A stretch of 64,000 bases of DNA from Candidatus Shapirobacteria bacterium CG_4_10_14_0_8_um_filter_39_15 (GTDB lineage Bacteria; Patescibacteriota; Microgenomatia; UM-FILTER-39-15). The notes beneath the pieces were generated by a model, which saw nothing but the letters and a program-made list of their open reading frames with translations, was not told the DNA's origin and ran no database searches. The DNA is taken from contig PFLE01000004.1 of the NCBI GenBank assembly GCA_002784465.1, positions 8,494 to 72,493 on the forward strand. Direction: 5' to 3'. Shown here piece after piece: positions 1 to 64,000 of the stretch; position 1 is the stretch's first letter, and each line of letters opens with the position of its first letter. Made by a program: the position numbers and the translations under genes.

Positions 1-845
1 CATTTTATCCCTTGCGAAACGGGGTGATTGCTGATTTTGACGCAACCCAGGCAATGCTGGAATATTATATAAGAAAAGTTCACGAGACGCCGGGCTGGAT
101 TCCGAAAATTCCTAAACCAAAAGTTGTTATCGGCGTTCCTTCCGGCGTGACCGAAGTGGAAAGACGGGCGGTTCAAGAAGCAGCCTTGAGTGCCGGAGCA
201 CGAAGGGCTTATTTAATTGAAGAGCCAATGGCGGCGGCGATTGGTATCGGCTTGCCCATTAATGATCCGTCGGGAATTTTTATTTGCGATATTGGCGGGG
301 GGACTTCGGAAATTGCCATTATTTCTTTGGGGGGAATTGTGATCAACCGGTCGGTTCGAGTGGCCGGTACGGAAATGGATGAAGCGATTGTCAATTTTTG
401 CCGGCTGAAATATTCACTGCTGATTGGTTTGCCGACGGCCGAAGAAGTGAAAATTACTTTAGGCAGCGTCTATCCGAAAAAAGAAGAAACGCAAGCGGTC
501 GTTCGGGGGCGGGATTTGGGTACCGGCTTGCCCAGATCCGTCAGAATTTCTTCCTCCGAAATCCGTGAAGCCTTGTCGCCGATTGCTTCGCAAATCGTTT
601 CCCATATCCATGATGTTTTGGAAGAAACGCCGCCGGAATTGGTTTCCGATATTATTAATCGCGGCTTGATTTTATGCGGAGGAACAAGCCAAATTGACGG
701 GTTTGACAAATTAGTGGCCGAGGCGACCAAAATGCCGGTTTGGGTAGCTGATGATCCGGCAACCGCGGTGGTCAAGGGTTGCGGCAAGGTTTTAGAAAAT
801 ACCAAGTTATTAGAAAGAGTGAAGATAACGGGAGGATTAAAATGA
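1..845 (+). CDS. mreB: Rod shape-determining protein MreB (5' partial, gene starts upstream of window)
   Basis: The translation from position 12 (RNGVIADFDATQAMLEYYIRKV ... DIGGGTSEIAIISLGG) matches the middle and C-terminal actin-like MreB fold. There is no in-frame stop before position 12, so the N-terminus lies outside the window. Confidence 0.9.
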   Translation, partial: FYPLRNGVIADFDATQAMLEYYIRKVHETPGWIPKIPKPKVVIGVPSGVTEVERRAVQEAALSAGARRAYLIEEPMAAAIGIGLPINDPSGIFICDIGGGTSEIAIISLGGIVINRSVRVAGTEMDEAIVNFCRLKYSLLIGLPTAEEVKITLGSVYPKKEETQAVVRGRDLGTGLPRSVRISSSEIREALSPIASQIVSHIHDVLEETPPELVSDIINRGLILCGGTSQIDGFDKLVAEATKMPVWVADDPATAVVKGCGKVLENTKLLERVKITGGLK

Positions 846-850
846 CATCA

Positions 851-948
851 GTCATCCTGAACATAGTGAAGGATCTAGGCTGAAAGCCGTAAACGCTTCG
901 CCAAGTCAGACTTGGTTTTGCTAGATTCCTCGCTACGCTCGGAATGAC
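851..948. repeat. Hairpin repeat family R, copy 1 (termini GTCATCCTGAAC ... GCTCGGAATGAC)
   Basis: Imperfect approximately 98-bp palindrome with nested inverted repeats (GAAGGATCTAG/CTAGATTCCTC and CAAGTCAGACTTG), lying between mreB and mreC. Confidence 0.8.
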
Positions 949-959
949 AAAAGAAAAAA

Positions 960-1733
960 ATGGAAAATACAAATAAGTCACCCATAAAAATATTCCTGAT
1001 ATTAATTTCCTTAAGTTTACTGATTTTTTTAGCTGACCGAGTTGGTATGTTGTCTTCTACCAAGGGTGTTCTGGAAAATATTTTTGTTCCGATTGAACGT
1101 TTTGTTTACCAGAAGAAAATTTCCTTGACTGTTGATTCCTCATCAGAAATCGCCCAATTACAAAAGGAAAACCGGAAACTGGTTAATCTGGTTGTTCAGT
1201 TGGAAACTTGTCAAAAAGAAAATAACGATATGCGCCGCCTGCTAAATGCGCCGTTGCCGTCGGAGTGGAAATTTCTGCCGGCCAAAATAATCGGTTTTAA
1301 TGAAGGAACAATTTTATTGGATAAAGGGTCGAATCAAAAACTTGGAAGCGGATCGATAGCTGTTTATGAAAATATTTATGTTGGGAAAATTTCCTATTTG
1401 GGAGAAAATTTTTCTCGGCTGATAACCCCCTTAAGTCCGTATTCCAAAATTTTGGCCGTTGTCAAGGATCCCCAGCAATCCGGATTTATCGCCCGCGGCT
1501 TGCTCATTTCCCAAAACAATAAACTCTATCTTCAAAAAATTTTACTGGAGGTTCATCCGCAAGTTAATGATTTGGTTCTGACTGATATACAAGGAGGATT
1601 GCCGCCGGATTTGCCGATTGGTAAAATCACGAAAATCAATAAAAAAGATAACGATATTTTTCAGGAGGCGGAAATCGAGCCGCTGGTCGGTTATCAGCGA
1701 ATAAGCAATCTTTTTTTAACCAATTTTGATTGA
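960..1733 (+). CDS. mreC: Rod shape-determining protein MreC
   Basis: 257 aa with an N-terminal TM helix and a coiled-coil, immediately downstream of mreB in the canonical mreBCD order. Confidence 0.8.
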   Translation: MENTNKSPIKIFLILISLSLLIFLADRVGMLSSTKGVLENIFVPIERFVYQKKISLTVDSSSEIAQLQKENRKLVNLVVQLETCQKENNDMRRLLNAPLPSEWKFLPAKIIGFNEGTILLDKGSNQKLGSGSIAVYENIYVGKISYLGENFSRLITPLSPYSKILAVVKDPQQSGFIARGLLISQNNKLYLQKILLEVHPQVNDLVLTDIQGGLPPDLPIGKITKINKKDNDIFQEAEIEPLVGYQRISNLFLTNFD

Positions 1734-2078
1734 ATGAACGCCTTTCTGATTTTTTTACTTTTCTTGATCGCCTGGAAAATGCCGGAAAAAATTTCTTTGA
1801 TCCTGGCCTTTTTGAGCGGTTTGACAATTGATCTTTTGTCCGGAACAACTTTGGGTTTTTCCTCTTTTATTTTTACCGCCGGAGTTTTTTTGGTTCTTCA
1901 ATATCGGCGGAAATTCAGTTTTTCTCATCCGTTAATTTTGCTTATCTTTTTTATTTTATTTAATTTTTCTTTACAATTGACAACCGGCAGCAAATTTTCC
2001 CTAATCGAACTAATCTTATTTTCTGTGGTTATTCAAGTGATTAATTTAGTTTTTTACCAACCGGAGATTAGATTGTGA
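1734..2078 (+). CDS. mreD: Rod shape-determining protein MreD (small polytopic membrane protein)
   Basis: 114 aa hydrophobic protein between mreC and the PBP2 gene, consistent with mreBCD-mrdA synteny. Confidence 0.65.
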   Translation: MNAFLIFLLFLIAWKMPEKISLILAFLSGLTIDLLSGTTLGFSSFIFTAGVFLVLQYRRKFSFSHPLILLIFFILFNFSLQLTTGSKFSLIELILFSVVIQVINLVFYQPEIRL

Positions 2079-3631
2079 ACAAAAGATATCTGCTTTTTTA
2101 TTCTTTATTAATAATCGGTTTTTTGATTTTGGTTGGTCGATTGGTTCAATTGACAATTATCGAAGGAGCGGTTAATCGGGGATCGGCGGACAATCAAAGA
2201 TTGCGTTTAAGAAAAATTTCCGCCTTAAGGGGTATTATTTACGACCGAAATGGTAATTCATTAGTCAGAAACACGCCGGTTTTTAAAATTTGTTCCGGAC
2301 AGCCTAATCAATGCCGGGAAATTGATCAACTGAAAGCTTTGCAGATGGAAGCCGCCAATCAAGATGCCAATTTAGTTATTGATAACGGGCGGCAATATCT
2401 TTATGGGCAAGCAACAGCTCATTTGTTAGGATATTTAAGTGAAGCGTCGGAAACCGAAGTGAGAAATGGGACGCGTGATGCGGGACAGAAAATAGGAAGA
2501 AGCGGGATGGAACAGCAATATAACCAAACATTAAAAGGAACGGACGGCGGAGAATTGGTGGAAGTTAATACTAATGGAGAAACCTTACGGGCAATCGGGA
2601 AAAAAGAGCCGGTGGCCGGTAAAGATCTTTATTTAACGGTTGATGCCAATTTGCAAAAGGTTGCTTATCAGGCATTAGAAGGAAAAAAGGGAGCGGTGGT
2701 TGCTTCCAATCCGAAAACTGGAGAAATATTAGCTCTAGTTTCTTCGCCAAGTTTTGATTCGTCGCAAATCGCTCAAGGCTTAAATGATTCGAATCTGCCG
2801 CTTTTTAATCGAGCTATTGGCGGGGTTTATCCGCCCGGGTCAACTTTCAAAATTATTGTGGCGGCAGCCGGTTTGGAAAGCGGAACCATCAATAGTCAGA
2901 TTTTGATCAATGACCCGGGTATTATTAATGTCAATGGCTATCATTACAGTAATTGGTATTTTACTCAATACGGAAAAACGGAAGGGTTAATTAATATCAC
3001 CACCGCGTTAAAAAGATCAACCGATACCTTCTTTTATCAACTGGGGGAAATGACTGGGGCGCCAAAAATTATTGATTGGGCAAAAAAATTCGGCGTTGGA
3101 AATTATACCGGTATTGATTTGGACGGGGAAACCACCGGATTTATGCCCGACCCGCAAACCGGAACCTGGTTTTTGGGCAACACTTATCATTTGTCAATCG
3201 GCCAGGGAGCTTTGGGATTAACGCCATTGCAGGTAAATCAAATGACGTCAGTGATCGCATCGGGGGGAAAACTTTGTAAGCCGACATTAATTTCAGATAA
3301 CCAGAATACCAGACAATCAGACTGCCAGAATATCGGAATAAAACCGGAGACAATAAAAATAATCACTGAAGGAATGAAAGAAGCGTGTTCAACCGGAGGG
3401 ACGGCCTTTCCTTTATTTGGTTTTCAGCCGGAAGTTGCCTGTAAAACCGGGACCGCGGAATATGGCGATCCTCAAGGAAAAACTCATGCCTGGTTAACCG
3501 CTTTCGCGCCCGCTGACAAACCGGAAATTGCGGTGACGGTTTTGGTTGAAGGAGGAGGAGGCGGTGGTGAAGGATCAGCCGTGGCCGCCCCGATTGCCAA
3601 AAAGGTTCTGGAAGAATACTTCAGAAAATAG
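2075..3631 (+). CDS. mrdA: Penicillin-binding protein 2 (transpeptidase)
   Basis: Carries SxxK (GSTFKII), SxN-like (YHYSNW) and KTG (KTGTAEY) transpeptidase motifs, with an N-terminal membrane anchor and a Gly-rich C-terminus. Confidence 0.85.
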   Translation: MNKRYLLFYSLLIIGFLILVGRLVQLTIIEGAVNRGSADNQRLRLRKISALRGIIYDRNGNSLVRNTPVFKICSGQPNQCREIDQLKALQMEAANQDANLVIDNGRQYLYGQATAHLLGYLSEASETEVRNGTRDAGQKIGRSGMEQQYNQTLKGTDGGELVEVNTNGETLRAIGKKEPVAGKDLYLTVDANLQKVAYQALEGKKGAVVASNPKTGEILALVSSPSFDSSQIAQGLNDSNLPLFNRAIGGVYPPGSTFKIIVAAAGLESGTINSQILINDPGIINVNGYHYSNWYFTQYGKTEGLINITTALKRSTDTFFYQLGEMTGAPKIIDWAKKFGVGNYTGIDLDGETTGFMPDPQTGTWFLGNTYHLSIGQGALGLTPLQVNQMTSVIASGGKLCKPTLISDNQNTRQSDCQNIGIKPETIKIITEGMKEACSTGGTAFPLFGFQPEVACKTGTAEYGDPQGKTHAWLTAFAPADKPEIAVTVLVEGGGGGGEGSAVAAPIAKKVLEEYFRK

Positions 3632-3639
3632 ACAAATGC

Positions 3640-3873
3640 TCACAGAATACTTCCTCCCCCGTGATAGGGAAAAAGTCCCGGAATTTGTGTCATCATTTGT
3701 TCGGTTTCCAACTCAGTTCGAGCAACCTCATCTGGTGTGGGGGATCGTTTGAGAATATCCGCCAGAAACGCCTTGGTAACGTTATCTCTGAATCTGGCAT
3801 AGATCTTGATGCTACCGGTAACGATCAAACAGCTAACTGCAAAACAGATGATCCCAGTAATAATTAAAGCCAT
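3640..3873 (-). CDS. Hypothetical small membrane protein
   Basis: 77 aa ORF with one TM helix and no recognisable motif. Confidence 0.3.
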   Translation of the reverse strand: MALIITGIICFAVSCLIVTGSIKIYARFRDNVTKAFLADILKRSPTPDEVARTELETEQMMTQIPGLFPYHGGGSIL

Positions 3874-4548
3874 TTGTCCCTCCTCTTTAGAAATACCTTA
3901 ATTTTTTTGGGATATTTAGTTGACGAAATTGACGCTAATACCTATTCGGCGCAAATGCAAAGATTGCGAAACCAGGGTTGGTATCAGCGGTCAACGGTTC
4001 AATCAACCATTTCCCGATTGCTTTCGGTAGGGGATATCGAAAAGACAATTAAAAATGGAAGAAGCTATTATCGCTTGACTTCCAAAGGGTCAGAAAGAAT
4101 AAAAGAAGATGTTCCTTTATTGAAATTAGCCGAAAAATCTTGGGATGGGAAGTGGAGAATGGTTATTTTTGACATCAAAGAAAAATATCGACGCCAAAGG
4201 GAAGGCTTAAGAAGGAAACTTTTGTCATTAGGTTTTGGCATGTGGCAGGAATCAGTTTATATTACCCCCTTTGATATTGCCCAAGAAGTAAATCAGTATC
4301 TTCTTTCCCAAAAACTTTTTCCCCATGCGATTTGTCTGGTGGCCAAAAGGAATGAAGTGGGGGATGAAAAAATTCTGGCGAATTATATCTGGAAATTAGA
4401 TAAGGAGATATTGTTCTCCAATGCCCAAGGCCCCAGCAGAAGGCTGACGGCAATTTCGAGAAACGAGAGCTCCTCGGGGGGATTAAGAAAGAGCTTTTTC
4501 ACTTTTCACCTCCTTTTTTGCGACCAACTTCTTAAATTGCTGACTTAG
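3874..4548 (+). CDS. PaaX-like winged-helix regulator, paralog 1 (C-terminal part degenerate)
   Basis: Shares the core WDGKWRMVIFDIKEKYRRQREGLRRKLLSLGFGMWQESVYITPFD with four other ORFs in this window. It has an N-terminal wHTH-like segment but lacks the C-terminal DDPxLP..LLP..W.G motif seen in the other paralogs. Confidence 0.6.
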   Translation: MSLLFRNTLIFLGYLVDEIDANTYSAQMQRLRNQGWYQRSTVQSTISRLLSVGDIEKTIKNGRSYYRLTSKGSERIKEDVPLLKLAEKSWDGKWRMVIFDIKEKYRRQREGLRRKLLSLGFGMWQESVYITPFDIAQEVNQYLLSQKLFPHAICLVAKRNEVGDEKILANYIWKLDKEILFSNAQGPSRRLTAISRNESSSGGLRKSFFTFHLLFCDQLLKLLT

Positions 4549-4585
4549 ATTGTTATAATTGTTAGATTGTTATAATGTTAGAATG
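4548..4585. repeat. AT-rich TTGTTATA / TTGCTATA motif element (copy upstream of dprA)
   Basis: GATTGTTATAATTGTTAGATTGTTATAATGTTAGAATG. Related copies occur at 5676-5760, 31498-31586 and 53687-53731. Confidence 0.6.
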
Positions 4586-5670
4586 TGACGAATGAAGAGA
4601 AAAAATATTGGATTGGGTTTTCCTGCGTGCCGGGAATTGGGCCAAAGAAATTTAAAACTTTATTAAAATATTTCGGGTCGGCGGAGAAGGCCTGGAAAGG
4701 GGACTTACGGGAAGTTGGATTTAAGGAAGAATCCATTAGGAATTTTAATAATTTTAGAGAAAAGTTTGACTTTTCTTCGTATTTCCTTCGGTTAGAAAAA
4801 CTGGGTGTAAATAGCCTAATACTAGAGGATAAAAATTACCCAGAAAGTTTGAAACAGCTGGAGGATGCCCCCTTTGTGATTTACCTGTTGGGAGAAATTT
4901 TACCGTCTGATGAATTGGCAATTGGAATTGTGGGAACCAGAAAGATTACGGGCTATGGAAAACAGGTGACCGAGAGTTTGACGGCCGATTTAGTCAGTAA
5001 TGGTTTAACAATCGTTTCCGGTTTGGCCTATGGAGTGGATTACGCGGCTCACTCAACCGCATTGGAAATGGGCGGCCGAACCATCGGGGTTTGGGCCGGC
5101 GGTTTGGATACGGTTAATGATGGATTTAGAAAATCTTTGGTGGAAAAAATTTTGAAGCAAAAACAGGGAACGATTATTTCCGAATATCCTTTAGGTTTTG
5201 AGCCGCGGCGGACGACTTTTCCCCAAAGAAACCGAATTATTTCCGGCTTGTCATTGGGAGTTTTGGTCACTGAAGCAGCCGAGGACTCGGGTTCCCTAAT
5301 AACCGCCAAATGTGCCGTAGAACAAGGACGAAAAGTTTTTGCTGTCCCGGGTCCAATTACTTCCTCGTTAAGTGCCGGTACCGCGAAGCTTCTAAAAGAA
5401 AAAGCAATTTTAGTTTATAATGTTAAAGATATTCTGGATGAAATTAATATCGCGGTTAGGGAAAAGGGGCTAGCGGCGAGGGAGATATTACCAGAGAACG
5501 AGAACGAGGAAAAAATTCTGGCGTCGTTGAAAAATGAGAACCGAAACATTGACGAGATTGCTAAAATAACTAGAATAGAAATAAGCCAACTTTCAGGGAT
5601 AATGGCGATTCTGGAATTAAAAGGTATAGTGGTAAATTTAGGGGGATCCGTTTTTGGTTTAGGAAGATAG
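4585..5670 (+). CDS. dprA: DNA processing protein DprA (Smf)
   Basis: Rossmann-like DprA core (GIVGTRKITGYGKQ ... VSGLAYGVDYAAH ... AVPGPI) plus a C-terminal wHTH. Confidence 0.85.
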   Translation: MTNEEKKYWIGFSCVPGIGPKKFKTLLKYFGSAEKAWKGDLREVGFKEESIRNFNNFREKFDFSSYFLRLEKLGVNSLILEDKNYPESLKQLEDAPFVIYLLGEILPSDELAIGIVGTRKITGYGKQVTESLTADLVSNGLTIVSGLAYGVDYAAHSTALEMGGRTIGVWAGGLDTVNDGFRKSLVEKILKQKQGTIISEYPLGFEPRRTTFPQRNRIISGLSLGVLVTEAAEDSGSLITAKCAVEQGRKVFAVPGPITSSLSAGTAKLLKEKAILVYNVKDILDEINIAVREKGLAAREILPENENEEKILASLKNENRNIDEIAKITRIEISQLSGIMAILELKGIVVNLGGSVFGLGR

Positions 5671-5675
5671 AGGAT

Positions 5676-5760
5676 GATTGCTATATTGCTATATTGCTAT
5701 ATTGTTAGCCTGCGGGTAGAAAATAACAATATAACAATCGTAACAATATAACAATTATTG
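5676..5760. repeat. AT-rich TTGCTATA motif element forming a long imperfect inverted repeat (dprA-topA intergenic)
   Basis: GATTGCTATATTGCTATATTGCTATATTGTTAGCC, a loop, then AACAATATAACAATCGTAACAATATAACAATTATTG. Confidence 0.6.
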
Positions 5761-5761
5761 T

Positions 5762-7771
5762 ATGGATTTAATTATAGTAGAATCACCAACAAAAGCGCGA
5801 ACGTTATCAAGATTCCTGGGGTCTGATTATCAGATCGAAGCCACCATGGGCCATATCCGTGATTTGCCGCAAAAAAAGTTTGCCATTAAAACCGATAAGG
5901 ATTTTGAACCGGAATATGCGGTTGTTCCCGGAAAAGAAGAAACCATTAAAAGATTGCAAACCTTAGCCAAAAAGGCTGGTAAAATTTATCTGGCAACAGA
6001 CCCCGATCGCGAGGGAGAAGCAATCGCATGGCATGCTCGCATTGCCTGCGAAAATCCGAAATCCGAAGCACGAAATTCGAAATTTGTGAGAGCAACCTTT
6101 CACGAAATTACTAAGACGGCAATTGAACACGCGCTGAAAAACCCACGTGATATTGATATGGCCCTAGTTAATGCCCAGCAGGCGAGGAGAGTTTTGGATC
6201 GGATTGTCGGTTACAAACTCTCGCCTCTTTTGTGGTTTAAAATCCGCAAGGGTTTATCGGCAGGTAGAGTCCAAACTGTCGCGGTCCGTTTAATCGTCGA
6301 GCGGGAAAGAGAAATTGAAAAATTCATTACAGTAGAATATTGGGAAATTTTCGTGGGTTTGAAAAAACATTTGGGCGGGATGATGCCGGATGCCTCGATT
6401 TTTAATGCCAAACTAATTTCTGAAAACGGCCAAAAATTGGAATTGCATAATCAGCAAGAATCGGATATTCGGGTAAGTGAGTTAAATGACGCTGGTTATG
6501 AAGTCCAAAATATTGAGAAAAAACTGGCCAAAAGACCGCCGCCCCCGCCATTTACGACTTCGACTTTACAACAGCAAGCCGCCAATCGTTTGGGTTGGCC
6601 GGCTAAAAAAACGATGAGCGTTGCCCAAAGTCTTTATGAAAAAGGTTTAATTACTTATCACCGGACCGATTCGACTAATTTGGCAATGGAGGCGGTGATT
6701 GCCGCCAGAGAATTTATTAAACAAAAATACGGAGAGAATTTTTTACCCGAAAAACCAAGGTTTTACAAAACAAAATCAAAAGTAGCGCAGGAAGCGCATG
6801 AAGCGATACGTCCAACTGAAGTTGGGTGGGAAGCGGGAAGCGGGAAGCTGCTTGCCCTGAGCGGAGTCGAAGGGGAAGTTGGATACGATGAACAAAAATT
6901 ATACGATTTGATTTGGAAAAGATTTACGGCCTGTCAAATGAGCGAGGCAGTTTTTGATGAGACAAAGTTATCAGTCTTGGCTACATCTAAAACTAACCAT
7001 TATGATTTGGAAACCTTGGGAAGAATAATCAAATTTGCCGGCTGGTTAACTTTGTACGGTAAGGGCGAGAGTGACGAAGACGGGCAATTGCAACTACCAG
7101 AATTGTTTATCGGCGATGAATTAGATTTGGTGAAAGTGAACCCGCTACAGAAATTTACCAAACCGCCGGCGAGATATAACGAGGCTTCTTTAATTAAAAC
7201 TTTGGAAGAATACGGAATTGGCCGGCCGTCAACTTATGCCCCGACGATTTCCACAATTCAAGACCGGATGTATGTTGAAAAAACAGAGAATAAATTTTCC
7301 CCAACTTCCTTGGGAATAGCGGTTAATGATTTCCTGCTGGAATATTTTCCGGACATTTTTGATTATCAATTTACTGCCCACATGGAAGACGATTTGGATG
7401 AAATTGCCAACGGAAAAAAGGAATGGGTGCCGGTAATTAGAGAATTTTTCGAACCATTTAACACGAAGTTGACCAGTGTTTCCAAAGTTTCCGAAAGAGT
7501 GGCTGTCGAAACGGAAGTCACAGACGAAAAATGTCCGCAGTGCGGCGCGCCCCTGGTAGTTCGTTTAGGCCGTTATGGTAAATTTCTTTCCTGCTCAAAA
7601 TTCCCGGAATGTAAATTCACGAAACCTTTCATAAAAGAAGCCGGTTTTAATTGTCCAAAATGCGGCGCACCGGTGGTTTTAAGAAAAACTAAAAAAGGGA
7701 AAACTTTTTACGGTTGTTCCAAATGGCCTAAGTGTGATTTTGCCACCTGGCGTAAACCAAACGTCAACTGA
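5762..7771 (+). CDS. topA: DNA topoisomerase I
   Basis: Toprim N-terminus (IIVESPTKARTL), a catalytic domain, and two C-terminal zinc ribbons (CPQCGAPLVVRLGRYGKFLSCSKFPEC and CPKCGAPVVLRKTKKGKTFYGCSKWPKC). Confidence 0.92.
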   Translation: MDLIIVESPTKARTLSRFLGSDYQIEATMGHIRDLPQKKFAIKTDKDFEPEYAVVPGKEETIKRLQTLAKKAGKIYLATDPDREGEAIAWHARIACENPKSEARNSKFVRATFHEITKTAIEHALKNPRDIDMALVNAQQARRVLDRIVGYKLSPLLWFKIRKGLSAGRVQTVAVRLIVEREREIEKFITVEYWEIFVGLKKHLGGMMPDASIFNAKLISENGQKLELHNQQESDIRVSELNDAGYEVQNIEKKLAKRPPPPPFTTSTLQQQAANRLGWPAKKTMSVAQSLYEKGLITYHRTDSTNLAMEAVIAAREFIKQKYGENFLPEKPRFYKTKSKVAQEAHEAIRPTEVGWEAGSGKLLALSGVEGEVGYDEQKLYDLIWKRFTACQMSEAVFDETKLSVLATSKTNHYDLETLGRIIKFAGWLTLYGKGESDEDGQLQLPELFIGDELDLVKVNPLQKFTKPPARYNEASLIKTLEEYGIGRPSTYAPTISTIQDRMYVEKTENKFSPTSLGIAVNDFLLEYFPDIFDYQFTAHMEDDLDEIANGKKEWVPVIREFFEPFNTKLTSVSKVSERVAVETEVTDEKCPQCGAPLVVRLGRYGKFLSCSKFPECKFTKPFIKEAGFNCPKCGAPVVLRKTKKGKTFYGCSKWPKCDFATWRKPNVN

Positions 7772-7789
7772 CAAGGTTAGACCTTGTCA
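7769..7789. repeat. REP-like 21-bp perfect palindrome TGACAAGGTTAGACCTTGTCA (copy 1; overlaps the topA TGA stop and the RAYT stop)
   Basis: Exact palindrome read directly from the sequence. Confidence 0.9.
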
Positions 7790-8502
7790 CTAATAGTATC
7801 AGCGTTGTCGAGAGCGAATTTACCTAATAGTTCTTCAGAATTTCCCGCATAGTCTTCAATAAATTTTTTATAAGAATTTATTTCTTTAGGAATAAGAAGA
7901 TTGGTGGAATCGAAATAATCAAGAATAATTTTTGGCTTAATCCAATCGGCAGATTTATTGCCTAGATAATAATTATAACTGGAGTAGGGAGAATTGACAG
8001 GGTTAAATCCTTTATTCGATAGTTCTTTAGGATTGAGATGAATATATCGAGATAAATGTAATAGATAAGAATCTTCCTGAATTAAAGCTGCCTTAAAGGC
8101 TCCTTGGAAAAGATGCCCAACTCTTTTATATCGACTATTGAAATACATAGAATAAGTTGTTAAAAGTCTTCTTAGTAATTTAGTCATTCCGTCTAAGGTC
8201 AATTGTTGTATGAGTAAATGAAAATGGTTCGGCATAAGACAATAGGCTAGTAAGATAACTTCGTTTTTTAGATTTTGGAGCGGTCGTAATCTGACAGGGT
8301 TAAACCCTGTCAGGATAAGATTAGCAAGTGGGTGTTGTTTTTGGTCGTTTTTGGTTTGCTCGGAGAGATAATACTTTAGTAGATGTAAAAAAACTCGATA
8401 ATCTTGGTCATCTAAAAAAATGTTACGTTTTTCAACTCCTCGATTGTAAACATGGTAGAATCCGTTTTCCACATACTGCTTAATAATATTTCTGGAGGGC
8501 AT
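7777..8502 (-). CDS. REP-associated tyrosine transposase (RAYT; IS200/IS605 TnpA-like Y1 HUH enzyme)
   Basis: HUH motif (LMPNHFHLLIQ) and the catalytic-Tyr region (SRYIHLNPKE) match the RAYT signature (YIHxNPV). The gene is bracketed by two copies of the 21-bp palindrome TGACAAGGTTAGACCTTGTCA. Confidence 0.8.
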   Translation of the reverse strand: MPSRNIIKQYVENGFYHVYNRGVEKRNIFLDDQDYRVFLHLLKYYLSEQTKNDQKQHPLANLILTGFNPVRLRPLQNLKNEVILLAYCLMPNHFHLLIQQLTLDGMTKLLRRLLTTYSMYFNSRYKRVGHLFQGAFKAALIQEDSYLLHLSRYIHLNPKELSNKGFNPVNSPYSSYNYYLGNKSADWIKPKIILDYFDSTNLLIPKEINSYKKFIEDYAGNSEELLGKFALDNADTISDKV

Positions 8503-8518
8503 ATTACCTACATTTTAT

Positions 8519-8539
8519 TGACAAGGTTAGACCTTGTCA
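8519..8539. repeat. REP-like palindrome TGACAAGGTTAGACCTTGTCA (copy 2; 17 bp upstream of the RAYT start)
   Basis: Exact palindrome read directly from the sequence. Confidence 0.9.
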
Positions 8540-8600
8540 AGTGGCGAAGAAAAAAAAGAGCCCCCGGCTTTGGAAAATACACAAAGCTAATGGCTCCCCT

Positions 8601-8864
8601 TTATCCTCGCAAAGAAATAGCCAATACCTCTATTGCCACCATAGTTACAAAACTTATAACACGGCGGTTTTTAGAAGCAACATTCAGAGAGGCCGCAATA
8701 AAAATCAACAAGAGTTTGGTTTCTATAATTAAACTTTTGTTTGTTGCGTCCCCAGCCCCTAAGATGATAAAGAACTGGATTAACCAAATACCCAGAAACC
8801 ATTGCAGAACTTGCACAAGTCTAGAGGTTTTGCACCCGAACCATTTTTCGATTTTCCCAGGCAT
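8601..8864 (-). CDS. Hypothetical small membrane protein
   Basis: 87 aa hydrophobic ORF adjacent to the RAYT; there is no homology signal. Confidence 0.3.
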   Translation of the reverse strand: MPGKIEKWFGCKTSRLVQVLQWFLGIWLIQFFIILGAGDATNKSLIIETKLLLIFIAASLNVASKNRRVISFVTMVAIEVLAISLRG

Positions 8865-8883
8865 ATGCCACCTCCTTTGACGG

Positions 8884-9147
8884 TTACATTCCGGAATTCT
8901 TTTGAACTTGATTGGCGATTTCTTCTGCGATCCTATCCAAGACTTTCATCGCCATGTGTTTGGCGAGTAAGGACAAAACTAATTCAACAATCATCAGGAA
9001 AAATCCAATCAAAAAGGCGGTACTTGAAAACGTGCTCGGGAAGAGAAGGGCGATGGTTCCAGCAAGAATGGTTATTATGCCCCAGCCGGTGGCCACGGGA
9101 TTTGCCCCAATCTCCCTAAATTCGTTGGTTAAAAGGATAAAAAACAC
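8884..9147 (-). CDS. Hypothetical small membrane protein (GTG start)
   Basis: 87 aa with two predicted TM helices. Confidence 0.35.
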   Translation of the reverse strand: MFFILLTNEFREIGANPVATGWGIITILAGTIALLFPSTFSSTAFLIGFFLMIVELVLSLLAKHMAMKVLDRIAEEIANQVQKNSGM

Positions 9148-9346
9148 AAAAATTAGCCCGATCCATCTCGGAGGATAGACGATCGCCAGAAATAGAAATC
9201 CAATGACAATAACCCGGAGTCCGTCAAAGATCCAAATCCAACGCTATTGTTTCTTGTTCCAAATCCAGCCCAGGATGATTATTCCCAGGCCGACAAACCG
9301 AACAATTTGGATTTCCATTTGACCTCCTTATGACTGGCGATTTTAA

Positions 9347-10267
9347 TTGATAAACCGAATTGGAAATGTGCGCAAAAAGGATTATACTCTTTTTGTGAAG
9401 CCTTATCAAAAAATTCTGTTTTTTCTTTTTTTAATCTCTCTTGGGTTGGTGATTGGCATTTTGGTTCGTTCAAAAAATAGTTATCCGTCAACCAATCCAA
9501 TTGAAACGGGGCAACCCGTTGCCACCCAATCTGCTTTTTCTACCGCAGTTGAAGAAGCTCAAAAGAAAGAAGAAGAGAAACAACGTCAGCAGGAAGAAAC
9601 TAAAAAATTTATCGCGACTTATGGTCCGTGTCGTTTTGTCCCAGTTTTAATGTATCATCATGTTGCCAACAAATCCGGTTCTCTTTATGTCAGACCGGAT
9701 ATTTTTGCCAGCCAAATGAATTATTTAAACCAAAAAGGTTATACCTCGGTTACGTTGTCCGATGTGATGGAAAGCCTGATTTCCGGTAAACCATTGCCGG
9801 CAAAACCGGTGATAATCACTTTCGATGATGGTTATAAAGATATCTATCAAAATGCTTACGGAGTTCTTAATTTCAATAACCAAAAAGCGACACTCTTTAT
9901 TATCACTCAATTGTTGGGTGGTAGTGACTATCTGAATTGGGAAGAGTTGAGAGAAATGGCGGGCAATCCATTGATAACAGTTGGTGATCACACATTATCA
10001 CACCGCAGCCTTACTTTAATTACGGCAGCGGAAGTGAAGAATGAAATTGTTTCAGCTAAAAGCATCCTTGAAGCAAACCTGGGCGTGACAGTAAATACTT
10101 TTGCCTATCCATATGGAACATTTAATGGGGAAGCGGAACAAATTTTAAGTCAGTCAGGTTTTGCCGCCGCCGTGACCACTCACTACGGCTTAACCTGCGC
10201 CAAACTGCCCTTTGAAATTCCCCGTGTTCGGGTTGGTAATTCCCAGTTATCAGCTTACGGATTGTGA
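9347..10267 (+). CDS. Polysaccharide deacetylase (NodB-homology domain), membrane-anchored
   Basis: N-terminal TM helix, a KE-rich linker, and NodB motifs (ITFDDGYKD, TVGDHTLSHRSL). Confidence 0.75.
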   Translation: MINRIGNVRKKDYTLFVKPYQKILFFLFLISLGLVIGILVRSKNSYPSTNPIETGQPVATQSAFSTAVEEAQKKEEEKQRQQEETKKFIATYGPCRFVPVLMYHHVANKSGSLYVRPDIFASQMNYLNQKGYTSVTLSDVMESLISGKPLPAKPVIITFDDGYKDIYQNAYGVLNFNNQKATLFIITQLLGGSDYLNWEELREMAGNPLITVGDHTLSHRSLTLITAAEVKNEIVSAKSILEANLGVTVNTFAYPYGTFNGEAEQILSQSGFAAAVTTHYGLTCAKLPFEIPRVRVGNSQLSAYGL

Positions 10268-10281
10268 TTTAGCCTCTTTAC

Positions 10282-10302
10282 TGACAAGGTCTAACCTTGT
10301 CG
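10282..10302. repeat. REP-like palindrome variant TGACAAGGTCTAACCTTGTCG (copy 3; opposite orientation with a CTA centre)
   Basis: Read directly; lies downstream of the polysaccharide deacetylase gene. Confidence 0.85.
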
Positions 10303-10466
10303 TGCGCGGTGACGGACCCAAGTTGACCGGTCATTAATTTCTTTTGCCTGATTCGGGGTGACTGATTCCTGTTTTCTTGGGGTTTGGTCTAAGCCGGCTT
10401 CTTCTGAACTCATAATTTCATTTTACCATATTTACAAAATGAAATTTTCCTTTAAACTTAATAATA

Positions 10467-12035
10467 ATGGCAGGCAAAAGGACAATTGACTTTACGGTTT
10501 TGGTCGATCAATATCTCCATCATGATGGTTGGAAAGCTAAAGCGACTTCTAATTCCAATTATTCCCTGTCTGGTCTAATTTCTCATACTTCGGCTTCGGT
10601 CTTGGCAAATTATGCCTTACAGAATATTTATTCACCTGCTGCCCGTAAAGCTCACGAACAAGGGATAATTCATATTCATGATTTGGCTCACTCTTTAGTC
10701 GGTTATTGTGCCGGCTGGTCGCTACAAAAATTATTAATGCAGGGATTCGGCGGGGTTGACGGGCAAATTGAAACTAAACCGGCAGCCCATTTTTCCACGG
10801 CGGTTCAGCACGTAGTTTATTTTCTAAAATCGATGTATCAGGAATGGGCGGGAGCACAGGCTTTTTCTTCTTTTGACACGATAATGGCCCCGTTTATTTT
10901 TTATGATGAATTAACTTACTCGCAAGTTTACCAAGAAATCCAAAAACTGGTCTATTCTATTAATTTGCCTAACCGCTGGGGATTTGAAATGACTTTTTCC
11001 AATTTAACTTTTGACTGGATTGTTTCTAATGATTTGGCTGACCAGCCGGCAATTATTGGCGGAAAATTAATGAAGAAAAAATATAAGGAATTTCAGAAAG
11101 AAGCAGACATGATCAACCGGGCTTTTTTGGAAGTAATGCTGAAAGGTGATAAGAATGGCCGGCCGTTTACTTTCCCAATTCCGACTTACAATATTACCAA
11201 AGAGTTTTTTGAAACCAATGGCGACAATCAAAAATTATTATTTCAGGTGACAGCAAAATATGGCTTACCGTATTTTCAAAATTATATTGGGTCAGGTTTA
11301 GATCCTTCTTCTATCCGGGCGATGTGCTGCCGGTTAAATATGAATTTAAATGAATTAATGAAGCAGCCGGGGAATCTTTGGGCAAAAGGGGATTCAACCG
11401 GATCGGTGGGGGTAGTGACGATTAATTTGAACCGACTTGCCTGGGAAGGGGCTAGCGGCAAGGGGCGAGCGGCTAGGGAAGAAAATGCCAAAAAGAAATT
11501 TTTTAAGCTGCTCAAAAAATATATTAATATTTCTGCCGATTCGTTGGAGAAAAAAAGAGAAGTAATCGAAAAAAGTATGAAAGACGGTTTGATGCCTTAT
11601 TCTAAATATTATTTGGGAACTTTTAGAAATCATTTTTCCACTATTGGGGTTTGCGGCGGTAATGAGGCCTGTTTGAATCTTCTGGGTCAGGATTTGACGA
11701 CTCCGGAAGGACAGAAATTTATCCAGGAAACCTTGAATTTTATGAAAGAGGAGATGGTTAAAATACAAAAAAAGACTGGTCATTTGTATAATTTGGAAGC
11801 GACCCCGGCCGAATCAACCGCTTACCGTTTTGCCCTGTTGGACCAGAAACTTTGTTCAGGAATAAAACTGGCAGGATCTTCTGATTCACCTTATTTGACT
11901 AACTCAACTCAACTGCCGGTAGATTTTAGTTCAGATCTTTGGGAAGCTCTCAATTTACAAAATGAAATTCAGGCGGCTTATACCGGCGGGACAATTTTCC
12001 ATACATTTTTAGGAGAAGAAATGGAAGATTGGTAA
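10467..12035 (+). CDS. nrdD: Anaerobic ribonucleoside-triphosphate reductase NrdD (class III), main body, terminated by an in-frame TAA
   Basis: Class III RNR catalytic core. The ORF ends ...GEEMEDW with TAA at 12033-12035, and the glycyl-radical domain continues in the same frame 9 nt later. Confidence 0.8.
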   Translation: MAGKRTIDFTVLVDQYLHHDGWKAKATSNSNYSLSGLISHTSASVLANYALQNIYSPAARKAHEQGIIHIHDLAHSLVGYCAGWSLQKLLMQGFGGVDGQIETKPAAHFSTAVQHVVYFLKSMYQEWAGAQAFSSFDTIMAPFIFYDELTYSQVYQEIQKLVYSINLPNRWGFEMTFSNLTFDWIVSNDLADQPAIIGGKLMKKKYKEFQKEADMINRAFLEVMLKGDKNGRPFTFPIPTYNITKEFFETNGDNQKLLFQVTAKYGLPYFQNYIGSGLDPSSIRAMCCRLNMNLNELMKQPGNLWAKGDSTGSVGVVTINLNRLAWEGASGKGRAAREENAKKKFFKLLKKYINISADSLEKKREVIEKSMKDGLMPYSKYYLGTFRNHFSTIGVCGGNEACLNLLGQDLTTPEGQKFIQETLNFMKEEMVKIQKKTGHLYNLEATPAESTAYRFALLDQKLCSGIKLAGSSDSPYLTNSTQLPVDFSSDLWEALNLQNEIQAAYTGGTIFHTFLGEEMEDW

Positions 12036-12044
12036 TCGGCTAAA

Positions 12045-12290
12045 GTGTTAGTCAAAAAAATCGCCGAAACCACAAAAATTCCCTATTTTACCATTACCCC
12101 GACTTTTTCTGTTTGCAAAAAAGATGGTAGAATGAAAGGCAAAGTTGAGAAATGTCCCAAGTGCGGAGGCGAAACGGAAATCTACTCAAGAATAGTCGGC
12201 TACCTGCGTCCTTTAAACCGTTGGAATCCGGGCAAGGCGGAAGAATTTAAAGAAAGAAAAACGTTTGAGATTACGAGTCATTCTGAGTGA
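12045..12290 (+). CDS. nrdD: NrdD C-terminal glycyl-radical / zinc-ribbon domain (same frame as 10467..12035, separated by one TAA)
   Basis: Carries CPKCG and the RIVGYL glycyl-radical motif. Its last codons and the stop lie inside a GTCATTCTGAG hairpin repeat. Confidence 0.7.
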   Translation: MLVKKIAETTKIPYFTITPTFSVCKKDGRMKGKVEKCPKCGGETEIYSRIVGYLRPLNRWNPGKAEEFKERKTFEITSHSE

Positions 12291-12387
12291 CCCTTACAGG
12301 GGTAAACGAAGAATCTAGCAAGGTCAAGCTAAGCTTGACTAAGCGCGCTGCTAGATCCTTCTCCGGCAAAGCCGGATTAGGATGACT
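12277..12387. repeat. Hairpin repeat R, copy 2
   Basis: GTCATTCTGAGTGACCCTTACAGGGGTAAACGAAGAATCTAGC ... GCTAGATCCTTC ... GGATGAC. It supplies the last codons and stop of the nrdD C-terminal ORF. Confidence 0.75.
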
Positions 12388-12395
12388 AACAAAAT

Positions 12396-12818
12396 ATGTT
12401 AGTTAAATTTAAAAAACTAAAACCGGAAGCGTCATTGCCTAGATATGCTTACCCGGGAGATACAGGAATGGATATTTTTTCTGCCGAGGATTTTATTTTA
12501 AATCCCGGAGAATGGCATAGTTTTTCTACCGGTCTTGCTTCGGAAATTTCCCCGGGGTTTTTTATAAGATTTGCTCCCAAAAGCGGGTTGGCGGTTAAAC
12601 ACGGGGTTGATACTTTGGCGGGGGTAATTGATAGTACTTATCGAGGAGAATGGATGGTGGTTTTGGTTAATCATGGTAAAGAGCCAAAAGAATTTAAAAT
12701 TGGAGATAAACTTGCCCAGGCAATTCTGCAACGGTTTGAAATGACAGAAAGATTAGAAGTTAGCGAATTATCCGGCTCGCAACGCGGTCAAGGCGGGTTT
12801 GGAAGCACTGGTAAGTAA
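12396..12818 (+). CDS. dut: dUTP diphosphatase
   Basis: dUTPase motifs (GLAVKHGVDTLAGVIDSTYRGE ... SQRGQGGFGSTGK). Confidence 0.9.
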   Translation: MLVKFKKLKPEASLPRYAYPGDTGMDIFSAEDFILNPGEWHSFSTGLASEISPGFFIRFAPKSGLAVKHGVDTLAGVIDSTYRGEWMVVLVNHGKEPKEFKIGDKLAQAILQRFEMTERLEVSELSGSQRGQGGFGSTGK

Positions 12819-12834
12819 CGATAATAACTATAGG

Positions 12835-12855
12835 TGACAAGGTTAGACCTTGTCA
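12835..12855. repeat. REP-like palindrome TGACAAGGTTAGACCTTGTCA (copy 4; between dut and thyX)
   Basis: Exact palindrome read directly from the sequence. Confidence 0.9.
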
Positions 12856-12929
12856 ATAAAACACTTTAATTCCTCGAACATTTGTGATATAAACGCAGAG
12901 GACATTAACATTAAAAAAGGAGGCTTCAA

Positions 12930-13649
12930 GTGAAAATCCTAAAAGGACAGGGGAGTTTTGAGATATATGAAACTCCAGAAGAGTTGAGAGTTCAGTTGTT
13001 GAAGATCGAAAGGGTCGGCCGAACGTGTTATCAGTCAGAAAGAGAACCGATAACGATGGAAACAGCGATCAAGTTTAGCCGGATGTTGGCCAGTCGTCAT
13101 CACTATTCCCTATGGAATTTTGGATTTATGACCGTAAAGTTCGTGCATTGTTCGCGGGGGTTCACTCACGAGTTAGTTCGCCATCGTCTTGCCGCTTATG
13201 CACAGGAATCAACTAGATACGTGGATTATTCTGGTGGGGATGAACCAGATTTGAAGCATTTCGAGCTTAAGTGTATTGTTCCTCCGCATCATGACGAGAA
13301 TGAGAAAATCACACTTGATGATGGACGAATAATGACTTGTTTAGAGATGCTGGGGGAAACAGAAAGGTTCTATCGAGGATTACGTTCTGCTGGTTGGCTT
13401 CCTGATGCCGCGCGGCAGCTTTTACCAACTGCTATCAAGGCAGACATCTGGATCGAGACGAACTTTACCGAATGGCGGCACATTTTCGAAATGCGAACAC
13501 AGCTAGCCGCCCACTGGGAAATCCGTGCCGTCATGTGTGCCTTGCTTGAAGCGGTTCAAAAGATTATACCTGTCATATTCGATGATTTTGTTTTGGCCGG
13601 TACGGACAAGAATGGTCTGCGATATTACGAGCTGGCAAAACAGTCATGA
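12930..13649 (+). CDS. thyX: Flavin-dependent thymidylate synthase ThyX
   Basis: ThyX RHRxxxxxxxS signature (LVRHRLAAYAQESTRY). Confidence 0.9.
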   Translation: MKILKGQGSFEIYETPEELRVQLLKIERVGRTCYQSEREPITMETAIKFSRMLASRHHYSLWNFGFMTVKFVHCSRGFTHELVRHRLAAYAQESTRYVDYSGGDEPDLKHFELKCIVPPHHDENEKITLDDGRIMTCLEMLGETERFYRGLRSAGWLPDAARQLLPTAIKADIWIETNFTEWRHIFEMRTQLAAHWEIRAVMCALLEAVQKIIPVIFDDFVLAGTDKNGLRYYELAKQS

Positions 13650-13717
13650 AGTCTGCAATGCGCAGTAATTTTATAGATACTTATAAAGTTGCTGCGCTTT
13701 TTTATATAATAGTTAAA

Positions 13718-14383
13718 ATGAAAGGAATTTATCTTGCTTTTGAGGGAGGAGAAGGTTTTGGAAAATCAACTCAGGCAAAAATATTGTTTGAAAAACTAAA
13801 AGAGAAATTTCCCAAAAGAAAAATTATTTTAACTCGGGAGCCGGGAGGCAGTTCAATTGCCGAAGAAGTAAGAGAAATAATATTAACTTCAAGAAAAGAC
13901 GAGCAAATCCAATTATTAACTGAAGCCTATTTGTTTGCAGCTGCCAGAGCCCAATCGCTTCGGGAAAGTGTTGTTCCGGTTTTGGAGGAAGGCGGAATTG
14001 TAATTTCCGATCGTACTTTTTATTCCAGCATTGCCTACCAAGGTTTTGGCAGGGAATTAGGATGGAAAAAAGTCTGGAAAATTAATCAGGAAGCAGTCGG
14101 TAAAATAAAGCCTGATTTAGTTTATTTATTTGATGGTGACCCAAAAATTGGTTTAGATAGAATTTGCAAAAATAAAAGAGAAACAAATCGTTTAGATAAA
14201 GAAAAACTCGAATTTCATAAGCGGGTAAGAAAAGGATTTTTATTTTTATGCGATAAAGAACCAAAACGTTTTGTGACCATTGATGGTTGTTCAAGTATTG
14301 AGAAGCAATCCGAAATTATTTGGGCACAGTTTTGCAGATTTAATAGACGATCGGCGTATGATTCTGCAAAGATGGTACAATAA
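13718..14383 (+). CDS. tmk: Thymidylate kinase
   Basis: P-loop [15 protein letters not shown] and the LID/REPGG region. The start is placed at MKGIY; the ORF track extends upstream to 13646, overlapping the end of thyX. Confidence 0.85.
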
Positions 14384-14387
14384 TAAT

Positions 14388-15743
14388 ATGGAAAATAAAA
14401 TTTTGCAACTAATTAAAAAAGAAGAACAAAGACAAGCTGATACGCTTATGATGATTCCCTCGGAAAATTATACTTATCCGGAAGTCCGGCAGGCGGTTGG
14501 GTCGGTTTTAATGCATAAATATGCGGAAGGCCAGCCTGGAAGAAGATATTATCAAGGAAATTCGGTGGCGGACCAGGTGGAAAGCGAATGCGAGAGATTA
14601 GCCCTGGAAGCCTTTGGATTAAATTCCGATCAGTGGGGTGTTAATGTCCAACCCTATTCCGGCTGTCCGGCTAATCTGGCGGTTTATAACGGAATACTCG
14701 ATATTGGAGATCGGATATTGGCTATGTATCTGCCTGATGGCGGGCATTTATCCCACGGGTGGCAAACTCCGGAGAAAAAAATCACTTTTGTTTCCAAAAT
14801 CTGGCAGGTGGAATTTTATCATGTAGATCCGAAAACCAGAGTTTTTGATTATGACCAAATTGAAAAACAAGCTTTAAAATTTAAACCAAAATTAATTATT
14901 TCCGGCGGAACGGCTTATCCACGGGAAATTGACTATCAACGTCTGTCGGGAATTGCAAAGTCTGTCGGAGCGTATTATATGGCCGATATTGCCCATGAAG
15001 CCGGATTAATTGCCGGTGGAGCCAATAAATCTCCTTTCCCTTATGCTGATGTGGTGACCATGACAACCCATAAAACTTTACGCGGTCCAAGAGGAGCGAT
15101 TATTATTTGTAAAAAAGAATTATTGGAAGCAATTGATCAGTCAATATTTCCTGGGTTGCAGGGAGGACCGCATTTACACACGATCGCCGGAATCGCCATT
15201 GCTTTGGAAAAAACCAAAACACCCGAATTTAAAAATTATGCTTTCCAAACAGTTAAGAACGCTCAAAGATTAGCCCAAAGACTAACGATTAAAGACTATG
15301 ACGTCGTCAGCGGGGGAACGGACAAACACCTTGTCTTGCTTGATTTAAGAAATAAAAATATCAGCGGTTGGTTTGTGGCTTGGGCTTTGGAAAAAGCGGG
15401 AATTATTATGAACCGAAACACCGTGCCAAACGACACCGGTTCGCCATTTTATCCATCTGGTTTACGAATGGGAACACCGGTCTTGACGGTGAGGGGGATG
15501 CGCGAAAAGGAGATGGATTTAATCGCGAGGTGGATAGATGAAGTGATACAGCACCTGGGTCCGAGAGAAATGCCGGAGAAGCAGCCCGCCTTGCTCGCCT
15601 CGCGGCGAAGCGGGCGGCGAGGCAGGGAAGCGAGAAGTAAGATGCGGGAGGAATTTAAAAAAGAAATTGAAAAAGATGAGTTTTTAAATAATATTAGTCT
15701 TCAGGTCAAAGACCTCTGCAATAAATTCCCCATACCAGGATAA
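14388..15743 (+). CDS. glyA: Serine hydroxymethyltransferase
   Basis: SHMT N-terminus ([37 protein letters not shown]) and the PLP-lysine region ([12 protein letters not shown]). There is a C-terminal extension containing a GA-rich repeat, and the stop lies within a hairpin repeat. Confidence 0.9.
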
Positions 15744-15795
15744 GTCATCCTGAGTGTTTATTCTGTAAAGGGGAGCGAAGGATCTAGCGTCAGCG
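15744..15795. repeat. Hairpin repeat R, copy 3 (left half only)
   Basis: GTCATCCTGAGTG ... GCGAAGGATCTAGCG, located after glyA. Confidence 0.6.
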
Positions 15796-15819
15796 TTAAA
15801 TAACAATTATTATTTTATT

Positions 15820-16089
15820 GTGTTTGTTTATATTCTTACTAATTTTACCAATACGGTTTTGTATACGGGAGTAACGAATAATTTGGAGCGAAGAATTTGG
15901 GAGCATAAAAACCATCTTTTTAAGAACTCTTTTACTGATAAATATAAAATATATAAACTACTTTGGTATCAGGAATTTAATTCTCCGGAAGAAGCAATAA
16001 CCGCCGAAAAGAAAATAAAAGGTTGGACCAGACAAAAGAAGATAAATTTAATAATGGAATTAAATCCAGAATTTAAAGAATTAGGTTGA
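15820..16089 (+). CDS. GIY-YIG nuclease family protein (standalone, 89 aa)
   Basis: GIY-YIG core (VYILTN ... LYTGVTNNLERRIWEHK), flanked on both sides by GTCATYCTGAG-type hairpin repeats. Confidence 0.75.
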   Translation: MFVYILTNFTNTVLYTGVTNNLERRIWEHKNHLFKNSFTDKYKIYKLLWYQEFNSPEEAITAEKKIKGWTRQKKINLIMELNPEFKELG

Positions 16090-16092
16090 TAA

Positions 16093-16208
16093 AGAAGATT
16101 CTTCGTTACACTCTGAATGACCTAAAGAGAAGATTCTTCACTTTGTTCAGAATGACACCGATTCGTCATCCCGAGCACATTCGACAAGCTCAGTGCGAGG
16201 GATCTTCC
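16093..16208. repeat. Hairpin repeat R, copy 4 (rearranged: two right halves then one left half)
   Basis: Two ...CTGAATGAC / ...CAGAATGAC right halves followed by GTCATCCCGAGC ... GGGATCTTCC, between the GIY-YIG gene and folD. Confidence 0.65.
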
Positions 16209-16228
16209 AAATATGGTAAAATCAAAAG

Positions 16229-17092
16229 ATGGCCATTATTTTTGACGGAAAAAAATTAGCGGGAGAATTGGCAGAAAAATTAGATCGTGATGTTACTGAA
16301 TTTAAAGTTAAAACCGGAATTACTCCTAAATTGGTGAGTATTTTAGTGGGTGATGACCCAGCCTCGGTGCTTTATACCAAAATAAAACAAAAAAAGGCAG
16401 AGAGCGTGGGGATAGACTTTATTAAGAAAGAATTTCCGGAGAATGTTGAGCCGGAGGAATTGATTTCTGTTATAGAACAGCTAAACAAGGATAATTCAGT
16501 GCATGGAATTATGATTCAGCTTCCACTTCCCCGACAATCCGTAATTCGTAATTCGCAATCCGTAATCGTAGATACAATCAATCCTCAAAAAGACGTTGAT
16601 TGTTTGACTTCTGTAAATCTGGAATTGGTTAAACAAGGGAAACCTCGATTTCTTCCGGCGACCGTTCAAGCTATTTTTAAGATTATTAACCAAATACCCC
16701 GAGGTGCAGGTACGAATTCACCTTTAAGGTGTGAACGTAGTTATTGCGTAGTGGGATCGAGTGGAATGGTGGGGAAACCGCTGGCGGATTATCTGGAAAA
16801 TCAAGGATATCAGGTCAATCTTTGTGATGAATTTACCCCCGATATTTCCGTTTTTACCAAACAAGCCGATATTTTGATTTCTGCGACCGGAATTCCCAAT
16901 CTGATTAAAAAAGAAATGGTTAAGGCCGGTGTAGTTGTAATTGACGTTGGTTCGCCGGTAGGGGATGTGGATTTTGAAAATGTTAGTCAGGTGGCGTCAT
17001 TTATTACCCCTGTTCCTGGTGGTGTCGGGCCGTTAACCGTAATTTCGCTTCTTGAAAATACTCTTCAAGCATGCTATAATGCGCTTGCTTGA
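16229..17092 (+). CDS. folD: Bifunctional methylenetetrahydrofolate dehydrogenase / cyclohydrolase
   Basis: FolD motifs (VGDDPASVLYTKIK, HGIMIQLPLP, VVGSSGMVGKPLA). Confidence 0.88.
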   Translation: MAIIFDGKKLAGELAEKLDRDVTEFKVKTGITPKLVSILVGDDPASVLYTKIKQKKAESVGIDFIKKEFPENVEPEELISVIEQLNKDNSVHGIMIQLPLPRQSVIRNSQSVIVDTINPQKDVDCLTSVNLELVKQGKPRFLPATVQAIFKIINQIPRGAGTNSPLRCERSYCVVGSSGMVGKPLADYLENQGYQVNLCDEFTPDISVFTKQADILISATGIPNLIKKEMVKAGVVVIDVGSPVGDVDFENVSQVASFITPVPGGVGPLTVISLLENTLQACYNALA

Positions 17093-17290
17093 CAGAATCA
17101 ATAGCGATTCTGATTCTTGCAGCCCGTAAGGGCAGTAGAAAATTGTTAAGCCGCGTAGTTTAACGGCAAAACAACGAAAGTTATGTAGGTTCGAATCCTA
17201 TCACGGCTTAGCATTTAGCAAAAGATTACTCACACTCGATATTGCTCCCTGAAACCATAATCGAGTGGGGGAATAAGGGAGCATTTACAA

Positions 17291-18010
17291 ATGGAAATTA
17301 GTTTAAAAGAATTATTGGAAGCCGGTTGTCATTTTGGCCACCAAACCGTCCGTTGGAATCCAAAAATGAAGCCGTATATTTTTACGGCGCGCGAAGGCGT
17401 GCATGTTTTTGATTTGGTTAAAACAAAAGAAGGACTAGAGGCCGCCTGCGACATTGCCAAAACTACGGTGAGCCAAGGTGGATTGATTCTTTTTGTCGGT
17501 TCCAAAAGACAAGCCAGAGATATTGTCAGCGAGGTTTGTCAAAAAATTGGTATGCCTTATGTGACGCAAAGATGGATGGGGGGAATGATTACCAATTGGG
17601 ACCAAGTAAAAAAAAGCGTCGAAAAAATGGCCCAGTTAAAAGAAGGCCGGGAAAAAGGCGAATATAAAACCTATACTAAAAAAGAACAATTATTAATTGA
17701 CCGGCAAATTATGAAACTGGAAAAATTCTTTGGCGGCGTCGCCGGCTTGAAGGAATTGCCGCAAGCGCTTTTTGTGGTTGATGCCAAAAGGGAACTTTCC
17801 GCGGTGAAAGAAGCCAACCGCCGGGGAATTCCGGTTATTTCCATGGTTGATACTAATTCCGACCCCGATTTAATTAATTATGTCATCCCGGTTAATGACG
17901 ACGCAGTGGCGTCAATAAAATTGATTGTGGAAAAAATGGGAGAGTCTATTCAAGAGGGAATAAAATTAAACAAGGACAAGAAACCTGCAAACACTGAAAC
18001 ACTGAAATGA
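17291..18010 (+). CDS. rpsB: 30S ribosomal protein S2
   Basis: S2 N-terminus (LLEAGCHFGHQTVRWNPKM) in the rpsB-tsf order, with a C-terminal tail containing an AACACTGAA repeat. Confidence 0.92.
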   Translation: MEISLKELLEAGCHFGHQTVRWNPKMKPYIFTAREGVHVFDLVKTKEGLEAACDIAKTTVSQGGLILFVGSKRQARDIVSEVCQKIGMPYVTQRWMGGMITNWDQVKKSVEKMAQLKEGREKGEYKTYTKKEQLLIDRQIMKLEKFFGGVAGLKELPQALFVVDAKRELSAVKEANRRGIPVISMVDTNSDPDLINYVIPVNDDAVASIKLIVEKMGESIQEGIKLNKDKKPANTETLK

Positions 18011-18471
18011 TAACCGTATCCGTTGATTTAATAAAAAAATTAAGAGAAGAGACAAATGCGCCGGTGATGGAGTGTAAATCGGCGTTGCAGGAAGCCAATG
18101 GAGATATAGAAAAAGCTAAAGAAATTCTCAAGAAAAAAGGGATGGAAAGAGCCGATAAAAAAGCCAGCCGGGAAACCAAAGCTGGTCTTGTCGAATCTTA
18201 TACCCATAACAACGGCCGGGTCGGGGTGATGGTGGAGGTTTTTTGTGAAACGGATTTTGTCGCCAGAAATGAAGAGTTTAAAAAACTTTGCCACGAATTA
18301 GCCTTGCAAATCGCTTCAATGAATCCGGAATCGGTTGCCGATTTATTTGCTCAACCATGGATTCGGGATGAAAGCAAAACGATTGAACAGCTGGTAAAAG
18401 AAACAATCGGAAAACTGGGAGAAAATATTAAAGTGAACAGATTTGTGAGATTTGAGCTTGGAGTTGACTAG
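18007..18471 (+). CDS. tsf: Elongation factor Ts (short form)
   Basis: UBA-like N-terminus (LIKKLREETNAPVMECKSALQEANGDIEKAKEILKKKG) and a dimerisation core. Confidence 0.85.
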   Translation: MITVSVDLIKKLREETNAPVMECKSALQEANGDIEKAKEILKKKGMERADKKASRETKAGLVESYTHNNGRVGVMVEVFCETDFVARNEEFKKLCHELALQIASMNPESVADLFAQPWIRDESKTIEQLVKETIGKLGENIKVNRFVRFELGVD

Positions 18472-18541
18472 TCATTCTGAGCCGTAGGCGAAGAATCCAG
18501 CGAAGCGTTGCTTCTGGATCCTTCGTTGCACTCAGGATGAC
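18471..18541. repeat. Hairpin repeat R, copy 5 (compact, near-perfect)
   Basis: GTCATTCTGAGCcgtagGCGAAGAATCCAGcgaagcgttgcttCTGGATCCTTCGttgcaCTCAGGATGAC, between tsf and frr. Confidence 0.85.
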
Positions 18542-18554
18542 AGGATAAAGCATT

Positions 18555-19109
18555 ATGAACTTAACTGACATTCGTCCTAAAATGGAAAAAGCCCTGGAAA
18601 TTCTTCAGGGAGAATTATCTTCAATCCGCACCGGACGGGCTACTTCTTCACTGGTTGAAAATATTGTCTGTTCTGTATATGGAGGAGCCCAAAAATTAAA
18701 AGTGGTTGAGTTGGGAATGATTGGTGTTTTGGATGCCAGAACTATTACCATAACTCCTTGGGACAATTCCATTGTTGGAGAAATCCGTCAGGGAATTTTA
18801 GCGGCCAACGTTGGATTAATGCCGATTATTGACGGAGCGGTGATTCGGGTGGCGGTTCCGGCGTTAACTTTGGAACGGCGCCAGGAATACATAAAATTAT
18901 TATCAAGACAATTAGAAAATGGTAAAATTATGATCCGCCAGGTGAGACATGAGAAAATGGCGGATATTAAAAACAGTTTTGAGAATAAGGAAATGGGGGA
19001 AGATGAGAAATTCAGACTGGAAGAAGAATTACAGAAAGTGACTGATGAATTTGTTAATAAAATAGATGAGATAGGAAAGAAAAAAGAAGAAGAACTCCTT
19101 ACTGTATAA
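18555..19109 (+). CDS. frr: Ribosome recycling factor
   Basis: 184 aa with typical RRF sequence (MEKALEILQGELSSIRTGRA ... ). Confidence 0.88.
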   Translation: MNLTDIRPKMEKALEILQGELSSIRTGRATSSLVENIVCSVYGGAQKLKVVELGMIGVLDARTITITPWDNSIVGEIRQGILAANVGLMPIIDGAVIRVAVPALTLERRQEYIKLLSRQLENGKIMIRQVRHEKMADIKNSFENKEMGEDEKFRLEEELQKVTDEFVNKIDEIGKKKEEELLTV

Positions 19110-19221
19110 CAGTTAAACAGTAAAACGGTAAAACAGTATTCTGTTGATCGGTATGCTATCTTACTGACTTACTGACTACTGATTTACTGATATACCGTTT
19201 AACCAATTTACCGAAAAAGAC

Positions 19222-20400
19222 ATGTTATCAACCCTACTTATTTTTTTAATAATCCTTTCAATCTTGGTTCTAGTTCACGAGCTGGGTCATTTCCTGGTTG
19301 CTAAAAAAGCCGGGATCAAAGTTGAAGAATTTGGTTTTGGATTGCCGCCAAGAATTTGGGGAAAGAAAATTGGGGAGACAATATATTCCATTAATGTTTT
19401 ACCAATTGGAGGATTCGTAAAAATGTACGGGGAAGAAGGGGAGGTTGGGAAGCGGGAAGCAAGAAGCGAGAAGTTAGAAAGAGCATTCTATGCCAAATCT
19501 AAAAAAGTTAGATTAGCGGTAGTGGCGGCAGGCGTAACGATGAATTTTCTGTTGGCGGTGGGTATTTTTTCCTTTGTTTATGCCAAATTAGGGATTCCGG
19601 TAAAGACGAACCAAGTGAGAGTGGTGGAAATTGCTCCAAACTCTCCGGCATCGGTCAGCGGTTTACAATTAGACGATGTGATTATTAAAGCGGGTGAGGA
19701 AAAAATAGATGACGCCTCGAAATTTATCCAAGCTACGAAAAAATTCGCCGGCCAAAAAATGCCTTTGGAAATTGATCGGGTTAACAATCCCTGTAAGTCT
19801 AACGTAATGGGGGCGACTCCAGGTTTGGTGATTGCCTGTAAGGATGGAAACATGCTTTTTTATGTGACCCCCAGACTTAATCCACCGGCGAATGAAGGAC
19901 CGCTTGGAGTGGCAATTTCCCAAATAGAAAATAAATTTTATCCTTGGCCGGAGCAAATAGTCCGCGGTTCAATAGAAGGATTCAAGGAAGCCTTTGGTTG
20001 GATCCAGTTGATTCTTTCGGGTTTGGGAACAATGTTAAGTCAACTTTTCCACGGATCAGTGCCCAAAGATGTGGCCGGACCGATAGGGATTTTTCAAGTT
20101 ACCGGCGAAGTTTCCAAGGGAGGAATTTTATCTTTATTGCAATTTTTAGGAATTTTGTCGGTAAATTTGGCGGTTATCAACATTTTGCCCCTGCCGGCCT
20201 TAGATGGCGGACGGGTTTTGTTTATTGTAATAGAAACAATAACCAAAAGAAAAGTAAATCAGGAATTAGAAACCAAAATTCATAACATTGGAATGATAGT
20301 TTTACTCACCTTAATTCTTCTTATTACGATAAATGATATTTCCAGAATTTTAACAACTTTCGGTATCTTATCTCGTCTCCGTTCGCTTCTTCCATTATAA
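19222..20400 (+). CDS. rseP: RIP metalloprotease RseP (site-2 protease) with PDZ domain
   Basis: HExxH motif in a TM helix (VHELGHFLVAKKAG), a PDZ domain, and a C-terminal LDGG motif. Confidence 0.85.
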   Translation: MLSTLLIFLIILSILVLVHELGHFLVAKKAGIKVEEFGFGLPPRIWGKKIGETIYSINVLPIGGFVKMYGEEGEVGKREARSEKLERAFYAKSKKVRLAVVAAGVTMNFLLAVGIFSFVYAKLGIPVKTNQVRVVEIAPNSPASVSGLQLDDVIIKAGEEKIDDASKFIQATKKFAGQKMPLEIDRVNNPCKSNVMGATPGLVIACKDGNMLFYVTPRLNPPANEGPLGVAISQIENKFYPWPEQIVRGSIEGFKEAFGWIQLILSGLGTMLSQLFHGSVPKDVAGPIGIFQVTGEVSKGGILSLLQFLGILSVNLAVINILPLPALDGGRVLFIVIETITKRKVNQELETKIHNIGMIVLLTLILLITINDISRILTTFGILSRLRSLLPL

Positions 20401-20518
20401 CAAAGACAAGGAAACTACGTTCACACCTTAAAGGTGGACTAGATTCACACCTGGATATATGGTATAATCTTTTCACCTGCTACTATATTGAGATTCACAA
20501 GGATAAGGAGGAATTCAG

Positions 20519-20701
20519 ATGGGGAATCAGGGTTCTTTTACAAATAAGGCCTTGGATGAGGCAATGGACCAGTTGGTTGCCGTTTGGGTGGTGATTTTCA
20601 GCTTTGTTTGGATTTTCTATCGTAATAAATTCAATCCCTGGAATTTGGTACAGAGATTTCTACGTGATCTTTTCGATGGAATCGCGGGAATAAAAGGATA
20701 A
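20519..20701 (+). CDS. Hypothetical small membrane protein
   Basis: 60 aa with one TM helix, preceded by a TGGTATAAT -10-like box and direct repeats of TTCACACCT. Confidence 0.3.
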   Translation: MGNQGSFTNKALDEAMDQLVAVWVVIFSFVWIFYRNKFNPWNLVQRFLRDLFDGIAGIKG

Positions 20702-20761
20702 GGAGGAAGAGAATGTTGAGTGATGGAATTAGGGCGATCATTGCCAGAAAAGCACCTTCTG

Positions 20762-22025
20762 TAACAAGAAATCTCAATTTTGACACTTTTAGGAAATCTG
20801 AATTTTGAAAAACTGAAGGGCAGGTTAAACCTTCAGTCTGAATTGGTAAATGATTTTACCCATTGATTCCAAAGATACTTTATCTCCCCTCAGGTAAAGC
20901 CAAACCCGACATGCTATATATCCTGGTGGAATTTTGTATCGGATTCCAAACAAAGAGATGGTCGAGTCGGTATACACAAACCTCCTTACGGTAATGGTTA
21001 AAAGTTCTTGTAATTCTTGTTTGGATTTTGTCCGTTCCGATGGCTGGTAGACTTCGGCTGGAGTTCTTTTGTGCATCCCTAACCCCTCGGACTTGAATTC
21101 TTCATTGAACTTAATTTGCCACTCGAAGAATCTTTTGTTTAGCTCTTCAAAAAATCTGACATCAAGATTTTCCCTAACAAAATCCCTTTGTAAAAATCTC
21201 CAGAATCTCTCAATTTTCCCTTTGGTTTGGGCTTTATGGGCAAAGATTAACTGTATTCCCAACTGTTTAGCATAATCCTGGTAAGTTGCTTCACCTTTAA
21301 GGTTGGTTGACCGGTATTGTGATCCCTTGTCCTGCAAAATGGCTTTTGGTAAACCCCACTGAAAAAGACAATGAGACCAAACCCGAAAAACATTCATCTG
21401 TGTTTGTTTGGAAAACCACTTTCCTCCGAGAACGAATCGGGAGCAATCGTCAATATTCGCAATCAGATACGCCCAACAGCCAATCTCTTTAGTGTAGGAA
21501 TTAACAAGACACGGAAAGAATATCTTCCCCATAATGTCAGCTTGCCACAGATCATTGGGAGATTGAGCCACAAACCGAGTGATGGGCTTAAGTCTTTCAA
21601 TGTTTAGATGACTTAAACCTTCTTCGACAAAAATCTGGTTTACTCTTCTTTGGGTAATTTGTTTTATGCCGGTCAGCTCGAGTACTTTTCTGGCTGATCT
21701 GAAAGATTTCTCTCTTTTCCTGGAAATAATCTCTGATCTTTGCCCGAGAGTTATTTTACAGAAATTAGAATGCCTGCCGTCCCTTAATGCTCCCAGGCCA
21801 TCTTTAACTGATTTTTTCAGATAGTTGTAAATTGTTTGCCGGCTACAGCTAAGCTCTTTTGCGGCTTGGGTTGGGGTAATTTTTCTTTTTAAAACCCTAC
21901 CAATTGTTAGTTTTTTGTTTTCAAGTTCTAACTTCTTCACTTTTCTCACCTCCAATCATTTGGAAATGAGTTTAGCGTAAAAGTTGAGATTTCGTTTATA
22001 TGTAAAAGTTTAGATTTCTCTTAAC
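20762..22025. mobile_element. IS481-like insertion sequence (imperfect terminal inverted repeats around GAGATTTCTYG)
   Basis: Contains a single 376-aa HTH plus rve (DDE) transposase gene. The left end AAGAAATCTCAATTTTGACACTTTT matches, as an inverted repeat, the right end TAAAAGTTGAGATTTCG / TAAAAGTTTAGATTTCTC. Confidence 0.5.
20825..21955 (-). CDS. DDE transposase (integrase core / rve domain), IS481-family-like
   Basis: N-terminal HTH (TPTQAAKELSCSRQTIYNYLKK) and an rve core (WQADIMGK ... AHKAQTKGKIERFWRFLQRDF). Confidence 0.75.
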   Translation of the reverse strand: MEVRKVKKLELENKKLTIGRVLKRKITPTQAAKELSCSRQTIYNYLKKSVKDGLGALRDGRHSNFCKITLGQRSEIISRKREKSFRSARKVLELTGIKQITQRRVNQIFVEEGLSHLNIERLKPITRFVAQSPNDLWQADIMGKIFFPCLVNSYTKEIGCWAYLIANIDDCSRFVLGGKWFSKQTQMNVFRVWSHCLFQWGLPKAILQDKGSQYRSTNLKGEATYQDYAKQLGIQLIFAHKAQTKGKIERFWRFLQRDFVRENLDVRFFEELNKRFFEWQIKFNEEFKSEGLGMHKRTPAEVYQPSERTKSKQELQELLTITVRRFVYTDSTISLFGIRYKIPPGYIACRVWLYLRGDKVSLESMGKIIYQFRLKV

Positions 22026-22038
22026 ACCTTCACGGGAA

Positions 22039-22515
22039 TTGACAGAGGAACAGGTTATCGCGATGATTGAGAAAACGCCAGGGTGGAGGATTGCCCGGCC
22101 AGGCAGGTTCACTATTCGTGAACGTGCAATAAAAATATATCCTCCTGGTTCAACCGGGTGGGTTGTTGAGAAATACTTGGTTGTTGGTGAACCGGTACGA
22201 TTGGTTTGGAAATGGAATCAGGAAATCGAGGAATTGATTGGCGAAAGACGCTTAACATTGATTCCCATGATAAACTGGGATTCCTGGGTGTGTGAGATGT
22301 GGGTAGATTCTAAGCCCGTTCTTGAAGCCAACGGAATCAAACCCAAGATTTTGATTCTTGAAGAGCAAGTCGTAGAATTGCCAATTCCTGCTTATATTTC
22401 GCGGGGGGAGACAACCTGTTGCCTGGTTTCCGAGATCAATCAGTTTGTTGATCCTCTTGACCAACAACTACAGGCAATACGGGGGTTAATCGCTGCAAAT
22501 GTATCGAGAGGATAG
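22039..22515 (+). CDS. Hypothetical protein (IS-adjacent)
   Basis: 158 aa with no recognisable motif; likely a non-ATG start. Confidence 0.3.
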   Translation: MTEEQVIAMIEKTPGWRIARPGRFTIRERAIKIYPPGSTGWVVEKYLVVGEPVRLVWKWNQEIEELIGERRLTLIPMINWDSWVCEMWVDSKPVLEANGIKPKILILEEQVVELPIPAYISRGETTCCLVSEINQFVDPLDQQLQAIRGLIAANVSRG

Positions 22516-22645
22516 ATTAAGGCAACAAAACACCTGGAGATAGGGTAAAAATACAAAGTTATCCAATTCTCCAGGTTTCTTTTTGTACAATTAGGTGTTG
22601 CAAATTATACCCCGATCGTGGTAATAATAGTAATAGATAAAGAAA

Positions 22646-23386
22646 ATGGCAAAGAATTTAAGAATTAGAGACTTTGTTCTTTTAGGATTAGCGATCGCTG
22701 GTGATACTTTTAGTGAATTTACTCAATCGCCTTCAATAAAACTTGGAAAAATCAAAGGTACTCTTCCTCCTAATTATGGTGTTACCAATTTCACCTCGGC
22801 AGTTTCTAAAATGCTCAAAACCGGTCAGATTGAAAAAATTATTAAAAAAGGTGAACCATATTTAAGATTGACTAATAATGGCAAAAAAATTTTAATCAGG
22901 GATTTCCCGTTGTTTAAATTGAGAAATCAGAAATGGAATGGTAAATGGAGGTTGGTATTTTATGATATTCCGGAAAAAATGAGAACGAAAAGGGAGTATT
23001 TACAGACAAAATTAAAAGAATTGGGTTTTGGCATGATTCAGGAAAGCGTTTATTTAAGTCCTTTTGATCTGGCGGAAGATTTAGAAGAATTTATTATCAG
23101 TCAAGGATTGCAGGATTATGTTTTTATTCACGTTGGAAAACAAATCATAGCAGGTGAAATAAAATCGTTGGTTGAAAAGCTTTGGAAAATCGAGAGCTTG
23201 GACAAGAGATACGAAGAAATTTTACTAAAGATTAAATCCAGGAAGGAACAAAACGAGATTTTCAAAGAATACGAAGAAATTTTAAAAGACGATCCCTGTT
23301 TACCTCTGGATTTGTTACCGAATAACTGGGTAGGGGAAAGAGTGAGGAAAGAAATGGGGTTACTTTTTAAACCACGATCGGGGTAA
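22646..23386 (+). CDS. PaaX-like winged-helix regulator, paralog 2
   Basis: Has a wHTH, the core KWNGKWRLVFYDIPEKMRTKREYLQTKLKELGFGMIQESVYLSPFD, and the C-terminal motif DDPCLPLDLLPNNWVGE. It is bracketed by 25-bp direct repeats at 22610-22634 and 23372-23396. Confidence 0.7.
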   Translation: MAKNLRIRDFVLLGLAIAGDTFSEFTQSPSIKLGKIKGTLPPNYGVTNFTSAVSKMLKTGQIEKIIKKGEPYLRLTNNGKKILIRDFPLFKLRNQKWNGKWRLVFYDIPEKMRTKREYLQTKLKELGFGMIQESVYLSPFDLAEDLEEFIISQGLQDYVFIHVGKQIIAGEIKSLVEKLWKIESLDKRYEEILLKIKSRKEQNEIFKEYEEILKDDPCLPLDLLPNNWVGERVRKEMGLLFKPRSG

Positions 23387-23435
23387 AATTAGTAATATTG
23401 TCTTTTTAAAAAATTAATTGGTATAATTATTATTA

Positions 23436-24662
23436 ATGCGTTATTCACAACTTTTTGGTAAAACTTTAAGGCAAGTTCCTAAAGAAGCGGAAGCAATTTC
23501 TCACCAATTACTAACCCGCGGCGGATTTATTGATAGGCAACTTACCGCCGGAGTTTATTCACTTCTTCCTCTCGGCTGGCGGGTCTATAAGAAAATTGAA
23601 AATATTATTCGGGAGGAAATGAATGCTATTGGCGGTCAAGAATTATTTTTGCCGGCGTTACAACCAAAAGAACTTTGGCTGCGTTCTAATCGCTGGGACA
23701 ATATGGATCCGCCTTTGTTTAAGTTTAAAGACCGACACGAAAAGGAATTAACAATTGCGCCTACCCACGAAGAAGTGATTACCGATTTGGCCAGTCGGAT
23801 GATTAATTCCTATCGCGATTTGCCATTGGCAATTTACCAAATTCAAAATAAATTTCGTAATGAAATGCGGGTTAATGGCGGGCTATTGCGAGTTCGGGAA
23901 TTTATGATGAAGGATTTGTACTCTTTCCACAGTTCGGTTGAAGATCTTGATCAATATTATCTGGAAGTGATTGACGCTTACAAAAATATTTTCAGCCGTT
24001 GCGGATTTCATGCCAAAATTGTCGAGTCCAGTTCGGGAACAATCGGGGGAGATCAATCAAACGAATTTCAAATGATTTGCGAAACCGGCGAGGATACGAT
24101 CGTTTGCTGCAAAACCTGCGATTGGGCGGCCAATGTGGAAAAAAGCAATCCGGAGCGGTGTCCGAAATGCGGTTCGGATATCGAAAGAGTTCATTCAATT
24201 GAAAACGGTCACGCCTTTAAATTGGGAACAAAATATGCGGAAAGTATGGGCGCATTTTTTACCGACGAATCAGGACACAGAAAACCTTTAATAATGGGTT
24301 GTTACGGAATCGGTTTGGGACGATTAATGGCGACGGTGGTCGAAGAATATCACGACGAAAAAGGAATTCTTTGGCCTCAAAATATTGCTCCGTATTTAGT
24401 TGATTTGGTTGATTTGGGTTTGAAAGAACGCGGGGGAGAAATCTACAATACTTTAACTCGTTTTGGCGCTGAAGTATTATGGGATGATCGGGATGTCACT
24501 GCCGGTAATAAATTTGCCGATGCTGATTTAATCGGTTTACCAATCAGATTGGTAGTTTCGGAAAAATCCGGAGACTTGGTCGAAATAAAAAGACGCGATG
24601 AACAACAAACAGAACTCCTTGATATTGAACAAATAGTTACCCGCCTGCAAGCGATGAAATGA
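23436..24662 (+). CDS. proS: Prolyl-tRNA synthetase (compact form without the INS editing domain)
   Basis: Class II aaRS motifs and a ProRS N-terminus (MRYSQLFGKTLRQVPKEAEAISHQLL); the C-terminal anticodon-binding domain is present. Confidence 0.85.
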   Translation: MRYSQLFGKTLRQVPKEAEAISHQLLTRGGFIDRQLTAGVYSLLPLGWRVYKKIENIIREEMNAIGGQELFLPALQPKELWLRSNRWDNMDPPLFKFKDRHEKELTIAPTHEEVITDLASRMINSYRDLPLAIYQIQNKFRNEMRVNGGLLRVREFMMKDLYSFHSSVEDLDQYYLEVIDAYKNIFSRCGFHAKIVESSSGTIGGDQSNEFQMICETGEDTIVCCKTCDWAANVEKSNPERCPKCGSDIERVHSIENGHAFKLGTKYAESMGAFFTDESGHRKPLIMGCYGIGLGRLMATVVEEYHDEKGILWPQNIAPYLVDLVDLGLKERGGEIYNTLTRFGAEVLWDDRDVTAGNKFADADLIGLPIRLVVSEKSGDLVEIKRRDEQQTELLDIEQIVTRLQAMK

Positions 24663-25675
24663 AAAAGAAAAAGATTGTGGTTATCGGCGGCGGATCCGGA
24701 ACTTACCAGGTCCTTCTGGGTTTAAAAAAATTTCCTTTAGATCTAACGGCGGTGGTCACGATGTCCGATTCCGGCGGGTCTTCGGGACGATTAAGGAAAG
24801 ATTTGGGAATTCTGCCTCCGGGTGATGTCCGGCGGGCGCTTTTGGCTTTGTCTAACCTTCATATTAAGAAAAACACTTTAAAAAAACTTTTTGATTTTCG
24901 TTTTAATAACGGCGAATTGGCCGGTCATTCCATTGGTAATTTATTACTGGCCGCTTTAACGCAAATTACCGGCCGGCCGGATTTAGCCATTTCCGAAGCC
25001 CAAAAAATCTTGGAAGTTTCCGGGCAAGTTTTGCCGGTGACGGTTGACAACACGGATTTGGTTGCCCGATTAGAGGACGGAACCATTATTAGGGGCGAAC
25101 ACGATATTGACGTTCGGGAGATCAAGCCGGATATTCCGATTGCCGAAGTTTATCTTTCACCAAATGCAAAAGTTTTTCCCGGGGCGCAAAAGGCAATCTG
25201 CCAAGCAGACTTAATTGTTTTAGGTCCGGGGGATTTATACACTTCAATCATTCCCAATTTATTGGTAACGGGTGTTAGCGAAGCAATTAACAAGTCAAAA
25301 TCAAAACTGGTTTATGTGTGTAATTTAATGACTAAGCACGGAGAGACAGATAATTTTACCACTACTGATTTTGTCCGCGAAATCAAAAAATATTTAAAAT
25401 TAGACAAAAAAATTCTGGATTATTTGGTTGTCAATGAGCAAATAAAATTGCCGGTGTCGGTTTCTTCCTGGTATAAAAAATATCATTCGGTACCGGTTAA
25501 AATCGAGCCGGATAATTTGGAAGGAACAAAATTAATTAAAGGTTCTTTTGTCCAGCCGGGAAAATTAATCAGACATGACCCGGCCAAGTTAGCCAAGACG
25601 ATTATGAAAATAATAAAAGATGAACAGTTAATCAGCAAAACAGGGAAAGTATATCGGAGAATGGAAGATCAGTAA
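24659..25675 (+). CDS. YvcK / CofD-family (UPF0052) gluconeogenesis factor-like protein
   Basis: N-terminal GGGSGT motif (VVIGGGSGTYQVL ... MSDSGGSSGRLR) typical of the CofD/YvcK family. Confidence 0.75.
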   Translation: MKKKKIVVIGGGSGTYQVLLGLKKFPLDLTAVVTMSDSGGSSGRLRKDLGILPPGDVRRALLALSNLHIKKNTLKKLFDFRFNNGELAGHSIGNLLLAALTQITGRPDLAISEAQKILEVSGQVLPVTVDNTDLVARLEDGTIIRGEHDIDVREIKPDIPIAEVYLSPNAKVFPGAQKAICQADLIVLGPGDLYTSIIPNLLVTGVSEAINKSKSKLVYVCNLMTKHGETDNFTTTDFVREIKKYLKLDKKILDYLVVNEQIKLPVSVSSWYKKYHSVPVKIEPDNLEGTKLIKGSFVQPGKLIRHDPAKLAKTIMKIIKDEQLISKTGKVYRRMEDQ

Positions 25676-25724
25676 ACAGGAAACTAATCTCTAATCTCTG
25701 TTCTCTTATCCAGATTATACTGAT

Positions 25725-26591
25725 TTGCTGATATTCTATTCTATGGTAAAACTAATTGTTACCCATATAAATCCTGATCTAGATGCCTTATCCAGTATTT
25801 GGTTGATTAAGCGTTTTTTTCCGACCTGGGAAAAGGCTGATATGCAATTTGTTCCGGCGGGAAAAACTTTTCGGGGTGCACCTCCGGATGACGATCAAGA
25901 AATTATTCATGTTGATACCGGTTTTGGTAAATACGACCATCACCAAACCGCTAAATTTACCTGCGCGGCGGAATTGGTTTACAAGGAAGTAAAAAAAAGA
26001 CAAAAATTATCGGAAGACAACCAAAAAGCTTTGGAAAGATTTATCAAAGTTAATGTGGAATTGGATTCTGGTCGGGATATTAGTTGGGAAGATGCTCAAA
26101 ATGATCGATACGAATTTATGGTAAGTAATTTTATGGCTAGCATTAAGTTTTCCCAAGAAAAAAAAGATGAAGAAAAAGTCAATTATTTTTTACCGATTAT
26201 TGATGCTATTTTTCAAACAATAAAAAATAAAATTAAGGCAGAAAACGAAATTAAAAAAGGAAAAGAATTTGAAACTCTCTGGGGAAAGGGGATTGGAATG
26301 GAAACCGGTTTGGATGATGTTTTAACAGTTGGAGAGAAAATGGGCTATTCTTTGGTTGTCAAAAAAAATCCCAAGGATGGTCATGTCAGAATTTTTGGGC
26401 GTTGGGACAAAAAAATAGATTTAACCAAAGCTTTTGGAAAATTTCAGAAAAAAGATCCCATGGCCTCTTGGTATCTTCACCCAAGTAAGTGTTTGCTTTT
26501 AAACGGTTCCCGTTCAGATCCGGACATGGTTCCCACAAAACTTTCTTTGGAAGAAATTATTAAAATTGTGGGAAAGAAAAAACCGTCCTAA
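25725..26591 (+). CDS. DHH-family phosphoesterase
   Basis: DHH motifs (HINPDLDAL; VDTGFGKYDHHQ). Confidence 0.65.
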   Translation: MLIFYSMVKLIVTHINPDLDALSSIWLIKRFFPTWEKADMQFVPAGKTFRGAPPDDDQEIIHVDTGFGKYDHHQTAKFTCAAELVYKEVKKRQKLSEDNQKALERFIKVNVELDSGRDISWEDAQNDRYEFMVSNFMASIKFSQEKKDEEKVNYFLPIIDAIFQTIKNKIKAENEIKKGKEFETLWGKGIGMETGLDDVLTVGEKMGYSLVVKKNPKDGHVRIFGRWDKKIDLTKAFGKFQKKDPMASWYLHPSKCLLLNGSRSDPDMVPTKLSLEEIIKIVGKKKPS

Positions 26592-26619
26592 CGGTGGTTT
26601 GTTAGAACGGTTTAGTAGA

Positions 26620-27021
26620 TCAATCAAAACATCTTGAATTAAGATCATTGGTTGAACCGGTAATTCTCTGGAGCATCGGCGGATAGAACTGCTGACCAAC
26701 CGAAAAGGCCAGAGCTCGGAGCTGAAATTCCAGAGTGGTTGCCCAGTCCTGCTCGTCATGATCAAGGGTGAACAGTTCTGTGCTGATGGCATCTATCTTT
26801 CTGGCAACATTGCACAGATAGCGCCTTTTGTTTTCGGTTAATACGCGGGCATAATTCCGAATGTCCGCAGTAGCTCTTACAATTGAATCCCAGTTGTTAG
26901 GATCCATCTGGATAACAACATCCTCTTCAATGACTTTGAATCGGAATTCAATCAAACCAACGGCCGGGATTTGGTTCGGGGCTGCAATCGCTGCCCTCAA
27001 CAGACTCGGATTTACGTTCAT
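26620..27021 (-). CDS. Hypothetical protein (opposite strand to neighbours; visibly higher GC)
   Basis: 133 aa ORF with no recognisable motif. Its codon usage is richer in GCC/GGC than its neighbours. Confidence 0.35.
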   Translation of the reverse strand: MNVNPSLLRAAIAAPNQIPAVGLIEFRFKVIEEDVVIQMDPNNWDSIVRATADIRNYARVLTENKRRYLCNVARKIDAISTELFTLDHDEQDWATTLEFQLRALAFSVGQQFYPPMLQRITGSTNDLNSRCFD

Positions 27022-27132
27022 CTCCTGCCTCCTTTTGTTGATAAGTTAATCTTGCAACCGAATTCCTTGATTCTGGGTGATATTATAAGCCTCTGAACTT
27101 CCAAAAGCAAACCAAAATTTGTATGATATAAT

Positions 27133-27489
27133 ATGTCTATGGAAAACTGTGTTTTTTGTAAAATTATTGCGGGAGAGATGCCGGCAAAATTTGTTTATCA
27201 GGATGATTTGATAGTTGCTTTTCCAGATATCAAACCTTCGGCGCCGGTGCACATTTTAATTGTTCCCAAGAAACATACGGAATCTTTGAAAACCACCAGT
27301 GAGGAAGATCAGGTTTTGCTGGGAAAAATGTTGTTAATCGCCGGAAAGATTGCTAAAGACCTGGGAATTTCTGAATCCGGATTCAAAGTTGTAATCAATA
27401 ATGGACCGGACGCCGGACAATTAGTAAAACATTTGCATTTTCATTTACTTGGCGGATGGGCCAAGAACGAAGGGCGGGTGACTATTTAA
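27133..27489 (+). CDS. HIT-family (histidine triad) protein
   Basis: HxHxHxx motif (HLHFHLLGG). Confidence 0.85.
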   Translation: MSMENCVFCKIIAGEMPAKFVYQDDLIVAFPDIKPSAPVHILIVPKKHTESLKTTSEEDQVLLGKMLLIAGKIAKDLGISESGFKVVINNGPDAGQLVKHLHFHLLGGWAKNEGRVTI

Positions 27490-27492
27490 TTT

Positions 27493-27681
27493 ATGGCAAC
27501 CATTGTTAAGAAAAAACCAGGTCAAACCGACGATCAGTTAATTGCCCAATTTAAGAAAAAAGTTCTCTATGAAGAAATTATCGAAGAAGTGAGGGAAAGA
27601 GAATTCTATACCAAACCTTCCCGAAAAAGATATGAACGGGAAAGGGCGAATAAAAACAGAAAACCCTCTAGGTACTATTGA
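27493..27681 (+). CDS. rpsU: 30S ribosomal protein S21
   Basis: 62 aa basic protein (KPGQTDDQLIAQFKKKV ... RKRYERERANKNRKPS). Confidence 0.8.
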   Translation: MATIVKKKPGQTDDQLIAQFKKKVLYEEIIEEVREREFYTKPSRKRYERERANKNRKPSRYY

Positions 27682-27778
27682 TGGGTTAGGTTATTGGGTT
27701 AGGGTGAGGCAGTTGGTATGGTCATAAGGTAAGGTTAATAGGAATTTTCCACCTTACCATAACCATTTCCCAAACTAA

Positions 27779-28261
27779 TTGCTTAACCCTTACCTTGGCC
27801 AGAATAAATACAATATGCTACAAGAGCAACTCAAAACTGATCTAATAATTGCTATGAAAGCGAAAGACCCGGAAAGAGTTTCGACTTTACGGTTTTTGCT
27901 TTCGGCGATAAATAATAAACAGATTGAATTACAGCGGGATTTAACGGATGAGGATGTGGTAGGGGTAATTGGTCACCAAATTAAAGAAAGGAAAGAATCA
28001 ATTGAAGCGTTTACCGCCGGTAACCGTCAGGACTTGGTTGATAAAGAAAAACACGAAATGGAAATTTTGTCCGGCTATATGCCGGAACAGATGCCGGAAA
28101 GGGAACTGGAACAAGTTGTCAACCAAGTAATTAAAGAAACAGGAGCATCAAGCCCAGCTGATTTTGGAAAAGTAATGGGAATGGTGATGGCAAGAGTTAA
28201 GGGAAAAGCGGATGGGAATAAAGTAGGAGGAATTGTTAAGAAACAACTAAAGTCATTCTGA
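27779..28261 (+). CDS. GatB/YqeY domain protein
   Basis: YqeY-like sequence (LKTDLIIAMKAKDPERVSTLRFLLSAI ...). The stop codon lies inside a hairpin repeat. Confidence 0.7.
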   Translation: MLNPYLGQNKYNMLQEQLKTDLIIAMKAKDPERVSTLRFLLSAINNKQIELQRDLTDEDVVGVIGHQIKERKESIEAFTAGNRQDLVDKEKHEMEILSGYMPEQMPERELEQVVNQVIKETGASSPADFGKVMGMVMARVKGKADGNKVGGIVKKQLKSF

Positions 28262-28330
28262 GCCAGCAGGCGAAGAATCTAGCGAAGCGTGCGGCCTGCG
28301 GCCTAGATCCTTCACTTTATTCAGGATGAC
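28252..28330. repeat. Hairpin repeat R, copy 6
   Basis: GTCATTCTGAGCcagcagGCGAAGAATCTAG ... CCTAGATCCTTC ... TCAGGATGAC. It supplies the stop codon of the GatB/YqeY gene. Confidence 0.85.
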
Positions 28331-28353
28331 ATTTTTCTTATTGACAACTCTAC

Positions 28354-28725
28354 ATGATAAGCGTTTTAATATCTTCAGAGTCCCGATACCGGATTGATCG
28401 CCAGAAAATTAAAAAAGGTATTGAGGATTTCCTCGGGCAGGTAGGAATGAATGAAGTTGAAGTCAGTGTGGCAGTGGTCGGCGGCCGGAAAATCCGGTCT
28501 CTGAATAAAACCTACCGTCAGCTTGACGAGTCAACCGATGTTCTTTCCTTTCCTCAAGAAGGTTCCCGAGACCCGGATGGAATTTTAAGATTGGGTGATA
28601 TTCTGGTTTGTTATCCGCAAGCAATTGAACAGGCGGTTGAGGAAGATAAAATGGTGGATGAGAAGATTAATGAATTAGTGGAGCATGGATTAAGACATTT
28701 GTTGGGAATTCACCACCCTGAATAA
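28354..28725 (+). CDS. ybeY: rRNA maturation endoribonuclease YbeY
   Basis: C-terminal HxxxHxxGxxH-type motif (VEHGLRHLLGIHH). Confidence 0.7.
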   Translation: MISVLISSESRYRIDRQKIKKGIEDFLGQVGMNEVEVSVAVVGGRKIRSLNKTYRQLDESTDVLSFPQEGSRDPDGILRLGDILVCYPQAIEQAVEEDKMVDEKINELVEHGLRHLLGIHHPE

Positions 28726-28737
28726 TTTGAAATCCCT

Positions 28738-28798
28738 GTCATCCTGAGCAAAGCGAAGGATCTTCTCAAGAAGATTCCTCGACTGCGTCTCGGAATGA
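28738..28798. repeat. Hairpin repeat R, copy 7
   Basis: GTCATCCTGAGCaaaGCGAAGGATCTTCTcaaGAAGATTCCTCGactgcgtCTCGGAATGAC, between ybeY and dnaX. Confidence 0.8.
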
Positions 28799-28811
28799 CT
28801 ATTTTAAAAAC

Positions 28812-30344
28812 ATGTCAGATTTTACTGCCAAATACCGGCCACAAACAAATTCCGAATTGGATTTAACTTTTGCCCGCGAGCAGATCTCGAAGATCTTTTC
28901 TTCGGGAAAGGTTCCCCATGCTTTGTTATTTTCTGGCCCTCGTGGTATTGGCAAGACATCGGCGGCTCGGATTGTGGCGAAAACAGTGAATTGCCTGGAA
29001 CCGACAAAAGAAGGGGAACCCTGCAATAAATGCGATCAGTGTGTTTCGATTACCAACGGAAGTAACCTTGATATATTGGAAATTGACGCGGCCTCAAACA
29101 GGGGAATTGACGACATCCGCGATTTGAAAGAAAAGATTAAACTCGCCCCGACCAGAGCGAAATATAAAGTTTACATAATTGATGAGGTTCACATGTTAAC
29201 GACTGAAGCCTTTAATGCCTTGTTAAAAACTTTGGAGGAACCGCCGGAACACGCTATTTTTATTTTATGCACGACGGCGCCGGAAAAATTACCGGAAACG
29301 ATTACCTCCCGTTGTCTGCAAATAAATTTCAAAAGAGCCAGCGAAAAAGAAATTATTGAAAAATTGGAGAAAATTTCCAAGGAGGAAAAAATTGAAATCG
29401 AAAAAGAAGCTTTGGCTAAAATCGCAAAAGCAGTCAACGGCAGTTTCCGCGACGCGACGAAGATTTTGGAGCAGCTTTCTTTTGCCAAAGAGAAAATTAC
29501 GGTCGATTTCGTGGCGGAAATTTTAGGTCAGATAACCGGTTTGGGACCGGAAAAATTATTAGTTTTATTGGTGGATAAAGATACGGTTGACGGAATTAAA
29601 GAAATTGACCGGATTGTCGAAAGCGGGGGTAATCTGCGTGTTTATACTGAACAGCTTTTGGAATTATTGCGATTGGGAATGTTGGCAAAACTTGGTGTCA
29701 CAGATATCACTGAGATACAACAGATTACACTGAGTATTGAAGATTATAAAAGACTAATTGAGATTTTTGCTAAAGCCGGTTTGGAGTTGAAAGACGCAGT
29801 TATACCACAACTTCCATTAGAGATGGCGGTTGTTGAGTGGTGTGTAGAAGGACAAGAGAAGCGAGATGTTGGAAGCAAGAAGCGGGAAGAAGAGGACGAG
29901 AATCAGAAAAAAAAGGAACCAGAATCTCGCATCTCACCTCTCGCATCTCACCTCTCAACCGTATCATCATCCTCCAGTATTTCCTTAGAATCGATTCAAA
30001 ACAAATGGCCGGAGGTGCTGAAAGGGGTTAAGCCGAAAAATCACTCGGTTGAGGCGTTGCTGCGGGCGACCAGACCCTTGGAAGTCAAAAATAATTTTTT
30101 GATTCTGGAGGTTTTTTACAAATTTCATAAGGATAAATTGGAAAGCGAAAAATGCCGGCAGATTTTGGAAGATACAATCAATGAAGTTTACGGAGAACCA
30201 ATTCAAATCAGATGTGTTTTGGGAGAACGGAAACCTGCTAACACTGAATCACTGAAGGAAACTGAAACACTGAAAGATGCCGAAACACAGAATGATGATA
30301 TTATTAAATCGGCCGAAGAAATTTTTAGTGTTTCGGTAGAGTAA
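28812..30344 (+). CDS. dnaX: DNA polymerase III subunit gamma/tau
   Basis: AAA+ P-loop (GPRGIGKTSAARIVAK), a zinc module (CNKCDQC), and the clamp-loader SRC region. The linker carries in-frame tandem repeats. Confidence 0.9.
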   Translation: MSDFTAKYRPQTNSELDLTFAREQISKIFSSGKVPHALLFSGPRGIGKTSAARIVAKTVNCLEPTKEGEPCNKCDQCVSITNGSNLDILEIDAASNRGIDDIRDLKEKIKLAPTRAKYKVYIIDEVHMLTTEAFNALLKTLEEPPEHAIFILCTTAPEKLPETITSRCLQINFKRASEKEIIEKLEKISKEEKIEIEKEALAKIAKAVNGSFRDATKILEQLSFAKEKITVDFVAEILGQITGLGPEKLLVLLVDKDTVDGIKEIDRIVESGGNLRVYTEQLLELLRLGMLAKLGVTDITEIQQITLSIEDYKRLIEIFAKAGLELKDAVIPQLPLEMAVVEWCVEGQEKRDVGSKKREEEDENQKKKEPESRISPLASHLSTVSSSSSISLESIQNKWPEVLKGVKPKNHSVEALLRATRPLEVKNNFLILEVFYKFHKDKLESEKCRQILEDTINEVYGEPIQIRCVLGERKPANTESLKETETLKDAETQNDDIIKSAEEIFSVSVE

Positions 30345-30357
30345 GGAGGTGATTTAA

Positions 30358-30642
30358 TTGTTTGATAAATTTAAACAAATTTCGGAATTAAAAAGAATGC
30401 GCGATCAGGCCATGCGGATGCAAAAAGAGTTGGCATTGGAGGAAATTATTCATGAAGAAAACGGGATTAAAGTCGTGATGTCAGGCGATCAAAAAGTCCG
30501 CCAAATAATTATTGGCAGTCAAAATGACGAACGGATTGTCAAAGCGGTTAATAAAGCAATAGAAAAATCCCAGCAAGTGGCGGCTAAAAAAATCCAAAGT
30601 ATGGGAGGATTAGGGGGATTGGGAGGAATGCTGGGGAATTAG
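30358..30642 (+). CDS. ybaB: Nucleoid-associated protein YbaB/EbfC
   Basis: 94 aa; it sits immediately downstream of dnaX, the canonical dnaX-ybaB-recR neighbourhood, and has a Gly-rich C-terminus. Confidence 0.75.
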   Translation: MFDKFKQISELKRMRDQAMRMQKELALEEIIHEENGIKVVMSGDQKVRQIIIGSQNDERIVKAVNKAIEKSQQVAAKKIQSMGGLGGLGGMLGN

Positions 30643-30698
30643 AAAGAAGAACAGAAAATCTCGCATCTCGTTTCCCGCATCACGCACCCCTTGTTCAT

Positions 30699-31496
30699 AT
30701 GGGTAAAATTGATATAGCAGTTATCGGTGGTTCCGGATTTTACAATTTATTGAATAAGCCAGAATTAATTAAGGTGGAAACCCCCTATGGTCCGCCTTCG
30801 GCCAAACTAGCGGTTGGCAAGGTTGGTGAGAGAAAAGTCGTTTTTCTACCGCGGCATGGTTACGATCATGAGTTACCGCCAAGCCAGATTCCTTACAAAG
30901 CCAATTTATGGGCTTTTAAATCTTTAGGCGTGGAAAGAATAATTGCGATTACTGCTTGCGGTTCACTTCAGACCAAAATGAAAAGAGGAGATTTTGTAGT
31001 TGTTGACCAATTCGTGGACCGCACGCGCCATCGCGATGATACATTTTTCCAAGGTCCCCTGACAACTCATATTTCCAGCGCTTATCCGTATTGTGAACAA
31101 CTTTCAAAAATTGCTTACCAGACAGGAAGAAAACTCAATATCGGAATCCATCAAAATGGGACCTTAGTAATAATTGAAGGCCCCAGATTTTCTACCAAAG
31201 CGGAGAGTGAATGGTTTACCAAAATGGGTTGGGATATTATCAACATGACCGGTTATCCGGAAGTCACGCTGGCTAAAGAATTGGAACTTTGTTACTGCGC
31301 GATTGCTTTAGTAACTGATTATGATGTGGGAATCGTTACCAAAGAAAAAATTAAACCGGTTTCTATGGGTGAAATTACGAAAGTTTTTAAAGAAAATAAT
31401 CAAAAAGCGCAGAAATTGGTTTTGGAAATGATTAGGAAAATACCAGATGAAAGAAGTTGCGAATGTGGAAAAGTGTTGGAAGGAGCGAGAATATAA
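30699..31496 (+). CDS. Purine nucleoside / 5'-methylthioadenosine phosphorylase (PNP family 2)
   Basis: PNP/MTAP-like sequence (AVIGGSGF ... FLPRHG ... ITACGSL). Confidence 0.75.
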   Translation: MGKIDIAVIGGSGFYNLLNKPELIKVETPYGPPSAKLAVGKVGERKVVFLPRHGYDHELPPSQIPYKANLWAFKSLGVERIIAITACGSLQTKMKRGDFVVVDQFVDRTRHRDDTFFQGPLTTHISSAYPYCEQLSKIAYQTGRKLNIGIHQNGTLVIIEGPRFSTKAESEWFTKMGWDIINMTGYPEVTLAKELELCYCAIALVTDYDVGIVTKEKIKPVSMGEITKVFKENNQKAQKLVLEMIRKIPDERSCECGKVLEGARI

Positions 31497-31497
31497 A

Positions 31498-31586
31498 CAA
31501 TTGTTACATTGTTATATTGCTAGATTGCTAGAATGAAGACGACTGAAAACATTATAGCAATTTAACATTATAGCATTCTAACAATG
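31498..31586. repeat. AT-rich TTGTTATA motif element with inverted partner (upstream of apt)
   Basis: CAATTGTTACATTGTTATATTGCTAGATTGCTAGAATG, a spacer, then AACATTATAGCAATTTAACATTATAGCATTCTAACAATGG. Confidence 0.6.
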
Positions 31587-32009
31587 GAAAAAATCAATCT
31601 CAAAAATAAGATCGCCGATATTCCTAATTTCCCCAAAAAGGGGATTGTGTTTCGGGATATAACTCCTTTGCTGCTGGATTCTGTTTATTTTAATGAAACA
31701 ATAGAAAGAATGAAGTGGGAAGTGAGAAGTTTGAAAATAGAAGCGATTCTTGGGATAGAATCCAGAGGGTTTATATTCGGAGCAACATTAGCGCGTGAAT
31801 TGGGAGTCGGTTTCGTGCCGGTAAGAAAAATCAATAAACTGCTTCCCAGAAAAACCGTGGAACAAACTTATGATTTGGAATACGGGAAAGATGGCGTAAA
31901 AATTCACGCGGATTCGGTTCAACCTGGTCAGCGGGTTTTGATTGTGGAAAGGTCACTGCTTTTCTATTCCTCAACGAACTTTGCTATCTTCATCCCAGAA
32001 AGGCATTAA
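31584..32009 (+). pseudogene. apt: Adenine phosphoribosyltransferase, 3'-truncated
   Basis: The APRT N-terminus is intact up to GQRVLIV. The PRPP-binding loop (expected VDDLLATGGT) is then replaced by unrelated residues and an early stop, with no continuation in the other frames. Confidence 0.6.
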
Positions 32010-32109
32010 AAGGATATAAAGTCATATCTCTTGTAAAATATAGAAAATAAAAGCGGCCGTTTCTTGATTTTGTAATGCAATCAAGGCGTACCGCTTTATT
32101 GGTGGATCA

Positions 32110-32418
32110 TTAAGCCGACTCGAAATTGACGAATCGGATTCTGAAAGGGAATTGGTCACCCCAGAGTTGTCTGAGTTCATTCAGGAGATTTTTCCTTAAT
32201 GTCTTATCATTAAATTCCCCGTCGTGATAGATCACAATCATTCCTTGTCTTCCGGGGGTGAAGTTTCCAACTCGAACTGTTTCTACTCGAACGGGAATGA
32301 CTTGAACTACGATTTCATGCCTCCCTACACATAGTTGGATTGTTGCCAGTAATTCGTTGCACAACCTTACTTGTTTCAGAGGATCAATTTGGGAAAGTTG
32401 GACGTTAGCCAGAATCAT
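32110..32418 (-). CDS. Hypothetical protein (orphan, opposite strand)
   Basis: 102 aa with no recognisable motif, located in the island between the truncated apt and PaaX-like paralog 3. Confidence 0.3.
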   Translation of the reverse strand: MILANVQLSQIDPLKQVRLCNELLATIQLCVGRHEIVVQVIPVRVETVRVGNFTPGRQGMIVIYHDGEFNDKTLRKNLLNELRQLWGDQFPFRIRFVNFESA

Positions 32419-32550
32419 TCGATTCCTCCTTTTTGGAACTTATGGTAACGAGCGAATTACGGTAGGAGAATATTACCAGAATTGAATAGGAAAATCAATT
32501 ATTATAAGGTATTGCATATTTATATGCTGGAGCGTTAGAATATGTAATAT

Positions 32551-33285
32551 ATGGGGAAGAAATTAAGAATTAGAGATAAATTACTTCTTGGAGCGGCAAT
32601 GTCCGGTGATCTGTTTTTTGAATTTGTACAACCTATGTCGGTTCAGTTGGGGAAAATGAGAGGAGCACTGCCTCCTAATTATAAACTTACTAATTTTACG
32701 GTTTCGGTTTCCAGAATGTTGACAACCGGATATTTAGAGAAAGTGATAAAAAACGGGGAACCGTATTTAAGATTAACAGGAAGAGGGCAAAAAGCATTGG
32801 TAAGAGATTATCCAATGTTTAGTTTTAAAAACAAAAGGTGGGATGAAAAATGGAGAATTGTATTTTATGATATTCCTGATACCAAGAAGGGTATTAGAGA
32901 TAGTTTAAAATCAAAACTAAAAGAATTGGGATTGGGGATGATTCAGGAAAGTATTTATATTACGCCATATGATATTGCGCAAGATTTAAAAGAGTTTATC
33001 GAGGCACAAAAGCTTGAAAAATATGTGTTTGTAGGTGAAATTAATAACCTATTGATAGGGGATCAAGAAGCTCTTGCGGAACAAATTTGGAAGGTGAAAG
33101 AAATAAACAATAAATATTATGATTTAATGGACAAAATAAATACTAAACAGTCAAAGAGCGAAATCCTTTCAGACTATGAAGTAATTTTAAAAGAAGATCC
33201 TTGCTTGCCAAAAGAACTGCTTCCAAGCAATTGGTTAGGGGATAATGTTTACAAAGAAGTAAAACAGTTATTAACGAGAGATTAA
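32551..33285 (+). CDS. PaaX-like winged-helix regulator, paralog 3
   Basis: Close paralog of 22646..23386, with the core KRWDEKWRIVFYDIPDTKKGIRDSLKSKLKELGLGMIQESIYITPYD and C-terminal EDPCLPKELLPSNWLGD. It is bracketed by approximately 45-bp direct repeats. Confidence 0.7.
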   Translation: MGKKLRIRDKLLLGAAMSGDLFFEFVQPMSVQLGKMRGALPPNYKLTNFTVSVSRMLTTGYLEKVIKNGEPYLRLTGRGQKALVRDYPMFSFKNKRWDEKWRIVFYDIPDTKKGIRDSLKSKLKELGLGMIQESIYITPYDIAQDLKEFIEAQKLEKYVFVGEINNLLIGDQEALAEQIWKVKEINNKYYDLMDKINTKQSKSEILSDYEVILKEDPCLPKELLPSNWLGDNVYKEVKQLLTRD

Positions 33286-33720
33286 TTATTGCATATTTAT
33301 ATGCTGGAGCGTGAGATTATGTAATATTGAAGAATAAAAACGAGGTGGTGGTTTCTCGAATTGGTATTGCAATCGAGGCCGTTCCGCCTTTCTAAATCAT
33401 TCTTGTTTGCTGCGGCGCCTGGCTCGAAGGAGGTCACAAATCTTGAAGTACTCGTGAAAGGTCCAAATCAACACACATGTGGGTTTGTTTCGTCGGTGCG
33501 GTAACCACAAAATGAATAGAACATGATAGAAAAGGTTTAAGCAGATTGAGAATCCAGATTCTCCAGATCATGGGAAGTTCTTTCTCTGTTTCCAAAATGA
33601 CTAACGACCCATCGCCCCAGGAAGAAATGAAACTTACCTTCTTCCCGAGAGCTTCAAGGTATCGGTCGAGCTTGGGTGAAGTAACCCCTACACCTTAATC
33701 GTATTGATCATCTTTCCTCC

Positions 33721-33936
33721 TTATGGATCGAATGGAGCTAGACCTAGAAAAAGCAGAAGAATACTCACCAAAAGGAGAGTCACGCCTGGGCTAGAGATCA
33801 TTTCTCCTTTATTGTCAAACCAAATTCTCCACAATCCTAGTTTTTCCACAAACAACAGGCGATAGAGAGCGATTACCCAAAAGATAGCCGCACCAACCAG
33901 ATATGGTGTGGAACTATCCCAAAATTCCCAATTCAT
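33721..33936 (-). CDS. Hypothetical small membrane protein
   Basis: 71 aa with two TM helices. Confidence 0.3.
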   Translation of the reverse strand: MNWEFWDSSTPYLVGAAIFWVIALYRLLFVEKLGLWRIWFDNKGEMISSPGVTLLLVSILLLFLGLAPFDP

Positions 33937-34025
33937 ACTTCCTCCTTGTATGTTAAGGTACTAAGGTTCTGGAGCAGTTTTATTGCAGGCATCCAGATTT
34001 TATCACAATTTGGTATAATTTATTA

Positions 34026-34658
34026 ATGAATCTTCCTAGGCCAATCAGAAAATTGATTGAATCTTTTGAAAAATTACCGGGGATTGGGCCGAAAAGCGCA
34101 GCCAGGCTGACTTTCTACCTGCTTCATGTGCCTCAAGAGCAACTGGATGAATTTGCCAATTCATTGACCGGGTTAAAAAAGAATACGGTTTTATGTTCCA
34201 CCTGTTTTAATGTTTCCGAAGCTGATCCTTGTCCAATATGTTCTGATTCTTCCCGTGATCAAAGTATTATTTGTGTGGTGGAACAACCCCTGGATGTTTT
34301 GGCTATCGAGAAAACAGGTCGGTATAAAGGGTTATATCATGTGTTACATGGCGTTATTTCCCCGCTGGATAATATTGGCCCTGATGAATTATATATAAAA
34401 CAGTTGTTGGATCGACTGACAAGGTCTAACCTTGTCAACGAAGTGATCCTGGCAATGAACCCAAATATGGAAGGGGAAGCGACCTCGATGTACCTTGCCA
34501 AAAAGGTAAAAGGGCACTTACAGGGTAAACAAGAAGGCGAGAGAGCAGGAGGGATAAAAATTACTAGGTTGGGACAGGGGTTGCCGATAGGAGGGGATTT
34601 GGAGTATGCTGATGAAGTGACACTTACTCGCGCTTTAGAGGGAAGGCGAGAGTATTAA
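34026..34658 (+). CDS. recR: Recombination protein RecR
   Basis: HhH N-terminus (LIESFEKLPGIGPKSAARL), a C4 zinc finger (CSTCFNVSEADPCPIC), and a Toprim domain. A REP-like palindrome is embedded in-frame. Confidence 0.9.
   Translation: MNLPRPIRKLIESFEKLPGIGPKSAARLTFYLLHVPQEQLDEFANSLTGLKKNTVLCSTCFNVSEADPCPICSDSSRDQSIICVVEQPLDVLAIEKTGRYKGLYHVLHGVISPLDNIGPDELYIKQLLDRLTRSNLVNEVILAMNPNMEGEATSMYLAKKVKGHLQGKQEGERAGGIKITRLGQGLPIGGDLEYADEVTLTRALEGRREY
34427..34447. repeat. REP-like palindrome TGACAAGGTCTAACCTTGTCA (copy 5; in-frame inside recR, encoding RLTRSNLV)
   Basis: Exact palindrome with a CTA centre, located inside a CDS. Confidence 0.9.
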
Positions 34659-34756
34659 TAATTTAAAAGTCAAAAGGCAAAATGTAAAAGTGTGGTCAGC
34701 ACTTCGTGCTGGAATTGATAATTTTTACTTTTGACTTGTAATTTTGAATTTCAACG

Positions 34757-35212
34757 ATGCCTAATCCATTACCACAAGCATTTCTAAATCAAATCAAACA
34801 AACCGCTCAAGATTCGGTTGAAACGGTTAAGCAAACCGTAGATAGCGGTATGGAACAAATTGGTTTACAAACTCGTCCGCTTTCGCAGGCAAAATTACTT
34901 TTTCCTGATCAATATGGTCAACCAACCGACGGTCTTCCTCAAAAAGAGAAAAACGACTTTAAACGGATGGTTGAAATTGGTCAGTTGCAAAAAAAGTTGA
35001 ATGCTGAAATTGCTAATGCGCAACAACAGAGAACAAAAGAATTACAACAAAGAAGAGAACCCCCAAAACAGACGCCGCAAATAAAGGAAATGACGCCGAC
35101 GATTGAAACCAGCGCGCCGCAAAAGGGAAAGCCTGGAGCCAATAATAGGAAAGTTGAAGCAGCTAAAAAACAGTCACAGCCGGAAACGTCGGGACAAAGA
35201 CAATCAGGTTAA
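34757..35212 (+). CDS. Hypothetical Q/K-rich low-complexity protein
   Basis: 151 aa, flanked by AT-rich inverted repeats. Confidence 0.35.
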   Translation: MPNPLPQAFLNQIKQTAQDSVETVKQTVDSGMEQIGLQTRPLSQAKLLFPDQYGQPTDGLPQKEKNDFKRMVEIGQLQKKLNAEIANAQQQRTKELQQRREPPKQTPQIKEMTPTIETSAPQKGKPGANNRKVEAAKKQSQPETSGQRQSG

Positions 35213-35324
35213 GTCAAAAATCAAAAGTTAAAAATTAAAATTTCAAGTTAAAATCCAAAAGTTTAGAACTCAATTTTGACTTTTGAATTGTATTTTTGAA
35301 TTTTGCCTTTTGCATTTTGAATTT

Positions 35325-36770
35325 ATGCTTAAACTATACAATACTTTATCGCATAAACTGGAAGAATTTAAACCAATAAATCCTGATCAAATAGGTGTCT
35401 ATTCTTGCGGCCCGACAGTTTATTGGAACCAGCATATTGGCAATATGTATGCTTTTGTTCAATGGGACGCGATGGTTCGGTTTCTGCGTTTTCTTGGTTG
35501 GAATGTTAAATGGGTAATGAATATTACGGATGTTGGTCATATGACTTCCGACGAAGATTCCGGTGAGGATAAAATGGAAAAAGGGGCCAAAAGAGAAGGA
35601 ATGACTCCTTGGGAAATCGCCGATAAATATTTAGGTCAATTTAAAGAGAGCATTGATTTATTGAACATTAAGCCAGATTTGTTGCCGAGAGCTACAGAAC
35701 ATATACAAGAGCAAATTGATTTGATTAAGAAAATAGAGGATCGAGGTTTTGCTTATAAAACAAAAACCGGATTGGTTTTCAATACGGCTAAATTTCCGGG
35801 TTACGCGGATTTTGCGCGATTAGATCTTTCAAAACAAGAAGCCGGTTCTCGGGTTGAAGTTGATCCGGAAAAGAAAAACCCCTGGGATTTTCTTCTTTGG
35901 GTAACAAATCAGCCTAATCATATTATGCTTTGGGATTCACCGTGGGGAAAAGGTTTTCCGGGTTGGCACATTGAATGCACGGCAATGTCAACGAAATATT
36001 TAGGAGAAACTTTTGACATTCATACCGGCGGCAAAGAGCATATTCCGGTTCACCATACTAATGAAGTGGCCCAAGGATTCGGCGCGTTTGGTCATCAAAC
36101 CGCTAATTTCTGGCTTCATAATGAGTGGTTGTCAATAAAGGGAGAAAAAGCAAGCAAGAGTTCGGGAAATTTTTATTTGGTAACTGACTTAGTGGAAAAA
36201 GGATATGATCCGTTAGCTTTTCGCTATTTGGTTTTAACTTCGCAATATCATTCCGGATTGGATTTTTCATTCGAGGCGTTAACCGGCGCGCAAACCACAT
36301 TATTCCGTTTGCGGGATCTGGTCGTTGGATGGAAACAGACCAAAGATGAAACCGGTTTTTCCCGGGAAACAATCGATAAGACGCAAGATTACCGCCAGAA
36401 ATTTATTGACGCGGTGAGCAACGATTTGAACTTTCCGGCCGGATTGGCCGTGGTTTGGGAAATGGCCAAATCGAATATCAATAGCGAAGACAAGCTGGAT
36501 TTAATACTGGAATTTGATAAAGTTATGGGATTAAGACTGGCAGAAGCAGGAAGCGAGAAGCGGGAAACATCGTCGGAAGTTGAGGAACTGGCGCAGAAAA
36601 GGGAAGTATTGAGAAAGCAAAAAAAATGGGAAACGGCGGATGAGGTACGGAAAGAGATTGAAAAGCTGGGTTACACGATAGAAGATAAAGCTGACGGATA
36701 CGTTTTAAAACATTGTCATTCCGAGCTTGTTTACACTGAGCGAAGCGAATGTGATTCAGAATCTATATAG
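35325..36770 (+). CDS. cysS: Cysteinyl-tRNA synthetase
   Basis: HIGH (HIGNMYA) and KMSKS (KSSGN variant KASKSSGN) motifs plus zinc-binding Cys residues. The C-terminal tail runs into a hairpin repeat. Confidence 0.88.
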
Positions 36771-36808
36771 ATTCCCGCTTTCCCTTACAGGGTAAACGCG
36801 GGAATGAC
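36715..36808. repeat. Hairpin repeat R, copy 8 (translated as the CysS C-terminal tail)
   Basis: GTCATTCCGAGC ... CCCTTACAGGGTAAACGCGGGAATGAC. Confidence 0.75.
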
Positions 36809-37472
36809 AGAGAAATCAAATTTATATATGCCTGACCGTCTACTTAAATTACTCCCTCAAATTTTAATTACAATAATTATTGTCAATGTTGTCTTTTTGG
36901 ATTTTTATTTAGGCGCCATAAGAAAGACAGAAACACCGGCGGAATCTTTGGTTCCGGTTGTTCAACCGACAGCGATACCGATTCAAGCAACCGAGAATTG
37001 TTCTTCCTGCCAGGCAATTGTTGAAAAAGAAGTTGCCAAACAAATTTCTTTGATTCCCAGTCCTACTTTGACTAAAACCCCAACGCCAACTTTAACTTTC
37101 GTAAATAGTCCAAAGGTTTTTTATATTCCTTTAGTTAACACCGGCTCGACTGTTTTAACCGAGTGGACTGATATTCCAGGGTCTGATTTTTATTTTAATT
37201 TGACTGATTATTCCGGCGCAAAAAGCGTTCAATGGGAAGCTTCTCTAAAGTCGGTAAACAGTCCGGCACGGGCAATGGTGAGATTGTATGATGTAACCAA
37301 TAAGAGAGGAGTAGATTATAGTGAATTACAAACGCAATCCATTACATATGCTTTGCTTCAATCTTCAGCAATCACCATTTGGAGGGGAAATAATCTATAT
37401 CGAGTCCAATTAAAAGCGGATAACGGTACCCAGGCGGATTTGGGAGCGGGAAGATTAAAGATAATATATTGA
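36804..37472 (+). CDS. Hypothetical membrane-anchored extracytoplasmic protein
   Basis: N-terminal TM helix, a Pro/Thr linker, and a beta-rich C-terminus. Confidence 0.35.
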   Translation: MTEKSNLYMPDRLLKLLPQILITIIIVNVVFLDFYLGAIRKTETPAESLVPVVQPTAIPIQATENCSSCQAIVEKEVAKQISLIPSPTLTKTPTPTLTFVNSPKVFYIPLVNTGSTVLTEWTDIPGSDFYFNLTDYSGAKSVQWEASLKSVNSPARAMVRLYDVTNKRGVDYSELQTQSITYALLQSSAITIWRGNNLYRVQLKADNGTQADLGAGRLKIIY

Positions 37473-37499
37473 TTTTTTTCTCTTGACAAATTATTATAA

Positions 37500-37796
37500 T
37501 TGTATTATTTTGGTAATATGAATAGAACAGTTTTGCAGATACCGGTTTCAAAAAATTTAAGAATAAAAGCCGAGGAAGCGGCATTAGCTTATGGTTTTTC
37601 TTCTTTACAGGAAGTTCTTAGGGTTTTTATGAATCGGTTGGCAAATAAATCGGTTGAGGTTTCTTTCCAGCCGATTATCAATCTTTCTACTGCGTCAGCC
37701 GCCAGACTAGAGAAGATGGACAAGGACTTTGAGGATAATAAAAATATTTTTATTGCCAAGGATTTAGATGATTTGAAAAGAAAACTTGCTAAATGA
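37500..37796 (+). CDS. Hypothetical protein, possible antitoxin partner of the downstream RelE/ParE remnant
   Basis: Approximately 93 aa (probable start at MNRTV) and 4-bp overlap with a degraded RelE/ParE-like ORF. Confidence 0.3.
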   Translation: MYYFGNMNRTVLQIPVSKNLRIKAEEAALAYGFSSLQEVLRVFMNRLANKSVEVSFQPIINLSTASAARLEKMDKDFEDNKNIFIAKDLDDLKRKLAK

Positions 37797-37993
37797 GAAT
37801 CGTTTATCATAAGCTATTTGAAAAGCACTTCAAAGAGAGGATTGCTTCGAATAAAAAGTTACGGGAGAAATTTTTTCAATGCTTGGATCTATTAATCGAA
37901 AATCCCCAAGATGAAATTTTAAGATGCCATCAACTTAGAGGATGAAACATTGTTTTTGTATGACATTGGTTCCCATGCCCAGGTATATTAACT
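37793..37993 (+). pseudogene. RelE/ParE-family toxin remnant (frameshifted and internally deleted)
   Basis: MRIVYHKLFEKHFKERIASNKKLREKFFQCLDLLIENPQDEILRCHQLRG then stops. A second frame continues DETLFLYDIGSHAQVY, which resembles a RelE/ParE C-terminus. Confidence 0.4.
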
Positions 37994-38029
37994 CTTGTTA
38001 TCTCTTGCTTCTTTTTGTATAATATTGCC

Positions 38030-38311
38030 ATGAGGAAATATGAATTGACCGTGATTTTGCCTGCTGATCTAGAAAAGGAAGATAACGAAAAACTACTGGG
38101 GAAAATAAAAAAAGCCATCGAAGACGGCAAGGGAAAAATTGAAAAAGCCGACGATTGGGGAAAGAAAGATTTTGCCTACGAAATTAAGAAATTAAAAGAA
38201 GGTAATTATTATTATTGGGAATTTTCGGTTGAACCTTCGCAATTATTCGATATTGATCGTAAAATAAAAGCAGAAGAAAAAATACTAAGATATCTTTTAG
38301 TTAAAGTCTAA
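38030..38311 (+). CDS. rpsF: 30S ribosomal protein S6
   Basis: S6-like sequence (MRKYELTVILPADLEKEDNEKLLGKIKKAIEDGKGKIEKADDWGKKDFAYEI) in the rpsF-ssb-rpsR order. Confidence 0.88.
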   Translation: MRKYELTVILPADLEKEDNEKLLGKIKKAIEDGKGKIEKADDWGKKDFAYEIKKLKEGNYYYWEFSVEPSQLFDIDRKIKAEEKILRYLLVKV

Positions 38312-38332
38312 GAAAACAATCTAAGCAAATAT

Positions 38333-38881
38333 ATGTCAACCAGATCGTTAAATAAAGTTCAATTAATCGGGAACATGACTCGGGATCCGGAATTGCGGTA
38401 TACGCCCCAAGGAACAGCTGTCTGTACTTTTGGATTAGCCACCAATCGGTCTTGGATAACCGATAACGGTGAGAAAAAAGAAGAAACCGAATTTCACAAG
38501 ATTGTCGTTTGGAATAAACTGGCCGAACTTTGTTCTCAATTGCTTTTTAAAGGCCGGAGGATTTATGTTGAAGGGCGATTGCAAACCCGATCGTGGACCG
38601 GTCAAGACGGAGTTGCTCATCAAACAACGGAAATTGTTATTTCTGATATGCTGATTCTGGATAATAAGCGGGCCGAAGGAGTTGGGGGAGCGGGGGCGGT
38701 TGTACCAGAAGCCGAAGAGGTTGTTGAACCTGTGGTAGCAGAATCGGTTGAGAAGCGAGAGGCGGGAAGCGAGAAAAAGACGGAAAAGGCCAAAAAAGAG
38801 GAAAAGCCCGAAAAATCGGAAGAACAACCTAAGGAAACAGAAGAAGGCGAAACTGTCAAAAAAGAAGACATTCCTTTTTGA
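38333..38881 (+). CDS. ssb: Single-stranded DNA-binding protein
   Basis: OB fold (VQLIGNMTRDPELRYTPQGTAVCTFGLATNRSW) and a long charged tail ending DIPF. Confidence 0.9.
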   Translation: MSTRSLNKVQLIGNMTRDPELRYTPQGTAVCTFGLATNRSWITDNGEKKEETEFHKIVVWNKLAELCSQLLFKGRRIYVEGRLQTRSWTGQDGVAHQTTEIVISDMLILDNKRAEGVGGAGAVVPEAEEVVEPVVAESVEKREAGSEKKTEKAKKEEKPEKSEEQPKETEEGETVKKEDIPF

Positions 38882-39126
38882 GATATATGATAAGACGAAA
38901 AACCATCAGACGTTTAAAATCAACCGAAAAATGTTATTTTTGCGTGGATAAATCTCTGCCTGATTATAAAAAGCCGGAAATTCTTGGTAAATTTATCAGC
39001 GATCGGGGAAAAATCCACAGCCGGAATCGGACCGGAATTTGTGCAAAGCATCAGAGAAAACTGGCGACCCAAATGAAACGAGCCCGCCACCTGGCATTTC
39101 TTCCGTTTATCACGCAAGTGCAATGA
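38878..39126 (+). CDS. rpsR: 30S ribosomal protein S18
   Basis: S18-like sequence (YFCVDKSLPDYKKPEILGKFISDRGKIHSRNRTGICAKHQRKLATQMKRARHLAFLPF). Confidence 0.88.
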   Translation: MRYMIRRKTIRRLKSTEKCYFCVDKSLPDYKKPEILGKFISDRGKIHSRNRTGICAKHQRKLATQMKRARHLAFLPFITQVQ

Positions 39127-39842
39127 ATTCAAATTTTCAGCCTGCCAACTTTAAGTTGAAAATTCCCATTTTTACGGGTGATAATATTTTAGTCAAGGTT
39201 GGGGAAAAAGTTAAACCCGAGCAACTTCTTTTTTCCGGTGACAGACAGGGTCCTTTGGTCGAAATCAACTTAGATGATAAAACATTAACCAGCCCTTTGG
39301 GTTCTAAAGTGGTTAAAGACCAGGTGATTGTCAAAACAAAATCGTTTTTAGGTGGAGGAAAAGAAATGAAAAGCCCATCCGACGGATTTCTGGAATCATT
39401 AACCGAAAGCGGAATATTAAAAATCAGAACCAAGGGTGAGCAGGAAAATTACCGTTGTCCGGCCGAAGGAAAAATTGAAGAAATCAGTGAGGCGATTTTA
39501 ATTGAATTCAAAGGTGTTAAGTTGGAAGCAGCTGACGGCTGGGGAAAGGGCAATTGGGGAATTTTGAAATTTCAAAAAGATATTTCGGTTGATGATCAGG
39601 GAGCAATTTTGGCGGTTCGGGAAAAACCGGATTTGGTTTTTTGTAATAAGGCTGAAGCCATTGAAGCCGGCGGTTTAATTTGTGGTAAAATAGCCGAAGG
39701 GCAAGGGAAAGATTTATCCTGTTTGATAATGGGTAGTGAAGAAGGCATAATTCCGGCAGAAATTTGGGAAGAATTGAAAAAATTTGAAGGCCAAAATGTC
39801 TATCTTGGCGGGAAAGAAAAAATTTTGTTTATTCCAAAATGA
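39123..39842 (+). CDS. Hypothetical protein (in the position where rplI often follows rpsR; not L9-like)
   Basis: Approximately 239 aa from MNSNFQ, with no recognisable motif. Confidence 0.3.
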   Translation: MNSNFQPANFKLKIPIFTGDNILVKVGEKVKPEQLLFSGDRQGPLVEINLDDKTLTSPLGSKVVKDQVIVKTKSFLGGGKEMKSPSDGFLESLTESGILKIRTKGEQENYRCPAEGKIEEISEAILIEFKGVKLEAADGWGKGNWGILKFQKDISVDDQGAILAVREKPDLVFCNKAEAIEAGGLICGKIAEGQGKDLSCLIMGSEEGIIPAEIWEELKKFEGQNVYLGGKEKILFIPK

Positions 39843-41083
39843 AAATTAAAATGTCCTTATCACAAATTAAGAAATTCATCATTTATTTAGCGGTTGTGGT
39901 TTTGGCAATTGGTTTTGGATATCGGTTGGGTCAATCCAAGGTTACGGTTTCGCTTAATTCCGGAAAATCTCTAATTAAAATTGATAGCAATCTTCCGGCG
40001 GATAAATCCAACATTGATTTTTCTTTATTTTGGCAGGTTTGGGATCGTTTGGAAGCAAATTATTTGCGGAAGGAAGGTCTAGACCCGCAAAAAATGATTT
40101 ATGGAGCAATTTCCGGCATGGCTTCCGCTTTAGGTGATCCATATACGGTTTTCTTGCCCCCGACAGAACAAAACTTATCAAAAGCCGATCTTGCCGGCAC
40201 TTTTGACGGCGTGGGGATTGAACTTGGTTATAAAGAGAGCAAGCTTGCGGTTGTTTCACCGCTTAAAGATTCGCCGGCGGAAAAAGCCGGCGTTAAGTCC
40301 GGTGATTTTATTGCTTGGATTAAAGATAGTCAGAAAAAAATTGATAAAACGACCCAAGGAATGACTTTGCCGGAGGCGGTTGAAATTATTCGGGGGGTTT
40401 CAGGATCTGAAGTAATTTTAACTTTGGTCCGGGATCAAGTCGAGAAACCTTTGGAAGTGACTTTAAAAAGAGCGCCGATTGTGGTTAAAAGCATTGAGTT
40501 AAGTTTTGATGATGATAAACAAATTGCCAAAATTAAGCTAATGCGTTTCGGCGAGCAAACCAATCGGGGGTGGGATTCAGAGGTGACGGCCATCTTAGGT
40601 CATAGTCCGCAAGTTAAGGGCATTGTTTTGGATTTAAGAAACAATCCGGGAGGATTTCTCCAGGGAGCAATTTATATTGCCAGCGAATTTATTGCTGATG
40701 GACCGGTGGTAAAGCAGGAAAATGCCGGTAATCGGGGAACTGATGTCTATAACGTTGATCGGAAAGGATTATTGACCAAAATACCCTTGGTGGTTCTTAT
40801 AAATGAAGGCTCTGCTTCTGCCTCGGAGATTTTATCAGGGGCCTTAAGAGAAAGGGTTAAAGCAAAATTAGTTGGTCAAAAATCGTTCGGCAAGGGAACG
40901 GTTCAGGAAGCGGAAGAATTTCCCGGCGGTTCTGGTTTACACATTACCATTGCCCGTTGGCTGCTGCCAAGCGGTAAATCAATTGACAAAGAAGGGATTA
41001 CTCCGGATTATTTAGTGGCGATGGACGATAAGGACTCAACGAAAGATCCGCAAATGGATAAAGCCATCGAATTATTAAGGTAA
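39839..41083 (+). CDS. ctpA: Carboxyl-terminal processing protease (S41) with PDZ domain
   Basis: N-terminal TM helix, a PDZ domain, and the S41 catalytic region (LDLRNNPGGFLQGAIYIASEF ... GSASASEI). Confidence 0.8.
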   Translation: MKIKMSLSQIKKFIIYLAVVVLAIGFGYRLGQSKVTVSLNSGKSLIKIDSNLPADKSNIDFSLFWQVWDRLEANYLRKEGLDPQKMIYGAISGMASALGDPYTVFLPPTEQNLSKADLAGTFDGVGIELGYKESKLAVVSPLKDSPAEKAGVKSGDFIAWIKDSQKKIDKTTQGMTLPEAVEIIRGVSGSEVILTLVRDQVEKPLEVTLKRAPIVVKSIELSFDDDKQIAKIKLMRFGEQTNRGWDSEVTAILGHSPQVKGIVLDLRNNPGGFLQGAIYIASEFIADGPVVKQENAGNRGTDVYNVDRKGLLTKIPLVVLINEGSASASEILSGALRERVKAKLVGQKSFGKGTVQEAEEFPGGSGLHITIARWLLPSGKSIDKEGITPDYLVAMDDKDSTKDPQMDKAIELLR

Positions 41084-41135
41084 TTCTCAGAATTAAGTAA
41101 TAAATTTTAATCATTGTCATCATAACAAACTAATT

Positions 41136-42317
41136 ATGAACAGGTTTAAAAGATTATTAACTATTTCAGCCTTGGTGATTGTTCTGGTTGTAGCGATTTT
41201 AGGCGGGGCAATTTCTGATCGGATTTTCGGTTATCGGGTTTTGGATCGGATTTTTCCGCGATCGAATTCCAGCAACTTATCTCAATTGCCATTTAGTCAA
41301 AAGGTTGTTAATGAAGAATCAGTGGTGATCGATGTGGTTGATAGAGTTTCTCCCAGCGTAGTTACCATTAATTTGAGTACAACTCAAACTACACCCGATC
41401 TCTCGCAATTTTTTGGTTTACCTTTTTCTTTTGGCTTTCCGCAAAATACTCAACCGCAGAATGTCACCCAAGACATTGCTACAGGATTTATTGTTTCAAA
41501 AGACGGTTTGATTGTTACCAATAAGCATGTGGTTTCGGATACGAGTGGAAAATATAAGGTCATTACTAAAGATAATAAATCCTATGATGTTCAAAAAATT
41601 TACCGCGATCCGGCCAATGACACCGCGATTTTAAAAATAAACCCTTCGATAAGCTCAGGGCAAGCGCTTATACCAGTGGAAATGGGGGATTCGTCAAAGT
41701 TGAAAGTTGGCCAGTTTGTAATTGCCATTGGAACAGCCTTGGGTGAGTTTCGCAATACGGTGACAACTGGAGTAGTTTCTGGTATTGGTCGTTCCATTAC
41801 CGCCGGATCTCCTTATCAAGGAACAGCCGAACAACTTGACAATGTAATTCAGACCGATGCGGCGATCAACCCAGGCAATTCCGGTGGTCCTTTGATTAAC
41901 TCTTCCGGCCAGGTGATTGGTGTTAATGCCGCGGTTTCCCAAGGCAGCCAAAATATTGGCTTTGCGCTCCCAATTAATTTAATAAAAGACTCGCTCAATA
42001 ATTTTAATAAAACTGGTCAATTCTCCCGACCTTTCTTGGGAATTCGTTACCAAATGATCAGTAAGGAAGTAGCGATAATGAATGAGGTTCCGGAGGGGTC
42101 TTATGTGATTGAAATTGTTTCCGGCTCACCTTCAGAAAAAGCCGGTTTAAAAAGAGGGGATATTATTACCAAAATGGATGGTCAGAAATTATCCGATACG
42201 GTAAGCATTGCTGATTTAATTAGCAAAAAGAAAGTTGGGGATACCGTAGAACTAAATATTTGGCGCAATAATCAGAACCAAACCGTTAAGGTTATTTTGG
42301 AAGAAGTAAGTCAATAA
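41136..42317 (+). CDS. HtrA/DegP-family serine protease with PDZ domain
   Basis: Catalytic triad context (TNKHVV; DTAILKI; GNSGGPLINSSGQVIGVN) plus a C-terminal PDZ domain. Confidence 0.85.
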   Translation: MNRFKRLLTISALVIVLVVAILGGAISDRIFGYRVLDRIFPRSNSSNLSQLPFSQKVVNEESVVIDVVDRVSPSVVTINLSTTQTTPDLSQFFGLPFSFGFPQNTQPQNVTQDIATGFIVSKDGLIVTNKHVVSDTSGKYKVITKDNKSYDVQKIYRDPANDTAILKINPSISSGQALIPVEMGDSSKLKVGQFVIAIGTALGEFRNTVTTGVVSGIGRSITAGSPYQGTAEQLDNVIQTDAAINPGNSGGPLINSSGQVIGVNAAVSQGSQNIGFALPINLIKDSLNNFNKTGQFSRPFLGIRYQMISKEVAIMNEVPEGSYVIEIVSGSPSEKAGLKRGDIITKMDGQKLSDTVSIADLISKKKVGDTVELNIWRNNQNQTVKVILEEVSQ

Positions 42318-42406
42318 TAACTTCCCAATCTTCAAGAAACTTTCTTACCAAAATTTAGGATATCCATAAAATTGTCATTGTTATTTAAATGTGATATGGT
42401 ATTTGT

Positions 42407-43066
42407 ATGGAAGACGAAAAAATAAGTGAACTGGCGGAAAAATTAAAAATCACTTTGGAGGAAGAGCAGAAAAAAGATTTTATAGATAAAACAAAAGAAA
42501 TTCTAAAATATCCTAAAGTTAAACTGGTTTTGGCCTTATTGGGTGTTGGTAGTGTCGTAGTGTTGGCCGTAGTTGCTCCCGGCGTTGGGTTGGCATTCAA
42601 AGGTGCTAGCAAAATTCTTGAGGACCAAAGCGATAAAGAATGGAAAAAATATAATCAGGGATTATTGCGTCGAACTCTTGATCGGCTTAATAAAAGAAAA
42701 ATGGTGGAATATGATCAGCAAGGGGACAAGGTGATTGTTAAATTAACCGAAGCGGGAAAGAAAATGATTCTTAAATATTCCCTTGATAATCTTGAGATTA
42801 AACGGCCGAAAATTTGGGATAAGCAATGGCGTTTGATTATTTATGATGTCCCTTATGGCAAAAGAAGGTGGGCTGATATTTTTGGGCGATGGCTGAAAAA
42901 TCTAGGGATGTATCGGATACAGAAAAGTGTTTTTCTTTACCCGTTTCCGTGTGATAATGAAGTTCAATTTCTAAGGGAATATTTAGGAATAGGGAAGCAT
43001 GTTTGGTTAATGAAAGTAACCAAGATGGAAAACGAATCGGTTCTTAAAGAATATTTTGGTCTGTAA
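42407..43066 (+). CDS. PaaX-like regulator, paralog 4 (with a predicted N-terminal TM helix)
   Basis: Core KIWDKQWRLIIYDVPYGKRRWADIFGRWLKNLGMYRIQKSVFLYPFP. It is bracketed by the direct repeat AATTTAGGATATCCAYRAAATTG. Confidence 0.6.
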   Translation: MEDEKISELAEKLKITLEEEQKKDFIDKTKEILKYPKVKLVLALLGVGSVVVLAVVAPGVGLAFKGASKILEDQSDKEWKKYNQGLLRRTLDRLNKRKMVEYDQQGDKVIVKLTEAGKKMILKYSLDNLEIKRPKIWDKQWRLIIYDVPYGKRRWADIFGRWLKNLGMYRIQKSVFLYPFPCDNEVQFLREYLGIGKHVWLMKVTKMENESVLKEYFGL

Positions 43067-43164
43067 ATTACGACAGAATTTAGGATATCCACGAAATTGG
43101 TAATGTAATAATTACAAAATATAAAAAAATAAAAACGGTTGGAAAAAAATTCTCTCTTAAATTT

Positions 43165-43422
43165 TTAAATCACTAGAAGGGAGTAGTGATTTTGTAAAGT
43201 TTTTCTCATCCTTGGCCGCTTGTGGTTCAATTCCTTTAGTTTCTCAACGATGATCTCAAGAGTCATTGTTTGTTCGGCGAGAAGTACTGGGTAGCCGGTT
43301 TCCAGAATTTCACCAGAGACGACAACTGCCCTTACTTGATTGGCAACATCCTGATTTGCACACATCAAGTGGATAAACTCTTTGGTGCTTTGCTCCAGGG
43401 GTTTGGAATAGAGGAAGTCCAT
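43165..43422 (-). CDS. Hypothetical protein
   Basis: 85 aa with no recognisable motif. Confidence 0.25.
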   Translation of the reverse strand: MDFLYSKPLEQSTKEFIHLMCANQDVANQVRAVVVSGEILETGYPVLLAEQTMTLEIIVEKLKELNHKRPRMRKTLQNHYSLLVI

Positions 43423-43559
43423 TCAAAGATGGCAACTGAGCCATCGGTTAAAAGGAACCCCCTTGCTTCGCAATCATATGGATTTCGGTTAGGTGAAAAG
43501 ACAAAGATCGCAATTTTTACTAAATGAAACTATACCATACGATAAGGCTAATTTCAAAT

Positions 43560-44258
43560 TTACAATGAAGAAGATTGAAGAAGGGATAGAATCGGTTGAA
43601 GGTTACCCTCAATAATTTTATCCAAATTATGCCAAGATTTATTAAGACGGTGATCAGTTACCCGGTTTTGTGCATAATTATACGTGCGAATTTTTTCAGC
43701 TCTCATGCCCCTGCCAATAGGCGAGCGGTAGCCGGCTTGGGTAGTTTCTTTTTCCAATTCCGATTTTTCCCAAAGTTTGGATCTTAAAATGGCCATCGCC
43801 AATTCGCGGTTTCGTTCTTGAAACCTTTCCTGCTGGGCCTGAACAACAATGCCGCTTGGAATATGGCGCAGTCGAACAGCCGTTGAAACCTTCTGGACAT
43901 TGTGACCACCGTGAGAAGAAGCGCGGTAAAATTCCCAAGCAATGTCCGCCGGGTTAATTTGAATCTCCTGTTCGCTGATTTCCGGCAGGACCGCAACGGT
44001 TGCTGTTGAGGTATGAATTCGGCCATAGCGTTCGGTTTGAGGAACCCGTTGGACACGATGAACACCCGATTCATGCTGCAACAACACAAAAGCGTTGGTT
44101 CCCTGGATTTTTATTACTCCGTCATCAATATCAAAAACTTTCCATCCTTGGGAATTGGCATATCTGGTATACATGCGCAGAAGATCATCTGCCCAGATTT
44201 TGGCTTCATCACCGCCGGTTCCGGGTCTGGCTTCAATGATGGCAACATCGGTTTTCAC
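43560..44258 (-). CDS. prfA: Peptide chain release factor 1-like protein lacking domain 1, with GGH in place of GGQ (possible pseudogene)
   Basis: Strong RF1 similarity ([29 protein letters not shown] with a PxT-type motif PQT; [15 protein letters not shown]). The catalytic motif reads SSHGGHNVQ (codon CAC). The ORF begins at the domain 2 equivalent, and the upstream part of the gene is in the rpmE reading frame. Confidence 0.7.
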
Positions 44259-44572
44259 TGTTTCTTTTCAAACAAACCTCGAAGATTTTGTGGTCTTTCT
44301 TTTTCTTTTGCTTCTTCTTCCAAGCGGCGCAATCTTCTTTTTTCAACTTTTTTGACGATTTTGGTGGTTGAGGCCTTGCTTTGTCTGGCTTGAAATTTTT
44401 CTACCATGCCGGCCGTATCAATTAATTTCATTTCCCCGGTAAAGAACGGATGGCACTTTGAACAGACATCAACATGAATTTCCGGCTTGGTTGAACCGAC
44501 GGTAAAAGTATTCCCGCAAATGCAGGTAATTTTAGCATCAGGATACCATTTGGGATGGATATCTTTTTTCAT
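44255..44572 (-). CDS. rpmE: 50S ribosomal protein L31 with an approximately 38-aa C-terminal extension resembling the end of RF1 domain 1
   Basis: The L31 core ([46 protein letters not shown]) is followed by ...[24 protein letters not shown], which resembles the RF1 motif ELREAKEK...LLLPKDP. Confidence 0.75.
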
Positions 44573-44584
44573 TTGAAGATAATT

Positions 44585-45847
44585 TTACAACATTGAGAGT
44601 TCTTTTACAAGCTCGTCTGAGGGTATAGTTTTTTGAGTTCTTGATTTTAAGTCTTTTAGGGTTACTTGATTGGATTGAATTTCATCAGGACCAAGAATAA
44701 TCGCATACGGAATATTTTTCTGATCTGCGTATTTAAGTTGCTTATCTAATTTGGTTTCAGGGATAAGATAAACTTCAGTATTAATAGAATTTTGGCGCAG
44801 TTGATTTGCTATTTCCAGGGATTTATCAAACAAATTAGCAGAAAAAACAGTGACTAAGATTTTTGTAACAGAATCAAAATTGGGTAGTAAATTAAGTTCT
44901 TCAAGGGCTTCTAGTGTTCGGTCAAATCCGAAAGCAATTCCTGTAGCGGGAATATCTTTACCGGTAATTCTTTTGAACATACCATCATATCTTTCGCCTC
45001 CACCAACTGAGCCGGCAAAAGTATTGGTTGAATAACCGGAAATTGTCATTTCCCAAATAGGTCCTTCTGAATAGGACAATGACCGGCAAAGTGTTGGTTC
45101 GAATCGATAATAAGATTCATCAAGTCCGGCATTTTTTAGGTAATCAAAAATAATCTTTATTTTTTCATCCGGTTTAAGATTTTCTACCTTGTTTAAATAT
45201 TCCAAAGCCATTTTTTTAGAAATTCCTTTCTTTTGCATAACCTCAATTACACCATCTTTTCCAATTTTTTTAAGCTGGTCAATGGCCGCGATTGCAGGAT
45301 AGGGGATTCCCGCCAGTAAATCTCGATTATTTATAATTGCCACGGGTTGTTTGAAACCTAACGATTTGTACAAATCAATACTGACGGCAATACATTCGGC
45401 ATCGGCAATCGGTGATTTAATTCCATAAATGTCAATATCGGCTTGGGTAAATTCTCGATAGCGACCTTTTTGGGGTTTTTCTGCTCGGAAAGTTGATTGA
45501 ATTTGATAACGGCGAAAAGGAAAAGTAATTTCGTCTGCGTATTGGCCAACAACACGGCAAGATGGAACGGTTTGGTCATAGCGTAAAGCCACTTTTCGTC
45601 CGCCCGGATCTTCGAATTTGAAAAATAATTTTTCATCTTCGCCAATTTCCCCCTCAAAAAGTTCTAAAGATTCAACCGTAGGACTTTCCAAAGGTTCATA
45701 CCCCCATTTTTCAAATACTTTGACCATTTGGTCTTCTAACCACTGTCTTTTCTGAGCCTCCTCGGGTAAAAAATCCCGGAAGCCTTTTAATGGTTGTAGT
45801 TTGGTATCCATATTTGTAATCATATCATTCATGTTATTGGTTAACAA
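44585..45847 (-). CDS. hisS: Histidyl-tRNA synthetase
   Basis: Class II motifs and the HisRS N-terminus (LKGFRDFLPEEAQKRQWLEDQMVKVFEKWGYEPLESPTVE). Confidence 0.9.
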   Translation of the reverse strand: MLTNNMNDMITNMDTKLQPLKGFRDFLPEEAQKRQWLEDQMVKVFEKWGYEPLESPTVESLELFEGEIGEDEKLFFKFEDPGGRKVALRYDQTVPSCRVVGQYADEITFPFRRYQIQSTFRAEKPQKGRYREFTQADIDIYGIKSPIADAECIAVSIDLYKSLGFKQPVAIINNRDLLAGIPYPAIAAIDQLKKIGKDGVIEVMQKKGISKKMALEYLNKVENLKPDEKIKIIFDYLKNAGLDESYYRFEPTLCRSLSYSEGPIWEMTISGYSTNTFAGSVGGGERYDGMFKRITGKDIPATGIAFGFDRTLEALEELNLLPNFDSVTKILVTVFSANLFDKSLEIANQLRQNSINTEVYLIPETKLDKQLKYADQKNIPYAIILGPDEIQSNQVTLKDLKSRTQKTIPSDELVKELSML

Positions 45848-46245
45848 CCGAGAGCAACTACTTTTGCCGAAACTCTTATTTTATTTTGCTTATTTTCCAC
45901 ATAAATTGATTCACCCGTTGGTTGGATAATTTTATTGATACCCAAAATAATATTTGTAGCGATACTTGCTGATCCGCAAGCAGTCTCTTTGAACAAAGAA
46001 TTAGTTTGTTTTACATACACATAGGGTTCAATCCTGTTTTCATCTGTTAATACAATTCCAAAAGCCGGAAGTCTATACTCGTTTGTAAGTTCCAACAAAC
46101 TCCTTCTAGTAATTCTAATTTTTTCCTTAGTAACTAAAAAACCTATTCCGGACAATAAAACAAAACCATTACAAAACCGATTTGTTCGACCGATCCTAAG
46201 TAGTTTTTTACTAAATTCTTTCTTTGACTTAACGGACAATTCCAC
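45841..46245 (-). CDS. DapF-like (diaminopimelate epimerase C-terminal domain-like) fragment
   Basis: 134 aa with an ACGSASIA motif resembling the DapF second-domain Cys motif. It is about half the length of DapF. Confidence 0.3.
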   Translation of the reverse strand: MELSVKSKKEFSKKLLRIGRTNRFCNGFVLLSGIGFLVTKEKIRITRRSLLELTNEYRLPAFGIVLTDENRIEPYVYVKQTNSLFKETACGSASIATNIILGINKIIQPTGESIYVENKQNKIRVSAKVVALGC

Positions 46246-46333
46246 ACTAAAAGAGTAGAGTTACCCCCAGCGATTAAAAATTTTTAAGCCTGAGTTTGTT
46301 TATCATAGTTTTTTAATGATATTTGCATTATTT

Positions 46334-46408
46334 TGGGTGGCTGACGGGAATTGAACCCGCAACATCCAGTTCCACAAACTGGCGCTCTGCCATTGAGCTA
46401 CAACCACC
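46334..46408 (-). tRNA. tRNA-His (anticodon GTG) with the G-1 extra 5' nucleotide
   Basis: Reverse complement is G-GTGGTTG TA GCTC AATGGC AGAGC G CCAGT TTGTGGA ACTGG ATGTT GCGGG TTCAATT CCCGT CAGCCAC C. The cloverleaf folds with one G-U pair in the acceptor stem, and G-1 is paired with C73. Confidence 0.85.
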
Positions 46409-46927
46409 ACGTAAAATTTCTTCGAAAATTAACGTGGTTAGTCGCGTTTAAATCTTAAAGACTTATTACACGACACCATCCTTGACAACATCCTCCGCAT
46501 CTTAGCACTCAGCTTTTCAGTATTATTCATACACGCTTCGTGTTGCGATTGCTGGAGGATTGGATCTTCATGCGACAAACTTTTCGTTATTAACTCCAGT
46601 TTGTCTGGAAGATCACAAAAAAACCTCTCGTTCTTTGCATTTGTCGACAATGACAAAAACAAGGAACGAGAGGCCTTCGACTTACCCGCCCATCCTTATT
46701 CCCTGTACCGTTACTGGTACGGGGCTCTCAGGTCGGCTCTACTTTGCGGTGACACCGACTGTTGGATTTTACGGTTCAACTTCCGTCGAGTATTTGGCTC
46801 GCTGCCCGTGGATCGTGACTCCACTTAACGCTTTCTAAATATTAAACTTGTATTATTATACAAGAAATAATTTTAATGTCAAATTTACATATTTGACAAA
46901 CGGCCGCTAAGGAAGTATTGTAAAAAT

Positions 46928-47707
46928 ATGGGTAGGAATAGAACGACGAAAGAGAAAGTTGAGGAGTTTTCCAAAGGAGTTTTGGAAACGTCGATGGATA
47001 TGAGTTTGTTTATTGTTGGTTTGGGAATTCAAAGCTATAGTATTAGTTCTGGAAGAACCGATTTTTTCAAGGCGCTGGAAAATTCTGGAGATTTTGTTAA
47101 ATCTGTTAAGAAAAATTATTTACGAAGGGGAGTTTATTCTGCCACTCAAAAAAAGTATTTAGAGAAAAACGAAAATGGTTGGCAGTTAACAAATGAAGGA
47201 CAAATAAGATTAGACGAGATATTGCCTAAATATCATCGCAAACGACTTTGGGATGGAAAAATATATCTTATTACTTATGATGTTCCTGAAAGTAAACGAA
47301 AAGATAGAGATTTATTAAGAGGTTATCTTAAAAGAATTGGTTGCGGTATGTTTCAGGCTTCTGTTTGGTTAACTCCTTACGATCCAGCAGAACAACTCAC
47401 CCGTTTTATAAAAGATTTTCGAATTTCAGGTTTTATCGCTGTATCAAATATTGGGCGCGATGGAAATGTTGGTCGTATGTCTGTAAAGGATTTAGTCCAG
47501 AGTGTATATTGTTTGGATCGTCTAAATGAAAGATACCGATATTTTTTAATCGAAAGCCAGAAACAAAGAATGACGCTGATTGAAACAAATTTCCATTTCC
47601 TCTCAATTCTTAAAGATGACCCGCAACTTCCTTTTTCTTTATTACCTGATGGTTGGTTAGGGGATAAAGCTTTTAATGTTTACAATACTTTAATAGCGGC
47701 CGCATAA
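46928..47707 (+). CDS. PaaX-like winged-helix regulator, paralog 5
   Basis: Core RLWDGKIYLITYDVPESKRKDRDLLRGYLKRIGCGMFQASVWLTPYD and C-terminal DDPQLPFSLLPDGWLGDK. Confidence 0.65.
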   Translation: MGRNRTTKEKVEEFSKGVLETSMDMSLFIVGLGIQSYSISSGRTDFFKALENSGDFVKSVKKNYLRRGVYSATQKKYLEKNENGWQLTNEGQIRLDEILPKYHRKRLWDGKIYLITYDVPESKRKDRDLLRGYLKRIGCGMFQASVWLTPYDPAEQLTRFIKDFRISGFIAVSNIGRDGNVGRMSVKDLVQSVYCLDRLNERYRYFLIESQKQRMTLIETNFHFLSILKDDPQLPFSLLPDGWLGDKAFNVYNTLIAAA

Positions 47708-48000
47708 AAAGTATCGTAATTTTGATTATCGGGTATATAGCGGTTGTAAAAGGTTCCAAAGACTATCTTGTGTACTTATGAGCAGACAAATAAGGATTAC
47801 TGTAAACATTTTGTTGCCGTGGCGATAATATGAGACAAACAAAGACATTTTTCCCTTCCGTCTTCGGATGAAATTAAGAATTTATGTTGAGTGTGTTGAA
47901 AGAGATTTGACATCACTAACTTGTTGTTAGGATTATTTTCCAGGATTTCTTTACAACGGCTATCATTCCTGGTGTGTACGAACGTAAATGATCTTAAAAA

Positions 48001-48780
48001 TTATTCCGTTGGAGTTGGGGTAGCCTTGGGGGATTTTGTCGGAGTTGGTGTTGAATTTGATAAACCCGGGATAATATGAATCCTGGTAGCTGTTAATATT
48101 CCGTTATCGGTTTTTTGAATTCCGATCGCCGTAACCCAATCATTTACACCAATTTTGTCAAAAGTAATTGGGGTTATTTTTCCATTGACCATTTGGGTAA
48201 TAATCGTTGACGTTCCCACCTGAATTTTGATTGCCAGATTTGGGTTGGGTTTGGTAATGGTTACAATCTTAGTGCCTTTCTCGATTTTGGTTATCGGTCC
48301 GGAAAGGGCATTTCTGGTCAGTGACGGTTTGGGGGCAGTTGCCAAAACAATAATTCTTTTTCCGTCGAGGTTGCCGTTTTCCTGCCAAAGCCCTAAAGCA
48401 ATTAGATAGTTGCCAATTTCCAAATCGTTAATTTTAACCGCTTTTTTATTCGTCGTTAGAAAAGCTGTTGAGGAATCGGTTTTAATTCTTTTTTCTCCAT
48501 CAGTTGAATCAAGAATCAAAGTTGCGTTTGTTATATTTTTTAAAGTTCCCCAAAAAGCTTTTTGCTGGCTTTCGGTTGCCAGATTATTAATTCTTTCCTG
48601 AACCTTTTGCTTAATATTTTCCGCCGGGGTCGAAGTAGGGGTTAGGGGAGGAGTAGACGTTACCGCCAGAACTGGCGTCACGAAGAAACTTAAAAACACA
48701 AAACCTAAAATAATTTTGCATTTTGCATTTTGCATTTTGATTTTCGTATTAGATTCCTTCCTTTGAATAAACCAGGCCAA
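48001..48780 (-). CDS. Hypothetical secreted protein with Pro/Thr-rich linkers
   Basis: Signal/TM N-terminus, TPPLTPTSTP and TPTPTKSPKATPTPTE segments, and a beta-rich core. Confidence 0.4.
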   Translation of the reverse strand: MAWFIQRKESNTKIKMQNAKCKIILGFVFLSFFVTPVLAVTSTPPLTPTSTPAENIKQKVQERINNLATESQQKAFWGTLKNITNATLILDSTDGEKRIKTDSSTAFLTTNKKAVKINDLEIGNYLIALGLWQENGNLDGKRIIVLATAPKPSLTRNALSGPITKIEKGTKIVTITKPNPNLAIKIQVGTSTIITQMVNGKITPITFDKIGVNDWVTAIGIQKTDNGILTATRIHIIPGLSNSTPTPTKSPKATPTPTE

Positions 48781-49225
48781 TTTTTTTTGTCACTTGATTA
48801 CCATTTTGGCTATAAACCGTGACGGAAATATCGTTGACTCCGGAAATCAAGCTGACTTCATCGTCAAAATTCCCGGCAGAATCGCTTTGAATAATATCTT
48901 CTCCATTTTCCCAAATGAGCACTACCGGGAGGTTGGGCAAAGTATTGCCGGAAACAACAATCTGATTAGTATTACTGATGCTTTGATTTTCCGGTTTAAT
49001 AATCGTTAAAAAGAAAGGTGATAAGGTTGGCGTTGGGCTGACATTCACTAGCGGTTGAGATTTACTATTGATCTTTGGATTTTTTCCTTTCTGGAGATTC
49101 AGGGCATTGTTGGCGGTCCAAACACCACCCGTGATGACTAACCCTAAAATAAAACTGCCAAGGATTACCACCAAGAGTTCTTTTTTCATCGGTTTGACTA
49201 TAGCTAAAAATAGTTGTCTTGTCAA
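48749..49225 (-). CDS. Hypothetical membrane-anchored or secreted protein
   Basis: N-terminal TM helix followed by a beta-rich extracytoplasmic domain. Confidence 0.35.
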   Translation of the reverse strand: MTRQLFLAIVKPMKKELLVVILGSFILGLVITGGVWTANNALNLQKGKNPKINSKSQPLVNVSPTPTLSPFFLTIIKPENQSISNTNQIVVSGNTLPNLPVVLIWENGEDIIQSDSAGNFDDEVSLISGVNDISVTVYSQNGNQVTKKIGLVYSKEGI

Positions 49226-49253
49226 GGAAAACGTTTTTTGATATGATGCCTGT

Positions 49254-49766
49254 ATGGAAATTGTTTATTATGGTTGTTTATCTTTTCGCATAAAAGGCAA
49301 AAATGTTTCAATCGCGACCGATCTTTTGGGAAAAGTGGAAGTTGAGGATAGTGGTTCTGTTTTTCCGATTCAGCATCCGGGAGAATACGAAATTAAAGGC
49401 GCTTCGATTTTTGGATTTAGCACTTCGGAAAATAATATTTGCTACCTGTTCGAGTTGGAAGGTTTGCGGCTTTTTCATTTAGGTAATATCAAGGGAAAAT
49501 TGACGGATAAGCAATTGGGGGAAATCGGTGAGGTTGATGTTCTTTTTGTTCCGGTTGGTGGAAAAGATACTTTGGTACCAAAAGAAGCGATGGAAGTGAT
49601 TTCCCAAGTCGAACCAAAAATCGTAATTCCGATGAATTTTGACTCGCTGGACGAATTCTTAAAGGAAGAAGGGGATGGCGCGGAAACCTTGCCGAAATTA
49701 ACGATTTCGAAATTGGATTTGCCGATCGAAACAAAAACCGTTATTTTAGAAAGAAAAAGTGGCTGA
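49254..49766 (+). CDS. Hypothetical protein
   Basis: 170 aa with no recognisable motif. Confidence 0.25.
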   Translation: MEIVYYGCLSFRIKGKNVSIATDLLGKVEVEDSGSVFPIQHPGEYEIKGASIFGFSTSENNICYLFELEGLRLFHLGNIKGKLTDKQLGEIGEVDVLFVPVGGKDTLVPKEAMEVISQVEPKIVIPMNFDSLDEFLKEEGDGAETLPKLTISKLDLPIETKTVILERKSG

Positions 49767-52332
49767 AACTCGTATTCCTCCGCATTCAGACGAGGCGGAA
49801 AAATCCGTTCTCGGCGCCTGCCTGATTGATAAAGACGCTATTATTGACGTAGCGGAGTTTTTGCGGCCGGAACATTTTTACAGTGATGCCCACGGGGATA
49901 TTTTTAAAGCGATTTTGAGTTTATACGAAAACCGGTTGCCGGTGGATTTGGTGACCTTGGCAGATAAGCTTCGGAAACAAAAAGATTTAGAGAAAGTCGG
50001 CGGGGCGGCTTATCTTTCTGAACTGGCTTCAATGGTGCCGACGGCGGCCAATGTCGCGCATTACGGACAAATTATTAAAGATTCTTATATCAAGCGGATG
50101 TTAATTTCTTCGGCCGGTAAAATTTCCGAAATGGCTTTCGATGAAGGCAATGAGGCGTCTTTTATTTTAGATAAAGCCGAACAAAATATTTTCAGTTTAT
50201 CCCAATCTCATTTAAAGCAGGTTTTTATCCCGATCAGCGCTGCTTTGGCCGAAAGTTTTGACCGTTTGGACGAATTATACAAAAAGGCTGGCGGATTAAG
50301 AGGGGTGCCGACCGGATTTAAAGATTTGGATAATATGCTGGCCGGATTCCAGCAGTCAAATTTAATCGTTCTGGCGGCTCGTCCGGGTATCGGGAAAACC
50401 GCCCTGGCTTTAAATATGGCCAGACATATTGCCGTTGAAGAAAAAATGACGGTGGGGATGTTTTCCTTGGAAATGAGTAAGGAAGAATTATTAGACCGTT
50501 TGTTGATTACCCAAGCCGATATTGACGCTTGGAAATTGAAGACCGGAAAACTAGATGAAGAAGACTTTACCCGGCTTTCCGATGCCATGGGAATTCTAAA
50601 CGAAGCACCGTTTTTTATTGACGATACACCGGCCATTTCGGTTTTGGAAATGAGAACCAAAGCCAGAAGATTACAGGTGGAACACGATTTAAAATTAATT
50701 ATTATCGATTATATGCAGTTGGTCCGCGGACGAAATTTGGAAAACCGTGTTCAGGAAGTTTCGGAAATTTCTCAAGGCTTAAAAAATTTGGCTAGAGAAT
50801 TAAAAATTCCGGTCATTGCCGTTTCCCAGTTAAATCGGTCGGTTGAAGTCCGCGGGGGAGCCAGACCAAGATTAGCGGATTTGCGGGAAAGCGGCTGTCT
50901 TGTGGGGGAAACGTTAATAATGCGGGTTGATACGGGAGAACTGGTGACAATTAAGCAATTGGCAGAATCTGGAGGAAAAATTCCCGTTTTTGCCATGGAT
51001 AATAATTTGAAACTGAAAGTTTGTCCAATGGTGAAAGCTTTTTCGAGCGGAAAGAAAAAGATTTATCGTTTATCTTTGCGTTCTGGCAGGGAAATAAGAG
51101 CTTCTTCTAATCATAAATTTTATACTTTGTTTGGGTGGACAAGTCTGGACAAACTTAAAATTAACGAAAGGTTAGCTGTTCCGAGAATTATTCCCTTTTT
51201 CCAAAAATTAATTAATTTTTCTGAAGATAAATTAATCCTATTGGCTCATTTTATTGGGGATGGTTGTTATTTAAAAAACCAACCTCTTCATTATACGAGT
51301 GGTAGTCTTGCCAATTTATCGGCAGTGGAAAAAGCGGCCAAGGGTGGTTTTGGATTATCCGGACGAAGAGTAAAACAAGAGAATTGGTATCATATTTACT
51401 TTTCCGGTAATCAAAAAGAGGGTCTCAAAAACCCGATTTCCCAGTGGTTCAAAGAATTGGGGATTTTTAATCAAAGGTCTTACGAAAAAGAGATCCCCAA
51501 AATAATTTTTACTCTTCCTAATTCCCAGCTTTCAATTTTTTTAAGTCATCTTTGGGCAACCGATGGAAATTTTAGCAAAGCATCGGAAGGCGGATATGCG
51601 ATTTATTACGCATCTACCAGTTTTAAATTGGTTAAAGGAGTTCAACATCTTCTTTTAAGATTTGGAATTTTGTCGCAAATTCGCAAGACAAAAAAGGAAG
51701 GTTATCGGGGTGGATTTATCGTTGATATTTCAGGAAAAGTTAATCAATCAGTTTTTCTTAAAATAATTAGTGTTTATGGTCGAGAAAACGAAGGCAAAAA
51801 AGCTTTGGAAAAACTGGAAATTATTAAAGAAAATCCCAACCTTGATGTTATTCCTAAAGAGGTTTGGGAATTAATTGAAAAACAAAGAGAAAAACAGGGA
51901 TTGTCAACCAGAGAGTTTCATCAGAAATTGGACTGGGCATATAGCGGGACACAAAGGCATAAAAATGGAGTTAGTAGAGAAAGATTAAACCACATATTGC
52001 AGGTGTTAGAAAACCAGACGCTTAAGAATTTGGCTAATTCAGATTTATATTGGGATGAAATTCTGAAAATAGAGGAAGAGGGCATAGAGGAAGTTTACGA
52101 TGCGACGGTTGAAAGTTCCCATAACTTTTTGGCTAATGATATTATTGTTCATAATAGTATTGAGCAAGATGCCGACGTGGTGATTTTTCTTTATAAGGAA
52201 GATGAGGATAATCCGGAAAATATTACCGCGGAAATTGCCAAACACCGCAACGGTCCGACTGGTTTTCTAAAATTGAGATTTGTTCCCAACCGAATTTCTT
52301 TCTTCGGAGTGGAAACTAAAAGAAAAGAATAG
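49759..52332 (+). CDS. dnaB: Replicative DNA helicase DnaB containing a 420-aa intein
   Basis: DnaB N-domain, Walker A (ARPGIGKTALALN) and Walker B (LIIIDYMQLV). The conserved RPRLADLRESG / SIEQDADVV element is split by a Cys...His-Asn insertion. Confidence 0.92.
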   Translation: MAETRIPPHSDEAEKSVLGACLIDKDAIIDVAEFLRPEHFYSDAHGDIFKAILSLYENRLPVDLVTLADKLRKQKDLEKVGGAAYLSELASMVPTAANVAHYGQIIKDSYIKRMLISSAGKISEMAFDEGNEASFILDKAEQNIFSLSQSHLKQVFIPISAALAESFDRLDELYKKAGGLRGVPTGFKDLDNMLAGFQQSNLIVLAARPGIGKTALALNMARHIAVEEKMTVGMFSLEMSKEELLDRLLITQADIDAWKLKTGKLDEEDFTRLSDAMGILNEAPFFIDDTPAISVLEMRTKARRLQVEHDLKLIIIDYMQLVRGRNLENRVQEVSEISQGLKNLARELKIPVIAVSQLNRSVEVRGGARPRLADLRESGCLVGETLIMRVDTGELVTIKQLAESGGKIPVFAMDNNLKLKVCPMVKAFSSGKKKIYRLSLRSGREIRASSNHKFYTLFGWTSLDKLKINERLAVPRIIPFFQKLINFSEDKLILLAHFIGDGCYLKNQPLHYTSGSLANLSAVEKAAKGGFGLSGRRVKQENWYHIYFSGNQKEGLKNPISQWFKELGIFNQRSYEKEIPKIIFTLPNSQLSIFLSHLWATDGNFSKASEGGYAIYYASTSFKLVKGVQHLLLRFGILSQIRKTKKEGYRGGFIVDISGKVNQSVFLKIISVYGRENEGKKALEKLEIIKENPNLDVIPKEVWELIEKQREKQGLSTREFHQKLDWAYSGTQRHKNGVSRERLNHILQVLENQTLKNLANSDLYWDEILKIEEEGIEEVYDATVESSHNFLANDIIVHNSIEQDADVVIFLYKEDEDNPENITAEIAKHRNGPTGFLKLRFVPNRISFFGVETKRKE
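50896..52155 (+). mobile_element. DnaB intein with LAGLIDADG homing-endonuclease domain
   Basis: Begins CLVGETLIMRVD at Cys380 and ends IIVHN, followed by +1 Ser. Two LAGLIDADG-like blocks are present (LLAHFIGDGCYL and LSHLWATDGNFS). Removing it restores a DnaB of about 437 aa. Confidence 0.88.
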
Positions 52333-52493
52333 TTAGGGGGTTAGGGTGAGGCAGTTGGTATGGTGAGGAGGTAAAGGTAATGGGGAAGCGGAAAGAGATT
52401 TACCCTGAGCGAATGGTGAGCGTAGTCGAACCAGAGTCGAGGGGAAAAACATGGCCACAGAAGAGCAAGAATAATTTTCTGTGGCCAAGTATG

Positions 52494-52832
52494 TTATTTC
52501 TTAGGTGGACAGCGTTCTGACCAGAAATCAGCCCCTGATTCATATTCATAGACAGAAAGGAATTCGAGACGGGATGGACTATTCGATGTAGGGTAAGCTA
52601 CATAGATTCCTCCGGTTATTGACGGATTAACGCTGATACTTACGTGTGGTGAGCAGTCCCAATCAGGCAGATAGTTCTTTACCGATACGGATGGTTGGGA
52701 TAATTGGTGGAATATCTGATTACTCCTGGTGACCAACATATAAGCCCCTATCAACATGAGTATCACGATGAGTGTCATAATTAAGGCTAAGATCTTTTTT
52801 TCCCAATCTGTCGTAGGTAGAAAACGTTTCAT
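52494..52832 (-). CDS. Hypothetical membrane protein
   Basis: 112 aa with one TM helix. Confidence 0.3.
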   Translation of the reverse strand: MKRFLPTTDWEKKILALIMTLIVILMLIGAYMLVTRSNQIFHQLSQPSVSVKNYLPDWDCSPHVSISVNPSITGGIYVAYPTSNSPSRLEFLSVYEYESGADFWSERCPPKK

Positions 52833-52974
52833 TTAGAACCTCCTTATAATAAAGTGAAAGAACAACGATTTTTGTGATTCTGAGAAGAAGTATACCAGAA
52901 AAGGGCGAGAAGTCAAGAAGGCCCTTCGACTACTCAGGGTAAACAAGAGAGCAGAAAGGAAGAGAATGATTTTG

Positions 52975-53056
52975 TGCCAAAGGGGAGACTCGAACTCCCA
53001 AGCCTTGCGGCACACGATTTTGAGTCGTGCGTGTTTACCAATTTCACCACATTGGC
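52975..53056 (-). tRNA. tRNA-Leu (anticodon CAA), type II with long variable arm
   Basis: Reverse complement is GCCAATG TGGTGAAATTGGTAAACAC GCACGA CTCAAAA TCGTGTG CCGCAAGGC TGGGAG TTCGAGT CTCCC CTTTGGC A. The anticodon loop is CTCAAAA, the T-arm is GGGAG/CTCCC, and there is one mismatch in the acceptor stem. Confidence 0.75.
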
Positions 53057-53118
53057 ATTAAAACAAGTTTATCATCTTCAGCCTTGTTTTTCAAGGCAAA
53101 AATGAATATAATAAAATC

Positions 53119-53682
53119 CTGACGATTTCTGTTAATGAATTAAAAAACGGGGCGACATTTAAATTTGATAACCAGCCGTTTATTGTTTTGAATTATGAAC
53201 ACATAAAGCTTGGCCGCGGTTCGGCGTGGATTAAAGTCAAAATCCGTAATCTTTTGACCGGTTCGGTGACCGAGAAAAGCTTTATTTCCGGAAACCGGGT
53301 TGAACCAATTGAAACCTCTAGAAAGAAATACCAATACTTGTATCACGACAGCACCGGATATGTATTCATGGAACCAAAAACTTTTGAACAGATATCTTTG
53401 GTCTCGCAGGTTCTGGCTGACCAGGTCGGATATCTCAAAGATGGGGTAACCGCGGATATTCTTTTTTTGGATGACAAACCGTTAACAATTGAATTACCTC
53501 AAAAAATGGAATTTTTGGTTAAGGAAGCTGATCCTGGTGTAAAAGGCGATTCCGCCAGCAACTTTTTGAAAGACGCGGTTTTAGATAACGGCTTGAAAGT
53601 CAGGGTTCCGCTTTTTATTGAAGAAGGAGAGAAAATTATTATTAATACGAAAAACGGGGAATATGTGGAACGGGTAAAATAA
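53119..53682 (+). CDS. efp: Elongation factor P (start codon uncertain; probably non-ATG)
   Basis: EF-P homology (ISVNELKNGATFKFDNQPFIVLNYEHIKLGRGSAWIKVKIRNLLTGSV) begins about 20 codons upstream of the TTG at 53188 used by the ORF track. There is no in-frame ATG, so the candidate starts are ATC 53116, CTG 53119 and ATT 53125. Confidence 0.75.
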   Translation: MTISVNELKNGATFKFDNQPFIVLNYEHIKLGRGSAWIKVKIRNLLTGSVTEKSFISGNRVEPIETSRKKYQYLYHDSTGYVFMEPKTFEQISLVSQVLADQVGYLKDGVTADILFLDDKPLTIELPQKMEFLVKEADPGVKGDSASNFLKDAVLDNGLKVRVPLFIEEGEKIIINTKNGEYVERVK

Positions 53683-53686
53683 AACT

Positions 53687-53731
53687 AATTGTTATATTGT
53701 TATATTGTTAGATTGCTATAATGTTAAGATG
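53687..53731. repeat. AT-rich TTGTTATA motif element (downstream of efp)
   Basis: AATTGTTATATTGTTATATTGTTAGATTGCTATAATGTTAAGATG, which includes a TATAAT box. Confidence 0.6.
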
Positions 53732-54224
53732 ATAGGAGCCAGAAGCAGAGAATGACCACGACGACTTGGGTTAAAACTCCCCAGGGAAGATCCAAATTCC
53801 ACTGTAATTTCTTTTGAACATGCATTAATTTGCTTAGATATTTATTTTTAATCCCAAAAAAGAAATAAGGTGATTCAAATAAATCCGGTAGAACGCCAAG
53901 AAAACATCCCAGCAAAACCACCATTGTTTTTTGAACATTCGGTAAAAAATGGGTGGCGATAATTGAGCCGACAATCAGGGAAATAAATGTATCTACCAAA
54001 ATAAATCTTCTTGTACCCGATCGTAAATGGTTTTCGGTTTCCATTTCCTGGGTGATCTGCGGATTCCAATGGGGAAGTAGATCGGCCGCGAAATGGGACA
54101 AAAAAGCTAAAGGTAAAGCTAACCAGGGAGATCCAATTTTGGCGGCGATGGTGGCGCCGACGATCGTGTGAGGTAATAAAAGCATATAGTTAAAAAGTAT
54201 ATTATGATATACTAAACATGTCAA
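53724..54224 (-). CDS. Hypothetical polytopic membrane protein
   Basis: 166 aa with four predicted TM helices. Confidence 0.35.
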   Translation of the reverse strand: MTCLVYHNILFNYMLLLPHTIVGATIAAKIGSPWLALPLAFLSHFAADLLPHWNPQITQEMETENHLRSGTRRFILVDTFISLIVGSIIATHFLPNVQKTMVVLLGCFLGVLPDLFESPYFFFGIKNKYLSKLMHVQKKLQWNLDLPWGVLTQVVVVILCFWLLSS

Positions 54225-54946
54225 TGCTGCCTTATATTTTAGAAATCGATTCTCTAAAAATATCGACCTTTGGTTTTTTTGCCGCTTTAGCCTTTTTTGC
54301 GGCTTCGTTTTTGCTTTGGAAACAGCTTCGGGACGATTATTCGGAAGAAGATATTTTGACTTTTACGATTGATCTTTTCTTAGCAGGAATAATTGGCGCC
54401 CGATTACTATTTGTTTTGGAAAATATTTCCTATTTTGGAATAAATTTTATTCATTGGTTTCTTTGGGGAAAATACCCCGGATTTACTCTTCCGGGAGCGA
54501 TTTTAGGCGCGGCCGCTTTTTGTTATTATTGGGCAAAGAAAAAAAATTGGGATTTATGGTTGACGGCGGATAAAATGGTAATCGTTTTTTTTCTGGTTCA
54601 GGCAATTGGGGGAATCGGATTGGTTTTATCAACCGGTAATCATTTTGATTTAGTTCGCCTTATAATTAGTTTTGTCTTTCTGCCGATCAGTGTTCTCCTT
54701 GCTAAAAATTATCGAAAATTTCTCTGGTATAAAAGCGGCAAGGTTGGTTTTGTTGCCGGATCCAGTTTTGGTTTCTATTTCCTGCTTTTAGGACTACTTG
54801 AATTTCTTAAAACAAATAGTATATACTTAGATCGAATCCTATACTTTCTTTTTTCCTTGATTTGTTTTTATTTGATTTATAAACGGTCGGAGAGAAACTG
54901 GAAGGAGGACTTAACTAATGCTAAAACAAAATTTATTTCCCGCTAA
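54218..54946 (+). CDS. Hypothetical polytopic membrane protein
   Basis: 242 aa with multiple TM helices. Confidence 0.35.
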   Translation: MSMLPYILEIDSLKISTFGFFAALAFFAASFLLWKQLRDDYSEEDILTFTIDLFLAGIIGARLLFVLENISYFGINFIHWFLWGKYPGFTLPGAILGAAAFCYYWAKKKNWDLWLTADKMVIVFFLVQAIGGIGLVLSTGNHFDLVRLIISFVFLPISVLLAKNYRKFLWYKSGKVGFVAGSSFGFYFLLLGLLEFLKTNSIYLDRILYFLFSLICFYLIYKRSERNWKEDLTNAKTKFISR

Positions 54947-55289
54947 TATTTTAAAGCCAATTGCTCGCTTTCTTCATTTGGAAGAAAAAAAGTTGGAGGA
55001 AAGAAAGAAAACTTTTGAAAAAGAAGATCCATTTTCCAATTCCGATCGGGTATCGGATAACGCGGCGATTGATACGGATGCGGCCGAGCAGTTTGATCAC
55101 TCCCGCATGGAGGCGATGAAAAAGGAAATTGATCGGAAATTGATTGGAATTAAAAAGGCATTAGCAATGATTAAAATTGGTAAGTATGGGATTTGTGAAT
55201 CCTGTGGAAAGATGATTGACACCGATCGGTTGATGATTAAGCCGGAAGCGACGTTGTGCGTTAAGTGCGAAAAAGAGAAAGAGAAATAA
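54918..55289 (+). CDS. DksA/TraR-family C4 zinc-finger protein
   Basis: C-terminal CxxC-17-CxxC finger (CESCGKMIDTDRLMIKPEATLCVKC) after a coiled-coil. Confidence 0.75.
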   Translation: MLKQNLFPANILKPIARFLHLEEKKLEERKKTFEKEDPFSNSDRVSDNAAIDTDAAEQFDHSRMEAMKKEIDRKLIGIKKALAMIKIGKYGICESCGKMIDTDRLMIKPEATLCVKCEKEKEK

Positions 55290-55376
55290 AACCATTGTTA
55301 TTTCGAGCGAAGCGAGAAACAAGCTTTGCTTATATTGCTAAAACCGCCAGGAGCGGTTTTTTGATACAATAAATAT

Positions 55377-56123
55377 ATGGAGCCAAAGATTATTTTTGAA
55401 GATGATTATCTGCTTGTTTTGGACAAACCTTCTGGTTGGGTAGTTAATGATGCGGAAACTACTAAAGGGCAAAAAACTGTACAGGACTGGCTTCGCCAGA
55501 ATTTTCAATTTTCAATTTTCAGTTTTCAAGAAATGCGGAATGGAATTGTGCATCGTTTAGATAAGGAAACTTCTGGAATATTGCTGGTTGCCAAAACACC
55601 GGAAGCATTTGTGGAACTCCAACGCCAATTCAAGGAAAGAATTGTCAAAAAAACCTATTTTGCTTTGGTGCATGGGAAGGTTGAACCGGCTGAAGGGGAA
55701 ATCAACGCGCCGGTAGGCAGAACTTCTTGGAATCGCGAGCGGTTTGGTATTACCTTGGAAGGAAAAGAAGCCAAGACAAAGTATAAAGTTCTATCCCGCT
55801 TCACGCGTCTTGTTTACCCTGTAAGGGCTTCTTGTTTCTCTTTAGTTGAGCTTTATCCCGAGTCAGGAAGAACACATCAGATACGGGTTCATATGCAATA
55901 CCGCGGTTATCCGCTGGTCGGCGATGAATTTTATGCCGGAAAAAAAACCGCGGCCGAAGACCGGAAATGGTGCCCGAGAGTTTTTCTCCATGCCGCCAAG
56001 ATTTCTTTCTTGAATCCAAAAACTGGTAAACCAGTTGAATTTAAATCGTCATTACCAGAGGAATTGGAAAACGTCTTGTCGTCATTCCGAGTGAAATCCT
56101 TACAGGGTAAACGAGGAATCTAA
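55377..56123 (+). CDS. RluA-family pseudouridine synthase
   Basis: Catalytic HRLDKETSGILLVAK motif. The C-terminal tail is encoded by a hairpin repeat, and an in-frame AATTTTC x3 repeat encodes NFQFSIFSFQ. Confidence 0.85.
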   Translation: MEPKIIFEDDYLLVLDKPSGWVVNDAETTKGQKTVQDWLRQNFQFSIFSFQEMRNGIVHRLDKETSGILLVAKTPEAFVELQRQFKERIVKKTYFALVHGKVEPAEGEINAPVGRTSWNRERFGITLEGKEAKTKYKVLSRFTRLVYPVRASCFSLVELYPESGRTHQIRVHMQYRGYPLVGDEFYAGKKTAAEDRKWCPRVFLHAAKISFLNPKTGKPVEFKSSLPEELENVLSSFRVKSLQGKRGI

Positions 56124-56184
56124 CGAAGTCAAGTCAGACTTGGCGAAGCGTTGCCACTAGATCCTTCGCTACGCCCAGGATGAC
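56081..56184. repeat. Hairpin repeat R, copy 9 (translated as the RluA C-terminal tail)
   Basis: GTCATTCCGAGTGAAATCCTTACAGGGTAAACGAGGAATCTAACG ... CAAGTCAGACTTGG ... CTAGATCCTTCGCTACGCCCAGGATGAC. It shares modules with copies 1, 2 and 8. Confidence 0.8.
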
Positions 56185-56231
56185 ATTACTCTGATTGACT
56201 GCTTGCTTGATCTGGTTTAGTATAGTATTTA

Positions 56232-57926
56232 ATGCCCGATACGGTTCTTGCTTTTAATCTTCTGGCGATTTTGATATTAGCCTTAATCGGCGGCTTGATT
56301 GCCAAAAAAATCCGCCAACCGCTAATTTTAGGTTATGTTCTTTCCGGAATTCTGTTGGGCGGATTAATTATTCGGACGGCTCAAGGTCAGCAGGCGATTG
56401 GCAGCTTGGCGGAAATCGGCGTTGCCCTATTAATGTTTTCCATTGGGGTTGAATTCTCTTTTTCCCGCTTAAGCAAAGTTAGAAACATTGCCTTTTGGGG
56501 TGCCTTAATTCAAATTTTACTGACAATTTTGTTTGGTGTGGTGGTTTTTCCAAAATTTGGTTTTGATTTTTATACCTCATTATTTTTAGGGTCTTGTTTT
56601 TCCCTTTCCTCAACGGCGATCGTGACCAAAATTCTGGCCGAAAAGGGCGAGTTGGATACCTTACCCGGGGAAATTATGATTGGTTGGTTGTTAGTTCAAG
56701 ATTTAGCGGTTTTGCCAATGGTTTTAATATTACCCCAGATTTTCGCTCTGGGAAGTCTTGGTTTGAGTAATATTCTTTTGACAATTGGAAAAATTATTTT
56801 TTTGTTGGGTTTATGTTTAGTTTTAGGCCGGGCTTTAATTCCTCGATTGATGGACAAGGTAGCGGCGGTTAATTCAAGAGAAATTCTTATTTTGACGGTT
56901 GTCACTTTATGCCTACTTTCCGCTTTCGGGACTTCCGTTTTGGGTTTGTCTTTCGCTCTGGGAGCGTTTTTGGCCGGTATATTAATTTCCGAATCGGCCC
57001 AAAATCACGCGGTTTTTTCCGAAATTCGGCCATTGCGGGATGTTTTTTCGATTGTCTTTTTTGTTTCTTTGGGCCTGATGCTGACCCCGTCGTTTTTTCT
57101 GGCCAATTTACGATTGATTTTGGGACTGGCTTTAATGATAATCTCGGTGAAGTTTGTTATTTGTTTGATCGTCTCTCTCTTTTTAGGCTATCACTTTAAA
57201 GTTTCCTTTCTGGTGGCCGCCGGATTGGTCCAAATCGGAGAATTTTCCTTTGTTTTGGGCCGGCTCGGGTTGGGGCAAAATTTAATTTCAACGGAAACCT
57301 ATTCACTGATAATTTCCGTGGCCTTAGTTACCATTACCCTCACGCCGTTTATTTTTAATTGGGCGCCGAAAATTTACAGATATTTAATCAAATCCCGCTT
57401 CCGGCCTTATCTTTTGAAAAACGATTGCGGGAGTTTAGGAGACCAGCTTCAATTGGAAAACCATATTGTCATTTGCGGCTACGGCCGGGTAGGGGGTTGG
57501 CTGGGAAGAGCCTTGATGCTTTGCCAAATTCCTTTTGTGGTGGTTGATTATAATCACGAAGTCGTAAAAGATTTGAGAAATAAAGGTGTACCGGTTGTTT
57601 ATGGCGATCCGGTGGATATCGAAGTTTTGAATTATGCTCGGGTCGATCGGGCAAGAGTGGTTGTCATTGCAATCCCGGATCAACATACTCAAGAGATGGT
57701 GGTGGTGAATGCTCTTGGGTTAAACCCGAAAATTAAAATCGTTTGCCGGACCCACCATCAGGAAAATCGGAATCGGCTTAAGGCTTTGGGAGTGCAAACC
57801 ATTATTCAACCGGAATTTGAGGCTTCTTTGTCGATTATTCATCGGATTGTTCAGGATATGGGATATACCAGCGAGGAAGTTTCCGGCAAAATTAAACGGA
57901 TCAGGTTGGAATATTCTTCCGAATGA
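56232..57926 (+). CDS. Kef-type (CPA2) monovalent cation:proton antiporter with C-terminal RCK/TrkA-N domain
   Basis: About 12 TM helices followed by a Rossmann GxGxxG motif (IVICGYGRVGGWLGRAL). Confidence 0.8.
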   Translation: MPDTVLAFNLLAILILALIGGLIAKKIRQPLILGYVLSGILLGGLIIRTAQGQQAIGSLAEIGVALLMFSIGVEFSFSRLSKVRNIAFWGALIQILLTILFGVVVFPKFGFDFYTSLFLGSCFSLSSTAIVTKILAEKGELDTLPGEIMIGWLLVQDLAVLPMVLILPQIFALGSLGLSNILLTIGKIIFLLGLCLVLGRALIPRLMDKVAAVNSREILILTVVTLCLLSAFGTSVLGLSFALGAFLAGILISESAQNHAVFSEIRPLRDVFSIVFFVSLGLMLTPSFFLANLRLILGLALMIISVKFVICLIVSLFLGYHFKVSFLVAAGLVQIGEFSFVLGRLGLGQNLISTETYSLIISVALVTITLTPFIFNWAPKIYRYLIKSRFRPYLLKNDCGSLGDQLQLENHIVICGYGRVGGWLGRALMLCQIPFVVVDYNHEVVKDLRNKGVPVVYGDPVDIEVLNYARVDRARVVVIAIPDQHTQEMVVVNALGLNPKIKIVCRTHHQENRNRLKALGVQTIIQPEFEASLSIIHRIVQDMGYTSEEVSGKIKRIRLEYSSE

Positions 57927-58840
57927 AAAAGAATTATCGGTTTTTGTTTTGGATTATTATTGCGCTTATCTTGGTGCCCTTGGGTTTGAAAATATTTTAT
58001 TCGTTTTCCCGCAGCGTGTGGGATGGTAAACAAAGAATTAATTTCGTAATCGAAAATTCGCGAATAAACCTTGTTTCCTATTCACCAACCAATCAAGAAT
58101 TGACATTGATTACTCTTCCGGACGAACTTTTATTAAATGTGCCTCGGGGTTATGGTGAATTTACCGCCAGAGCTTTGCCAAAGTTGGTGAGTCAGGAAAA
58201 AAGGCCGGAATTATTAAAAGAAACAATTCAAGAAAATTTTGCCGTTCCGGTTGACGGCTGGATAAATGTTAGTAATTTTGGAAAAGAAAATAATCCCAGA
58301 AATCGTGTCACCGATGCTTTTATAGCGGCGCTGAAATTAAACGGATTGACAAATCTATCAGATTGGGACCTGATTAGGTTTTGGTGGGCAGCTCGGGCGG
58401 TCAGAAGCAGTAATATTCAATCGATCGACCTTTCGGATTACCGATGTTTGGTGGAAGGAAAACTTCCGGATGGCACGCCGATTTTTAAATTGAATCAGGA
58501 AATGCTTGACTCGGTGATTCAAAAATATTTTCCGGATGATTCCCTGCGCGCCTCTAACTTAACCGTTCAGATTTTAAACGGAACTGATCATTCCGGTTTG
58601 GGTCAATCGGCCTCAAGAATTCTTACCAATATGGGAATAAAGATTATTGATGTTGGCAATATGGGGAACGGAATTGAGAAGTGCGAAGTGAGAGGCGGGG
58701 AGGAATTAAAGAATTCTTATATCGTCAAAAAAATATCGGGAATATTTAATTGCGACTGGTTGGAGTTAACCGAAAAAGGCCGGTCGGATATTATCGTTGT
58801 TATTGGTGAAAATTATTGGAGAAAATTAAATATCAAATAA
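57923..58840 (+). CDS. LytR-CpsA-Psr (LCP)-family protein with LytR_C-like C-terminal domain
   Basis: N-terminal TM helix, a LCP-like core, and a C-terminal NLTVQILNGTDHSGLGQSASRILTNMGIKI segment. Confidence 0.45.
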   Translation: MKKNYRFLFWIIIALILVPLGLKIFYSFSRSVWDGKQRINFVIENSRINLVSYSPTNQELTLITLPDELLLNVPRGYGEFTARALPKLVSQEKRPELLKETIQENFAVPVDGWINVSNFGKENNPRNRVTDAFIAALKLNGLTNLSDWDLIRFWWAARAVRSSNIQSIDLSDYRCLVEGKLPDGTPIFKLNQEMLDSVIQKYFPDDSLRASNLTVQILNGTDHSGLGQSASRILTNMGIKIIDVGNMGNGIEKCEVRGGEELKNSYIVKKISGIFNCDWLELTEKGRSDIIVVIGENYWRKLNIK

Positions 58841-59668
58841 CTATTCTTCCAAATTATGGTCCAGCGGTTCTTCTTCAGGCGTTTCATCATTTTTGTCGTC
58901 ATCGGTTTTTTCATCACTGCCTTCAGCATCGGCCATTTCCGGTCGGGTTTCGTGTACCAGGTCAGGTGGGACGAAAGCGGAATAAGCAATTTCCTGGGGA
59001 GGAAACGAGGATAAATTGACGAATTTTTTTGAGCGAAAAATTTCCCGAATGAAAATTTTTATTTCTCCGGGTTCGATTGATTTGATATTCACTTCGTATT
59101 TGTTTCCACCCTTTAAGAAAGAAATCAACCTTAAGGATAAGTCGTCGGCCAATTTGCCCAAATAAACGCCTTTTTTGGTGGTGGCAACAATCGTTCTTTT
59201 TTTGGGGACAATTTCAATTTCATCGCCGATTGAAAGAGAAAGAACAATTTCTTTTTCGGCGATTTCAACCAAAGAAGTAGTTTTCGTTTTCCCGGGATCT
59301 TCCAAAAAGAGATTGGGATTTAAAGGCGCTTTGGATTCGCATTTGGAGAATTTTTTTGTGGCGATCGTCAATAAGTTTTTTTGAGCAATTTGATTATAAG
59401 GATCTAGTTTCAGAACCTTGTTGAAATATTTTTTGGCGGTTTCGGCCTTGCCCAATTCCAGGTAAGCATGACCGAGGCGATTCAAAGCCTCAATATTTTC
59501 CGGATTGGCTTTAACGATTTGTTCGTTACATTTAACCGCTTCTTTCCAATCCTGAACTAAAGCGGCGGTGATGGCTTGTTGCGTTAGGTCGTCAGTCATA
59601 TTAATTAAGCTAGTTAATTTTATAAGGGTTGTCAAGCCCGAATTTCGGTAATTATCCCTTGACATCAT
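58841..59668 (-). CDS. TPR-repeat protein with acidic C-terminal tail
   Basis: TPR units (EALNRLGHAYLELGKAETAKKYFNKVLKLDPYNQIAQ) and a C-terminal DDDKNDETPEEEP tail. Confidence 0.55.
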   Translation of the reverse strand: MMSRDNYRNSGLTTLIKLTSLINMTDDLTQQAITAALVQDWKEAVKCNEQIVKANPENIEALNRLGHAYLELGKAETAKKYFNKVLKLDPYNQIAQKNLLTIATKKFSKCESKAPLNPNLFLEDPGKTKTTSLVEIAEKEIVLSLSIGDEIEIVPKKRTIVATTKKGVYLGKLADDLSLRLISFLKGGNKYEVNIKSIEPGEIKIFIREIFRSKKFVNLSSFPPQEIAYSAFVPPDLVHETRPEMADAEGSDEKTDDDKNDETPEEEPLDHNLEE

Positions 59669-59673
59669 GTAAT

Positions 59674-60375
59674 ATGAAAGATAAATTTAGCCTCGGTGGT
59701 TTTCTTAAGAAATATAGAAATGATGAGGTTTGTTTAGAGTATCTTGTTAAGATTAAACATCCTTCCGGAATCTTTTGTAAGAAGTGTCAAAAAATAACAA
59801 ATTTTACTAAGGTTAAAGACAGACCGGTTTATCAATGTTCCTGCGGGTATCAAATATCTCCTCTTTCTGGAACTATCTTTGAAAAGACAACCACTCCTCT
59901 TCAGTATTGGTTCTATGCCATATTTATTATGAGTGTAACAAGGTCGGGGGTATCAGCTAAACAATTACAAAGAGAATTAGGAGTAACATATAAAACTGCG
60001 TGGAGAATCTTTAAAATGAAATACCAAAGGAAGTAGTCATGGGGATGATAAAAAGATCGAATACCGGGAAGGGTGGAGAAAAAGCATACCTTAAACATAT
60101 TCCCAATACAGGCAAATGGTTTCTTCTTCAGCAAATTAAAGATCATATAGACCCTAAGGCCAGAGTTATCACTGATGAATATTACGGATATACCCAACTT
60201 AAAAGATACGGATACAATCAATGGAGTATATAGAGTTGTTTCTAAAAAGTATTTACAGGCATATATTGATAAGTATAGTTGGAGATACAATAACAGAATG
60301 TTTAAAGACAGAATGTTTGAAAGGTTACTTGGTGAAATCGTAAATGTTAAAGCTTTTCCAGTAAGAATTATTTAA
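59674..60375 (+). pseudogene. IS1595-family (ISXO2-like) transposase, frameshifted into three ORFs and internally shortened
   Basis: N-terminal zinc-ribbon/HTH (EVCLEYLVKIKHPSGIFCKKCQK ... CSCGYQISPLSGTIF ... LQRELGVTYKTAWRIFKMK), an RVITDEYYGY block, and the C-terminal YIDKYSWRYNNR motif typical of IS1595 transposases. These are spread over 59674..60036, 60039..60233 and 60175..60375. Confidence 0.6.
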
Positions 60376-60451
60376 TTTACATGTTCTTATATTTATATAA
60401 GAATGAAGAATCTGTATTTTTATCATAATTGGCTTCAAAAACATTAATTTT

Positions 60452-62014
60452 TTGTACCCACACGTAGGTACTATTTGCTTCTTAACTTTTTGTTTGATAC
60501 ACTTAAATTTGAGACATATGGAAGAAGAGAATATTAATCAAGAACAATTAGTAGTGAATCAGGTTAGGGATCAAGGGAATCAAACAATTTCTTTAAAAAA
60601 AAGAGGATATCTTTTCCTGATTGTTAGTCTAATATTAGTTTCGTTTCTTATTGGTGGTGCATATTATTTAGGAATGAATAATACCAAACAAACGCCAACT
60701 TCATTTTCTTCCTTTAATCAAAGTACCCCACAACCCACAGTTAATCAGTTACCACAAGGGTCAAAAATATTAATTCAGGAAGGAAATGGACCATCGGGCA
60801 ATTCAACATTTTCTATACTTGATTTGGAAACAAAACAAAAAAGCCTAATTATACCTTCGGATTTATCCCCTAATAATCAGCAAGAACCAAGTTTTGTAAT
60901 TTCTCCCGATAAAAGATACGTAGGAGTAATGACAAGTACAAGTACGTCAAAAACTCAAGAATCTGATCTATATATTTTCTCATTAATCGATCATAGTTCT
61001 AAAAAATTGGCAAGCAATTTAAATCCTCCACCTTTTGATATTGTCTTTACCAATGGCATGACTGTATATTCTGGTCTTACCTGGTCACCAGATAGCCATA
61101 AAATTGTATTTTTATCTGGGGTAACGAGAAAACCAGAGTTGTGGATGGTTGATATTGATGGAAATAATTTAAAACGGATAACGAATGATGGTACATTTAA
61201 AGTTAATTTACAGTGGTCACCGGATGGTACAAAAATTTTATATAGATCTCTCGCAAACAACAATTTAACCGGAACGGTTTATCTATATGATGTTAACACT
61301 GGAAATAATACCCAACTGAATGTGAGTTCTAATAGTTTTCTTCAAAAGCTGTTGAAAGATGATAATGATTATCGAATACCTTATATATGGATAGATTCTG
61401 ACACTTTATTGATTACTGTTCCTTCCTTTTCTGTTAATCAAAAAGCAGATCTTCAAGGATTATGGCTTTTAACAGTTTCAACTGTTCAGACCAAAAGGAT
61501 AGTTTCGAAACCATTATCCCCGAATGATCAGTTGTATATTAGTCCTGATAAAAAACAAGTAGTTTTTGTTAGAAACGAAGAAAAAACCGGAGCGATAGGT
61601 ATGACATATAACAGTTGGTTGTCCAATTTAGACGGGACAGGACTTACCGATTTAGGAGTAAGAATAAATTCTGTGAGTTGGTCGCCAGACAGTAACTCTT
61701 TTGTTTATGCTACTACCCCAAATAATAACATGATAGGTTTGTGGATTTACAATATTGCTACAAAAAACACAAATAAAATTTTGGGGTTAGATGGCATGAA
61801 GAGTACATATCTGTCTAATATTACTTGGTCACCTGACTCAAAGAGATTATTGCTCCAAGAGATTGTGGTGACAGGAGAAGGTTCTAATGGACCAAGTATA
61901 TCTCAAGAAGAAAATGACAAGCAAGGAGTTTGGTTAGTAAATAACGATGGAACGAATCTACAAAAGATTACAGATTTCGGAAATACCTTAATAACTCCCT
62001 TACTTTGGTATTGA
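60452..62014 (+). CDS. WD40-like (TolB-type PD40) beta-propeller repeat protein with N-terminal TM helix
   Basis: Repeated WSPD motifs (LTWSPDSHKIVF, LQWSPDGTKILY, VSWSPDSNSFVY, ITWSPDSKRLLL). The gene is very AT-rich. Confidence 0.65.
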   Translation: MYPHVGTICFLTFCLIHLNLRHMEEENINQEQLVVNQVRDQGNQTISLKKRGYLFLIVSLILVSFLIGGAYYLGMNNTKQTPTSFSSFNQSTPQPTVNQLPQGSKILIQEGNGPSGNSTFSILDLETKQKSLIIPSDLSPNNQQEPSFVISPDKRYVGVMTSTSTSKTQESDLYIFSLIDHSSKKLASNLNPPPFDIVFTNGMTVYSGLTWSPDSHKIVFLSGVTRKPELWMVDIDGNNLKRITNDGTFKVNLQWSPDGTKILYRSLANNNLTGTVYLYDVNTGNNTQLNVSSNSFLQKLLKDDNDYRIPYIWIDSDTLLITVPSFSVNQKADLQGLWLLTVSTVQTKRIVSKPLSPNDQLYISPDKKQVVFVRNEEKTGAIGMTYNSWLSNLDGTGLTDLGVRINSVSWSPDSNSFVYATTPNNNMIGLWIYNIATKNTNKILGLDGMKSTYLSNITWSPDSKRLLLQEIVVTGEGSNGPSISQEENDKQGVWLVNNDGTNLQKITDFGNTLITPLLWY

Positions 62015-62606
62015 AGTTTCAAAATAATTAATCAGCTATTTATTGAGACTTATTTCTTCTTATCAAATGGTTTATGTTTTGTACTTTCCTTTATTAGCTT
62101 ATTAAAATCACTTCTTTCTATTTCTTTTGTTTCGATGATTTTGTGTAATTTATTGTCCTTAGGATTATTTTTATGTCTTTGTAGAATTCCTTTTAATGTG
62201 AGTGGTTTCAGTTTGATCATATTGTTATTATATCAAATTTAACTTTCTTAAATCTTTCCCCTCCTTATATATAAGGATATAGAAGTAAGACTTTTTGCTC
62301 ATTTAGCTTCATTTTTGGTCCAAAACAGTACAAACACGCTTGTACTAAATATCTGGTTATTTTACATGACGTTTAGGGATACGTGTCCGAATTTCTGTGT
62401 AGCAGAAACGCGGGCGTAGACCCCGTAGACACGCCCTTGCGATGCGTGGATGTAAACCACGGGAGCAAGAAAGTATTCTACTGGGGTCAAGGGGTATTAG
62501 TTTTCTGGTTGGTTGGTTTACTGGTTATCTGGTTATTTTTTCTACCAGAATGCCAGACAACCAGCCAACTAGATAACTAAGTAATTTTCTGGTAAAATAA
62601 TAGATT

Positions 62607-63338
62607 ATGTCGGGACATTCAAAATGGGCAACCATTCATCGCGATAAAGAAATCACCGATGCCAAAAAAGGTCAAGCTTGGACGCGGATTACCAACGCGA
62701 TTATTGTCGCGGTTAGGGAATCCGGCGGCATGACCGATCCGGAAAAGAATTTTAAATTAAGATTAGCCATGGACAAGGGCCATGAAGTAAATATGCCCAA
62801 AGATAATATTGATCGGGCAATTGCTCGTGGAAGTGGAGAAGTGGGAAGTGAGAAGTGGGAAGAAGTTACGTACGAGGGTTATGGTCCCGGTGGAGTAGCG
62901 ATTATGATAGAGACAACCACGGATAATAAAAACCGGACGGCTCAAGAAGTTAAAAATATTTTTGAACGGGGCGGGGGATCATTGGCCAGCCGCGGGGCGG
63001 TAGCTTTTCAATTTGCTTCCAAAGGGTATATCGTTTTGGAAAAACCGGCTAATTCCGAAGAAGCGATTTTAAAAATTATGGATTTAGGGGTGGAGGATGT
63101 GGAGGAAGAGGATGACGCGATTGAAATTTATACTCAACCGGAAGATCTGCAAAAAATTAAAGCCGGTTTGCTGGAAGCTGGTTATCAAGTGAAAAGCTAT
63201 GAATTGGCTTTAAAACCAACGGTTGTGGTTCCCATAAGCGATCAAGCTACGTCTGCTAAAATTTTGACCCTGATGGAAAACTTAGAGAGCCAAAGTGACG
63301 TTCAAAAAGTCTACGCCAATTTTGATATCATCGGTTAG
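62607..63338 (+). CDS. yebC: YebC/PmpR-family transcriptional regulator
   Basis: MSGHSKWATIHRDKEITDAKKGQAWTRITNAIIVAVRESGGMTDPEKNFKLRLAMDKG matches the YebC N-terminus. A GA-rich in-frame repeat sits in a loop. Confidence 0.88.
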   Translation: MSGHSKWATIHRDKEITDAKKGQAWTRITNAIIVAVRESGGMTDPEKNFKLRLAMDKGHEVNMPKDNIDRAIARGSGEVGSEKWEEVTYEGYGPGGVAIMIETTTDNKNRTAQEVKNIFERGGGSLASRGAVAFQFASKGYIVLEKPANSEEAILKIMDLGVEDVEEEDDAIEIYTQPEDLQKIKAGLLEAGYQVKSYELALKPTVVVPISDQATSAKILTLMENLESQSDVQKVYANFDIIG

Positions 63339-63345
63339 ATCCTCA

Positions 63346-64000
63346 TGTCCAAAAGACAAAAATTTATTTTAACTTCGGCGATTCTTTCTTTGGGAATGTT
63401 TTTTGTTCAGGAAATTGACATTAATTTCCGTTATCTGGTTATTTTTATCCTTTCGGGATTGGGGATTGGGTTGACTTTCTGGTCTTTAGCTGAAGCTTTA
63501 TCTGGCATTAGTTGGTTGACAACCGTGATTTTGCCAACACTTTTTACCGCCGGCGTCGGTTATTTTTATTTTTTGCTTCCACAAAATTTACTAGCAAGAA
63601 TTGTTATTTCAATTCTTTACGCGGTCGGTATTTATGCCCTTCTTTTGACAGAAAATATTTTTTCAGTGGCGGCGATTAGAACCATTCAGCTTTTCCGGGC
63701 AGCTCAAGCAGTTGGCTTTATTTTGACTCTTTTTACTTTCTTTTTAATCACCGATACTATTTTTTCTTTAGGACTTAATTTTTATGATAATTTTTTCCTG
63801 GTATTTCTATTTAGTTTCCCGCTATTTATCCAAGGGTTGTGGAGCATCAATTTAGAAAATCATTTATCAAAGAAAATCATTGTTTATGGTTTATTTCTGG
63901 CTCTGGCTGTGGCCCAAATAGCCGTGGTTCTATCTTTTTGGCCTTTAACGATTACCATCAGGGCAGTGGGAGTGACGACTTTGGCATACGTGCTTTTGGG
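63346..64000 (+). CDS. Hypothetical polytopic membrane protein (3' partial, runs off window)
   Basis: The ORF from ATG 63346 (MSKRQKFILTSAILSLGMFF...) has no stop before the window end and contains multiple TM helices. Confidence 0.4.

What the first reader, a model, noticed from the sequence alone, without database searches (positions are those of the whole stretch)
6819..62865. GA-rich element (GAAGCGGGAAGCGAGAAG-like) present in-frame inside at least 8 unrelated housekeeping genes
Near-identical purine-rich 20-35 bp segments occur inside eight genes. They are topA (6819-6851, EVGWEAGSGK), glyA tail (15607-15641, [10 protein letters not shown]), rseP (19441-19477, EVGKREARSEK), dnaX (29855-29894, KRDVGSKKREEE), cysS (36540-36585, [11 protein letters not shown]), ssb tail (38751-38780, KREAGSEKK) and yebC (62829-62865, a T-variant encoding GEVGSEKWEE); the nrdD segment is related but mostly falls into the next class. 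Each sits at a non-homologous, probably loop or linker position, is always in-frame, and encodes an (E/R)(A/V)GSEK(R/K)E-like patch. This resembles the in-frame spread of Rickettsia palindromic elements into coding genes. It suggests an intragenic mobile or recombination-generated sequence class, though the mechanism is unknown.
Basis: seen in the sequence. Interest (0 to 1): 0.7.

Follow-up and report, generated by a model that had tools for sequence, protein, structure and literature searches.

The report
Seven-base tandem repeats inside essential genes
The purine-rich patches are short tandem repeats of a 7-base unit (GAAGYRR) inside the genes of an uncultured groundwater bacterium; they change in 21-base steps, are not a jumping element, and show an unusual way for variable protein loops to be rewritten.

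Summary
GAAGYRRGAAG occurs 15 times on the + strand and 0 times on the - strand, against 0.15 expected after codon shuffling. The copies lie in topA, glyA, rseP, dnaX, cysS, ssb and yebC, and also in an APRT gene.

The patches are tandem heptanucleotide arrays of 3-5 degenerate units, not copies of a discrete element. Because 7 and 3 share no factor, any reading frame gives the same cyclic heptapeptide (EAGSGKR or EARSEKR). "Always in frame, same peptide" is therefore arithmetic.

The window comes from a Candidatus Shapirobacteria genome (CPR). It has a general excess of period-7 arrays (coding and intergenic) and period-8 arrays (intergenic only, as inverted pairs that form hairpins).

- The arrays in yebC, cysS and APRT add no length compared with orthologs.
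- The extra 8 residues in topA are a separate 24-nt insert inside the array.
- rseP is exactly 21 nt longer than in a sister species.
- A near-identical strain differs by a 21-nt (3-unit) deletion in a folD array of a different unit family.
- Relatives carry different heptamer units at the same two TopA loops.

Best reading: slippage or conversion-driven heptamer microsatellites, filtered by selection to tolerant loops. The RPE-like mobile-element reading is not supported for these patches. Why one unit family recurs in eight genes remains unexplained. Novelty: a new variant of a known kind.

The parts
6818..6847 (+). topA GA-family heptamer array, part A (GAAGTTG GGTGGGAAGC GGGAAGC GGGAAG), encoding EVGWEAGSGK
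   Evidence: TRF reports period 7, 3.0 copies, 100% match at 6828-6848. Sequence read. It aligns unit for unit with the (GGGAAGT)x5 array at the same TopA loop in relative L016. The AF2 model gives coil and low confidence here (block means 64 for residues 351-360 and 45 for 361-370; pLDDT below 50 at 361-370).
6848..6871 (+). 24-nt insert CTGCTTGCCCTGAGCGGAGTCGAA (LLALSGVE) that splits the topA array. This, not the GA array, accounts for the extra length of the loop
   Evidence: The TopA alignment shows +8 residues only in this genome. Removing these 24 nt restores register with L016. It is also present in strain L020 and in no other fetched locus.
6872..6883 (+). topA GA-family array, part B (GGGGAAGTTGGA)
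15590..15606 (+). glyA tail: antisense-type arm (CTTGCTCGCCTCGCGGC), complementary to the GA arm
   Evidence: The RNA fold pairs it with 15607-15633, MFE -25 kcal/mol. The z-score is -3.1 against mononucleotide shuffles.
15607..15641 (+). glyA C-terminal tail GA-family array ([12 protein letters not shown]), lying after the SHMT domain
   Evidence: Period-7 signal P=0.03 against synonymous resampling.
19441..19477 (+). rseP GA-family array (EVGKREARSEKLE) in the variable charged loop after GGFVKMYGE
   Evidence: TRF period 7. The loop is exactly 21 nt longer than in the sister species L141. It is +4 to +8 residues compared with E. coli and Aquifex RseP. The loop is variable across 120 homologs.
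29855..29894 (+). dnaX linker GA-family array (EKRDVGSKKREEE), lying between domain III and the C-terminal domain
   Evidence: P=0.02.
29924..29957 (+). dnaX linker antisense-type array (ATCTCGC/ATCTCAC, 14-mer x2.3, encoding SRISPLASHLS). It is the inverted partner of the GA arm
   Evidence: TRF reports a 14-nt period at 100% match. The fold pairs the two arms. z = -3.1 against mononucleotide shuffles.
31712..31730 (+). APRT ORF GA-family array, T variant (MKWEVRS), with no length change compared with PDB orthologs
   Evidence: Gapless alignment to APRT structures. P=0.003.
36540..36585 (+). cysS GA-family array ([16 protein letters not shown]) in the linker before the anticodon-binding domain. 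This is the most degenerate copy
   Evidence: The patch aligns residue for residue with a PDB CysRS, and the nearby gaps are in the query. P=0.057.
38750..38780 (+). ssb C-terminal tail GA-family array (EKREAGSEKK)
   Evidence: P=0.013.
62829..62865 (+). yebC GA-family array, T variant (GSGEVGSEKWEE), with no length change
   Evidence: TRF reports period 7, 4.7 copies. Alignments to Aquifex, E. coli and Coxiella YebC are gapless. A sister species has a same-length segment with no periodicity and 29 mismatches in 60 nt. The AF2 model places it in a loop at residues 76-84.
6050..6085 (+). Second topA array, of a different family (AAATCCG/AAATTCG, encoding ENPKSEARNSKF), at TopA hot spot 1
   Evidence: The same position carries heptamer-derived peptides in many TopA homologs. 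pLDDT is below 50 at residues 101-104.
16535..16567 (+). folD array (AATCCGT/AATTCGT, encoding QSVIRNSQSVI). It is polymorphic by 3 units between strains
   Evidence: A 21-nt deletion in strain L020 is the only indel longer than 1 nt in 20.8 kb. P<0.0002.
55500..55528 (+). Array in the rluA-like gene (AATTTTC x4, encoding NFQFSIFSFQ)
5671..5761 (.). Intergenic hairpin upstream of topA, built from inverted 8-mer arrays: (ATTGCTAT)x3.5 and (ATAACAAT)x4
   Evidence: z = -4.5.
19104..19205 (.). Intergenic hairpin between frr and rseP, built from inverted 8-mer arrays (AACAGTAA and TTACTGAC)
   Evidence: z = -5.2.
31497..31590 (.). Intergenic hairpin of inverted 8-mer arrays (ATTGTTAT/ATTGCTAG family)
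   Evidence: z = -5.5.
34660..34750 (.). Intergenic hairpin of inverted 7-mer arrays (AAAAGNC and its complement)
   Evidence: z = -3.4.
35210..35330 (.). Hairpin of inverted 7-mer arrays (TCAAAAA and TTTTGAA) just upstream of the likely cysS start
   Evidence: z = -2.3. The PDB alignment of CysS begins at residue 16 of the listed ORF.
62500..62582 (.). Intergenic hairpin upstream of yebC, built from inverted 8-mer arrays (TGGTTNNN and ACCAGNNA)
   Evidence: z = -8.9.

Best explanation
The GA-rich patches are short heptanucleotide microsatellite arrays of 3-5 degenerate units of GAAGYRR.

They are the commonest of several 7-nt repeat families in this Candidatus Shapirobacteria (CPR, Microgenomates) genome. 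The genome also carries 8-nt arrays, but only between genes.

Shown:
- The arrays are tandem, and period 7 is the only period enriched inside genes.
- The periodicity is a DNA-level property, beyond what the encoded peptide needs.
- Length changes at arrays come in 21-nt steps, which is 3 units or 7 codons and the only step that keeps a reading frame.
- Several arrays occupy a segment of unchanged length compared with orthologs.
- Related genomes carry different heptamer units at the same TopA loops.

Inferred:
- Arrays arise and are kept homogeneous by replication slippage and/or short-patch templated conversion within and perhaps between arrays.
- Selection removes arrays that create stops, shift the frame or disturb the fold. 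Survivors therefore sit in surface loops, linkers and tails, mostly with the purine-rich strand as sense, where all three frames give small or charged residues.

Because 7 and 3 are coprime, every frame yields the same cyclic heptapeptide. This explains the shared (E/R)(A/V)GSEK(R/K)E patch without any frame-aware insertion mechanism.

Not explained: why the same unit family is used at 8 or more sites in this genome.
For: Tandem structure and period:
- TRF and a self-similarity scan show excess only at periods 7, 8 and 14.
- With codon-shuffled genes, period 7 gives 10 coding arrays against 0.35 expected and 4 intergenic against 0.03. Period 8 gives 1 coding (0.58 expected) and 8 intergenic (0.03 expected).

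Family enrichment: GAAGYRRGAAG gives 15 hits on + and 0 on -, against 0.145 expected.

DNA-level periodicity exceeds synonymous-codon resampling at 10 of 11 arrays tested.

21-nt steps:
- The folD array is 21 nt shorter in a strain that is 99.9% identical over 20.8 kb.
- The rseP loop is exactly 21 nt longer than in a sister species of 79% nt identity.

No insertion at several sites:
- yebC, cysS and APRT align to solved orthologs without a gap in the array.
- The YebC segment has constant length in all but a handful of the 121 aligned homologs, and its peptide is close to their consensus.

Same loop, other units:
- The orthologous TopA loop holds (GGGAAGT)x5 in L016, (AAATTGG)x5 in L017 and (AAATTAC)x5 in L018.
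- 27 of 120 TopA homologs and 5 of 120 RseP homologs have peptides that match the three-frame translation of a single heptamer at 9 or more of 11 residues. No shuffled control window reached that score.

Predicted loops.

Literature:
- Heptameric SSRs are the over-represented long SSR class in many bacteria, and a polymerase-slippage explanation was proposed by Mrazek et al. 2007, as cited in PMC4692102 and PMC4679880.
- Genome-specific heptamer families are known in Xanthomonas, Nostoc and Beggiatoaceae (same papers).
Against: - Slippage alone does not explain how a heptamer array starts inside an essential ORF, because a single 7-nt duplication shifts the frame.
- It also does not explain how the yebC segment came to differ from the sister species at 29 of 60 nt without a length change.
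- It does not by itself explain why one unit family dominates in this genome.
- Some arrays share long identical strings: 19 nt between APRT and yebC, and 18 of 19 nt between rseP and dnaX. This could mean copying between sites.
- No copy-number polymorphism was seen in the GA-family arrays themselves among the sampled strains. topA, glyA and rseP are identical in L020, and the dnaX, ssb and yebC proteins are identical at the array across cluster members.
- The one within-population event seen is in another unit family.
Confidence: 0.62

Rival explanations
1. The arrays are copies of a very small mobile or recombination-copied cassette, on the model of RPEs or cyanobacterial SDRs. The cassette would be pasted into, or over, sites in genes, perhaps by a hairpin-dependent enzyme such as the RAYT-like Y1 transposase encoded next to topA, or by gene conversion between arrays.
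For: - The same unit family is found in 8 genes.
- Unit variants occur in the same order at different loci: GAAGTGGGAAGTGAGAAGT in APRT and yebC, and GGAAGCAAGAAGCG in rseP and dnaX.
- The yebC segment looks overwritten compared with the sister species, with no change of length.
- Four of seven arrays begin just 3' of GTTG.
- A real 24-nt insertion sits inside the topA array.
- glyA and dnaX in the window, and TopA hot spot 1 in three relatives, carry in-ORF hairpins made of inverted arrays 60-120 nt long. These do look palindromic-element-like.
- A Y1_Tnp/RAYT-like ORF lies at 7777-8502.
Against: - There are no conserved ends, no target duplications and no fixed length, and the arrays are internally degenerate.
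- Five of the seven GA patches have no fold.
- The GTTG is pre-existing coding sequence. It is present in the sister rseP that lacks the array, and in topA it corresponds to V-G residues seen in a subset of relatives.
- Unit sequences differ between hairpins, unlike REP/REPIN families.
- Orthologous TopA loops hold different units in different genomes.
- The RAYT-like hit is weak, at 38.5 bits against a cut-off of 80.
- Two-variant arrays can share unit order by chance.
Confidence: 0.17
2. The heptamer is a selected DNA or RNA signal, and arrays are kept because the signal is useful. Candidates are a strand-oriented recombination or segregation motif, a G-quadruplex former, or a binding site for a heptamer-reading protein. 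From memory, GAAGCGG is the Staphylococcus aureus Chi sequence.
For: - Strand asymmetry is complete: 15 on +, 0 on -, on the G-rich and presumably leading strand.
- DNA-level periodicity is maintained although the YebC peptide looks old.
- The same GAAGYGR arrays turn up in at least 120 metagenome contigs with GC content from 27% to 75%.
- Related G-rich heptamers (GGGAATC, GGGGAYT) have been studied as G4 formers (PMC4692102).
Against: - Only the topA and rseP arrays have four G3 tracts.
- Single GAAGCGR copies outside arrays show only the skew expected from gene orientation, roughly 17 against 7.
- The sister species lacks the arrays at yebC and rseP.
- Other units replace it at the same TopA loop.
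- Antisense copies exist inside ORFs, in dnaX here and in L030.
- The metagenome scan had no control pattern, so it does not show enrichment.
- The Chi identity is recalled from memory and was not tested.
Confidence: 0.1
3. The similarity is protein-level convergence or chance. Charged flexible loops need E/K/R/G/S, and this genome's purine-rich codons make them look alike.
For: The patches lie in charged variable segments whose orthologs are also rich in E/K/R/G. The coding strand is purine-rich.
Against: - Codon-shuffled genes give 0.145 matches against 15 observed.
- Synonymous resampling of the very same peptides gives far weaker period-7 signal.
- Period 7 is enriched, but periods 6 and 9 are not.
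- Non-GA heptamer arrays encode hydrophobic peptides, for example NFQFSIFSFQ and KLEIGNW.
Confidence: 0.03

Closest known systems
Long heptanucleotide simple sequence repeats of prokaryotes (Mrazek, Guo and Shah 2007, as summarised in PMC4692102 and PMC4679880)
   Same: Head-to-tail 7-nt units. Period 7 is specifically over-represented. Copy number changes by whole units. Slippage is the proposed cause.
   Different: The cited summaries say that units whose length is a multiple of three were the ones most likely to be found in coding regions. Here 10 strong period-7 arrays lie inside ORFs in 64 kb, including essential housekeeping genes, and the host is a CPR bacterium. I found no SSR study of this group.
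G-rich heptamer repeats: GGGAATC in Xanthomonas and GGGGA(T/C)T in Nostoc (Rehm et al. 2015, PMC4692102)
   Same: A G-rich purine-biased 7-nt unit. One dominant unit family per genome. Some occur as inverted pairs. Length varies between relatives.
   Different: Those repeats are preferentially intergenic, under-represented in coding regions, and prefer four units, which fits G-quadruplex formation. Here most copies are coding, the units are GAGAAGC or GAAGCGA as often as GGGAAGC, and only 2 arrays have four G3 tracts.
TAACTGA direct repeats of marine Beggiatoaceae and cyanobacteria (MacGregor 2015, PMC4679880), and cyanobacterial STRR heptamers (Mazel et al. 1990, from memory)
   Same: Genome-characteristic heptamer families at many loci. 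When read through, they give a 7-residue peptide repeat (LSVISYQ in that paper). The mechanism of spread is unknown.
   Different: Those are mostly upstream of start codons or intergenic, and the unit sequences are different. Here the arrays are short (3-5 units) and embedded in conserved proteins.
Rickettsia palindromic elements (RPE; Ogata et al. 2000, from memory)
   Same: Repeated DNA found in frame inside unrelated housekeeping genes at surface positions.
   Different: RPEs are about 100-150 bp, palindromic, share full-length sequence and are clear insertions. The GA patches are 20-45 nt, mostly unstructured, tandem-repetitive and often not insertions. Only the paired-arm forms (dnaX, glyA, and TopA hot spot 1 of relatives) resemble RPEs in being in-ORF hairpins.
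Small dispersed repeats (SDR) of Nostocaceae (Elhai et al. 2008; the paper is not held, cited via PMC5861425 and from memory)
   Same: The 24-nt insert that splits the topA heptamer array is in the 21-27 nt size range I recall for SDRs.
   Different: Only one clear copy is in the window, with two looser relatives near 52.4-52.9 kb. It is unrelated in sequence and host, and mobility was not shown.
Tandem repeats of Borg elements that create disordered protein regions (PMC9879509)
   Same: Rapidly evolving tandem DNA repeats inside ORFs that add or rewrite flexible protein segments.
   Different: This comparison rests on the abstract only. Here the arrays have a 7-nt unit, are much shorter, and lie in core genes of a small bacterial genome.

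Membership tests
Heptanucleotide simple sequence repeat (microsatellite-type array) | Head-to-tail copies of one short unit | tested here: met
   TRF reports period-7 rows at 6828-6848, 19449-19473, 31712-30 and 62829-62. The self-similarity scan agrees. Units are degenerate in glyA, dnaX and cysS.
Heptanucleotide simple sequence repeat (microsatellite-type array) | More and longer arrays than composition or codon usage predicts | tested here: met
   There are 10 coding arrays against 0.35 expected, and 15 motif hits against 0.145 expected.
Heptanucleotide simple sequence repeat (microsatellite-type array) | Copy-number change by whole units between close relatives | tested here: inconclusive
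   Met for the folD array of another unit family, which is 21 nt (3 units) shorter in strain L020. Also met for rseP compared with a sister species, +21 nt. No polymorphism was seen within the GA-family arrays among strains of this species.
Rickettsia palindromic element-like in-frame mobile insert | A discrete element of conserved length and sequence (about 100-150 bp, from memory) | tested here: not met
   The patches are 20-45 nt, variable in length and unit order, and have no shared ends.
Rickettsia palindromic element-like in-frame mobile insert | Palindromic, folding into a stable hairpin | tested here: not met
   The rseP, cysS and yebC patches fold no better than shuffles (z +0.8 to +1.4). 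topA and ssb fold weakly. Only dnaX and glyA have an inverted partner arm.
Rickettsia palindromic element-like in-frame mobile insert | Present as an insertion relative to orthologs | tested here: not met
   Alignments are gapless at yebC, cysS and APRT. The topA excess is a different 24-nt sequence. rseP is +21 nt compared with the sister species, but within the usual loop length of homologs.
G-quadruplex-forming heptamer repeats (Xanthomonas/Nostoc type) | Four or more G-tracts of 3 or more G, with a preference for four units | tested here: not met
   A G3+N1-7 x4 search finds only the topA and rseP arrays. The other arrays use GAGAAGC or GAAGCAA units.
G-quadruplex-forming heptamer repeats (Xanthomonas/Nostoc type) | Mainly intergenic, within 50 bp of ORF ends | tested here: not met
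   All strong GA-family arrays are inside ORFs.
REP/REPIN elements mobilised by a RAYT | Many copies of one short palindromic sequence, mostly intergenic, plus a RAYT gene flanked by them | tested here: inconclusive
   A weak RAYT-like ORF exists, at 38.5 bits against a cut-off of 80, and a 10-bp palindrome lies upstream of it. The intergenic hairpins have different arm sequences and a tandem-repeat substructure. The GA patches are coding and mostly unpaired.
Chi-type recombination hotspot (S. aureus GAAGCGG, recalled from memory) | An oriented over-represented single-copy motif recognised by AddAB/RecBCD | not testable with these tools
   Outside the arrays, GAAGCGR occurs roughly 17 times on + and 7 times on -, similar to the gene-strand bias. 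No AddAB or RecBCD gene was looked for, and the rest of the genome is not available here.

The most novel reading that the evidence does not exclude
Microgenomates (CPR) genomes may have an active, templated process that writes and keeps homogenising 7-nt tandem arrays, and hairpins made of two inverted arrays, both between genes and inside essential genes. It would act at recurrent hot-spot loops (two in TopA, one each in RseP and YebC), with the unit sequence turning over between lineages. That would be an unrecognised way of rewriting protein surface loops. It would also be either a new class of in-ORF palindromic array element or the signature of an unusual replication or repair property of these reduced genomes.
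Probability: 0.25. Interest if true: 0.8.

Novelty: new variant of a known kind. Interest (0 to 1): 0.55.

Why it matters
Tandem repeats whose unit is not a multiple of three are expected to be purged from essential genes, because a one-unit slip destroys the reading frame. In this genome they are common in such genes, persist at the same loops across deep divergences while the unit sequence changes, and change in 21-nt steps.

If this is general in CPR bacteria, it would have three consequences:
- It would give a concrete DNA-level source for the lineage-specific loop and linker variation seen in their otherwise conserved proteins.
- It would be a caution for alignment, annotation and phylogeny of these genomes, since the 7-residue patches are convergent and not homologous.
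- It would provide a natural system for asking why 7 to 8 nt is the preferred slippage or templating step in bacteria.

Tried and rejected
- Chance or codon usage was rejected by dinucleotide, codon and synonymous-codon controls.
- Assembly artefact was rejected. The same proteins, identical in sequence, occur in independent NCBI, JGI, ENA and Logan assemblies.
- RPE-like palindrome was rejected for five of the seven patches by folding.
- G-quadruplex as a general property was rejected.
- Known RNA families: Rfam finds only tRNAs, so neither the patches nor the intergenic hairpins match a curated family.
- thyX-anchored relatives from genome contigs (L007-L015, about 60% identity) were too distant and mostly lacked the period-7/8 excess, so they gave no site-level comparison.
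- The metagenome scan for GAAGYGR x3 hit unrelated taxa of 27-75% GC and none of this species. Without a control pattern it shows recurrence, not enrichment.
- Chi-like motif: single copies are not clearly enriched beyond the gene-strand skew. This remains an untested lead.
- The 24-nt topA insert was searched for in all fetched loci and found only in the same species.
- Elhai et al. 2008 could not be read, so the SDR comparison rests on memory.

Full report
**Source and gene identities.** The window belongs to a Candidatus Shapirobacteria bacterium (Microgenomates group, CPR/Patescibacteria) from groundwater. The window's YebC, TopA, RseP and other proteins are found with identical sequences in NCBI assemblies (for example GCA_002778865.1) and in JGI, ENA and Logan assemblies. 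An assembly artefact is therefore excluded. GC content is about 40%, GC skew is positive throughout, and 59 of 72 ORFs are on the + strand.

- GGGAAGCGAGAAG with up to two mismatches occurs 16 times against 1.6 expected, 15 times on the + strand.
- The two-unit core GAAGYRRGAAG occurs 15 times on + and never on -. Shuffling codons within every gene gives 0.145.
- An eighth host is an adenine phosphoribosyltransferase ORF (31712-31730). The nrdD segment is a different 14-mer repeat.

**What the patches are.** They are tandem repeats of a 7-nt unit, GAAG-Y-R-R. The units seen are GAAGCGG, GAAGCGA, GAAGCAA, GAAGCAG, GAAGTGG, GAAGTGA and GAAGTTG. Each array has 3 to 5 units, which are often degenerate.

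Because 7 and 3 are coprime, three units fill seven codons and pass through all three frames. Every reading frame therefore gives a cyclic permutation of one heptapeptide: (GAAGCGG)3 gives EAGSGKR and (GAAGCGA)3 gives EARSEKR. The units contain no T, or no stop in the frame used, so all frames stay open. "Always in frame" and "same peptide" are arithmetic.

The periodicity is a DNA property, not a by-product of the peptide. Resampling synonymous codons for the same peptides gives much weaker period-7 signal, with P from below 0.0002 to 0.03 at ten arrays and 0.057 at cysS.

**The patches are one family in a genome-wide phenomenon.**
- Only periods 7 and 8, and 14 as twice 7, are in excess.
- Against codon-shuffled genes and shuffled spacers, period 7 gives 10 coding arrays (0.35 expected) and 4 intergenic arrays (0.03 expected).
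- Period 8 gives 1 coding array (0.58 expected, so no excess) and 8 intergenic arrays (0.03 expected).
- Other heptamer families also sit in ORFs: AAATCCG in topA (6050-6085), AATCCGT in folD (16535-16567) and AATTTTC in an rluA-like gene (55500-55528).
- Between genes the arrays come as inverted pairs that fold into long hairpins whose arms are themselves tandem repeats. These are at 5671-5761, 19104-19205, 31497-31590, 34660-34750, 35210-35330 and 62500-62582, with z from -2.3 to -8.9.
- None matches an Rfam family.

**Are the patches insertions?** Mostly not.
- *yebC:* the array aligns without a gap to Aquifex, E. coli and Coxiella YebC. The segment has the same length in all but a handful of the 121 aligned homologs, and its peptide GSGEVGSEKWEEV is close to the Microgenomates consensus GSGE.G.GKWEEV.
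- *cysS and APRT:* the array aligns residue for residue with solved orthologs.
- *topA:* the loop between IRPT and DE.KLY is hypervariable in 120 homologs, and this genome has 8 extra residues. Those residues are a separate 24-nt sequence (6848-6871, LLALSGVE) that splits the array. Without it the array aligns unit for unit with (GGGAAGT)x5 in relative L016.
- *rseP:* the loop is +4 to +8 residues compared with E. coli and Aquifex, within the usual range for CPR homologs, and exactly 21 nt longer than in a sister species.
- *glyA, dnaX and ssb:* the arrays lie in tails or linkers that cannot be aligned.

AlphaFold models place both TopA arrays in coil, with pLDDT below 50 within or next to them (101-104 and 361-370). 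They place the YebC array in the loop at residues 76-84.

**Dynamics.**
- A second strain of the same species (L020) is 99.9% identical over 20.8 kb. It differs by four substitutions, one indel-plus-substitution in a G run, and one 21-nt deletion. That deletion removes exactly three units (QSVIRNS) from the folD array.
- A sister species from sample SRR22388223 (79-83% nt identity) has no array at yebC. Its segment has the same length, differs at 29 of 60 nt against about 4.5 mismatches per 30 nt elsewhere, and shows no periodicity. At rseP it is 21 nt shorter.
- The GA arrays themselves are invariant among the sampled strains.

**Relatives.**
- The same TopA loop holds (GGGAAGT)x5, (AAATTGG)x5 and (AAATTAC)x5 in three relatives, whose surrounding 22 kb also show period-7/8 excess.
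- I scanned proteins for peptides that equal the three-frame translation of a single heptamer at 9 or more of 11 residues. No shuffled window reached that score. The scan flags 27 of 120 TopA homologs, clustered at two hot spots (about residue 100 and about residue 355), and 5 of 120 RseP homologs. Many different units are involved.
- At TopA hot spot 1 the three relatives carry in-ORF hairpins made of an array and its inverse, with z from -2.9 to -4.5. One has GA-family arms.
- In the window the dnaX linker and the glyA tail have the same two-arm form, each with z of -3.1.
- More distant relatives at about 60% identity mostly lack the excess.
- A metagenome scan for GAAGYGR x3 returned at least 120 contigs with 27-75% GC. 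The unit therefore recurs in unrelated organisms, but without a control pattern this is not evidence of enrichment.

**Mechanism.**

*Shown:*
- tandem 7-nt structure;
- DNA-level periodicity;
- 21-nt steps;
- arrays occupying segments of unchanged length;
- unit turnover at orthologous loops;
- location in predicted loops.

*Inferred:*
- Arrays are made and homogenised by replication slippage and/or short-patch templated conversion.
- In ORFs only three-unit changes survive.
- Selection confines arrays to tolerant segments and to units without stops.

*Unexplained:*
- How an array is seeded in an essential ORF, since a single 7-nt duplication is a frameshift.
- How yebC was rewritten without a length change, or alternatively how DNA periodicity was kept if the array is ancestral.
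- Why one unit family dominates here.

These gaps keep a copy or conversion mechanism between arrays alive as a rival. Long shared strings between APRT and yebC and between rseP and dnaX, the 24-nt insert, and a weak RAYT-like gene next to topA point that way. The lack of conserved ends, the variable length and the different units at the same site point against it. A selected-signal reading (G4, Chi-like, protein-binding) has little support. The identity of GAAGCGG with the S. aureus Chi sequence is recalled from memory and was not tested.

**Comparison with what is known.** Heptameric SSRs are the over-represented long SSR class in many bacteria, with a polymerase-slippage explanation proposed by Mrazek et al. 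2007 (via PMC4692102 and PMC4679880). Genome-characteristic heptamer families are described in Xanthomonas and Nostoc (PMC4692102), and in Beggiatoaceae and cyanobacteria (PMC4679880). Those are mainly intergenic.

Compared with those reports, three things appear to be new:
- the frequent placement inside essential ORFs;
- the recurrent hot-spot loops across a CPR clade;
- the hairpins built from inverted arrays.

Literature searches found no description for CPR bacteria. The RPE analogy fails on length, palindromy and insertion status for the GA patches. It is only loosely apt for the two-arm in-ORF forms.

**Verdict.** The patches are a new variant of a known kind, heptanucleotide microsatellites, and are of moderate interest.

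Noticed in passing
window 12033-12035 (nrdD, ORF 10467-12035): The window has TAA where the near-identical strain L020 has CAA. The anaerobic ribonucleotide reductase ORF therefore stops at 522 aa instead of 607 aa. This could be a nonsense allele, a pseudogene in this population, or a sequencing or consensus variant.
   Followed up: partly
window 6848-6871; related 52399-52445 (+) and 52920-52944 (-): The 24-nt CTGCTTGCCCTGAGCGGAGTCGAA is inserted in frame into the topA heptamer array. Looser relatives (TTACCCTGAG...GTCGA[AG]GGG) lie in inverted orientation on either side of a small unannotated ORF at 52494-52832(-), next to tRNA-Leu. It may be a very small mobile sequence.
   Followed up: partly
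window 5671-5761, 19104-19205, 31497-31590, 34660-34750, 35210-35330, 62500-62582: Intergenic hairpins whose two arms are inverted tandem arrays of 7- or 8-nt units. The ATTGTTAT/ATTGCTAT family recurs at about five sites, and also upstream of topA in relative L017. Their function is unknown; terminators are one possibility. Period-8 arrays are confined to spacers.
   Followed up: partly
L016 10274-10378, L017 10277-10387, L018 10274-10396: In three relatives, the TopA loop after AWH (hot spot 1) contains an in-ORF hairpin made of an array plus its inverse. It adds about 15-25 residues compared with the window's TopA. In L017 the arms are of the GA family.
   Followed up: partly
window 7777-8502 (-), and 8516-8540: An ORF with an IS200-like Y1 transposase domain lies convergent with topA and is conserved in strain L020. 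It gives a weak match to REP-associated tyrosine transposase, at 38.5 bits against a cut-off of 80. A perfect 10-bp palindrome (TTGACAAGGT tag ACCTTGTCAA) sits just upstream of it.
   Followed up: partly
window 29907-29915 (dnaX linker): An A8 run gives an in-frame A_AAA_AAG heptamer, the E. coli dnaX frameshift motif as I recall it. It lies in the loop between the GA arm and its inverted partner. Reading the alternative frames by eye, they run for some 25-40 codons before a stop, so a gamma-type product is not evident.
   Followed up: no
window 31584-32009: The APRT ORF is only 141 aa against about 170-180 aa for solved homologs. It loses similarity at the PRPP-binding motif, reading VLIVERSLLF where homologs have VLVVDDLLA. 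This may be a frameshift or a decaying gene.
   Followed up: no
window 49759-52332: The DnaB helicase is interrupted by an intein with a LAGLIDADG endonuclease domain.
   Followed up: no
window 20825-21955 (-): An IS481-like (rve) transposase lies just downstream of rseP and is present in both strains.
   Followed up: no
window 11446-11478 (nrdD): A G-rich 14-mer repeated about 2.4 times (AAGGGGCGAGCGGC) lies inside nrdD, on the + strand. It is related in composition to the GA family but not in unit sequence.
   Followed up: no
L030 (metagenome contig Ga0210056_1002530), 544-aa ORF on the - strand: One ORF carries two arrays of different families: an antisense GA-family array (STSHFPLPTSH) and an AAATTAC-type array (ITNYKLQITN). 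GA units are therefore also tolerated in the antisense orientation.
   Followed up: no

Follow-up and report, generated by a model that had tools for sequence, protein, structure and literature searches.

The nrdD gene in the window (the whole stretch of DNA that was analysed, 64 kb) is split by a single in-frame TAA that is derived from the CAA codon of Gln523 by one C-to-T transition. The stop is an ordinary young nonsense polymorphism in one strain, a new instance of a well-known event, and does not represent recoding. It appears to be a genuine and very recent mutation in one strain of the Crystal Geyser Ca. Shapirobacteria population; MAGs labelled 'CG' are presumably from the studies of that aquifer. 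The main product would be a 522-residue NrdD that ends before the radical domain, and in the strain with the T allele the class III ribonucleotide reductase gene is probably a null or strongly hypomorphic allele. That the 84 codons downstream of the stop are still intact would be due solely to the recent date of the mutation, and the strain may tolerate the lost activity, for example through deoxynucleoside salvage or supply by a host.

The interrupted reading frame

The nrdD frame (10467..12290, + strand) opens with an ATG at 10467, which starts an ORF of 522 codons closed by the TAA at 12033–12035. Past this stop the frame runs on for 84 codons to a TGA at 12288–12290. The first start codon after the TAA is a GTG at 12045, from which an ORF of 81 residues can be read. 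The features of the region, with the evidence for each in parentheses, are as follows.

10467..12032, + strand: first 522 codons of nrdD, comprising the catalytic barrel with the finger-loop Cys pair (AMCCRL) and no ATP-cone (Pfam NRDD, NF006126; identical to PIY66034.1)
12033..12035, + strand: premature TAA, the result of a C-to-T transition at 12033 in the CAA of Gln523 (sister assemblies, relatives)
12036..12290, + strand: rest of the nrdD frame, 84 codons and TGA, comprising the last barrel helix and strand, the Zn-ribbon (C550, C563, C566) and the RIVGY loop (Pfam NRDD, AlphaFold model, 4COI alignment)
12045..12047, + strand: GTG, 9 nt past the stop, the earliest codon there that could serve as a start and a candidate site of termination-reinitiation; the 81-residue product is identical to PIY66035.1 (ORF list; its use as a start is putative)

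The longer ORF (piece 1, 10467..12035) matches the Pfam NRDD profile (PF13597) over positions 3–483 with an E value of 5.8e-138, and the shorter ORF (piece 2, 12045..12290) matches it over positions 488–562 with an E value of 9.7e-26. As these profile positions are consecutive, the two ORFs are consecutive parts of one class III nrdD, with neither a frameshift nor an insertion between them, and the preliminary description of a gene cut by one in-frame TAA is confirmed. The intact allele of the sister assemblies belongs to the family, with 847 bits against NCBIfam NF006126 (cutoff 548) and 494 bits against TIGR02487 (cutoff 326). Piece 1 alone still scores 729 bits against NF006126, while piece 2 alone scores 95 bits, under the same cutoff. 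On a 141,683-bp contig of the MAG CG_4_10_14_0_8_um_filter in the NCBI records, the 522-residue product is PIY66034.1 ('ribonucleoside triphosphate reductase') and the 81-residue product is PIY66035.1 ('hypothetical protein COY91_01010'); a nonsense SNP that segregates in the population behind a MAG is reported by annotation pipelines as a truncated nrdD and a 'hypothetical protein'.

The glycyl-radical motif (RIVGYL, which conforms to the RxxGY pattern) is located in piece 2, 3' of the TAA. Residues C550, C563, C566, G578 and Y579 (numbering of the intact protein) are invariant in an alignment of 31 homologs, and all five are encoded 3' of the stop. The position of the fourth Zn-ribbon ligand is occupied by Asp, leaving three Cys; the second ORF was correctly described as holding RIVGYL, and the earlier wording 'Zn-ribbon Cys residues' was slightly generous. 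The catalytic body and the radical domain are joined in one uninterrupted polypeptide in nine sister assemblies and in the 120 homologs listed, but not in the window. A repeat motif suspected 3' of nrdD (CCCTTACAGGGGTAAACG) was found in one copy only when up to 2 mismatches were allowed.

Origin of the premature stop

The best database match to the conceptually joined NrdD is a 607-residue protein that reads ...EEMEDWQSAKVLVKK..., with Gln at the position of the window's stop. Codon 523 is CAA (Gln) in nine other public assemblies of the same population: JGI 3300025150, 3300005235 and 3300024995, ENA ERZ27293400, ERZ27293347 and ERZ27293351, NCBI GCA_002778865.1, and Logan SRR5435972 and SRR6240789. 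A 27-kb contig of JGI 3300025150 differs from window positions 467–19734 at 6 of 19,268 bases, with no indels, and one of the six is the C (CAA) that stands in place of T (TAA) at 12033; the eight other assemblies encode an intact 607-residue NrdD. For five C-allele assemblies, position 12033 is the sole difference from the window over 7467–15290 (7.8 kb). In the five closest relatives that were fetched (76–81% identity), residue 523 is Q, E or R, with Q in the 81%-identical protein (P0002) and E or R in the more distant ones. Among the matches listed, all 120 NrdD homologs are uninterrupted, with lengths of about 585–880 residues. The window is colinear with the intact alleles, with no indel and no intervening intron, intein or homing endonuclease. 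The TAA is a derived single-base change from the CAA of Gln523 and, since otherwise identical haplotypes carry CAA, the TAA allele is a very young C-to-T transition. Comparison with nrdD of sister genomes, which the preliminary description had recommended, has therefore given strong support to one of the options that it listed, a recent nonsense mutation.

The T at 12033 recurs in five assemblies, which were built by different assemblers and include two JGI dataset IDs, although four of the five may derive from the same reads or library, so that their independence is unproven. Across the site, the window is 100% identical to ENA ERZ27293407 (MEGAHIT, 20.4 kb overlap), to a Logan contig of SRR6240744 (8.7 kb) and to a contig of JGI 3300004088; a 1.5-kb contig of the second JGI dataset, 3300008094, also has T at this position. 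The sample with the T allele further shows a linked haplotype with C at 44324, T at 41946 and T at 39986, where the assemblies of other samples that cover these sites have T, C and G, respectively. These linked differences assign the TAA to a distinct strain. This strain was assembled into contigs of 50–141 kb and must accordingly be abundant in its sample, which would be unexpected if loss of the only ribonucleotide reductase seen here were lethal and to that extent speaks against a null allele.

Structural consequences of the truncation

The closest solved structure to NrdD is that of Thermotoga maritima NrdD (PDB 4COI; E value of 5e-37), in which the premature stop aligns to a loop (...LGESFKTEEESFNMVK...). 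An AlphaFold model of the intact allele (pTM of 0.85, local pLDDT of about 83–90) contains in this region a strand (residues 511–514), a loop (515–521), a helix (522–535) and a further strand (540–544), followed by the ribbon strands and the Gly loop. According to this model, the 522-residue product is predicted to lack one barrel helix, one barrel strand, the Zn-ribbon and the radical glycine. Glycyl-radical enzymes do not turn over without their radical glycine domain, and the 522-residue NrdD should be catalytically dead on its own.

Window NrdD resembles the enzymes of T. maritima (4COI) and phage T4 (1H7A) in belonging to the same family and in having the finger-loop Cys pair, the C-terminal Zn-ribbon and the RxxGY loop. 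It differs from them in that the ORF is stopped at codon 523, which parts the radical domain from the body. In addition, the N-terminal ATP-cone is missing from the lineage of the window, the match starting at model position 96.

The allele has the usual marks of strain-level nonsense polymorphisms and nascent pseudogenes: one transition creates a stop on an otherwise identical haplotype, the ancestral allele coexists with it and downstream decay is not seen. Unlike in the usual case, no ribonucleotide reductase other than the mutated one is seen in this part of the reduced CPR genome, and the carrier is abundant, so that dispensability is not obvious. The locus is of modest value as a natural experiment, in which a CPR bacterium with a very reduced genome seems to remain abundant despite a stop codon in the one ribonucleotide reductase that the region shows. 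Such tolerance would imply dependence on external deoxynucleosides, complementation between fragments or a short-lived, doomed lineage.

Stop-codon use and the RF1 homolog

The 62 genes of the window end in TAA (34), TGA (19) or TAG (9), and a T after the TAA is common at their natural stops. No other interrupted gene was found in the window; all other ORFs that follow one another in the same frame are separate genes of different families (e.g. HIT then S21). The fold of 11990–12110, around the nrdD stop, contains no significant RNA structure (z = -0.9), and the only tRNAs within the 64 kb are those for His and Leu, with no suppressor tRNA. TAA is read as an ordinary stop in this genome. Readthrough or recoding, another of the options listed earlier, is not supported, because TAA is the commonest stop, the RNA is unstructured and the window has no suppressor tRNA; moreover, an in-frame stop at this site is not conserved, the nine sister assemblies having CAA and the relatives codons for Q, E or R.

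The RF1 gene of the window had been described as compromised as well. The RF1 homolog (43560–44258, - strand) aligns only to residues 111–337 of Escherichia coli RF1 and reads SHGGHNVQ, with GGH in place of the expected GGQ. It scores 298 bits on prfA (model positions 106–339), against 199 on prfB and 63 on PrfH. All 120 RF1 relatives listed are 224–251 residues long, keep the PxT motif, have an RF1-type score and have no domain 1; its absence from the window protein therefore reflects a trait shared across these Microgenomates and not damage. A literature search for RF1 without domain 1 in Patescibacteria returned nothing. The ORF upstream of the gene was considered as a displaced RF1 N-terminal domain and rejected, as it encodes ribosomal protein L31.

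The GGH motif is a matter of one base. GGQ is present in 119 of the 120 RF1 relatives listed, the single GGH being the record of this MAG itself. The ENA assembly of the window haplotype, in which nrdD also has the TAA, matches window 33560–54258 at all but one of 20,699 bases. The exception is 43902, the third position of the RF1 Gln codon (CAA in the ENA assembly, CAC in the window). Ten other contigs also have CAA at this codon, and no record of the GGH form (V or M start) was found in JGI, ENA or Logan. Over the full 52.8 kb overlap, the MAG and the ENA assembly differ at two bases only, 26964 and 43902. On the + strand the change is T-to-G, a common Illumina error type, and GGH is most likely to be a consensus error or a minor variant. 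The GGH reading of the deposited sequence is thus as previously described, whereas the damage is not: the compromised look of RF1 comes in part from a trait of the whole clade and in part from one consensus base that was not reproduced. The dominant genotype in the sample combines the nrdD TAA with a normal GGQ, so the suggested functional link between the nrdD stop and RF1 is not supported. That a release factor should have its catalytic Gln changed by one of only two MAG-specific bases, and this where another gene carries a premature stop, is a curious coincidence.

Alternative explanations

If the T were an artefact of sequencing, library preparation or assembly, the true base at 12033 would be C. 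The possible common library of four of the T-allele assemblies would fit such an error, as would the presence in the same MAG of at least one consensus base, 43902, that other assemblies do not reproduce. The T was, however, recovered by MEGAHIT (ENA), by Logan, by the JGI assemblies and by the MAG's own assembler, under two JGI dataset IDs, and it sits on a strain haplotype that differs from other samples at linked sites elsewhere. A random assembly or consensus error is unlikely because the base is shared between two JGI dataset IDs and the output of four or five assemblers; the sequencing error offered earlier as an option is improbable on these grounds, and we give an artefact of any kind little credence. 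The in-frame TAA itself and the unusual RF1 of the deposited sequence are all that favors decoding of TAA as an amino acid, whether through an altered genetic code or through programmed recoding. Such decoding is effectively refuted by the use of TAA in 34 of the 62 genes with no other gene of the window interrupted, by the absence of the stop from sister strains and relatives, and by the short RF1, which retains its PxT motif and reads GGQ in all of the other assemblies. A weaker form of readthrough would be leaky termination, in which a small fraction of ribosomes reads UAA with a near-cognate tRNA-Gln to yield full-length NrdD, possibly aided by an RF1 weakened by the change from GGQ to GGH. 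UAA can be decoded by near-cognate tRNA-Gln and, the ancestral residue being Gln, such decoding would restore the wild-type protein; the deposited MAG also reads GGH. Nevertheless, TAA is the standard stop here and TAA-T a common natural context, no stimulatory structure was found around the stop, and RF2, which reads UAA, would still recognize it. At the DNA level, neither the ENA assembly that shares the haplotype nor any of the 10 other contigs compared has the GGH base; 119 of the 120 listed relatives have GGQ and the GGH product is not on record in the three collections. Leaky termination is thus highly improbable, and that GGH is a real minor allele selected as a suppressor of the nrdD stop is a remote possibility.

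The remaining alternative is an accidental but functional two-piece NrdD: ribosomes would reinitiate at GTG 12045, the 81-residue product would dock on the 522-residue body and, upon activation by NrdG, some reductase activity would be restored. The GTG lies only 9 nt past the TAA. It is preceded by no SD sequence, but only about 6 of the 62 window genes have a clear one, and in about 15 natural pairs of window genes the two members overlap or are separated by no more than 21 nt, in most cases with no SD (Tmk–SHMT, 4 nt; HIT–S21, 3 nt; hypothetical gene–S41, 8 nt; HisRS–L31, 12 nt), which makes reinitiation plausible. The earlier question of a ribosome-binding site and start for the downstream ORF therefore has a divided answer, with a start present and an SD absent, as for most genes here. 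The break falls at the boundary between a loop and a helix of a confident model (515–521 and 522–535), split ribonucleotide reductases are known in phage (Aeh1 NrdA, which works in two pieces; phiYS40 nrdJ-a/nrdJ-b) and the T-allele strain is abundant. Against this, the architecture is one base away from an intact gene, is absent from all relatives and shows no evolved signal; a GTG without an SD is a weak start; and fragment 1 lacks one barrel strand, which makes its folding and assembly uncertain. Stand-alone C-terminal fragments in the protein library are indistinguishable from truncated gene calls. A search of the whole library with the 81-residue piece gave 2,972 hits, many of them short or matching N-terminally, among which truncated gene calls are not separable from real split genes. 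Some of the proteins (P0374, P0418, P0473 and P0521) have a Met start at the same helix and a thioredoxin-like tail, and could be split genes or truncated gene calls. We regard a functional two-piece enzyme as unlikely, and the fuller claim, that one nonsense mutation created a working two-piece glycyl-radical ribonucleotide reductase in the wild, with the 81-residue module made by SD-independent reinitiation and assembling with the 522-residue body, as somewhat more doubtful still. There is no positive evidence for either a functional two-piece enzyme or low-level readthrough, and a null or strongly hypomorphic nonsense allele is the reading that we prefer. That short-gap gene pairs without an SD are common in the genome, so that piece 2 could be translated, nonetheless counts against a simple null.

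Comparison with split ribonucleotide reductases and GrcA

Ribonucleotide reductases encoded in pieces are known from phage. NrdA of phage Aeh1 is functional in two pieces that reassemble (PMC2988022), nrdJ-a and nrdJ-b of phiYS40 are two ORFs 12 nt apart, and nrdD is the most frequently split ribonucleotide reductase gene in a phage survey (PMC3653736). In most of the cases listed in that survey the split involves introns, inteins or homing endonucleases, and these are fixed features (PMC3653736). The window shares with these systems (Aeh1 NrdA-a/NrdA-b, phiYS40 NrdJ-a/NrdJ-b and the split nrdD of T4-like phages) the arrangement of two consecutive ORFs for one subunit, and its gap of 9 nt between stop and GTG is comparable to the 12 nt spacer of phiYS40. 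It differs in that nothing is inserted, one base is substituted and the split is confined to one strain.

The preliminary description had also compared a separately expressed radical domain with the stand-alone protein GrcA/YfiD, a cofactor of PFL. The likeness is that piece 2 would be a small separate polypeptide with a glycyl-radical loop that could serve a larger catalytic body. However, GrcA is encoded by a conserved gene of its own and is homologous to the C-terminal part of PFL (Pfam Gly_radical), whereas piece 2 also bears structural elements of the barrel. Piece 2 has no PFL-type Gly_radical (PF01228) homology, matching only PF13597 NRDD at E <= 0.01 and only NrdD models in NCBIfam. 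As a separate ORF it occurs only in the T-allele assemblies and is fused to the body in the sister strains and in all relatives. A GrcA-like split is therefore possible as a by-product of the mutation but not as an evolved architecture, since there is no GrcA/PFL match and the segment lies within a full-length ORF in every relative. Should a working two-piece enzyme exist, it would offer a snapshot of the origin of genes-in-pieces enzymes or of GrcA-like spare-part proteins.

Genomic context of nrdD

Neither an nrdG-like radical-SAM activase nor a second ribonucleotide reductase was found in the 64-kb window, which bears out the earlier statement that nrdG is absent from it. Downstream of nrdD, relatives with NrdD proteins 78% and 81% identical also have dut and the thymidylate genes, with no adjoining nrdG. 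The absence of nrdG beside nrdD is thus the normal arrangement of the lineage and is uninformative on decay. Loss of nrdG from an ancestral nrdD–nrdG pair was considered and rejected, given the same gene order in the relatives.

On a 1.5-kb JGI contig (L024), a T-allele nrdD fragment diverges 24 bases ahead of the stop codon of nrdD and is joined to an intein-containing nrdG. When a full-length version of this intein-bearing NrdG was sought, no identical protein was found, the best match being 89% identical over the N-extein only. The nrdD–nrdG join in this contig is either chimeric or a rare variant.

Release factor RF1 and its neighbour

The RF1 homolog (43560–44258, minus strand) carries GGH in place of the catalytic GGQ motif, the changed codon (43902–43904, minus strand) reading CAC. 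GGQ is present in 119 of the 120 RF1 relatives (P0133–P0252), and GGH is confined to the MAG from which the window derives. Over 20.7 kb, the GGH base is the sole mismatch between the window and the ENA assembly that shares its haplotype (ERZ27293407). GGH probably reflects either an error in the consensus or a minor allele. That the change falls on the catalytic codon of RF1 is a striking coincidence. The only other mismatch between the two assemblies, at 26964, lies in a hypothetical ORF (26620–27021, minus strand), residue 20 of which is Ala in the window versus Thr in the ENA assembly; Logan and JGI contigs break close by, at 27041.

RF1 proteins of the Microgenomates/Patescibacteria clade (the window homolog and P0133–P0252) are all about 230 residues long and lack domain 1, with the match to the prfA model beginning at about position 106 and the PxT and GGQ motifs retained in the clade. 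A literature search yielded no description of a domain-1-less RF1 in Microgenomates/Patescibacteria. The RF1 start overlaps by 4 nt (GTGA) the stop of the gene upstream, which encodes ribosomal protein L31; this L31 has a C-terminal extension of about 35 residues rich in Lys, Glu and Arg.

44255–44572, minus strand, ribosomal protein L31 (105 aa)

NrdD variants and architecture

The NrdD of the window lineage (10467–12290, plus strand) has no N-terminal ATP-cone and matches NCBIfam NF006126 from model position 96; PF03477 was found in the longer NrdD homologs among the matches listed. A sister strain with an intact nrdD (JGI 3300025150; also protein P0124) carries S313L, equivalent to window position 11404. 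Ser313 is invariant across 31 NrdD homologs, and S313L is thus a second potentially damaging nrdD variant segregating in the same population. Further single-residue variants are present in P0125 and P0126.

A 1.5 kb contig from JGI 3300008094 follows nrdD with the in-frame TAA up to a junction at 12266/12267, diverging from the window 24 bases short of the nrdD stop codon. Beyond the junction (contig positions 894–1473) is a radical-SAM gene of the NrdG type that an intein interrupts; the contig represents either a chimera made in assembly or a structural variant that is rare.

Five proteins of the representative library (P0374, P0403, P0418, P0473 and P0521; 190–265 aa) consist of the NrdD C-terminal radical domain, with a Met start at the same helix as the 81-residue ORF downstream of the TAA and a tail that is thioredoxin-like and contains CPxC. 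These proteins may represent split or fused NrdD forms that occur naturally, or simply gene calls that were truncated.

PaaX paralogues and mobile elements

Five paralogues with the PaaX central (Cas2-like) domain are dispersed over the 64 kb, which is unusually dense for a genome of small size.

3874–4548, plus strand, gene 1
22646–23386, plus strand, gene 2
32551–33285, plus strand, gene 3
42407–43066, plus strand, gene 4
46928–47707, plus strand, gene 5

The window also contains two transposition-related genes and an intein-bearing helicase.

7777–8502, minus strand, Y1 transposase (IS200/IS605-type)
20825–21955, minus strand, rve-family integrase (IS-like)
49759–52332, plus strand, DnaB helicase with an intein containing a LAGLIDADG endonuclease domain

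The rve element is flanked by the ends of two ENA contigs, one stopping at 20899 and the other beginning at 21888; these breaks on both sides suggest that the element is repeated in the genome.

Follow-up and report, generated by a model that had tools for sequence, protein, structure and literature searches.

A short octamer-derived sequence common to rpsB and dnaX and its setting among 7–8-nt tandem arrays in a Shapirobacteria-like lineage

The repeat sequences in rpsB and dnaX of this Shapirobacteria-like Patescibacteria lineage, which has a small genome, are probably both members of a genome-wide population of 7–8-nt tandem arrays (long simple sequence repeats), found in the relatives as well. 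The octamer segments of the two genes are most likely of common origin at the nucleotide level, as judged from their alignment, and the shared sequence is probably not a special element that jumps in frame. In the window, i.e., the whole 64-kb stretch of DNA analyzed, there were 13 arrays of period 7, 9 of period 8 and 9 of periods 14–16, compared to 1.7, 2.9, and 0.9, respectively, in 10 dinucleotide shuffles, and the array density in relatives was 3.2 per 10 kb. Several unit families coexist (GRGANGY, ATTGYTAT, AATTTTS, AATYCGN, AACACTGA, and TTACTGA), and ATTGYTAT, AATTTTS, and AATYCGN arrays were each present at more than one locus. Long simple sequence repeats have units of 5–11 nt (Mrazek et al., 2007, as summarized in PMC4679880); the arrays found here are head-to-tail, have units in this range, exceed the expectation from composition and reuse their units across loci. 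Most of them seem to occupy short spacers directly 5′ of start codons, with a genic subset that would persist only where the protein is unconstrained. Arrays were also found within loops or linkers of the housekeeping proteins encoded by topA, folD, rseP, dnaX, cysS, ssb, and yebC. The features of rpsB, dnaX, and their surroundings are listed in Table 1.

Table 1. Genes and tandem arrays at the rpsB/tsf junction and in the dnaX region (window coordinates)
Feature	Position	Strand	Basis
rpsB, ribosomal protein S2, 239 aa	17291..18010	+	TIGR01011, 292 bits, residues 3–224
Octamer array, AAACACTG-type, 3.5 units, degenerate first unit AAACCTGC	17980..18007	+	TRF period 8 ×3.5
tsf, short EF-Ts, 154 aa	18007..18471	+	TIGR00116
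dnaX, DNA polymerase III gamma/tau, 510 aa	28812..30344	+	TIGR02397, 366 bits
Sense GRGANGY heptamer array GAGAAGC GAGATGT TGGAAGC AAGAAGC GGGAAGA, DnaX domain III–IV linker	29856..29890	+	Repeat search and family scan
Antisense GRGANGY-family array; + strand reads TCTCGCATCTCACC ×2.3, encodes SRISPLASHLS	29922..29957	-	TRF period 14 (2×7), 29925–29956, 100% matches
Octamer-derived module, last DnaX linker (aa 474–496)	30230..30300	+	TRF period 8 ×4.2 (30240–30275), period 18 ×2.9
Intergenic antisense heptamer array ATCTCGC ATCTCGT TTCCCGC ATCACGC, between YbaB-like and MTAP genes	30656..30686	-	TRF period 7 ×4.1 (30658–30686); family scan

The octamer array of rpsB encodes KPANTETLK and ends at the overlap of the rpsB stop with the tsf start (ATGA), the TGA of rpsB overlapping the tsf ATG at 18007. 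An earlier note on this DNA had read rpsB 17978–18010 as AAGAAACCTGCAAACACTGAAACACTGAAATGA, encoding KKPANTETLK-stop, and dnaX from 30229 as GGAAACCTGCTAACACTGAATCACTGAAGGAAACTGAAACACTGAAAG, encoding KPANTESLKETETLKDAETQ; both sequences were confirmed and the domain models agree with its gene identities. Its view that these segments are insertions did not hold up in ortholog alignments. The folded domain of S2 stops near residue 224–228, and the tail that follows (residues 229–239) is hypervariable in length and sequence among 22 orthologs, that of the window being among the shortest. Both DnaX linkers are likewise hypervariable in length and sequence among 18 orthologs, the window's again among the shortest, and the nearest dnaX ortholog recovered is 59–61% identical. 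The rpsB ortholog of the relative L001, which has 81.5% nucleotide identity to the window in the core, carries an equivalent tail at the equivalent position, with 6.2 octamer units compared to 3.5 in the window and with both synonymous and non-synonymous codon differences (AAA/AAG, CCT/CCC, GCA/GAT). Because the same tail is found at the same position with codon differences, the rpsB tail has descended vertically since the split between the window and L001, and hence no recent insertion; the signature of vertical descent, which the earlier note had named as contrary to its reading, is thereby seen in part, i.e., for rpsB. In L003 and L004 the tail at the rpsB/tsf junction is of an unrelated heptamer type. 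That tail types are scattered patchily over the four relatives, a comparison of four sequences only, is explained here by presumed recombination. No variation in unit number was observed among near-identical strains (three S2 and five DnaX strain variants), and slippage thus appears to be slow here.

The relation between the two octamer segments was first noted as a 28-bp match with 2 mismatches, and this match is real and non-random. The best local alignment of rpsB and dnaX within the window spans 27 nt with 2 mismatches, and the pattern AAACCTGCWAACACTGAAWCACTGAA has exactly two matches in the 64 kb, at 17981–18006 (rpsB) and 30231–30256 (dnaX), while it is absent from 100 dinucleotide shuffles even with 3 mismatches allowed. 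The dnaX module is built from three degenerate 18-nt higher-order units (79% matches), AACACTGAATCACTGAAG, GAAACTGAAACACTGAAA, and GATGCCGAAACACAGAAT, such a unit equaling two octamers plus 2 nt. The rpsB tail of L001 has this irregular 18-nt unit in common with the window's dnaX and matches it at 40/46 nt without gaps, the similarity extending further with small gaps, so that the homologous segment exceeds 28 nt once the L001 tail is included. Both the rpsB and the dnaX segment have a degenerate non-repeat 5′ flank AARCCYG, a break of +2 nt (GAR) and a third unit that is degenerate. Because the L001 tail matches dnaX to this extent and with the same irregular unit, a single octamer-derived module of ~50–65 nt (NTE[T/S]LK-ETETLK-...) probably passed in one copying event between the rpsB/tsf junction and the dnaX linker, two sites on one strand that are separated by 12 kb. 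Such copying likely took place by non-allelic gene conversion or by replication template switching seeded by repeat homology, and would have preceded a putative 33-nt slippage deletion that shortened the rpsB tail of the window; replication slippage would later alter the unit number over species-level time. It may also be that a third, donor locus is located elsewhere in the genome, of which ~82 kb was examined.

An independent origin of the two segments, in which the slippage-prone octamer AACACTGA expanded separately at each of the two sites, is considered unlikely. Their resemblance would then follow from the common unit and the common need to avoid an in-frame TGA, and the reading frame is no independent coincidence, as all three frames of (AACACTGA)n give one cyclic peptide. 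Arrays of (AACACTGA)n do occur in genomes of many unrelated phyla, those of Bacteroidales, Planctomycetota, Anaerolineae, and Nanoarchaeota among them, and a single genome often has them at numerous loci; in addition, the different heptamer arrays at one folD site in sister lineages show that arrays are born repeatedly. What separate expansion accounts for less readily is the 9-nt flank AAACCTGC[A/T], which is common to both copies and lies outside the perfect array (chance roughly 1e-3 by our own estimate), the common +2-nt GAR junction, although one substitution would remove the stop, and the similarly degenerate third unit CC(N)GAAAYACWGAA in both.

Why the common segments are in frame may be understood from the unit itself. 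Read forward, (AACACTGA)n has a stop codon in all three frames (NTETLKH followed by a stop) and (GAAGTGA)n reads EVRSEK followed by a stop, and the coding copies break exactly where these arrays would give stops: the rpsB copy terminates the open reading frame and that of dnaX has an interruption every 18 nt. Given the stops in (AACACTGA)n, in-frame survival is taken to reflect selection, i.e., the copies would be in frame since purifying selection retains only frame-preserving, stop-free derivatives. Only truncated or broken copies survive in genes, and the mechanism for spreading sequences in frame that had been proposed earlier is therefore unnecessary.

Rickettsia palindromic elements are palindromic and cause net insertions. 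They are MITE-like, ~150 bp long, belong to defined families with dozens of copies and are found in frame in unrelated genes (PMC10969869), and the repeat DNA described here resembles them in that it keeps the frame of the unrelated essential or metabolic genes that harbor it and occupies sites which fold and function tolerate. A dedicated small mobile element of this kind, inserting in frame into essential genes, could also account for a nucleotide sequence common to unrelated essential genes and for repeat-family sequence in many housekeeping genes of the window, which in addition carries a Y1/HUH transposase gene flanked by palindromes (7777–8502) and a glyA in which, compared to L003, 42 nt of GC-rich sequence are inserted in frame. 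Such an element is nevertheless very improbable. Unlike the Rickettsia elements the module measures ~27–65 nt, has neither a palindrome nor structure, occurs at two loci and makes no net insertion relative to orthologs. It has no terminal inverted repeats, no flanking direct repeat was seen by eye at the dnaX junctions, and predicted RNA structure was absent (z -0.6 for the dnaX module, z -1.2 for the heptamer region). The two loci are the only ones in ~82 kb of genome, none was found in the syntenic regions of relatives or in viral contigs, and the sole metagenome match is an orthologous rpsB. Furthermore, since the forward unit stops in all frames, a true insertion would usually truncate its host gene. 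Sharing at the nucleotide level between unrelated genes, as originally noted, thus stands for the octamer segments, with their likely common origin, and for the array families in many housekeeping genes, while the description as insertions does not.

The same setting applies to the heptamers of dnaX. The AF2 model of DnaX is folded at 1–347, 389–473, and 493–506, and the only long segments with pLDDT <50 are 348–388 and 474–492; the repeat regions (aa 348–383 and 473–496) both coincide with these two predicted disordered linkers. The in-frame TCTCGCATCTCACC tandem reported earlier is present without mismatches, in a stop-free orientation and inside the segment 348–388, and the reported recurrence of TCTCGCATCTC in a non-coding stretch is an exact 11-mer at 30659–30669, in the spacer that separates the YbaB-like and MTAP genes, where the array lies 12 nt 5′ of the MTAP start. 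With one mismatch allowed TCTCGCATCTC has 5 matches compared to 0.5 expected. It does not form a class of its own but is the "first" heptamer class read from the opposite strand: TCTCGCATCTCACC is the antisense form of the GRGANGY family found in topA, rseP, cysS, ssb, and yebC, for which the family scan with two consecutive units gave 28 matches at ~13 loci, compared to 1.8 expected.

Heptamer arrays in rseP, cysS, ssb, and folD stand in for variable segments of equal length within ~3 aa, members of the GRGANGY family occupy equal-length variable loops of rseP, cysS, ssb, and yebC, and in folD two sister lineages have different heptamer arrays at one site where the closest relative has ordinary sequence. 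Together with the irregular rpsB/dnaX module these observations are the reason for considering whether unconstrained segments of essential genes are actively overwritten with 7–8-nt array sequence, in a family-specific manner and without a change in length. This wider reading is doubtful. The overwriting could proceed by template switching or by gene conversion, with dispersed arrays as the source, and might be linked to a property of the polymerase or to the resident Y1/HUH transposase. If this reading is true, linkers and loops in reduced genomes would evolve by a route that has not been described before; the rpsB/dnaX case is in itself a variant of known simple-sequence-repeat biology.

It is tempting to ask whether the common sequence is retained for a function, either as an mRNA or DNA site for a repeat-recognizing regulator, of the kind proposed for TAACTGA arrays 5′ of start codons, or as a short linear peptide motif KPANTE[T/S]LK in S2 and DnaX. 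The tsf ATG lies directly 3′ of the octamer array and no Shine-Dalgarno motif was found upstream of it, the same being true of each of the 8 genes that have an array no more than 40 nt 5′ of the start, and a translational role has been proposed for similar arrays (PMC4679880). The repeat part of the rpsB tail is identical between the window and L001 at 15/15 nt, whereas the adjoining codons differ at 4/15 nt, and the arrays are invariant among strain variants. Shine-Dalgarno motifs are, however, rare genome-wide (10 of the 56 array-free genes), so that their absence from all 8 is not significant. The dnaX copy lies ~60–130 nt 5′ of the start of the YbaB-like gene (30358), which has its own strong AAGGAGGTGA site, the unrelated heptamer tail takes the place of the octamer at the rpsB/tsf junction in L003 and L004, and the peptide is absent from more distant S2 and DnaX orthologs. 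A retained function is accordingly quite unlikely. A phase-variable contingency locus was rejected, there being no length variation among the five DnaX and three S2 strain variants and the host genes being essential housekeeping genes.

The array population is best compared with direct repeats of the heptamer TAACTGA in Beggiatoaceae, cyanobacteria, and Bacteroidetes (MacGregor, 2015, PMC4679880). These lie 5′ of start codons; in the forward orientation they overlap nothing but the ends of open reading frames, and in the reverse they are found at protein peripheries. The present arrays share with these, and with long simple sequence repeats in general, units of 7–8 nt, 2–8 copies per array and recurrence of a unit at many loci. 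As with TAACTGA, they are mostly located in spacers 5′ of start codons, and the genes downstream often have no canonical ribosome-binding site. Units that contain stops in all frames when read forward overlap an upstream reading frame only at its end (cf. rpsB/tsf), and reverse or stop-free orientations are found at the protein periphery. They differ in that several unit families coexist instead of one dominant heptamer, that arrays also extend to loops and linkers inside essential housekeeping proteins, and that one module is common to two genes with its irregularities intact. Full-text literature searches found no description of such arrays for Patescibacteria.

Borg repeat units are reportedly divisible by 3 nt and their arrays long, and heptanucleotide repeats of cyanobacteria (STRR) were reportedly described by Mazel and co-workers in 1990. 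As outlined by Schoelmerich et al. (bioRxiv 10.1101/2022.05.18.492195), Borg tandem repeats give amino-acid repeats in intrinsically disordered regions, those in reading frames being described as perfect and of independent origin. According to this outline, they are similar to the present arrays in being both intergenic and within reading frames, in frame, in disordered regions, fast-evolving, different between close relatives and A-rich. Disorder was predicted here for the DnaX linkers (pLDDT <50), and the domain model does not extend to the S2 tail. The primary units here are 7–8 nt in short degenerate arrays, with unit families at many loci and in bacterial core genes, unlike those of Borgs; the only unit divisible by 3 is the degenerate 18-nt one rather than a near-perfect one. 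The STRR repeats and the G-rich heptamers of Xanthomonas and Nostoc (PMC4692102) are likewise dispersed tandem heptamers with few motif families per genome, but are mainly intergenic as described, and overwriting of coding loops is not emphasized for them.

Two minor observations were made. A programmed frameshift in dnaX was considered at the A-run 29907–29915, where an in-frame A AAA AAG is present, and was rejected: the shifted frames have no early stop, the -1 frame remaining open for 40 codons and the +1 frame for 24 codons beyond the run, and the fold around the run did not reach significance (z -1.2). At 63455–63470 TRF found a small (GGGATTG)n array, which adds to the resemblance to the STRR and G-rich heptamers.

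The repeats in rpsB and dnaX are short-unit tandem arrays located in disordered or hypervariable protein segments. Re-reading of the window sequence confirmed the positions and sequence strings that the earlier note had given for them, and the identities of the host genes were verified by NCBIfam. The octamer unit AACACTGA is found at the end of rpsB, whose TGA stop overlaps the tsf ATG (18007), and again within dnaX. A 26-nt degenerate pattern matched these two loci only in the window, and had no match in shuffled sequences even at 3 mismatches. Exact TCTCGCATCTC occurs three times in the window, at 29925, 29939, and 30659. Near-identical proteins recur in several independent assemblies of Candidatus Shapirobacteria type (Patescibacteria/Microgenomates), and the repeat features are therefore not assembly artefacts. 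A 50-aa query of concatenated module peptides, which also missed the known copies, gave one candidate and no hits in a database of 5.8 billion proteins.

Locations of repeats and associated features (window coordinates unless a relative's contig, L001 or L003, is named)
Feature	Position	Location or remark	Tool
rpsB	17291-18010	C-terminus reads ...KLNKDKKPANTETLK, then stop	
Period-8 array	17980-18007	last 28 nt before rpsB end	TRF
dnaX	28812-30344	octamer segment GAAACCTGCTAACACTGAATCACTGAAGGAAACTGAAACACTGAAAGATGCCGAAACACAGAAT at 30230-30294	
TCTCGCATCTCACC x2.3	29925-29956	in dnaX	TRF
(AATYCGT)x5	16536-16570	folD	
(AATTTYC)x3.6	L001 290-322	folD	
Ordinary sequence, no array	L003 folD (1265-2143)	closest relative, same site	
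Spacer arrays (examples)	4545-4586, 5677-5755, 19104-19195, 25684-25710, 30658-30686, 31500-31583, 35211-35324	5' of start codons	
(ATTGYTAT)n octamer arrays	4545-4586, 5677-5755, 31500-31583, 53688-53726	intergenic	
(TTACTGA)n array	19160-19195	5' of rseP	
Y1/HUH transposase gene (PF01797)	7777-8502 (-)	TGACAAGGTTAGACCTTGTCA copies on both sides	
Palindrome TGACAAGGTTAGACCTTGTCA	7767-7788, 8290-8311, 8517-8538, 10280-10301, 12833-12854, 34415-34436	also at other intergenic sites	
~40-nt family (...AGATCCTTCG..CAGGATGACA)	907-949, 16093-16156, 18500-18542, 28289-28331, 28737-28763, 56143-56185	intergenic, both orientations	

The S2 protein P0003, encoded on the relatives' contigs L001 and L002, shares 86% amino acid and 81.5% nucleotide identity with the S2 core of the window and ends in KKPDNTETLKETETLKPEILK, encoded by AAGCCCGATAACACTGAAACACTGAAAGAGACTGAAACACTGAAACCAGAAATACTGAAATGA, i.e., 6.2 octamer units. 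The L001 rpsB tail matches the dnaX segment of the window at 40 of 46 nt ungapped, and the match extends with small gaps. In both, the leading unit is degenerate (AA(A/G)CC(T/C)G, absent from perfect (AACACTGA)n), 2 extra nt (GAR) follow the first 'NTETLK' and give rise to an 18-nt higher-order unit, and the third unit has decayed in a similar way. As perfect (AACACTGA)n would lack all three irregularities, they provide good evidence for a single origin of one module of about 50-65 nt, now present at two loci. An independent origin of the two arrays would be in line with a scan of genome collections, in which (AACACTGA)n recurred among the matches listed as the unit of arrays from unrelated phyla, frequently with numerous loci in one genome; given the irregularities that the copies have in common, it is improbable. 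The octamer-derived module was probably copied between rpsB and dnaX, the inferred route being ectopic recombination or template switching, and slippage probably trimmed it afterward. The rpsB tail of the window is a shortened form in which 33 nt are missing between two ACTGAAA repeats, which matches the expected product of replication slippage. The window and L001 have the same non-repeat codons 5' of the array apart from changes of both synonymous and non-synonymous kind (AAA/AAG, CCT/CCC, GCA/GAT, GAC/AAT), and the tail is not recent. For rpsB these codon-level differences from L001 follow the pattern of vertical descent, contrary to the view of the earlier note that the tail was an insertion that had spread. 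The observation in that note holds, i.e., the match between rpsB and dnaX is real, and of its interpretation a shared module of probable single origin can be kept, but not insertion by a mechanism of in-frame spreading.

The tree of the rpsB core is ((window, L003), L001), L004, and the tail types, octamer in the window and L001 and heptamer in the relatives' contigs L003 and L004, are discordant with it. This discordance is limited to approximately 17910-18000. Along folD-rpsB-tsf (16745-18260) the nearest relative of the window shifts from L004 in the folD 3' part (79%) to L003 in the rpsB core (88%) and then to L001 and L003 equally in the tsf 5' part (83 and 82%). Because the neighborhood is a recombination mosaic, the incongruent tails were not taken as a sign of independent or repeated insertion and this reading was rejected; homologous recombination between lineages would suffice for the patchy tails. 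The folD-rpsB spacer also contains a weak Rfam tRNA match (17149-17209 (+), 61 nt, 39 bits) with no ARAGORN call, possibly a tRNA-like element that has been truncated or has degenerated.

Coding DNA is generally expected to be free of arrays whose unit length is not a multiple of three. (AACACTGA)n translates as NTETLKH-stop in every one of the three forward frames, and perfect (AACACTGA)n is therefore limited to about 2.6 units inside a gene. The rpsB ORF ends within its array, and in dnaX and L001 rpsB the array is broken each 18 nt, exactly where H-stop would come next. P0002 and P0004, the S2 proteins of L003 and L004, have a different tail, ...EVRSEK..., from (GAAGTGA)n, which translates as EVRSEK-stop, and these tails also depart from the unit at the stop. 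(GGGAAGC)n and TCTCGCATCTCACC have no stops in the orientation used. In essential genes, only stop-free or 'broken' in-frame copies would survive purifying selection, and since in-frame survival can be explained in this way, no frame-aware mechanism of the kind previously proposed is needed. That arrays persist in housekeeping genes in these forms lets one see clearly how selection filters a mutational process.

Among 22 orthologs S2 is conserved up to ...GE(S/A)(I/V)xEG, and the tails beyond comprise 0 to ~35 residues with no conserved sequence. Both repeat regions of DnaX fall within blocks of variable length and sequence among 18 orthologs, and the window versions are among the shortest. 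An AlphaFold2 model from the same 18-ortholog alignment (mean pLDDT 76) has long segments below 50 only at 348-388, where the heptamer/TCTCGCATCTCACC region lies (aa 348-383), and at 474-492, the place of the octamer module (aa 473-496). Heptamer-array loops in rseP, cysS, and ssb of the window have about the same length (within ~3 aa) as in the two syntenic relatives (contigs L125 and L126), whose sequence there is unrelated, and the arrays are therefore replacements in unconstrained segments and not net insertions. The ortholog alignments and loop lengths likewise indicate that what had been called insertions in rpsB and dnaX replaced variable segments with no net gain. At one folD site, directly between QLPLP and P.KDVDC, the window and L001 carry different heptamer arrays, with the length of the site kept to within 1 aa. 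This suggests that array formation recurs at a hotspot or that a replacement process preserves length, and may hint at a wider process in which array families overwrite variable segments. A 34-nt near-perfect heptamer array in yebC (62829-62862; period 14, 95% matches) encodes GSGEVGSEKWEE in what we take, after E. coli YebC, to be the conserved-length loop GxGE...EE; YebC is not lengthened by it, as the protein has 243 aa and the family model 245 positions.

The dnaX linker showed several further features. An A8 run (29907-29915) includes an in-frame A AAA AAG (29909-29915), at the site of the frameshift in E. coli dnaX. An E. coli-like frameshift producing gamma is unsupported, with 40 codons in the -1 frame and 24 codons in the +1 frame before a stop, and no significant 3' structure. 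Pairing of sense and antisense heptamer arrays as a linker hairpin was rejected, as the fold was no better than shuffles (z -1.2). The domain III-IV linkers of the two syntenic relatives (L125 11049-11167 and L126 11061-11185) are 68-80% identical in DNA, at or above the gene average, with blastn blocks of 85-89% over 66 and 36 nt; their small hairpins keep their positions, differ in sequence, and do not fold significantly. This element is missing from the window, which has heptamer arrays there instead. The dnaX linkers, in the window and in its relatives alike, matched no Rfam family, and the idea that the relatives' linkers are in-frame copies of the REP-like D4/D6 family of the window was rejected for want of a DNA match.

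The window is rich in such arrays. Compared with the means of 10 dinucleotide shuffles, TRF detected 13 vs. 1.7 arrays of period 7, 9 vs. 2.9 of period 8, and 9 vs. 0.9 of period 14-16. Many occupy short spacers directly 5' of start codons, and others lie within housekeeping genes (topA, folD, rseP, dnaX, cysS, ssb, yebC, and a pseudouridine synthase); their units group into families that each recur at several loci. A streamlined uncultivated bacterium here reshapes unconstrained parts of its essential proteins (the S2 tail, DnaX linkers, and surface loops) with the repeat families of its intergenic spacers. The degenerate two-unit pattern GRGANGYGRGANGY has 28 matches vs. 1.8 expected, at about 13 loci. 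Its minus-orientation matches are limited to dnaX 29922-29956 and the spacer at 30656-30676, and TCTCGCATCTC/TCTCGCATCTCACC is therefore no new class but the antisense orientation of the heptamer class found in other genes. L125 and L126 also carry 3.2 short-unit arrays per 10 kb (TRF), which makes array richness a trait of the clade. Shine-Dalgarno sites precede 0 of 8 genes with an upstream array and 10 of 56 without; with so few of these sites in total the difference lacks significance, and the suggestion that arrays stand in for them was rejected. The intergenic (ATTGYTAT)n arrays are paired in opposite orientation directly upstream of topA and of ORF 31584, forming long imperfect hairpins (z -4.4 and -6.3), and the array at 53688 is complementary to that at 31548.

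Features of a mobile element were not found in the octamer module: inverted termini are absent, no flanking direct repeats were seen by eye, and no structure is predicted (z -0.6). Outside its two loci in the window no copy was present, either in another ~18 kb from this genome or across the 21 kb that is syntenic in two relatives. A pattern spanning all three module versions matched only the orthologous rpsB contig in a metagenome scan, and viral contigs gave no module matches. Array length is unchanged in strain variants, and the arrays are therefore not contingency loci. The Y1/HUH gene with its TGACAAGGTTAGACCTTGTCA palindromes looks like a REP/RAYT-type arrangement, and a second Y1-type gene lies just past the window end (14522-15196 of L127, a locus reaching beyond it). 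The ~40-nt family, which flanks tsf/frr, ybeY/dnaX, and other genes, is REP-like and separate from the tandem arrays. Compared with L003, its closest relative, the window has in the C-terminal region of glyA a GC-rich, hairpin-capable in-frame insertion of 42 nt (15579-15620; 14 residues), which is single-copy in the window and whose fold is not significant (z -1.2).

Borg repeat units are multiples of three nucleotides. Borg tandem repeats, described as perfect amino acid repeats, create disordered protein segments (bioRxiv 10.1101/2022.05.18.492195), and the repeats in window genes similarly fall in disordered segments. The classic example of repeats lying in frame within essential genes is the Rickettsia palindromic elements (PMC10969869), and the window module lacks those of their defining features that were tested. 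The closest match among known classes is long simple sequence repeats with units of 5-11 nt, especially the TAACTGA heptamer arrays of Beggiatoaceae, cyanobacteria, and Bacteroidetes, which lie mostly directly 5' of start codons; forward arrays overlap ORF ends only, owing to stops in all frames, and reverse arrays are found at protein peripheries, the mechanism of dispersal being unknown (PMC4679880). The (TTACTGA)n array of the window is one base off this heptamer and has an ACTGA core in common with the AACACTGA octamer. A search of the full-text literature found no short-unit arrays of this sort in Patescibacteria. The presence of identical short-unit arrays at multiple loci has lacked an explanation ever since the cyanobacterial STRR and TAACTGA repeats were first reported, and the rpsB/dnaX module, which is shared together with its irregularities, offers a concrete example involving two loci. 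In CPR genomes, short-unit arrays can also mislead when genes are called, orthologs aligned, or frameshift sites sought. Among the matches listed, MAGs of unrelated Bacteroidales, Planctomycetota, Anaerolineae, and Nanoarchaeota have long perfect (AAACACTG)n arrays at many loci (including at least loci L012, L013, L022, L029, L035, L038, L062, and L074). These arrays often adjoin other octamer arrays (AACCATGT, GGTACCCG, AAACGCAA) and small GC hairpins, and look like a widespread, seemingly undescribed phenomenon.
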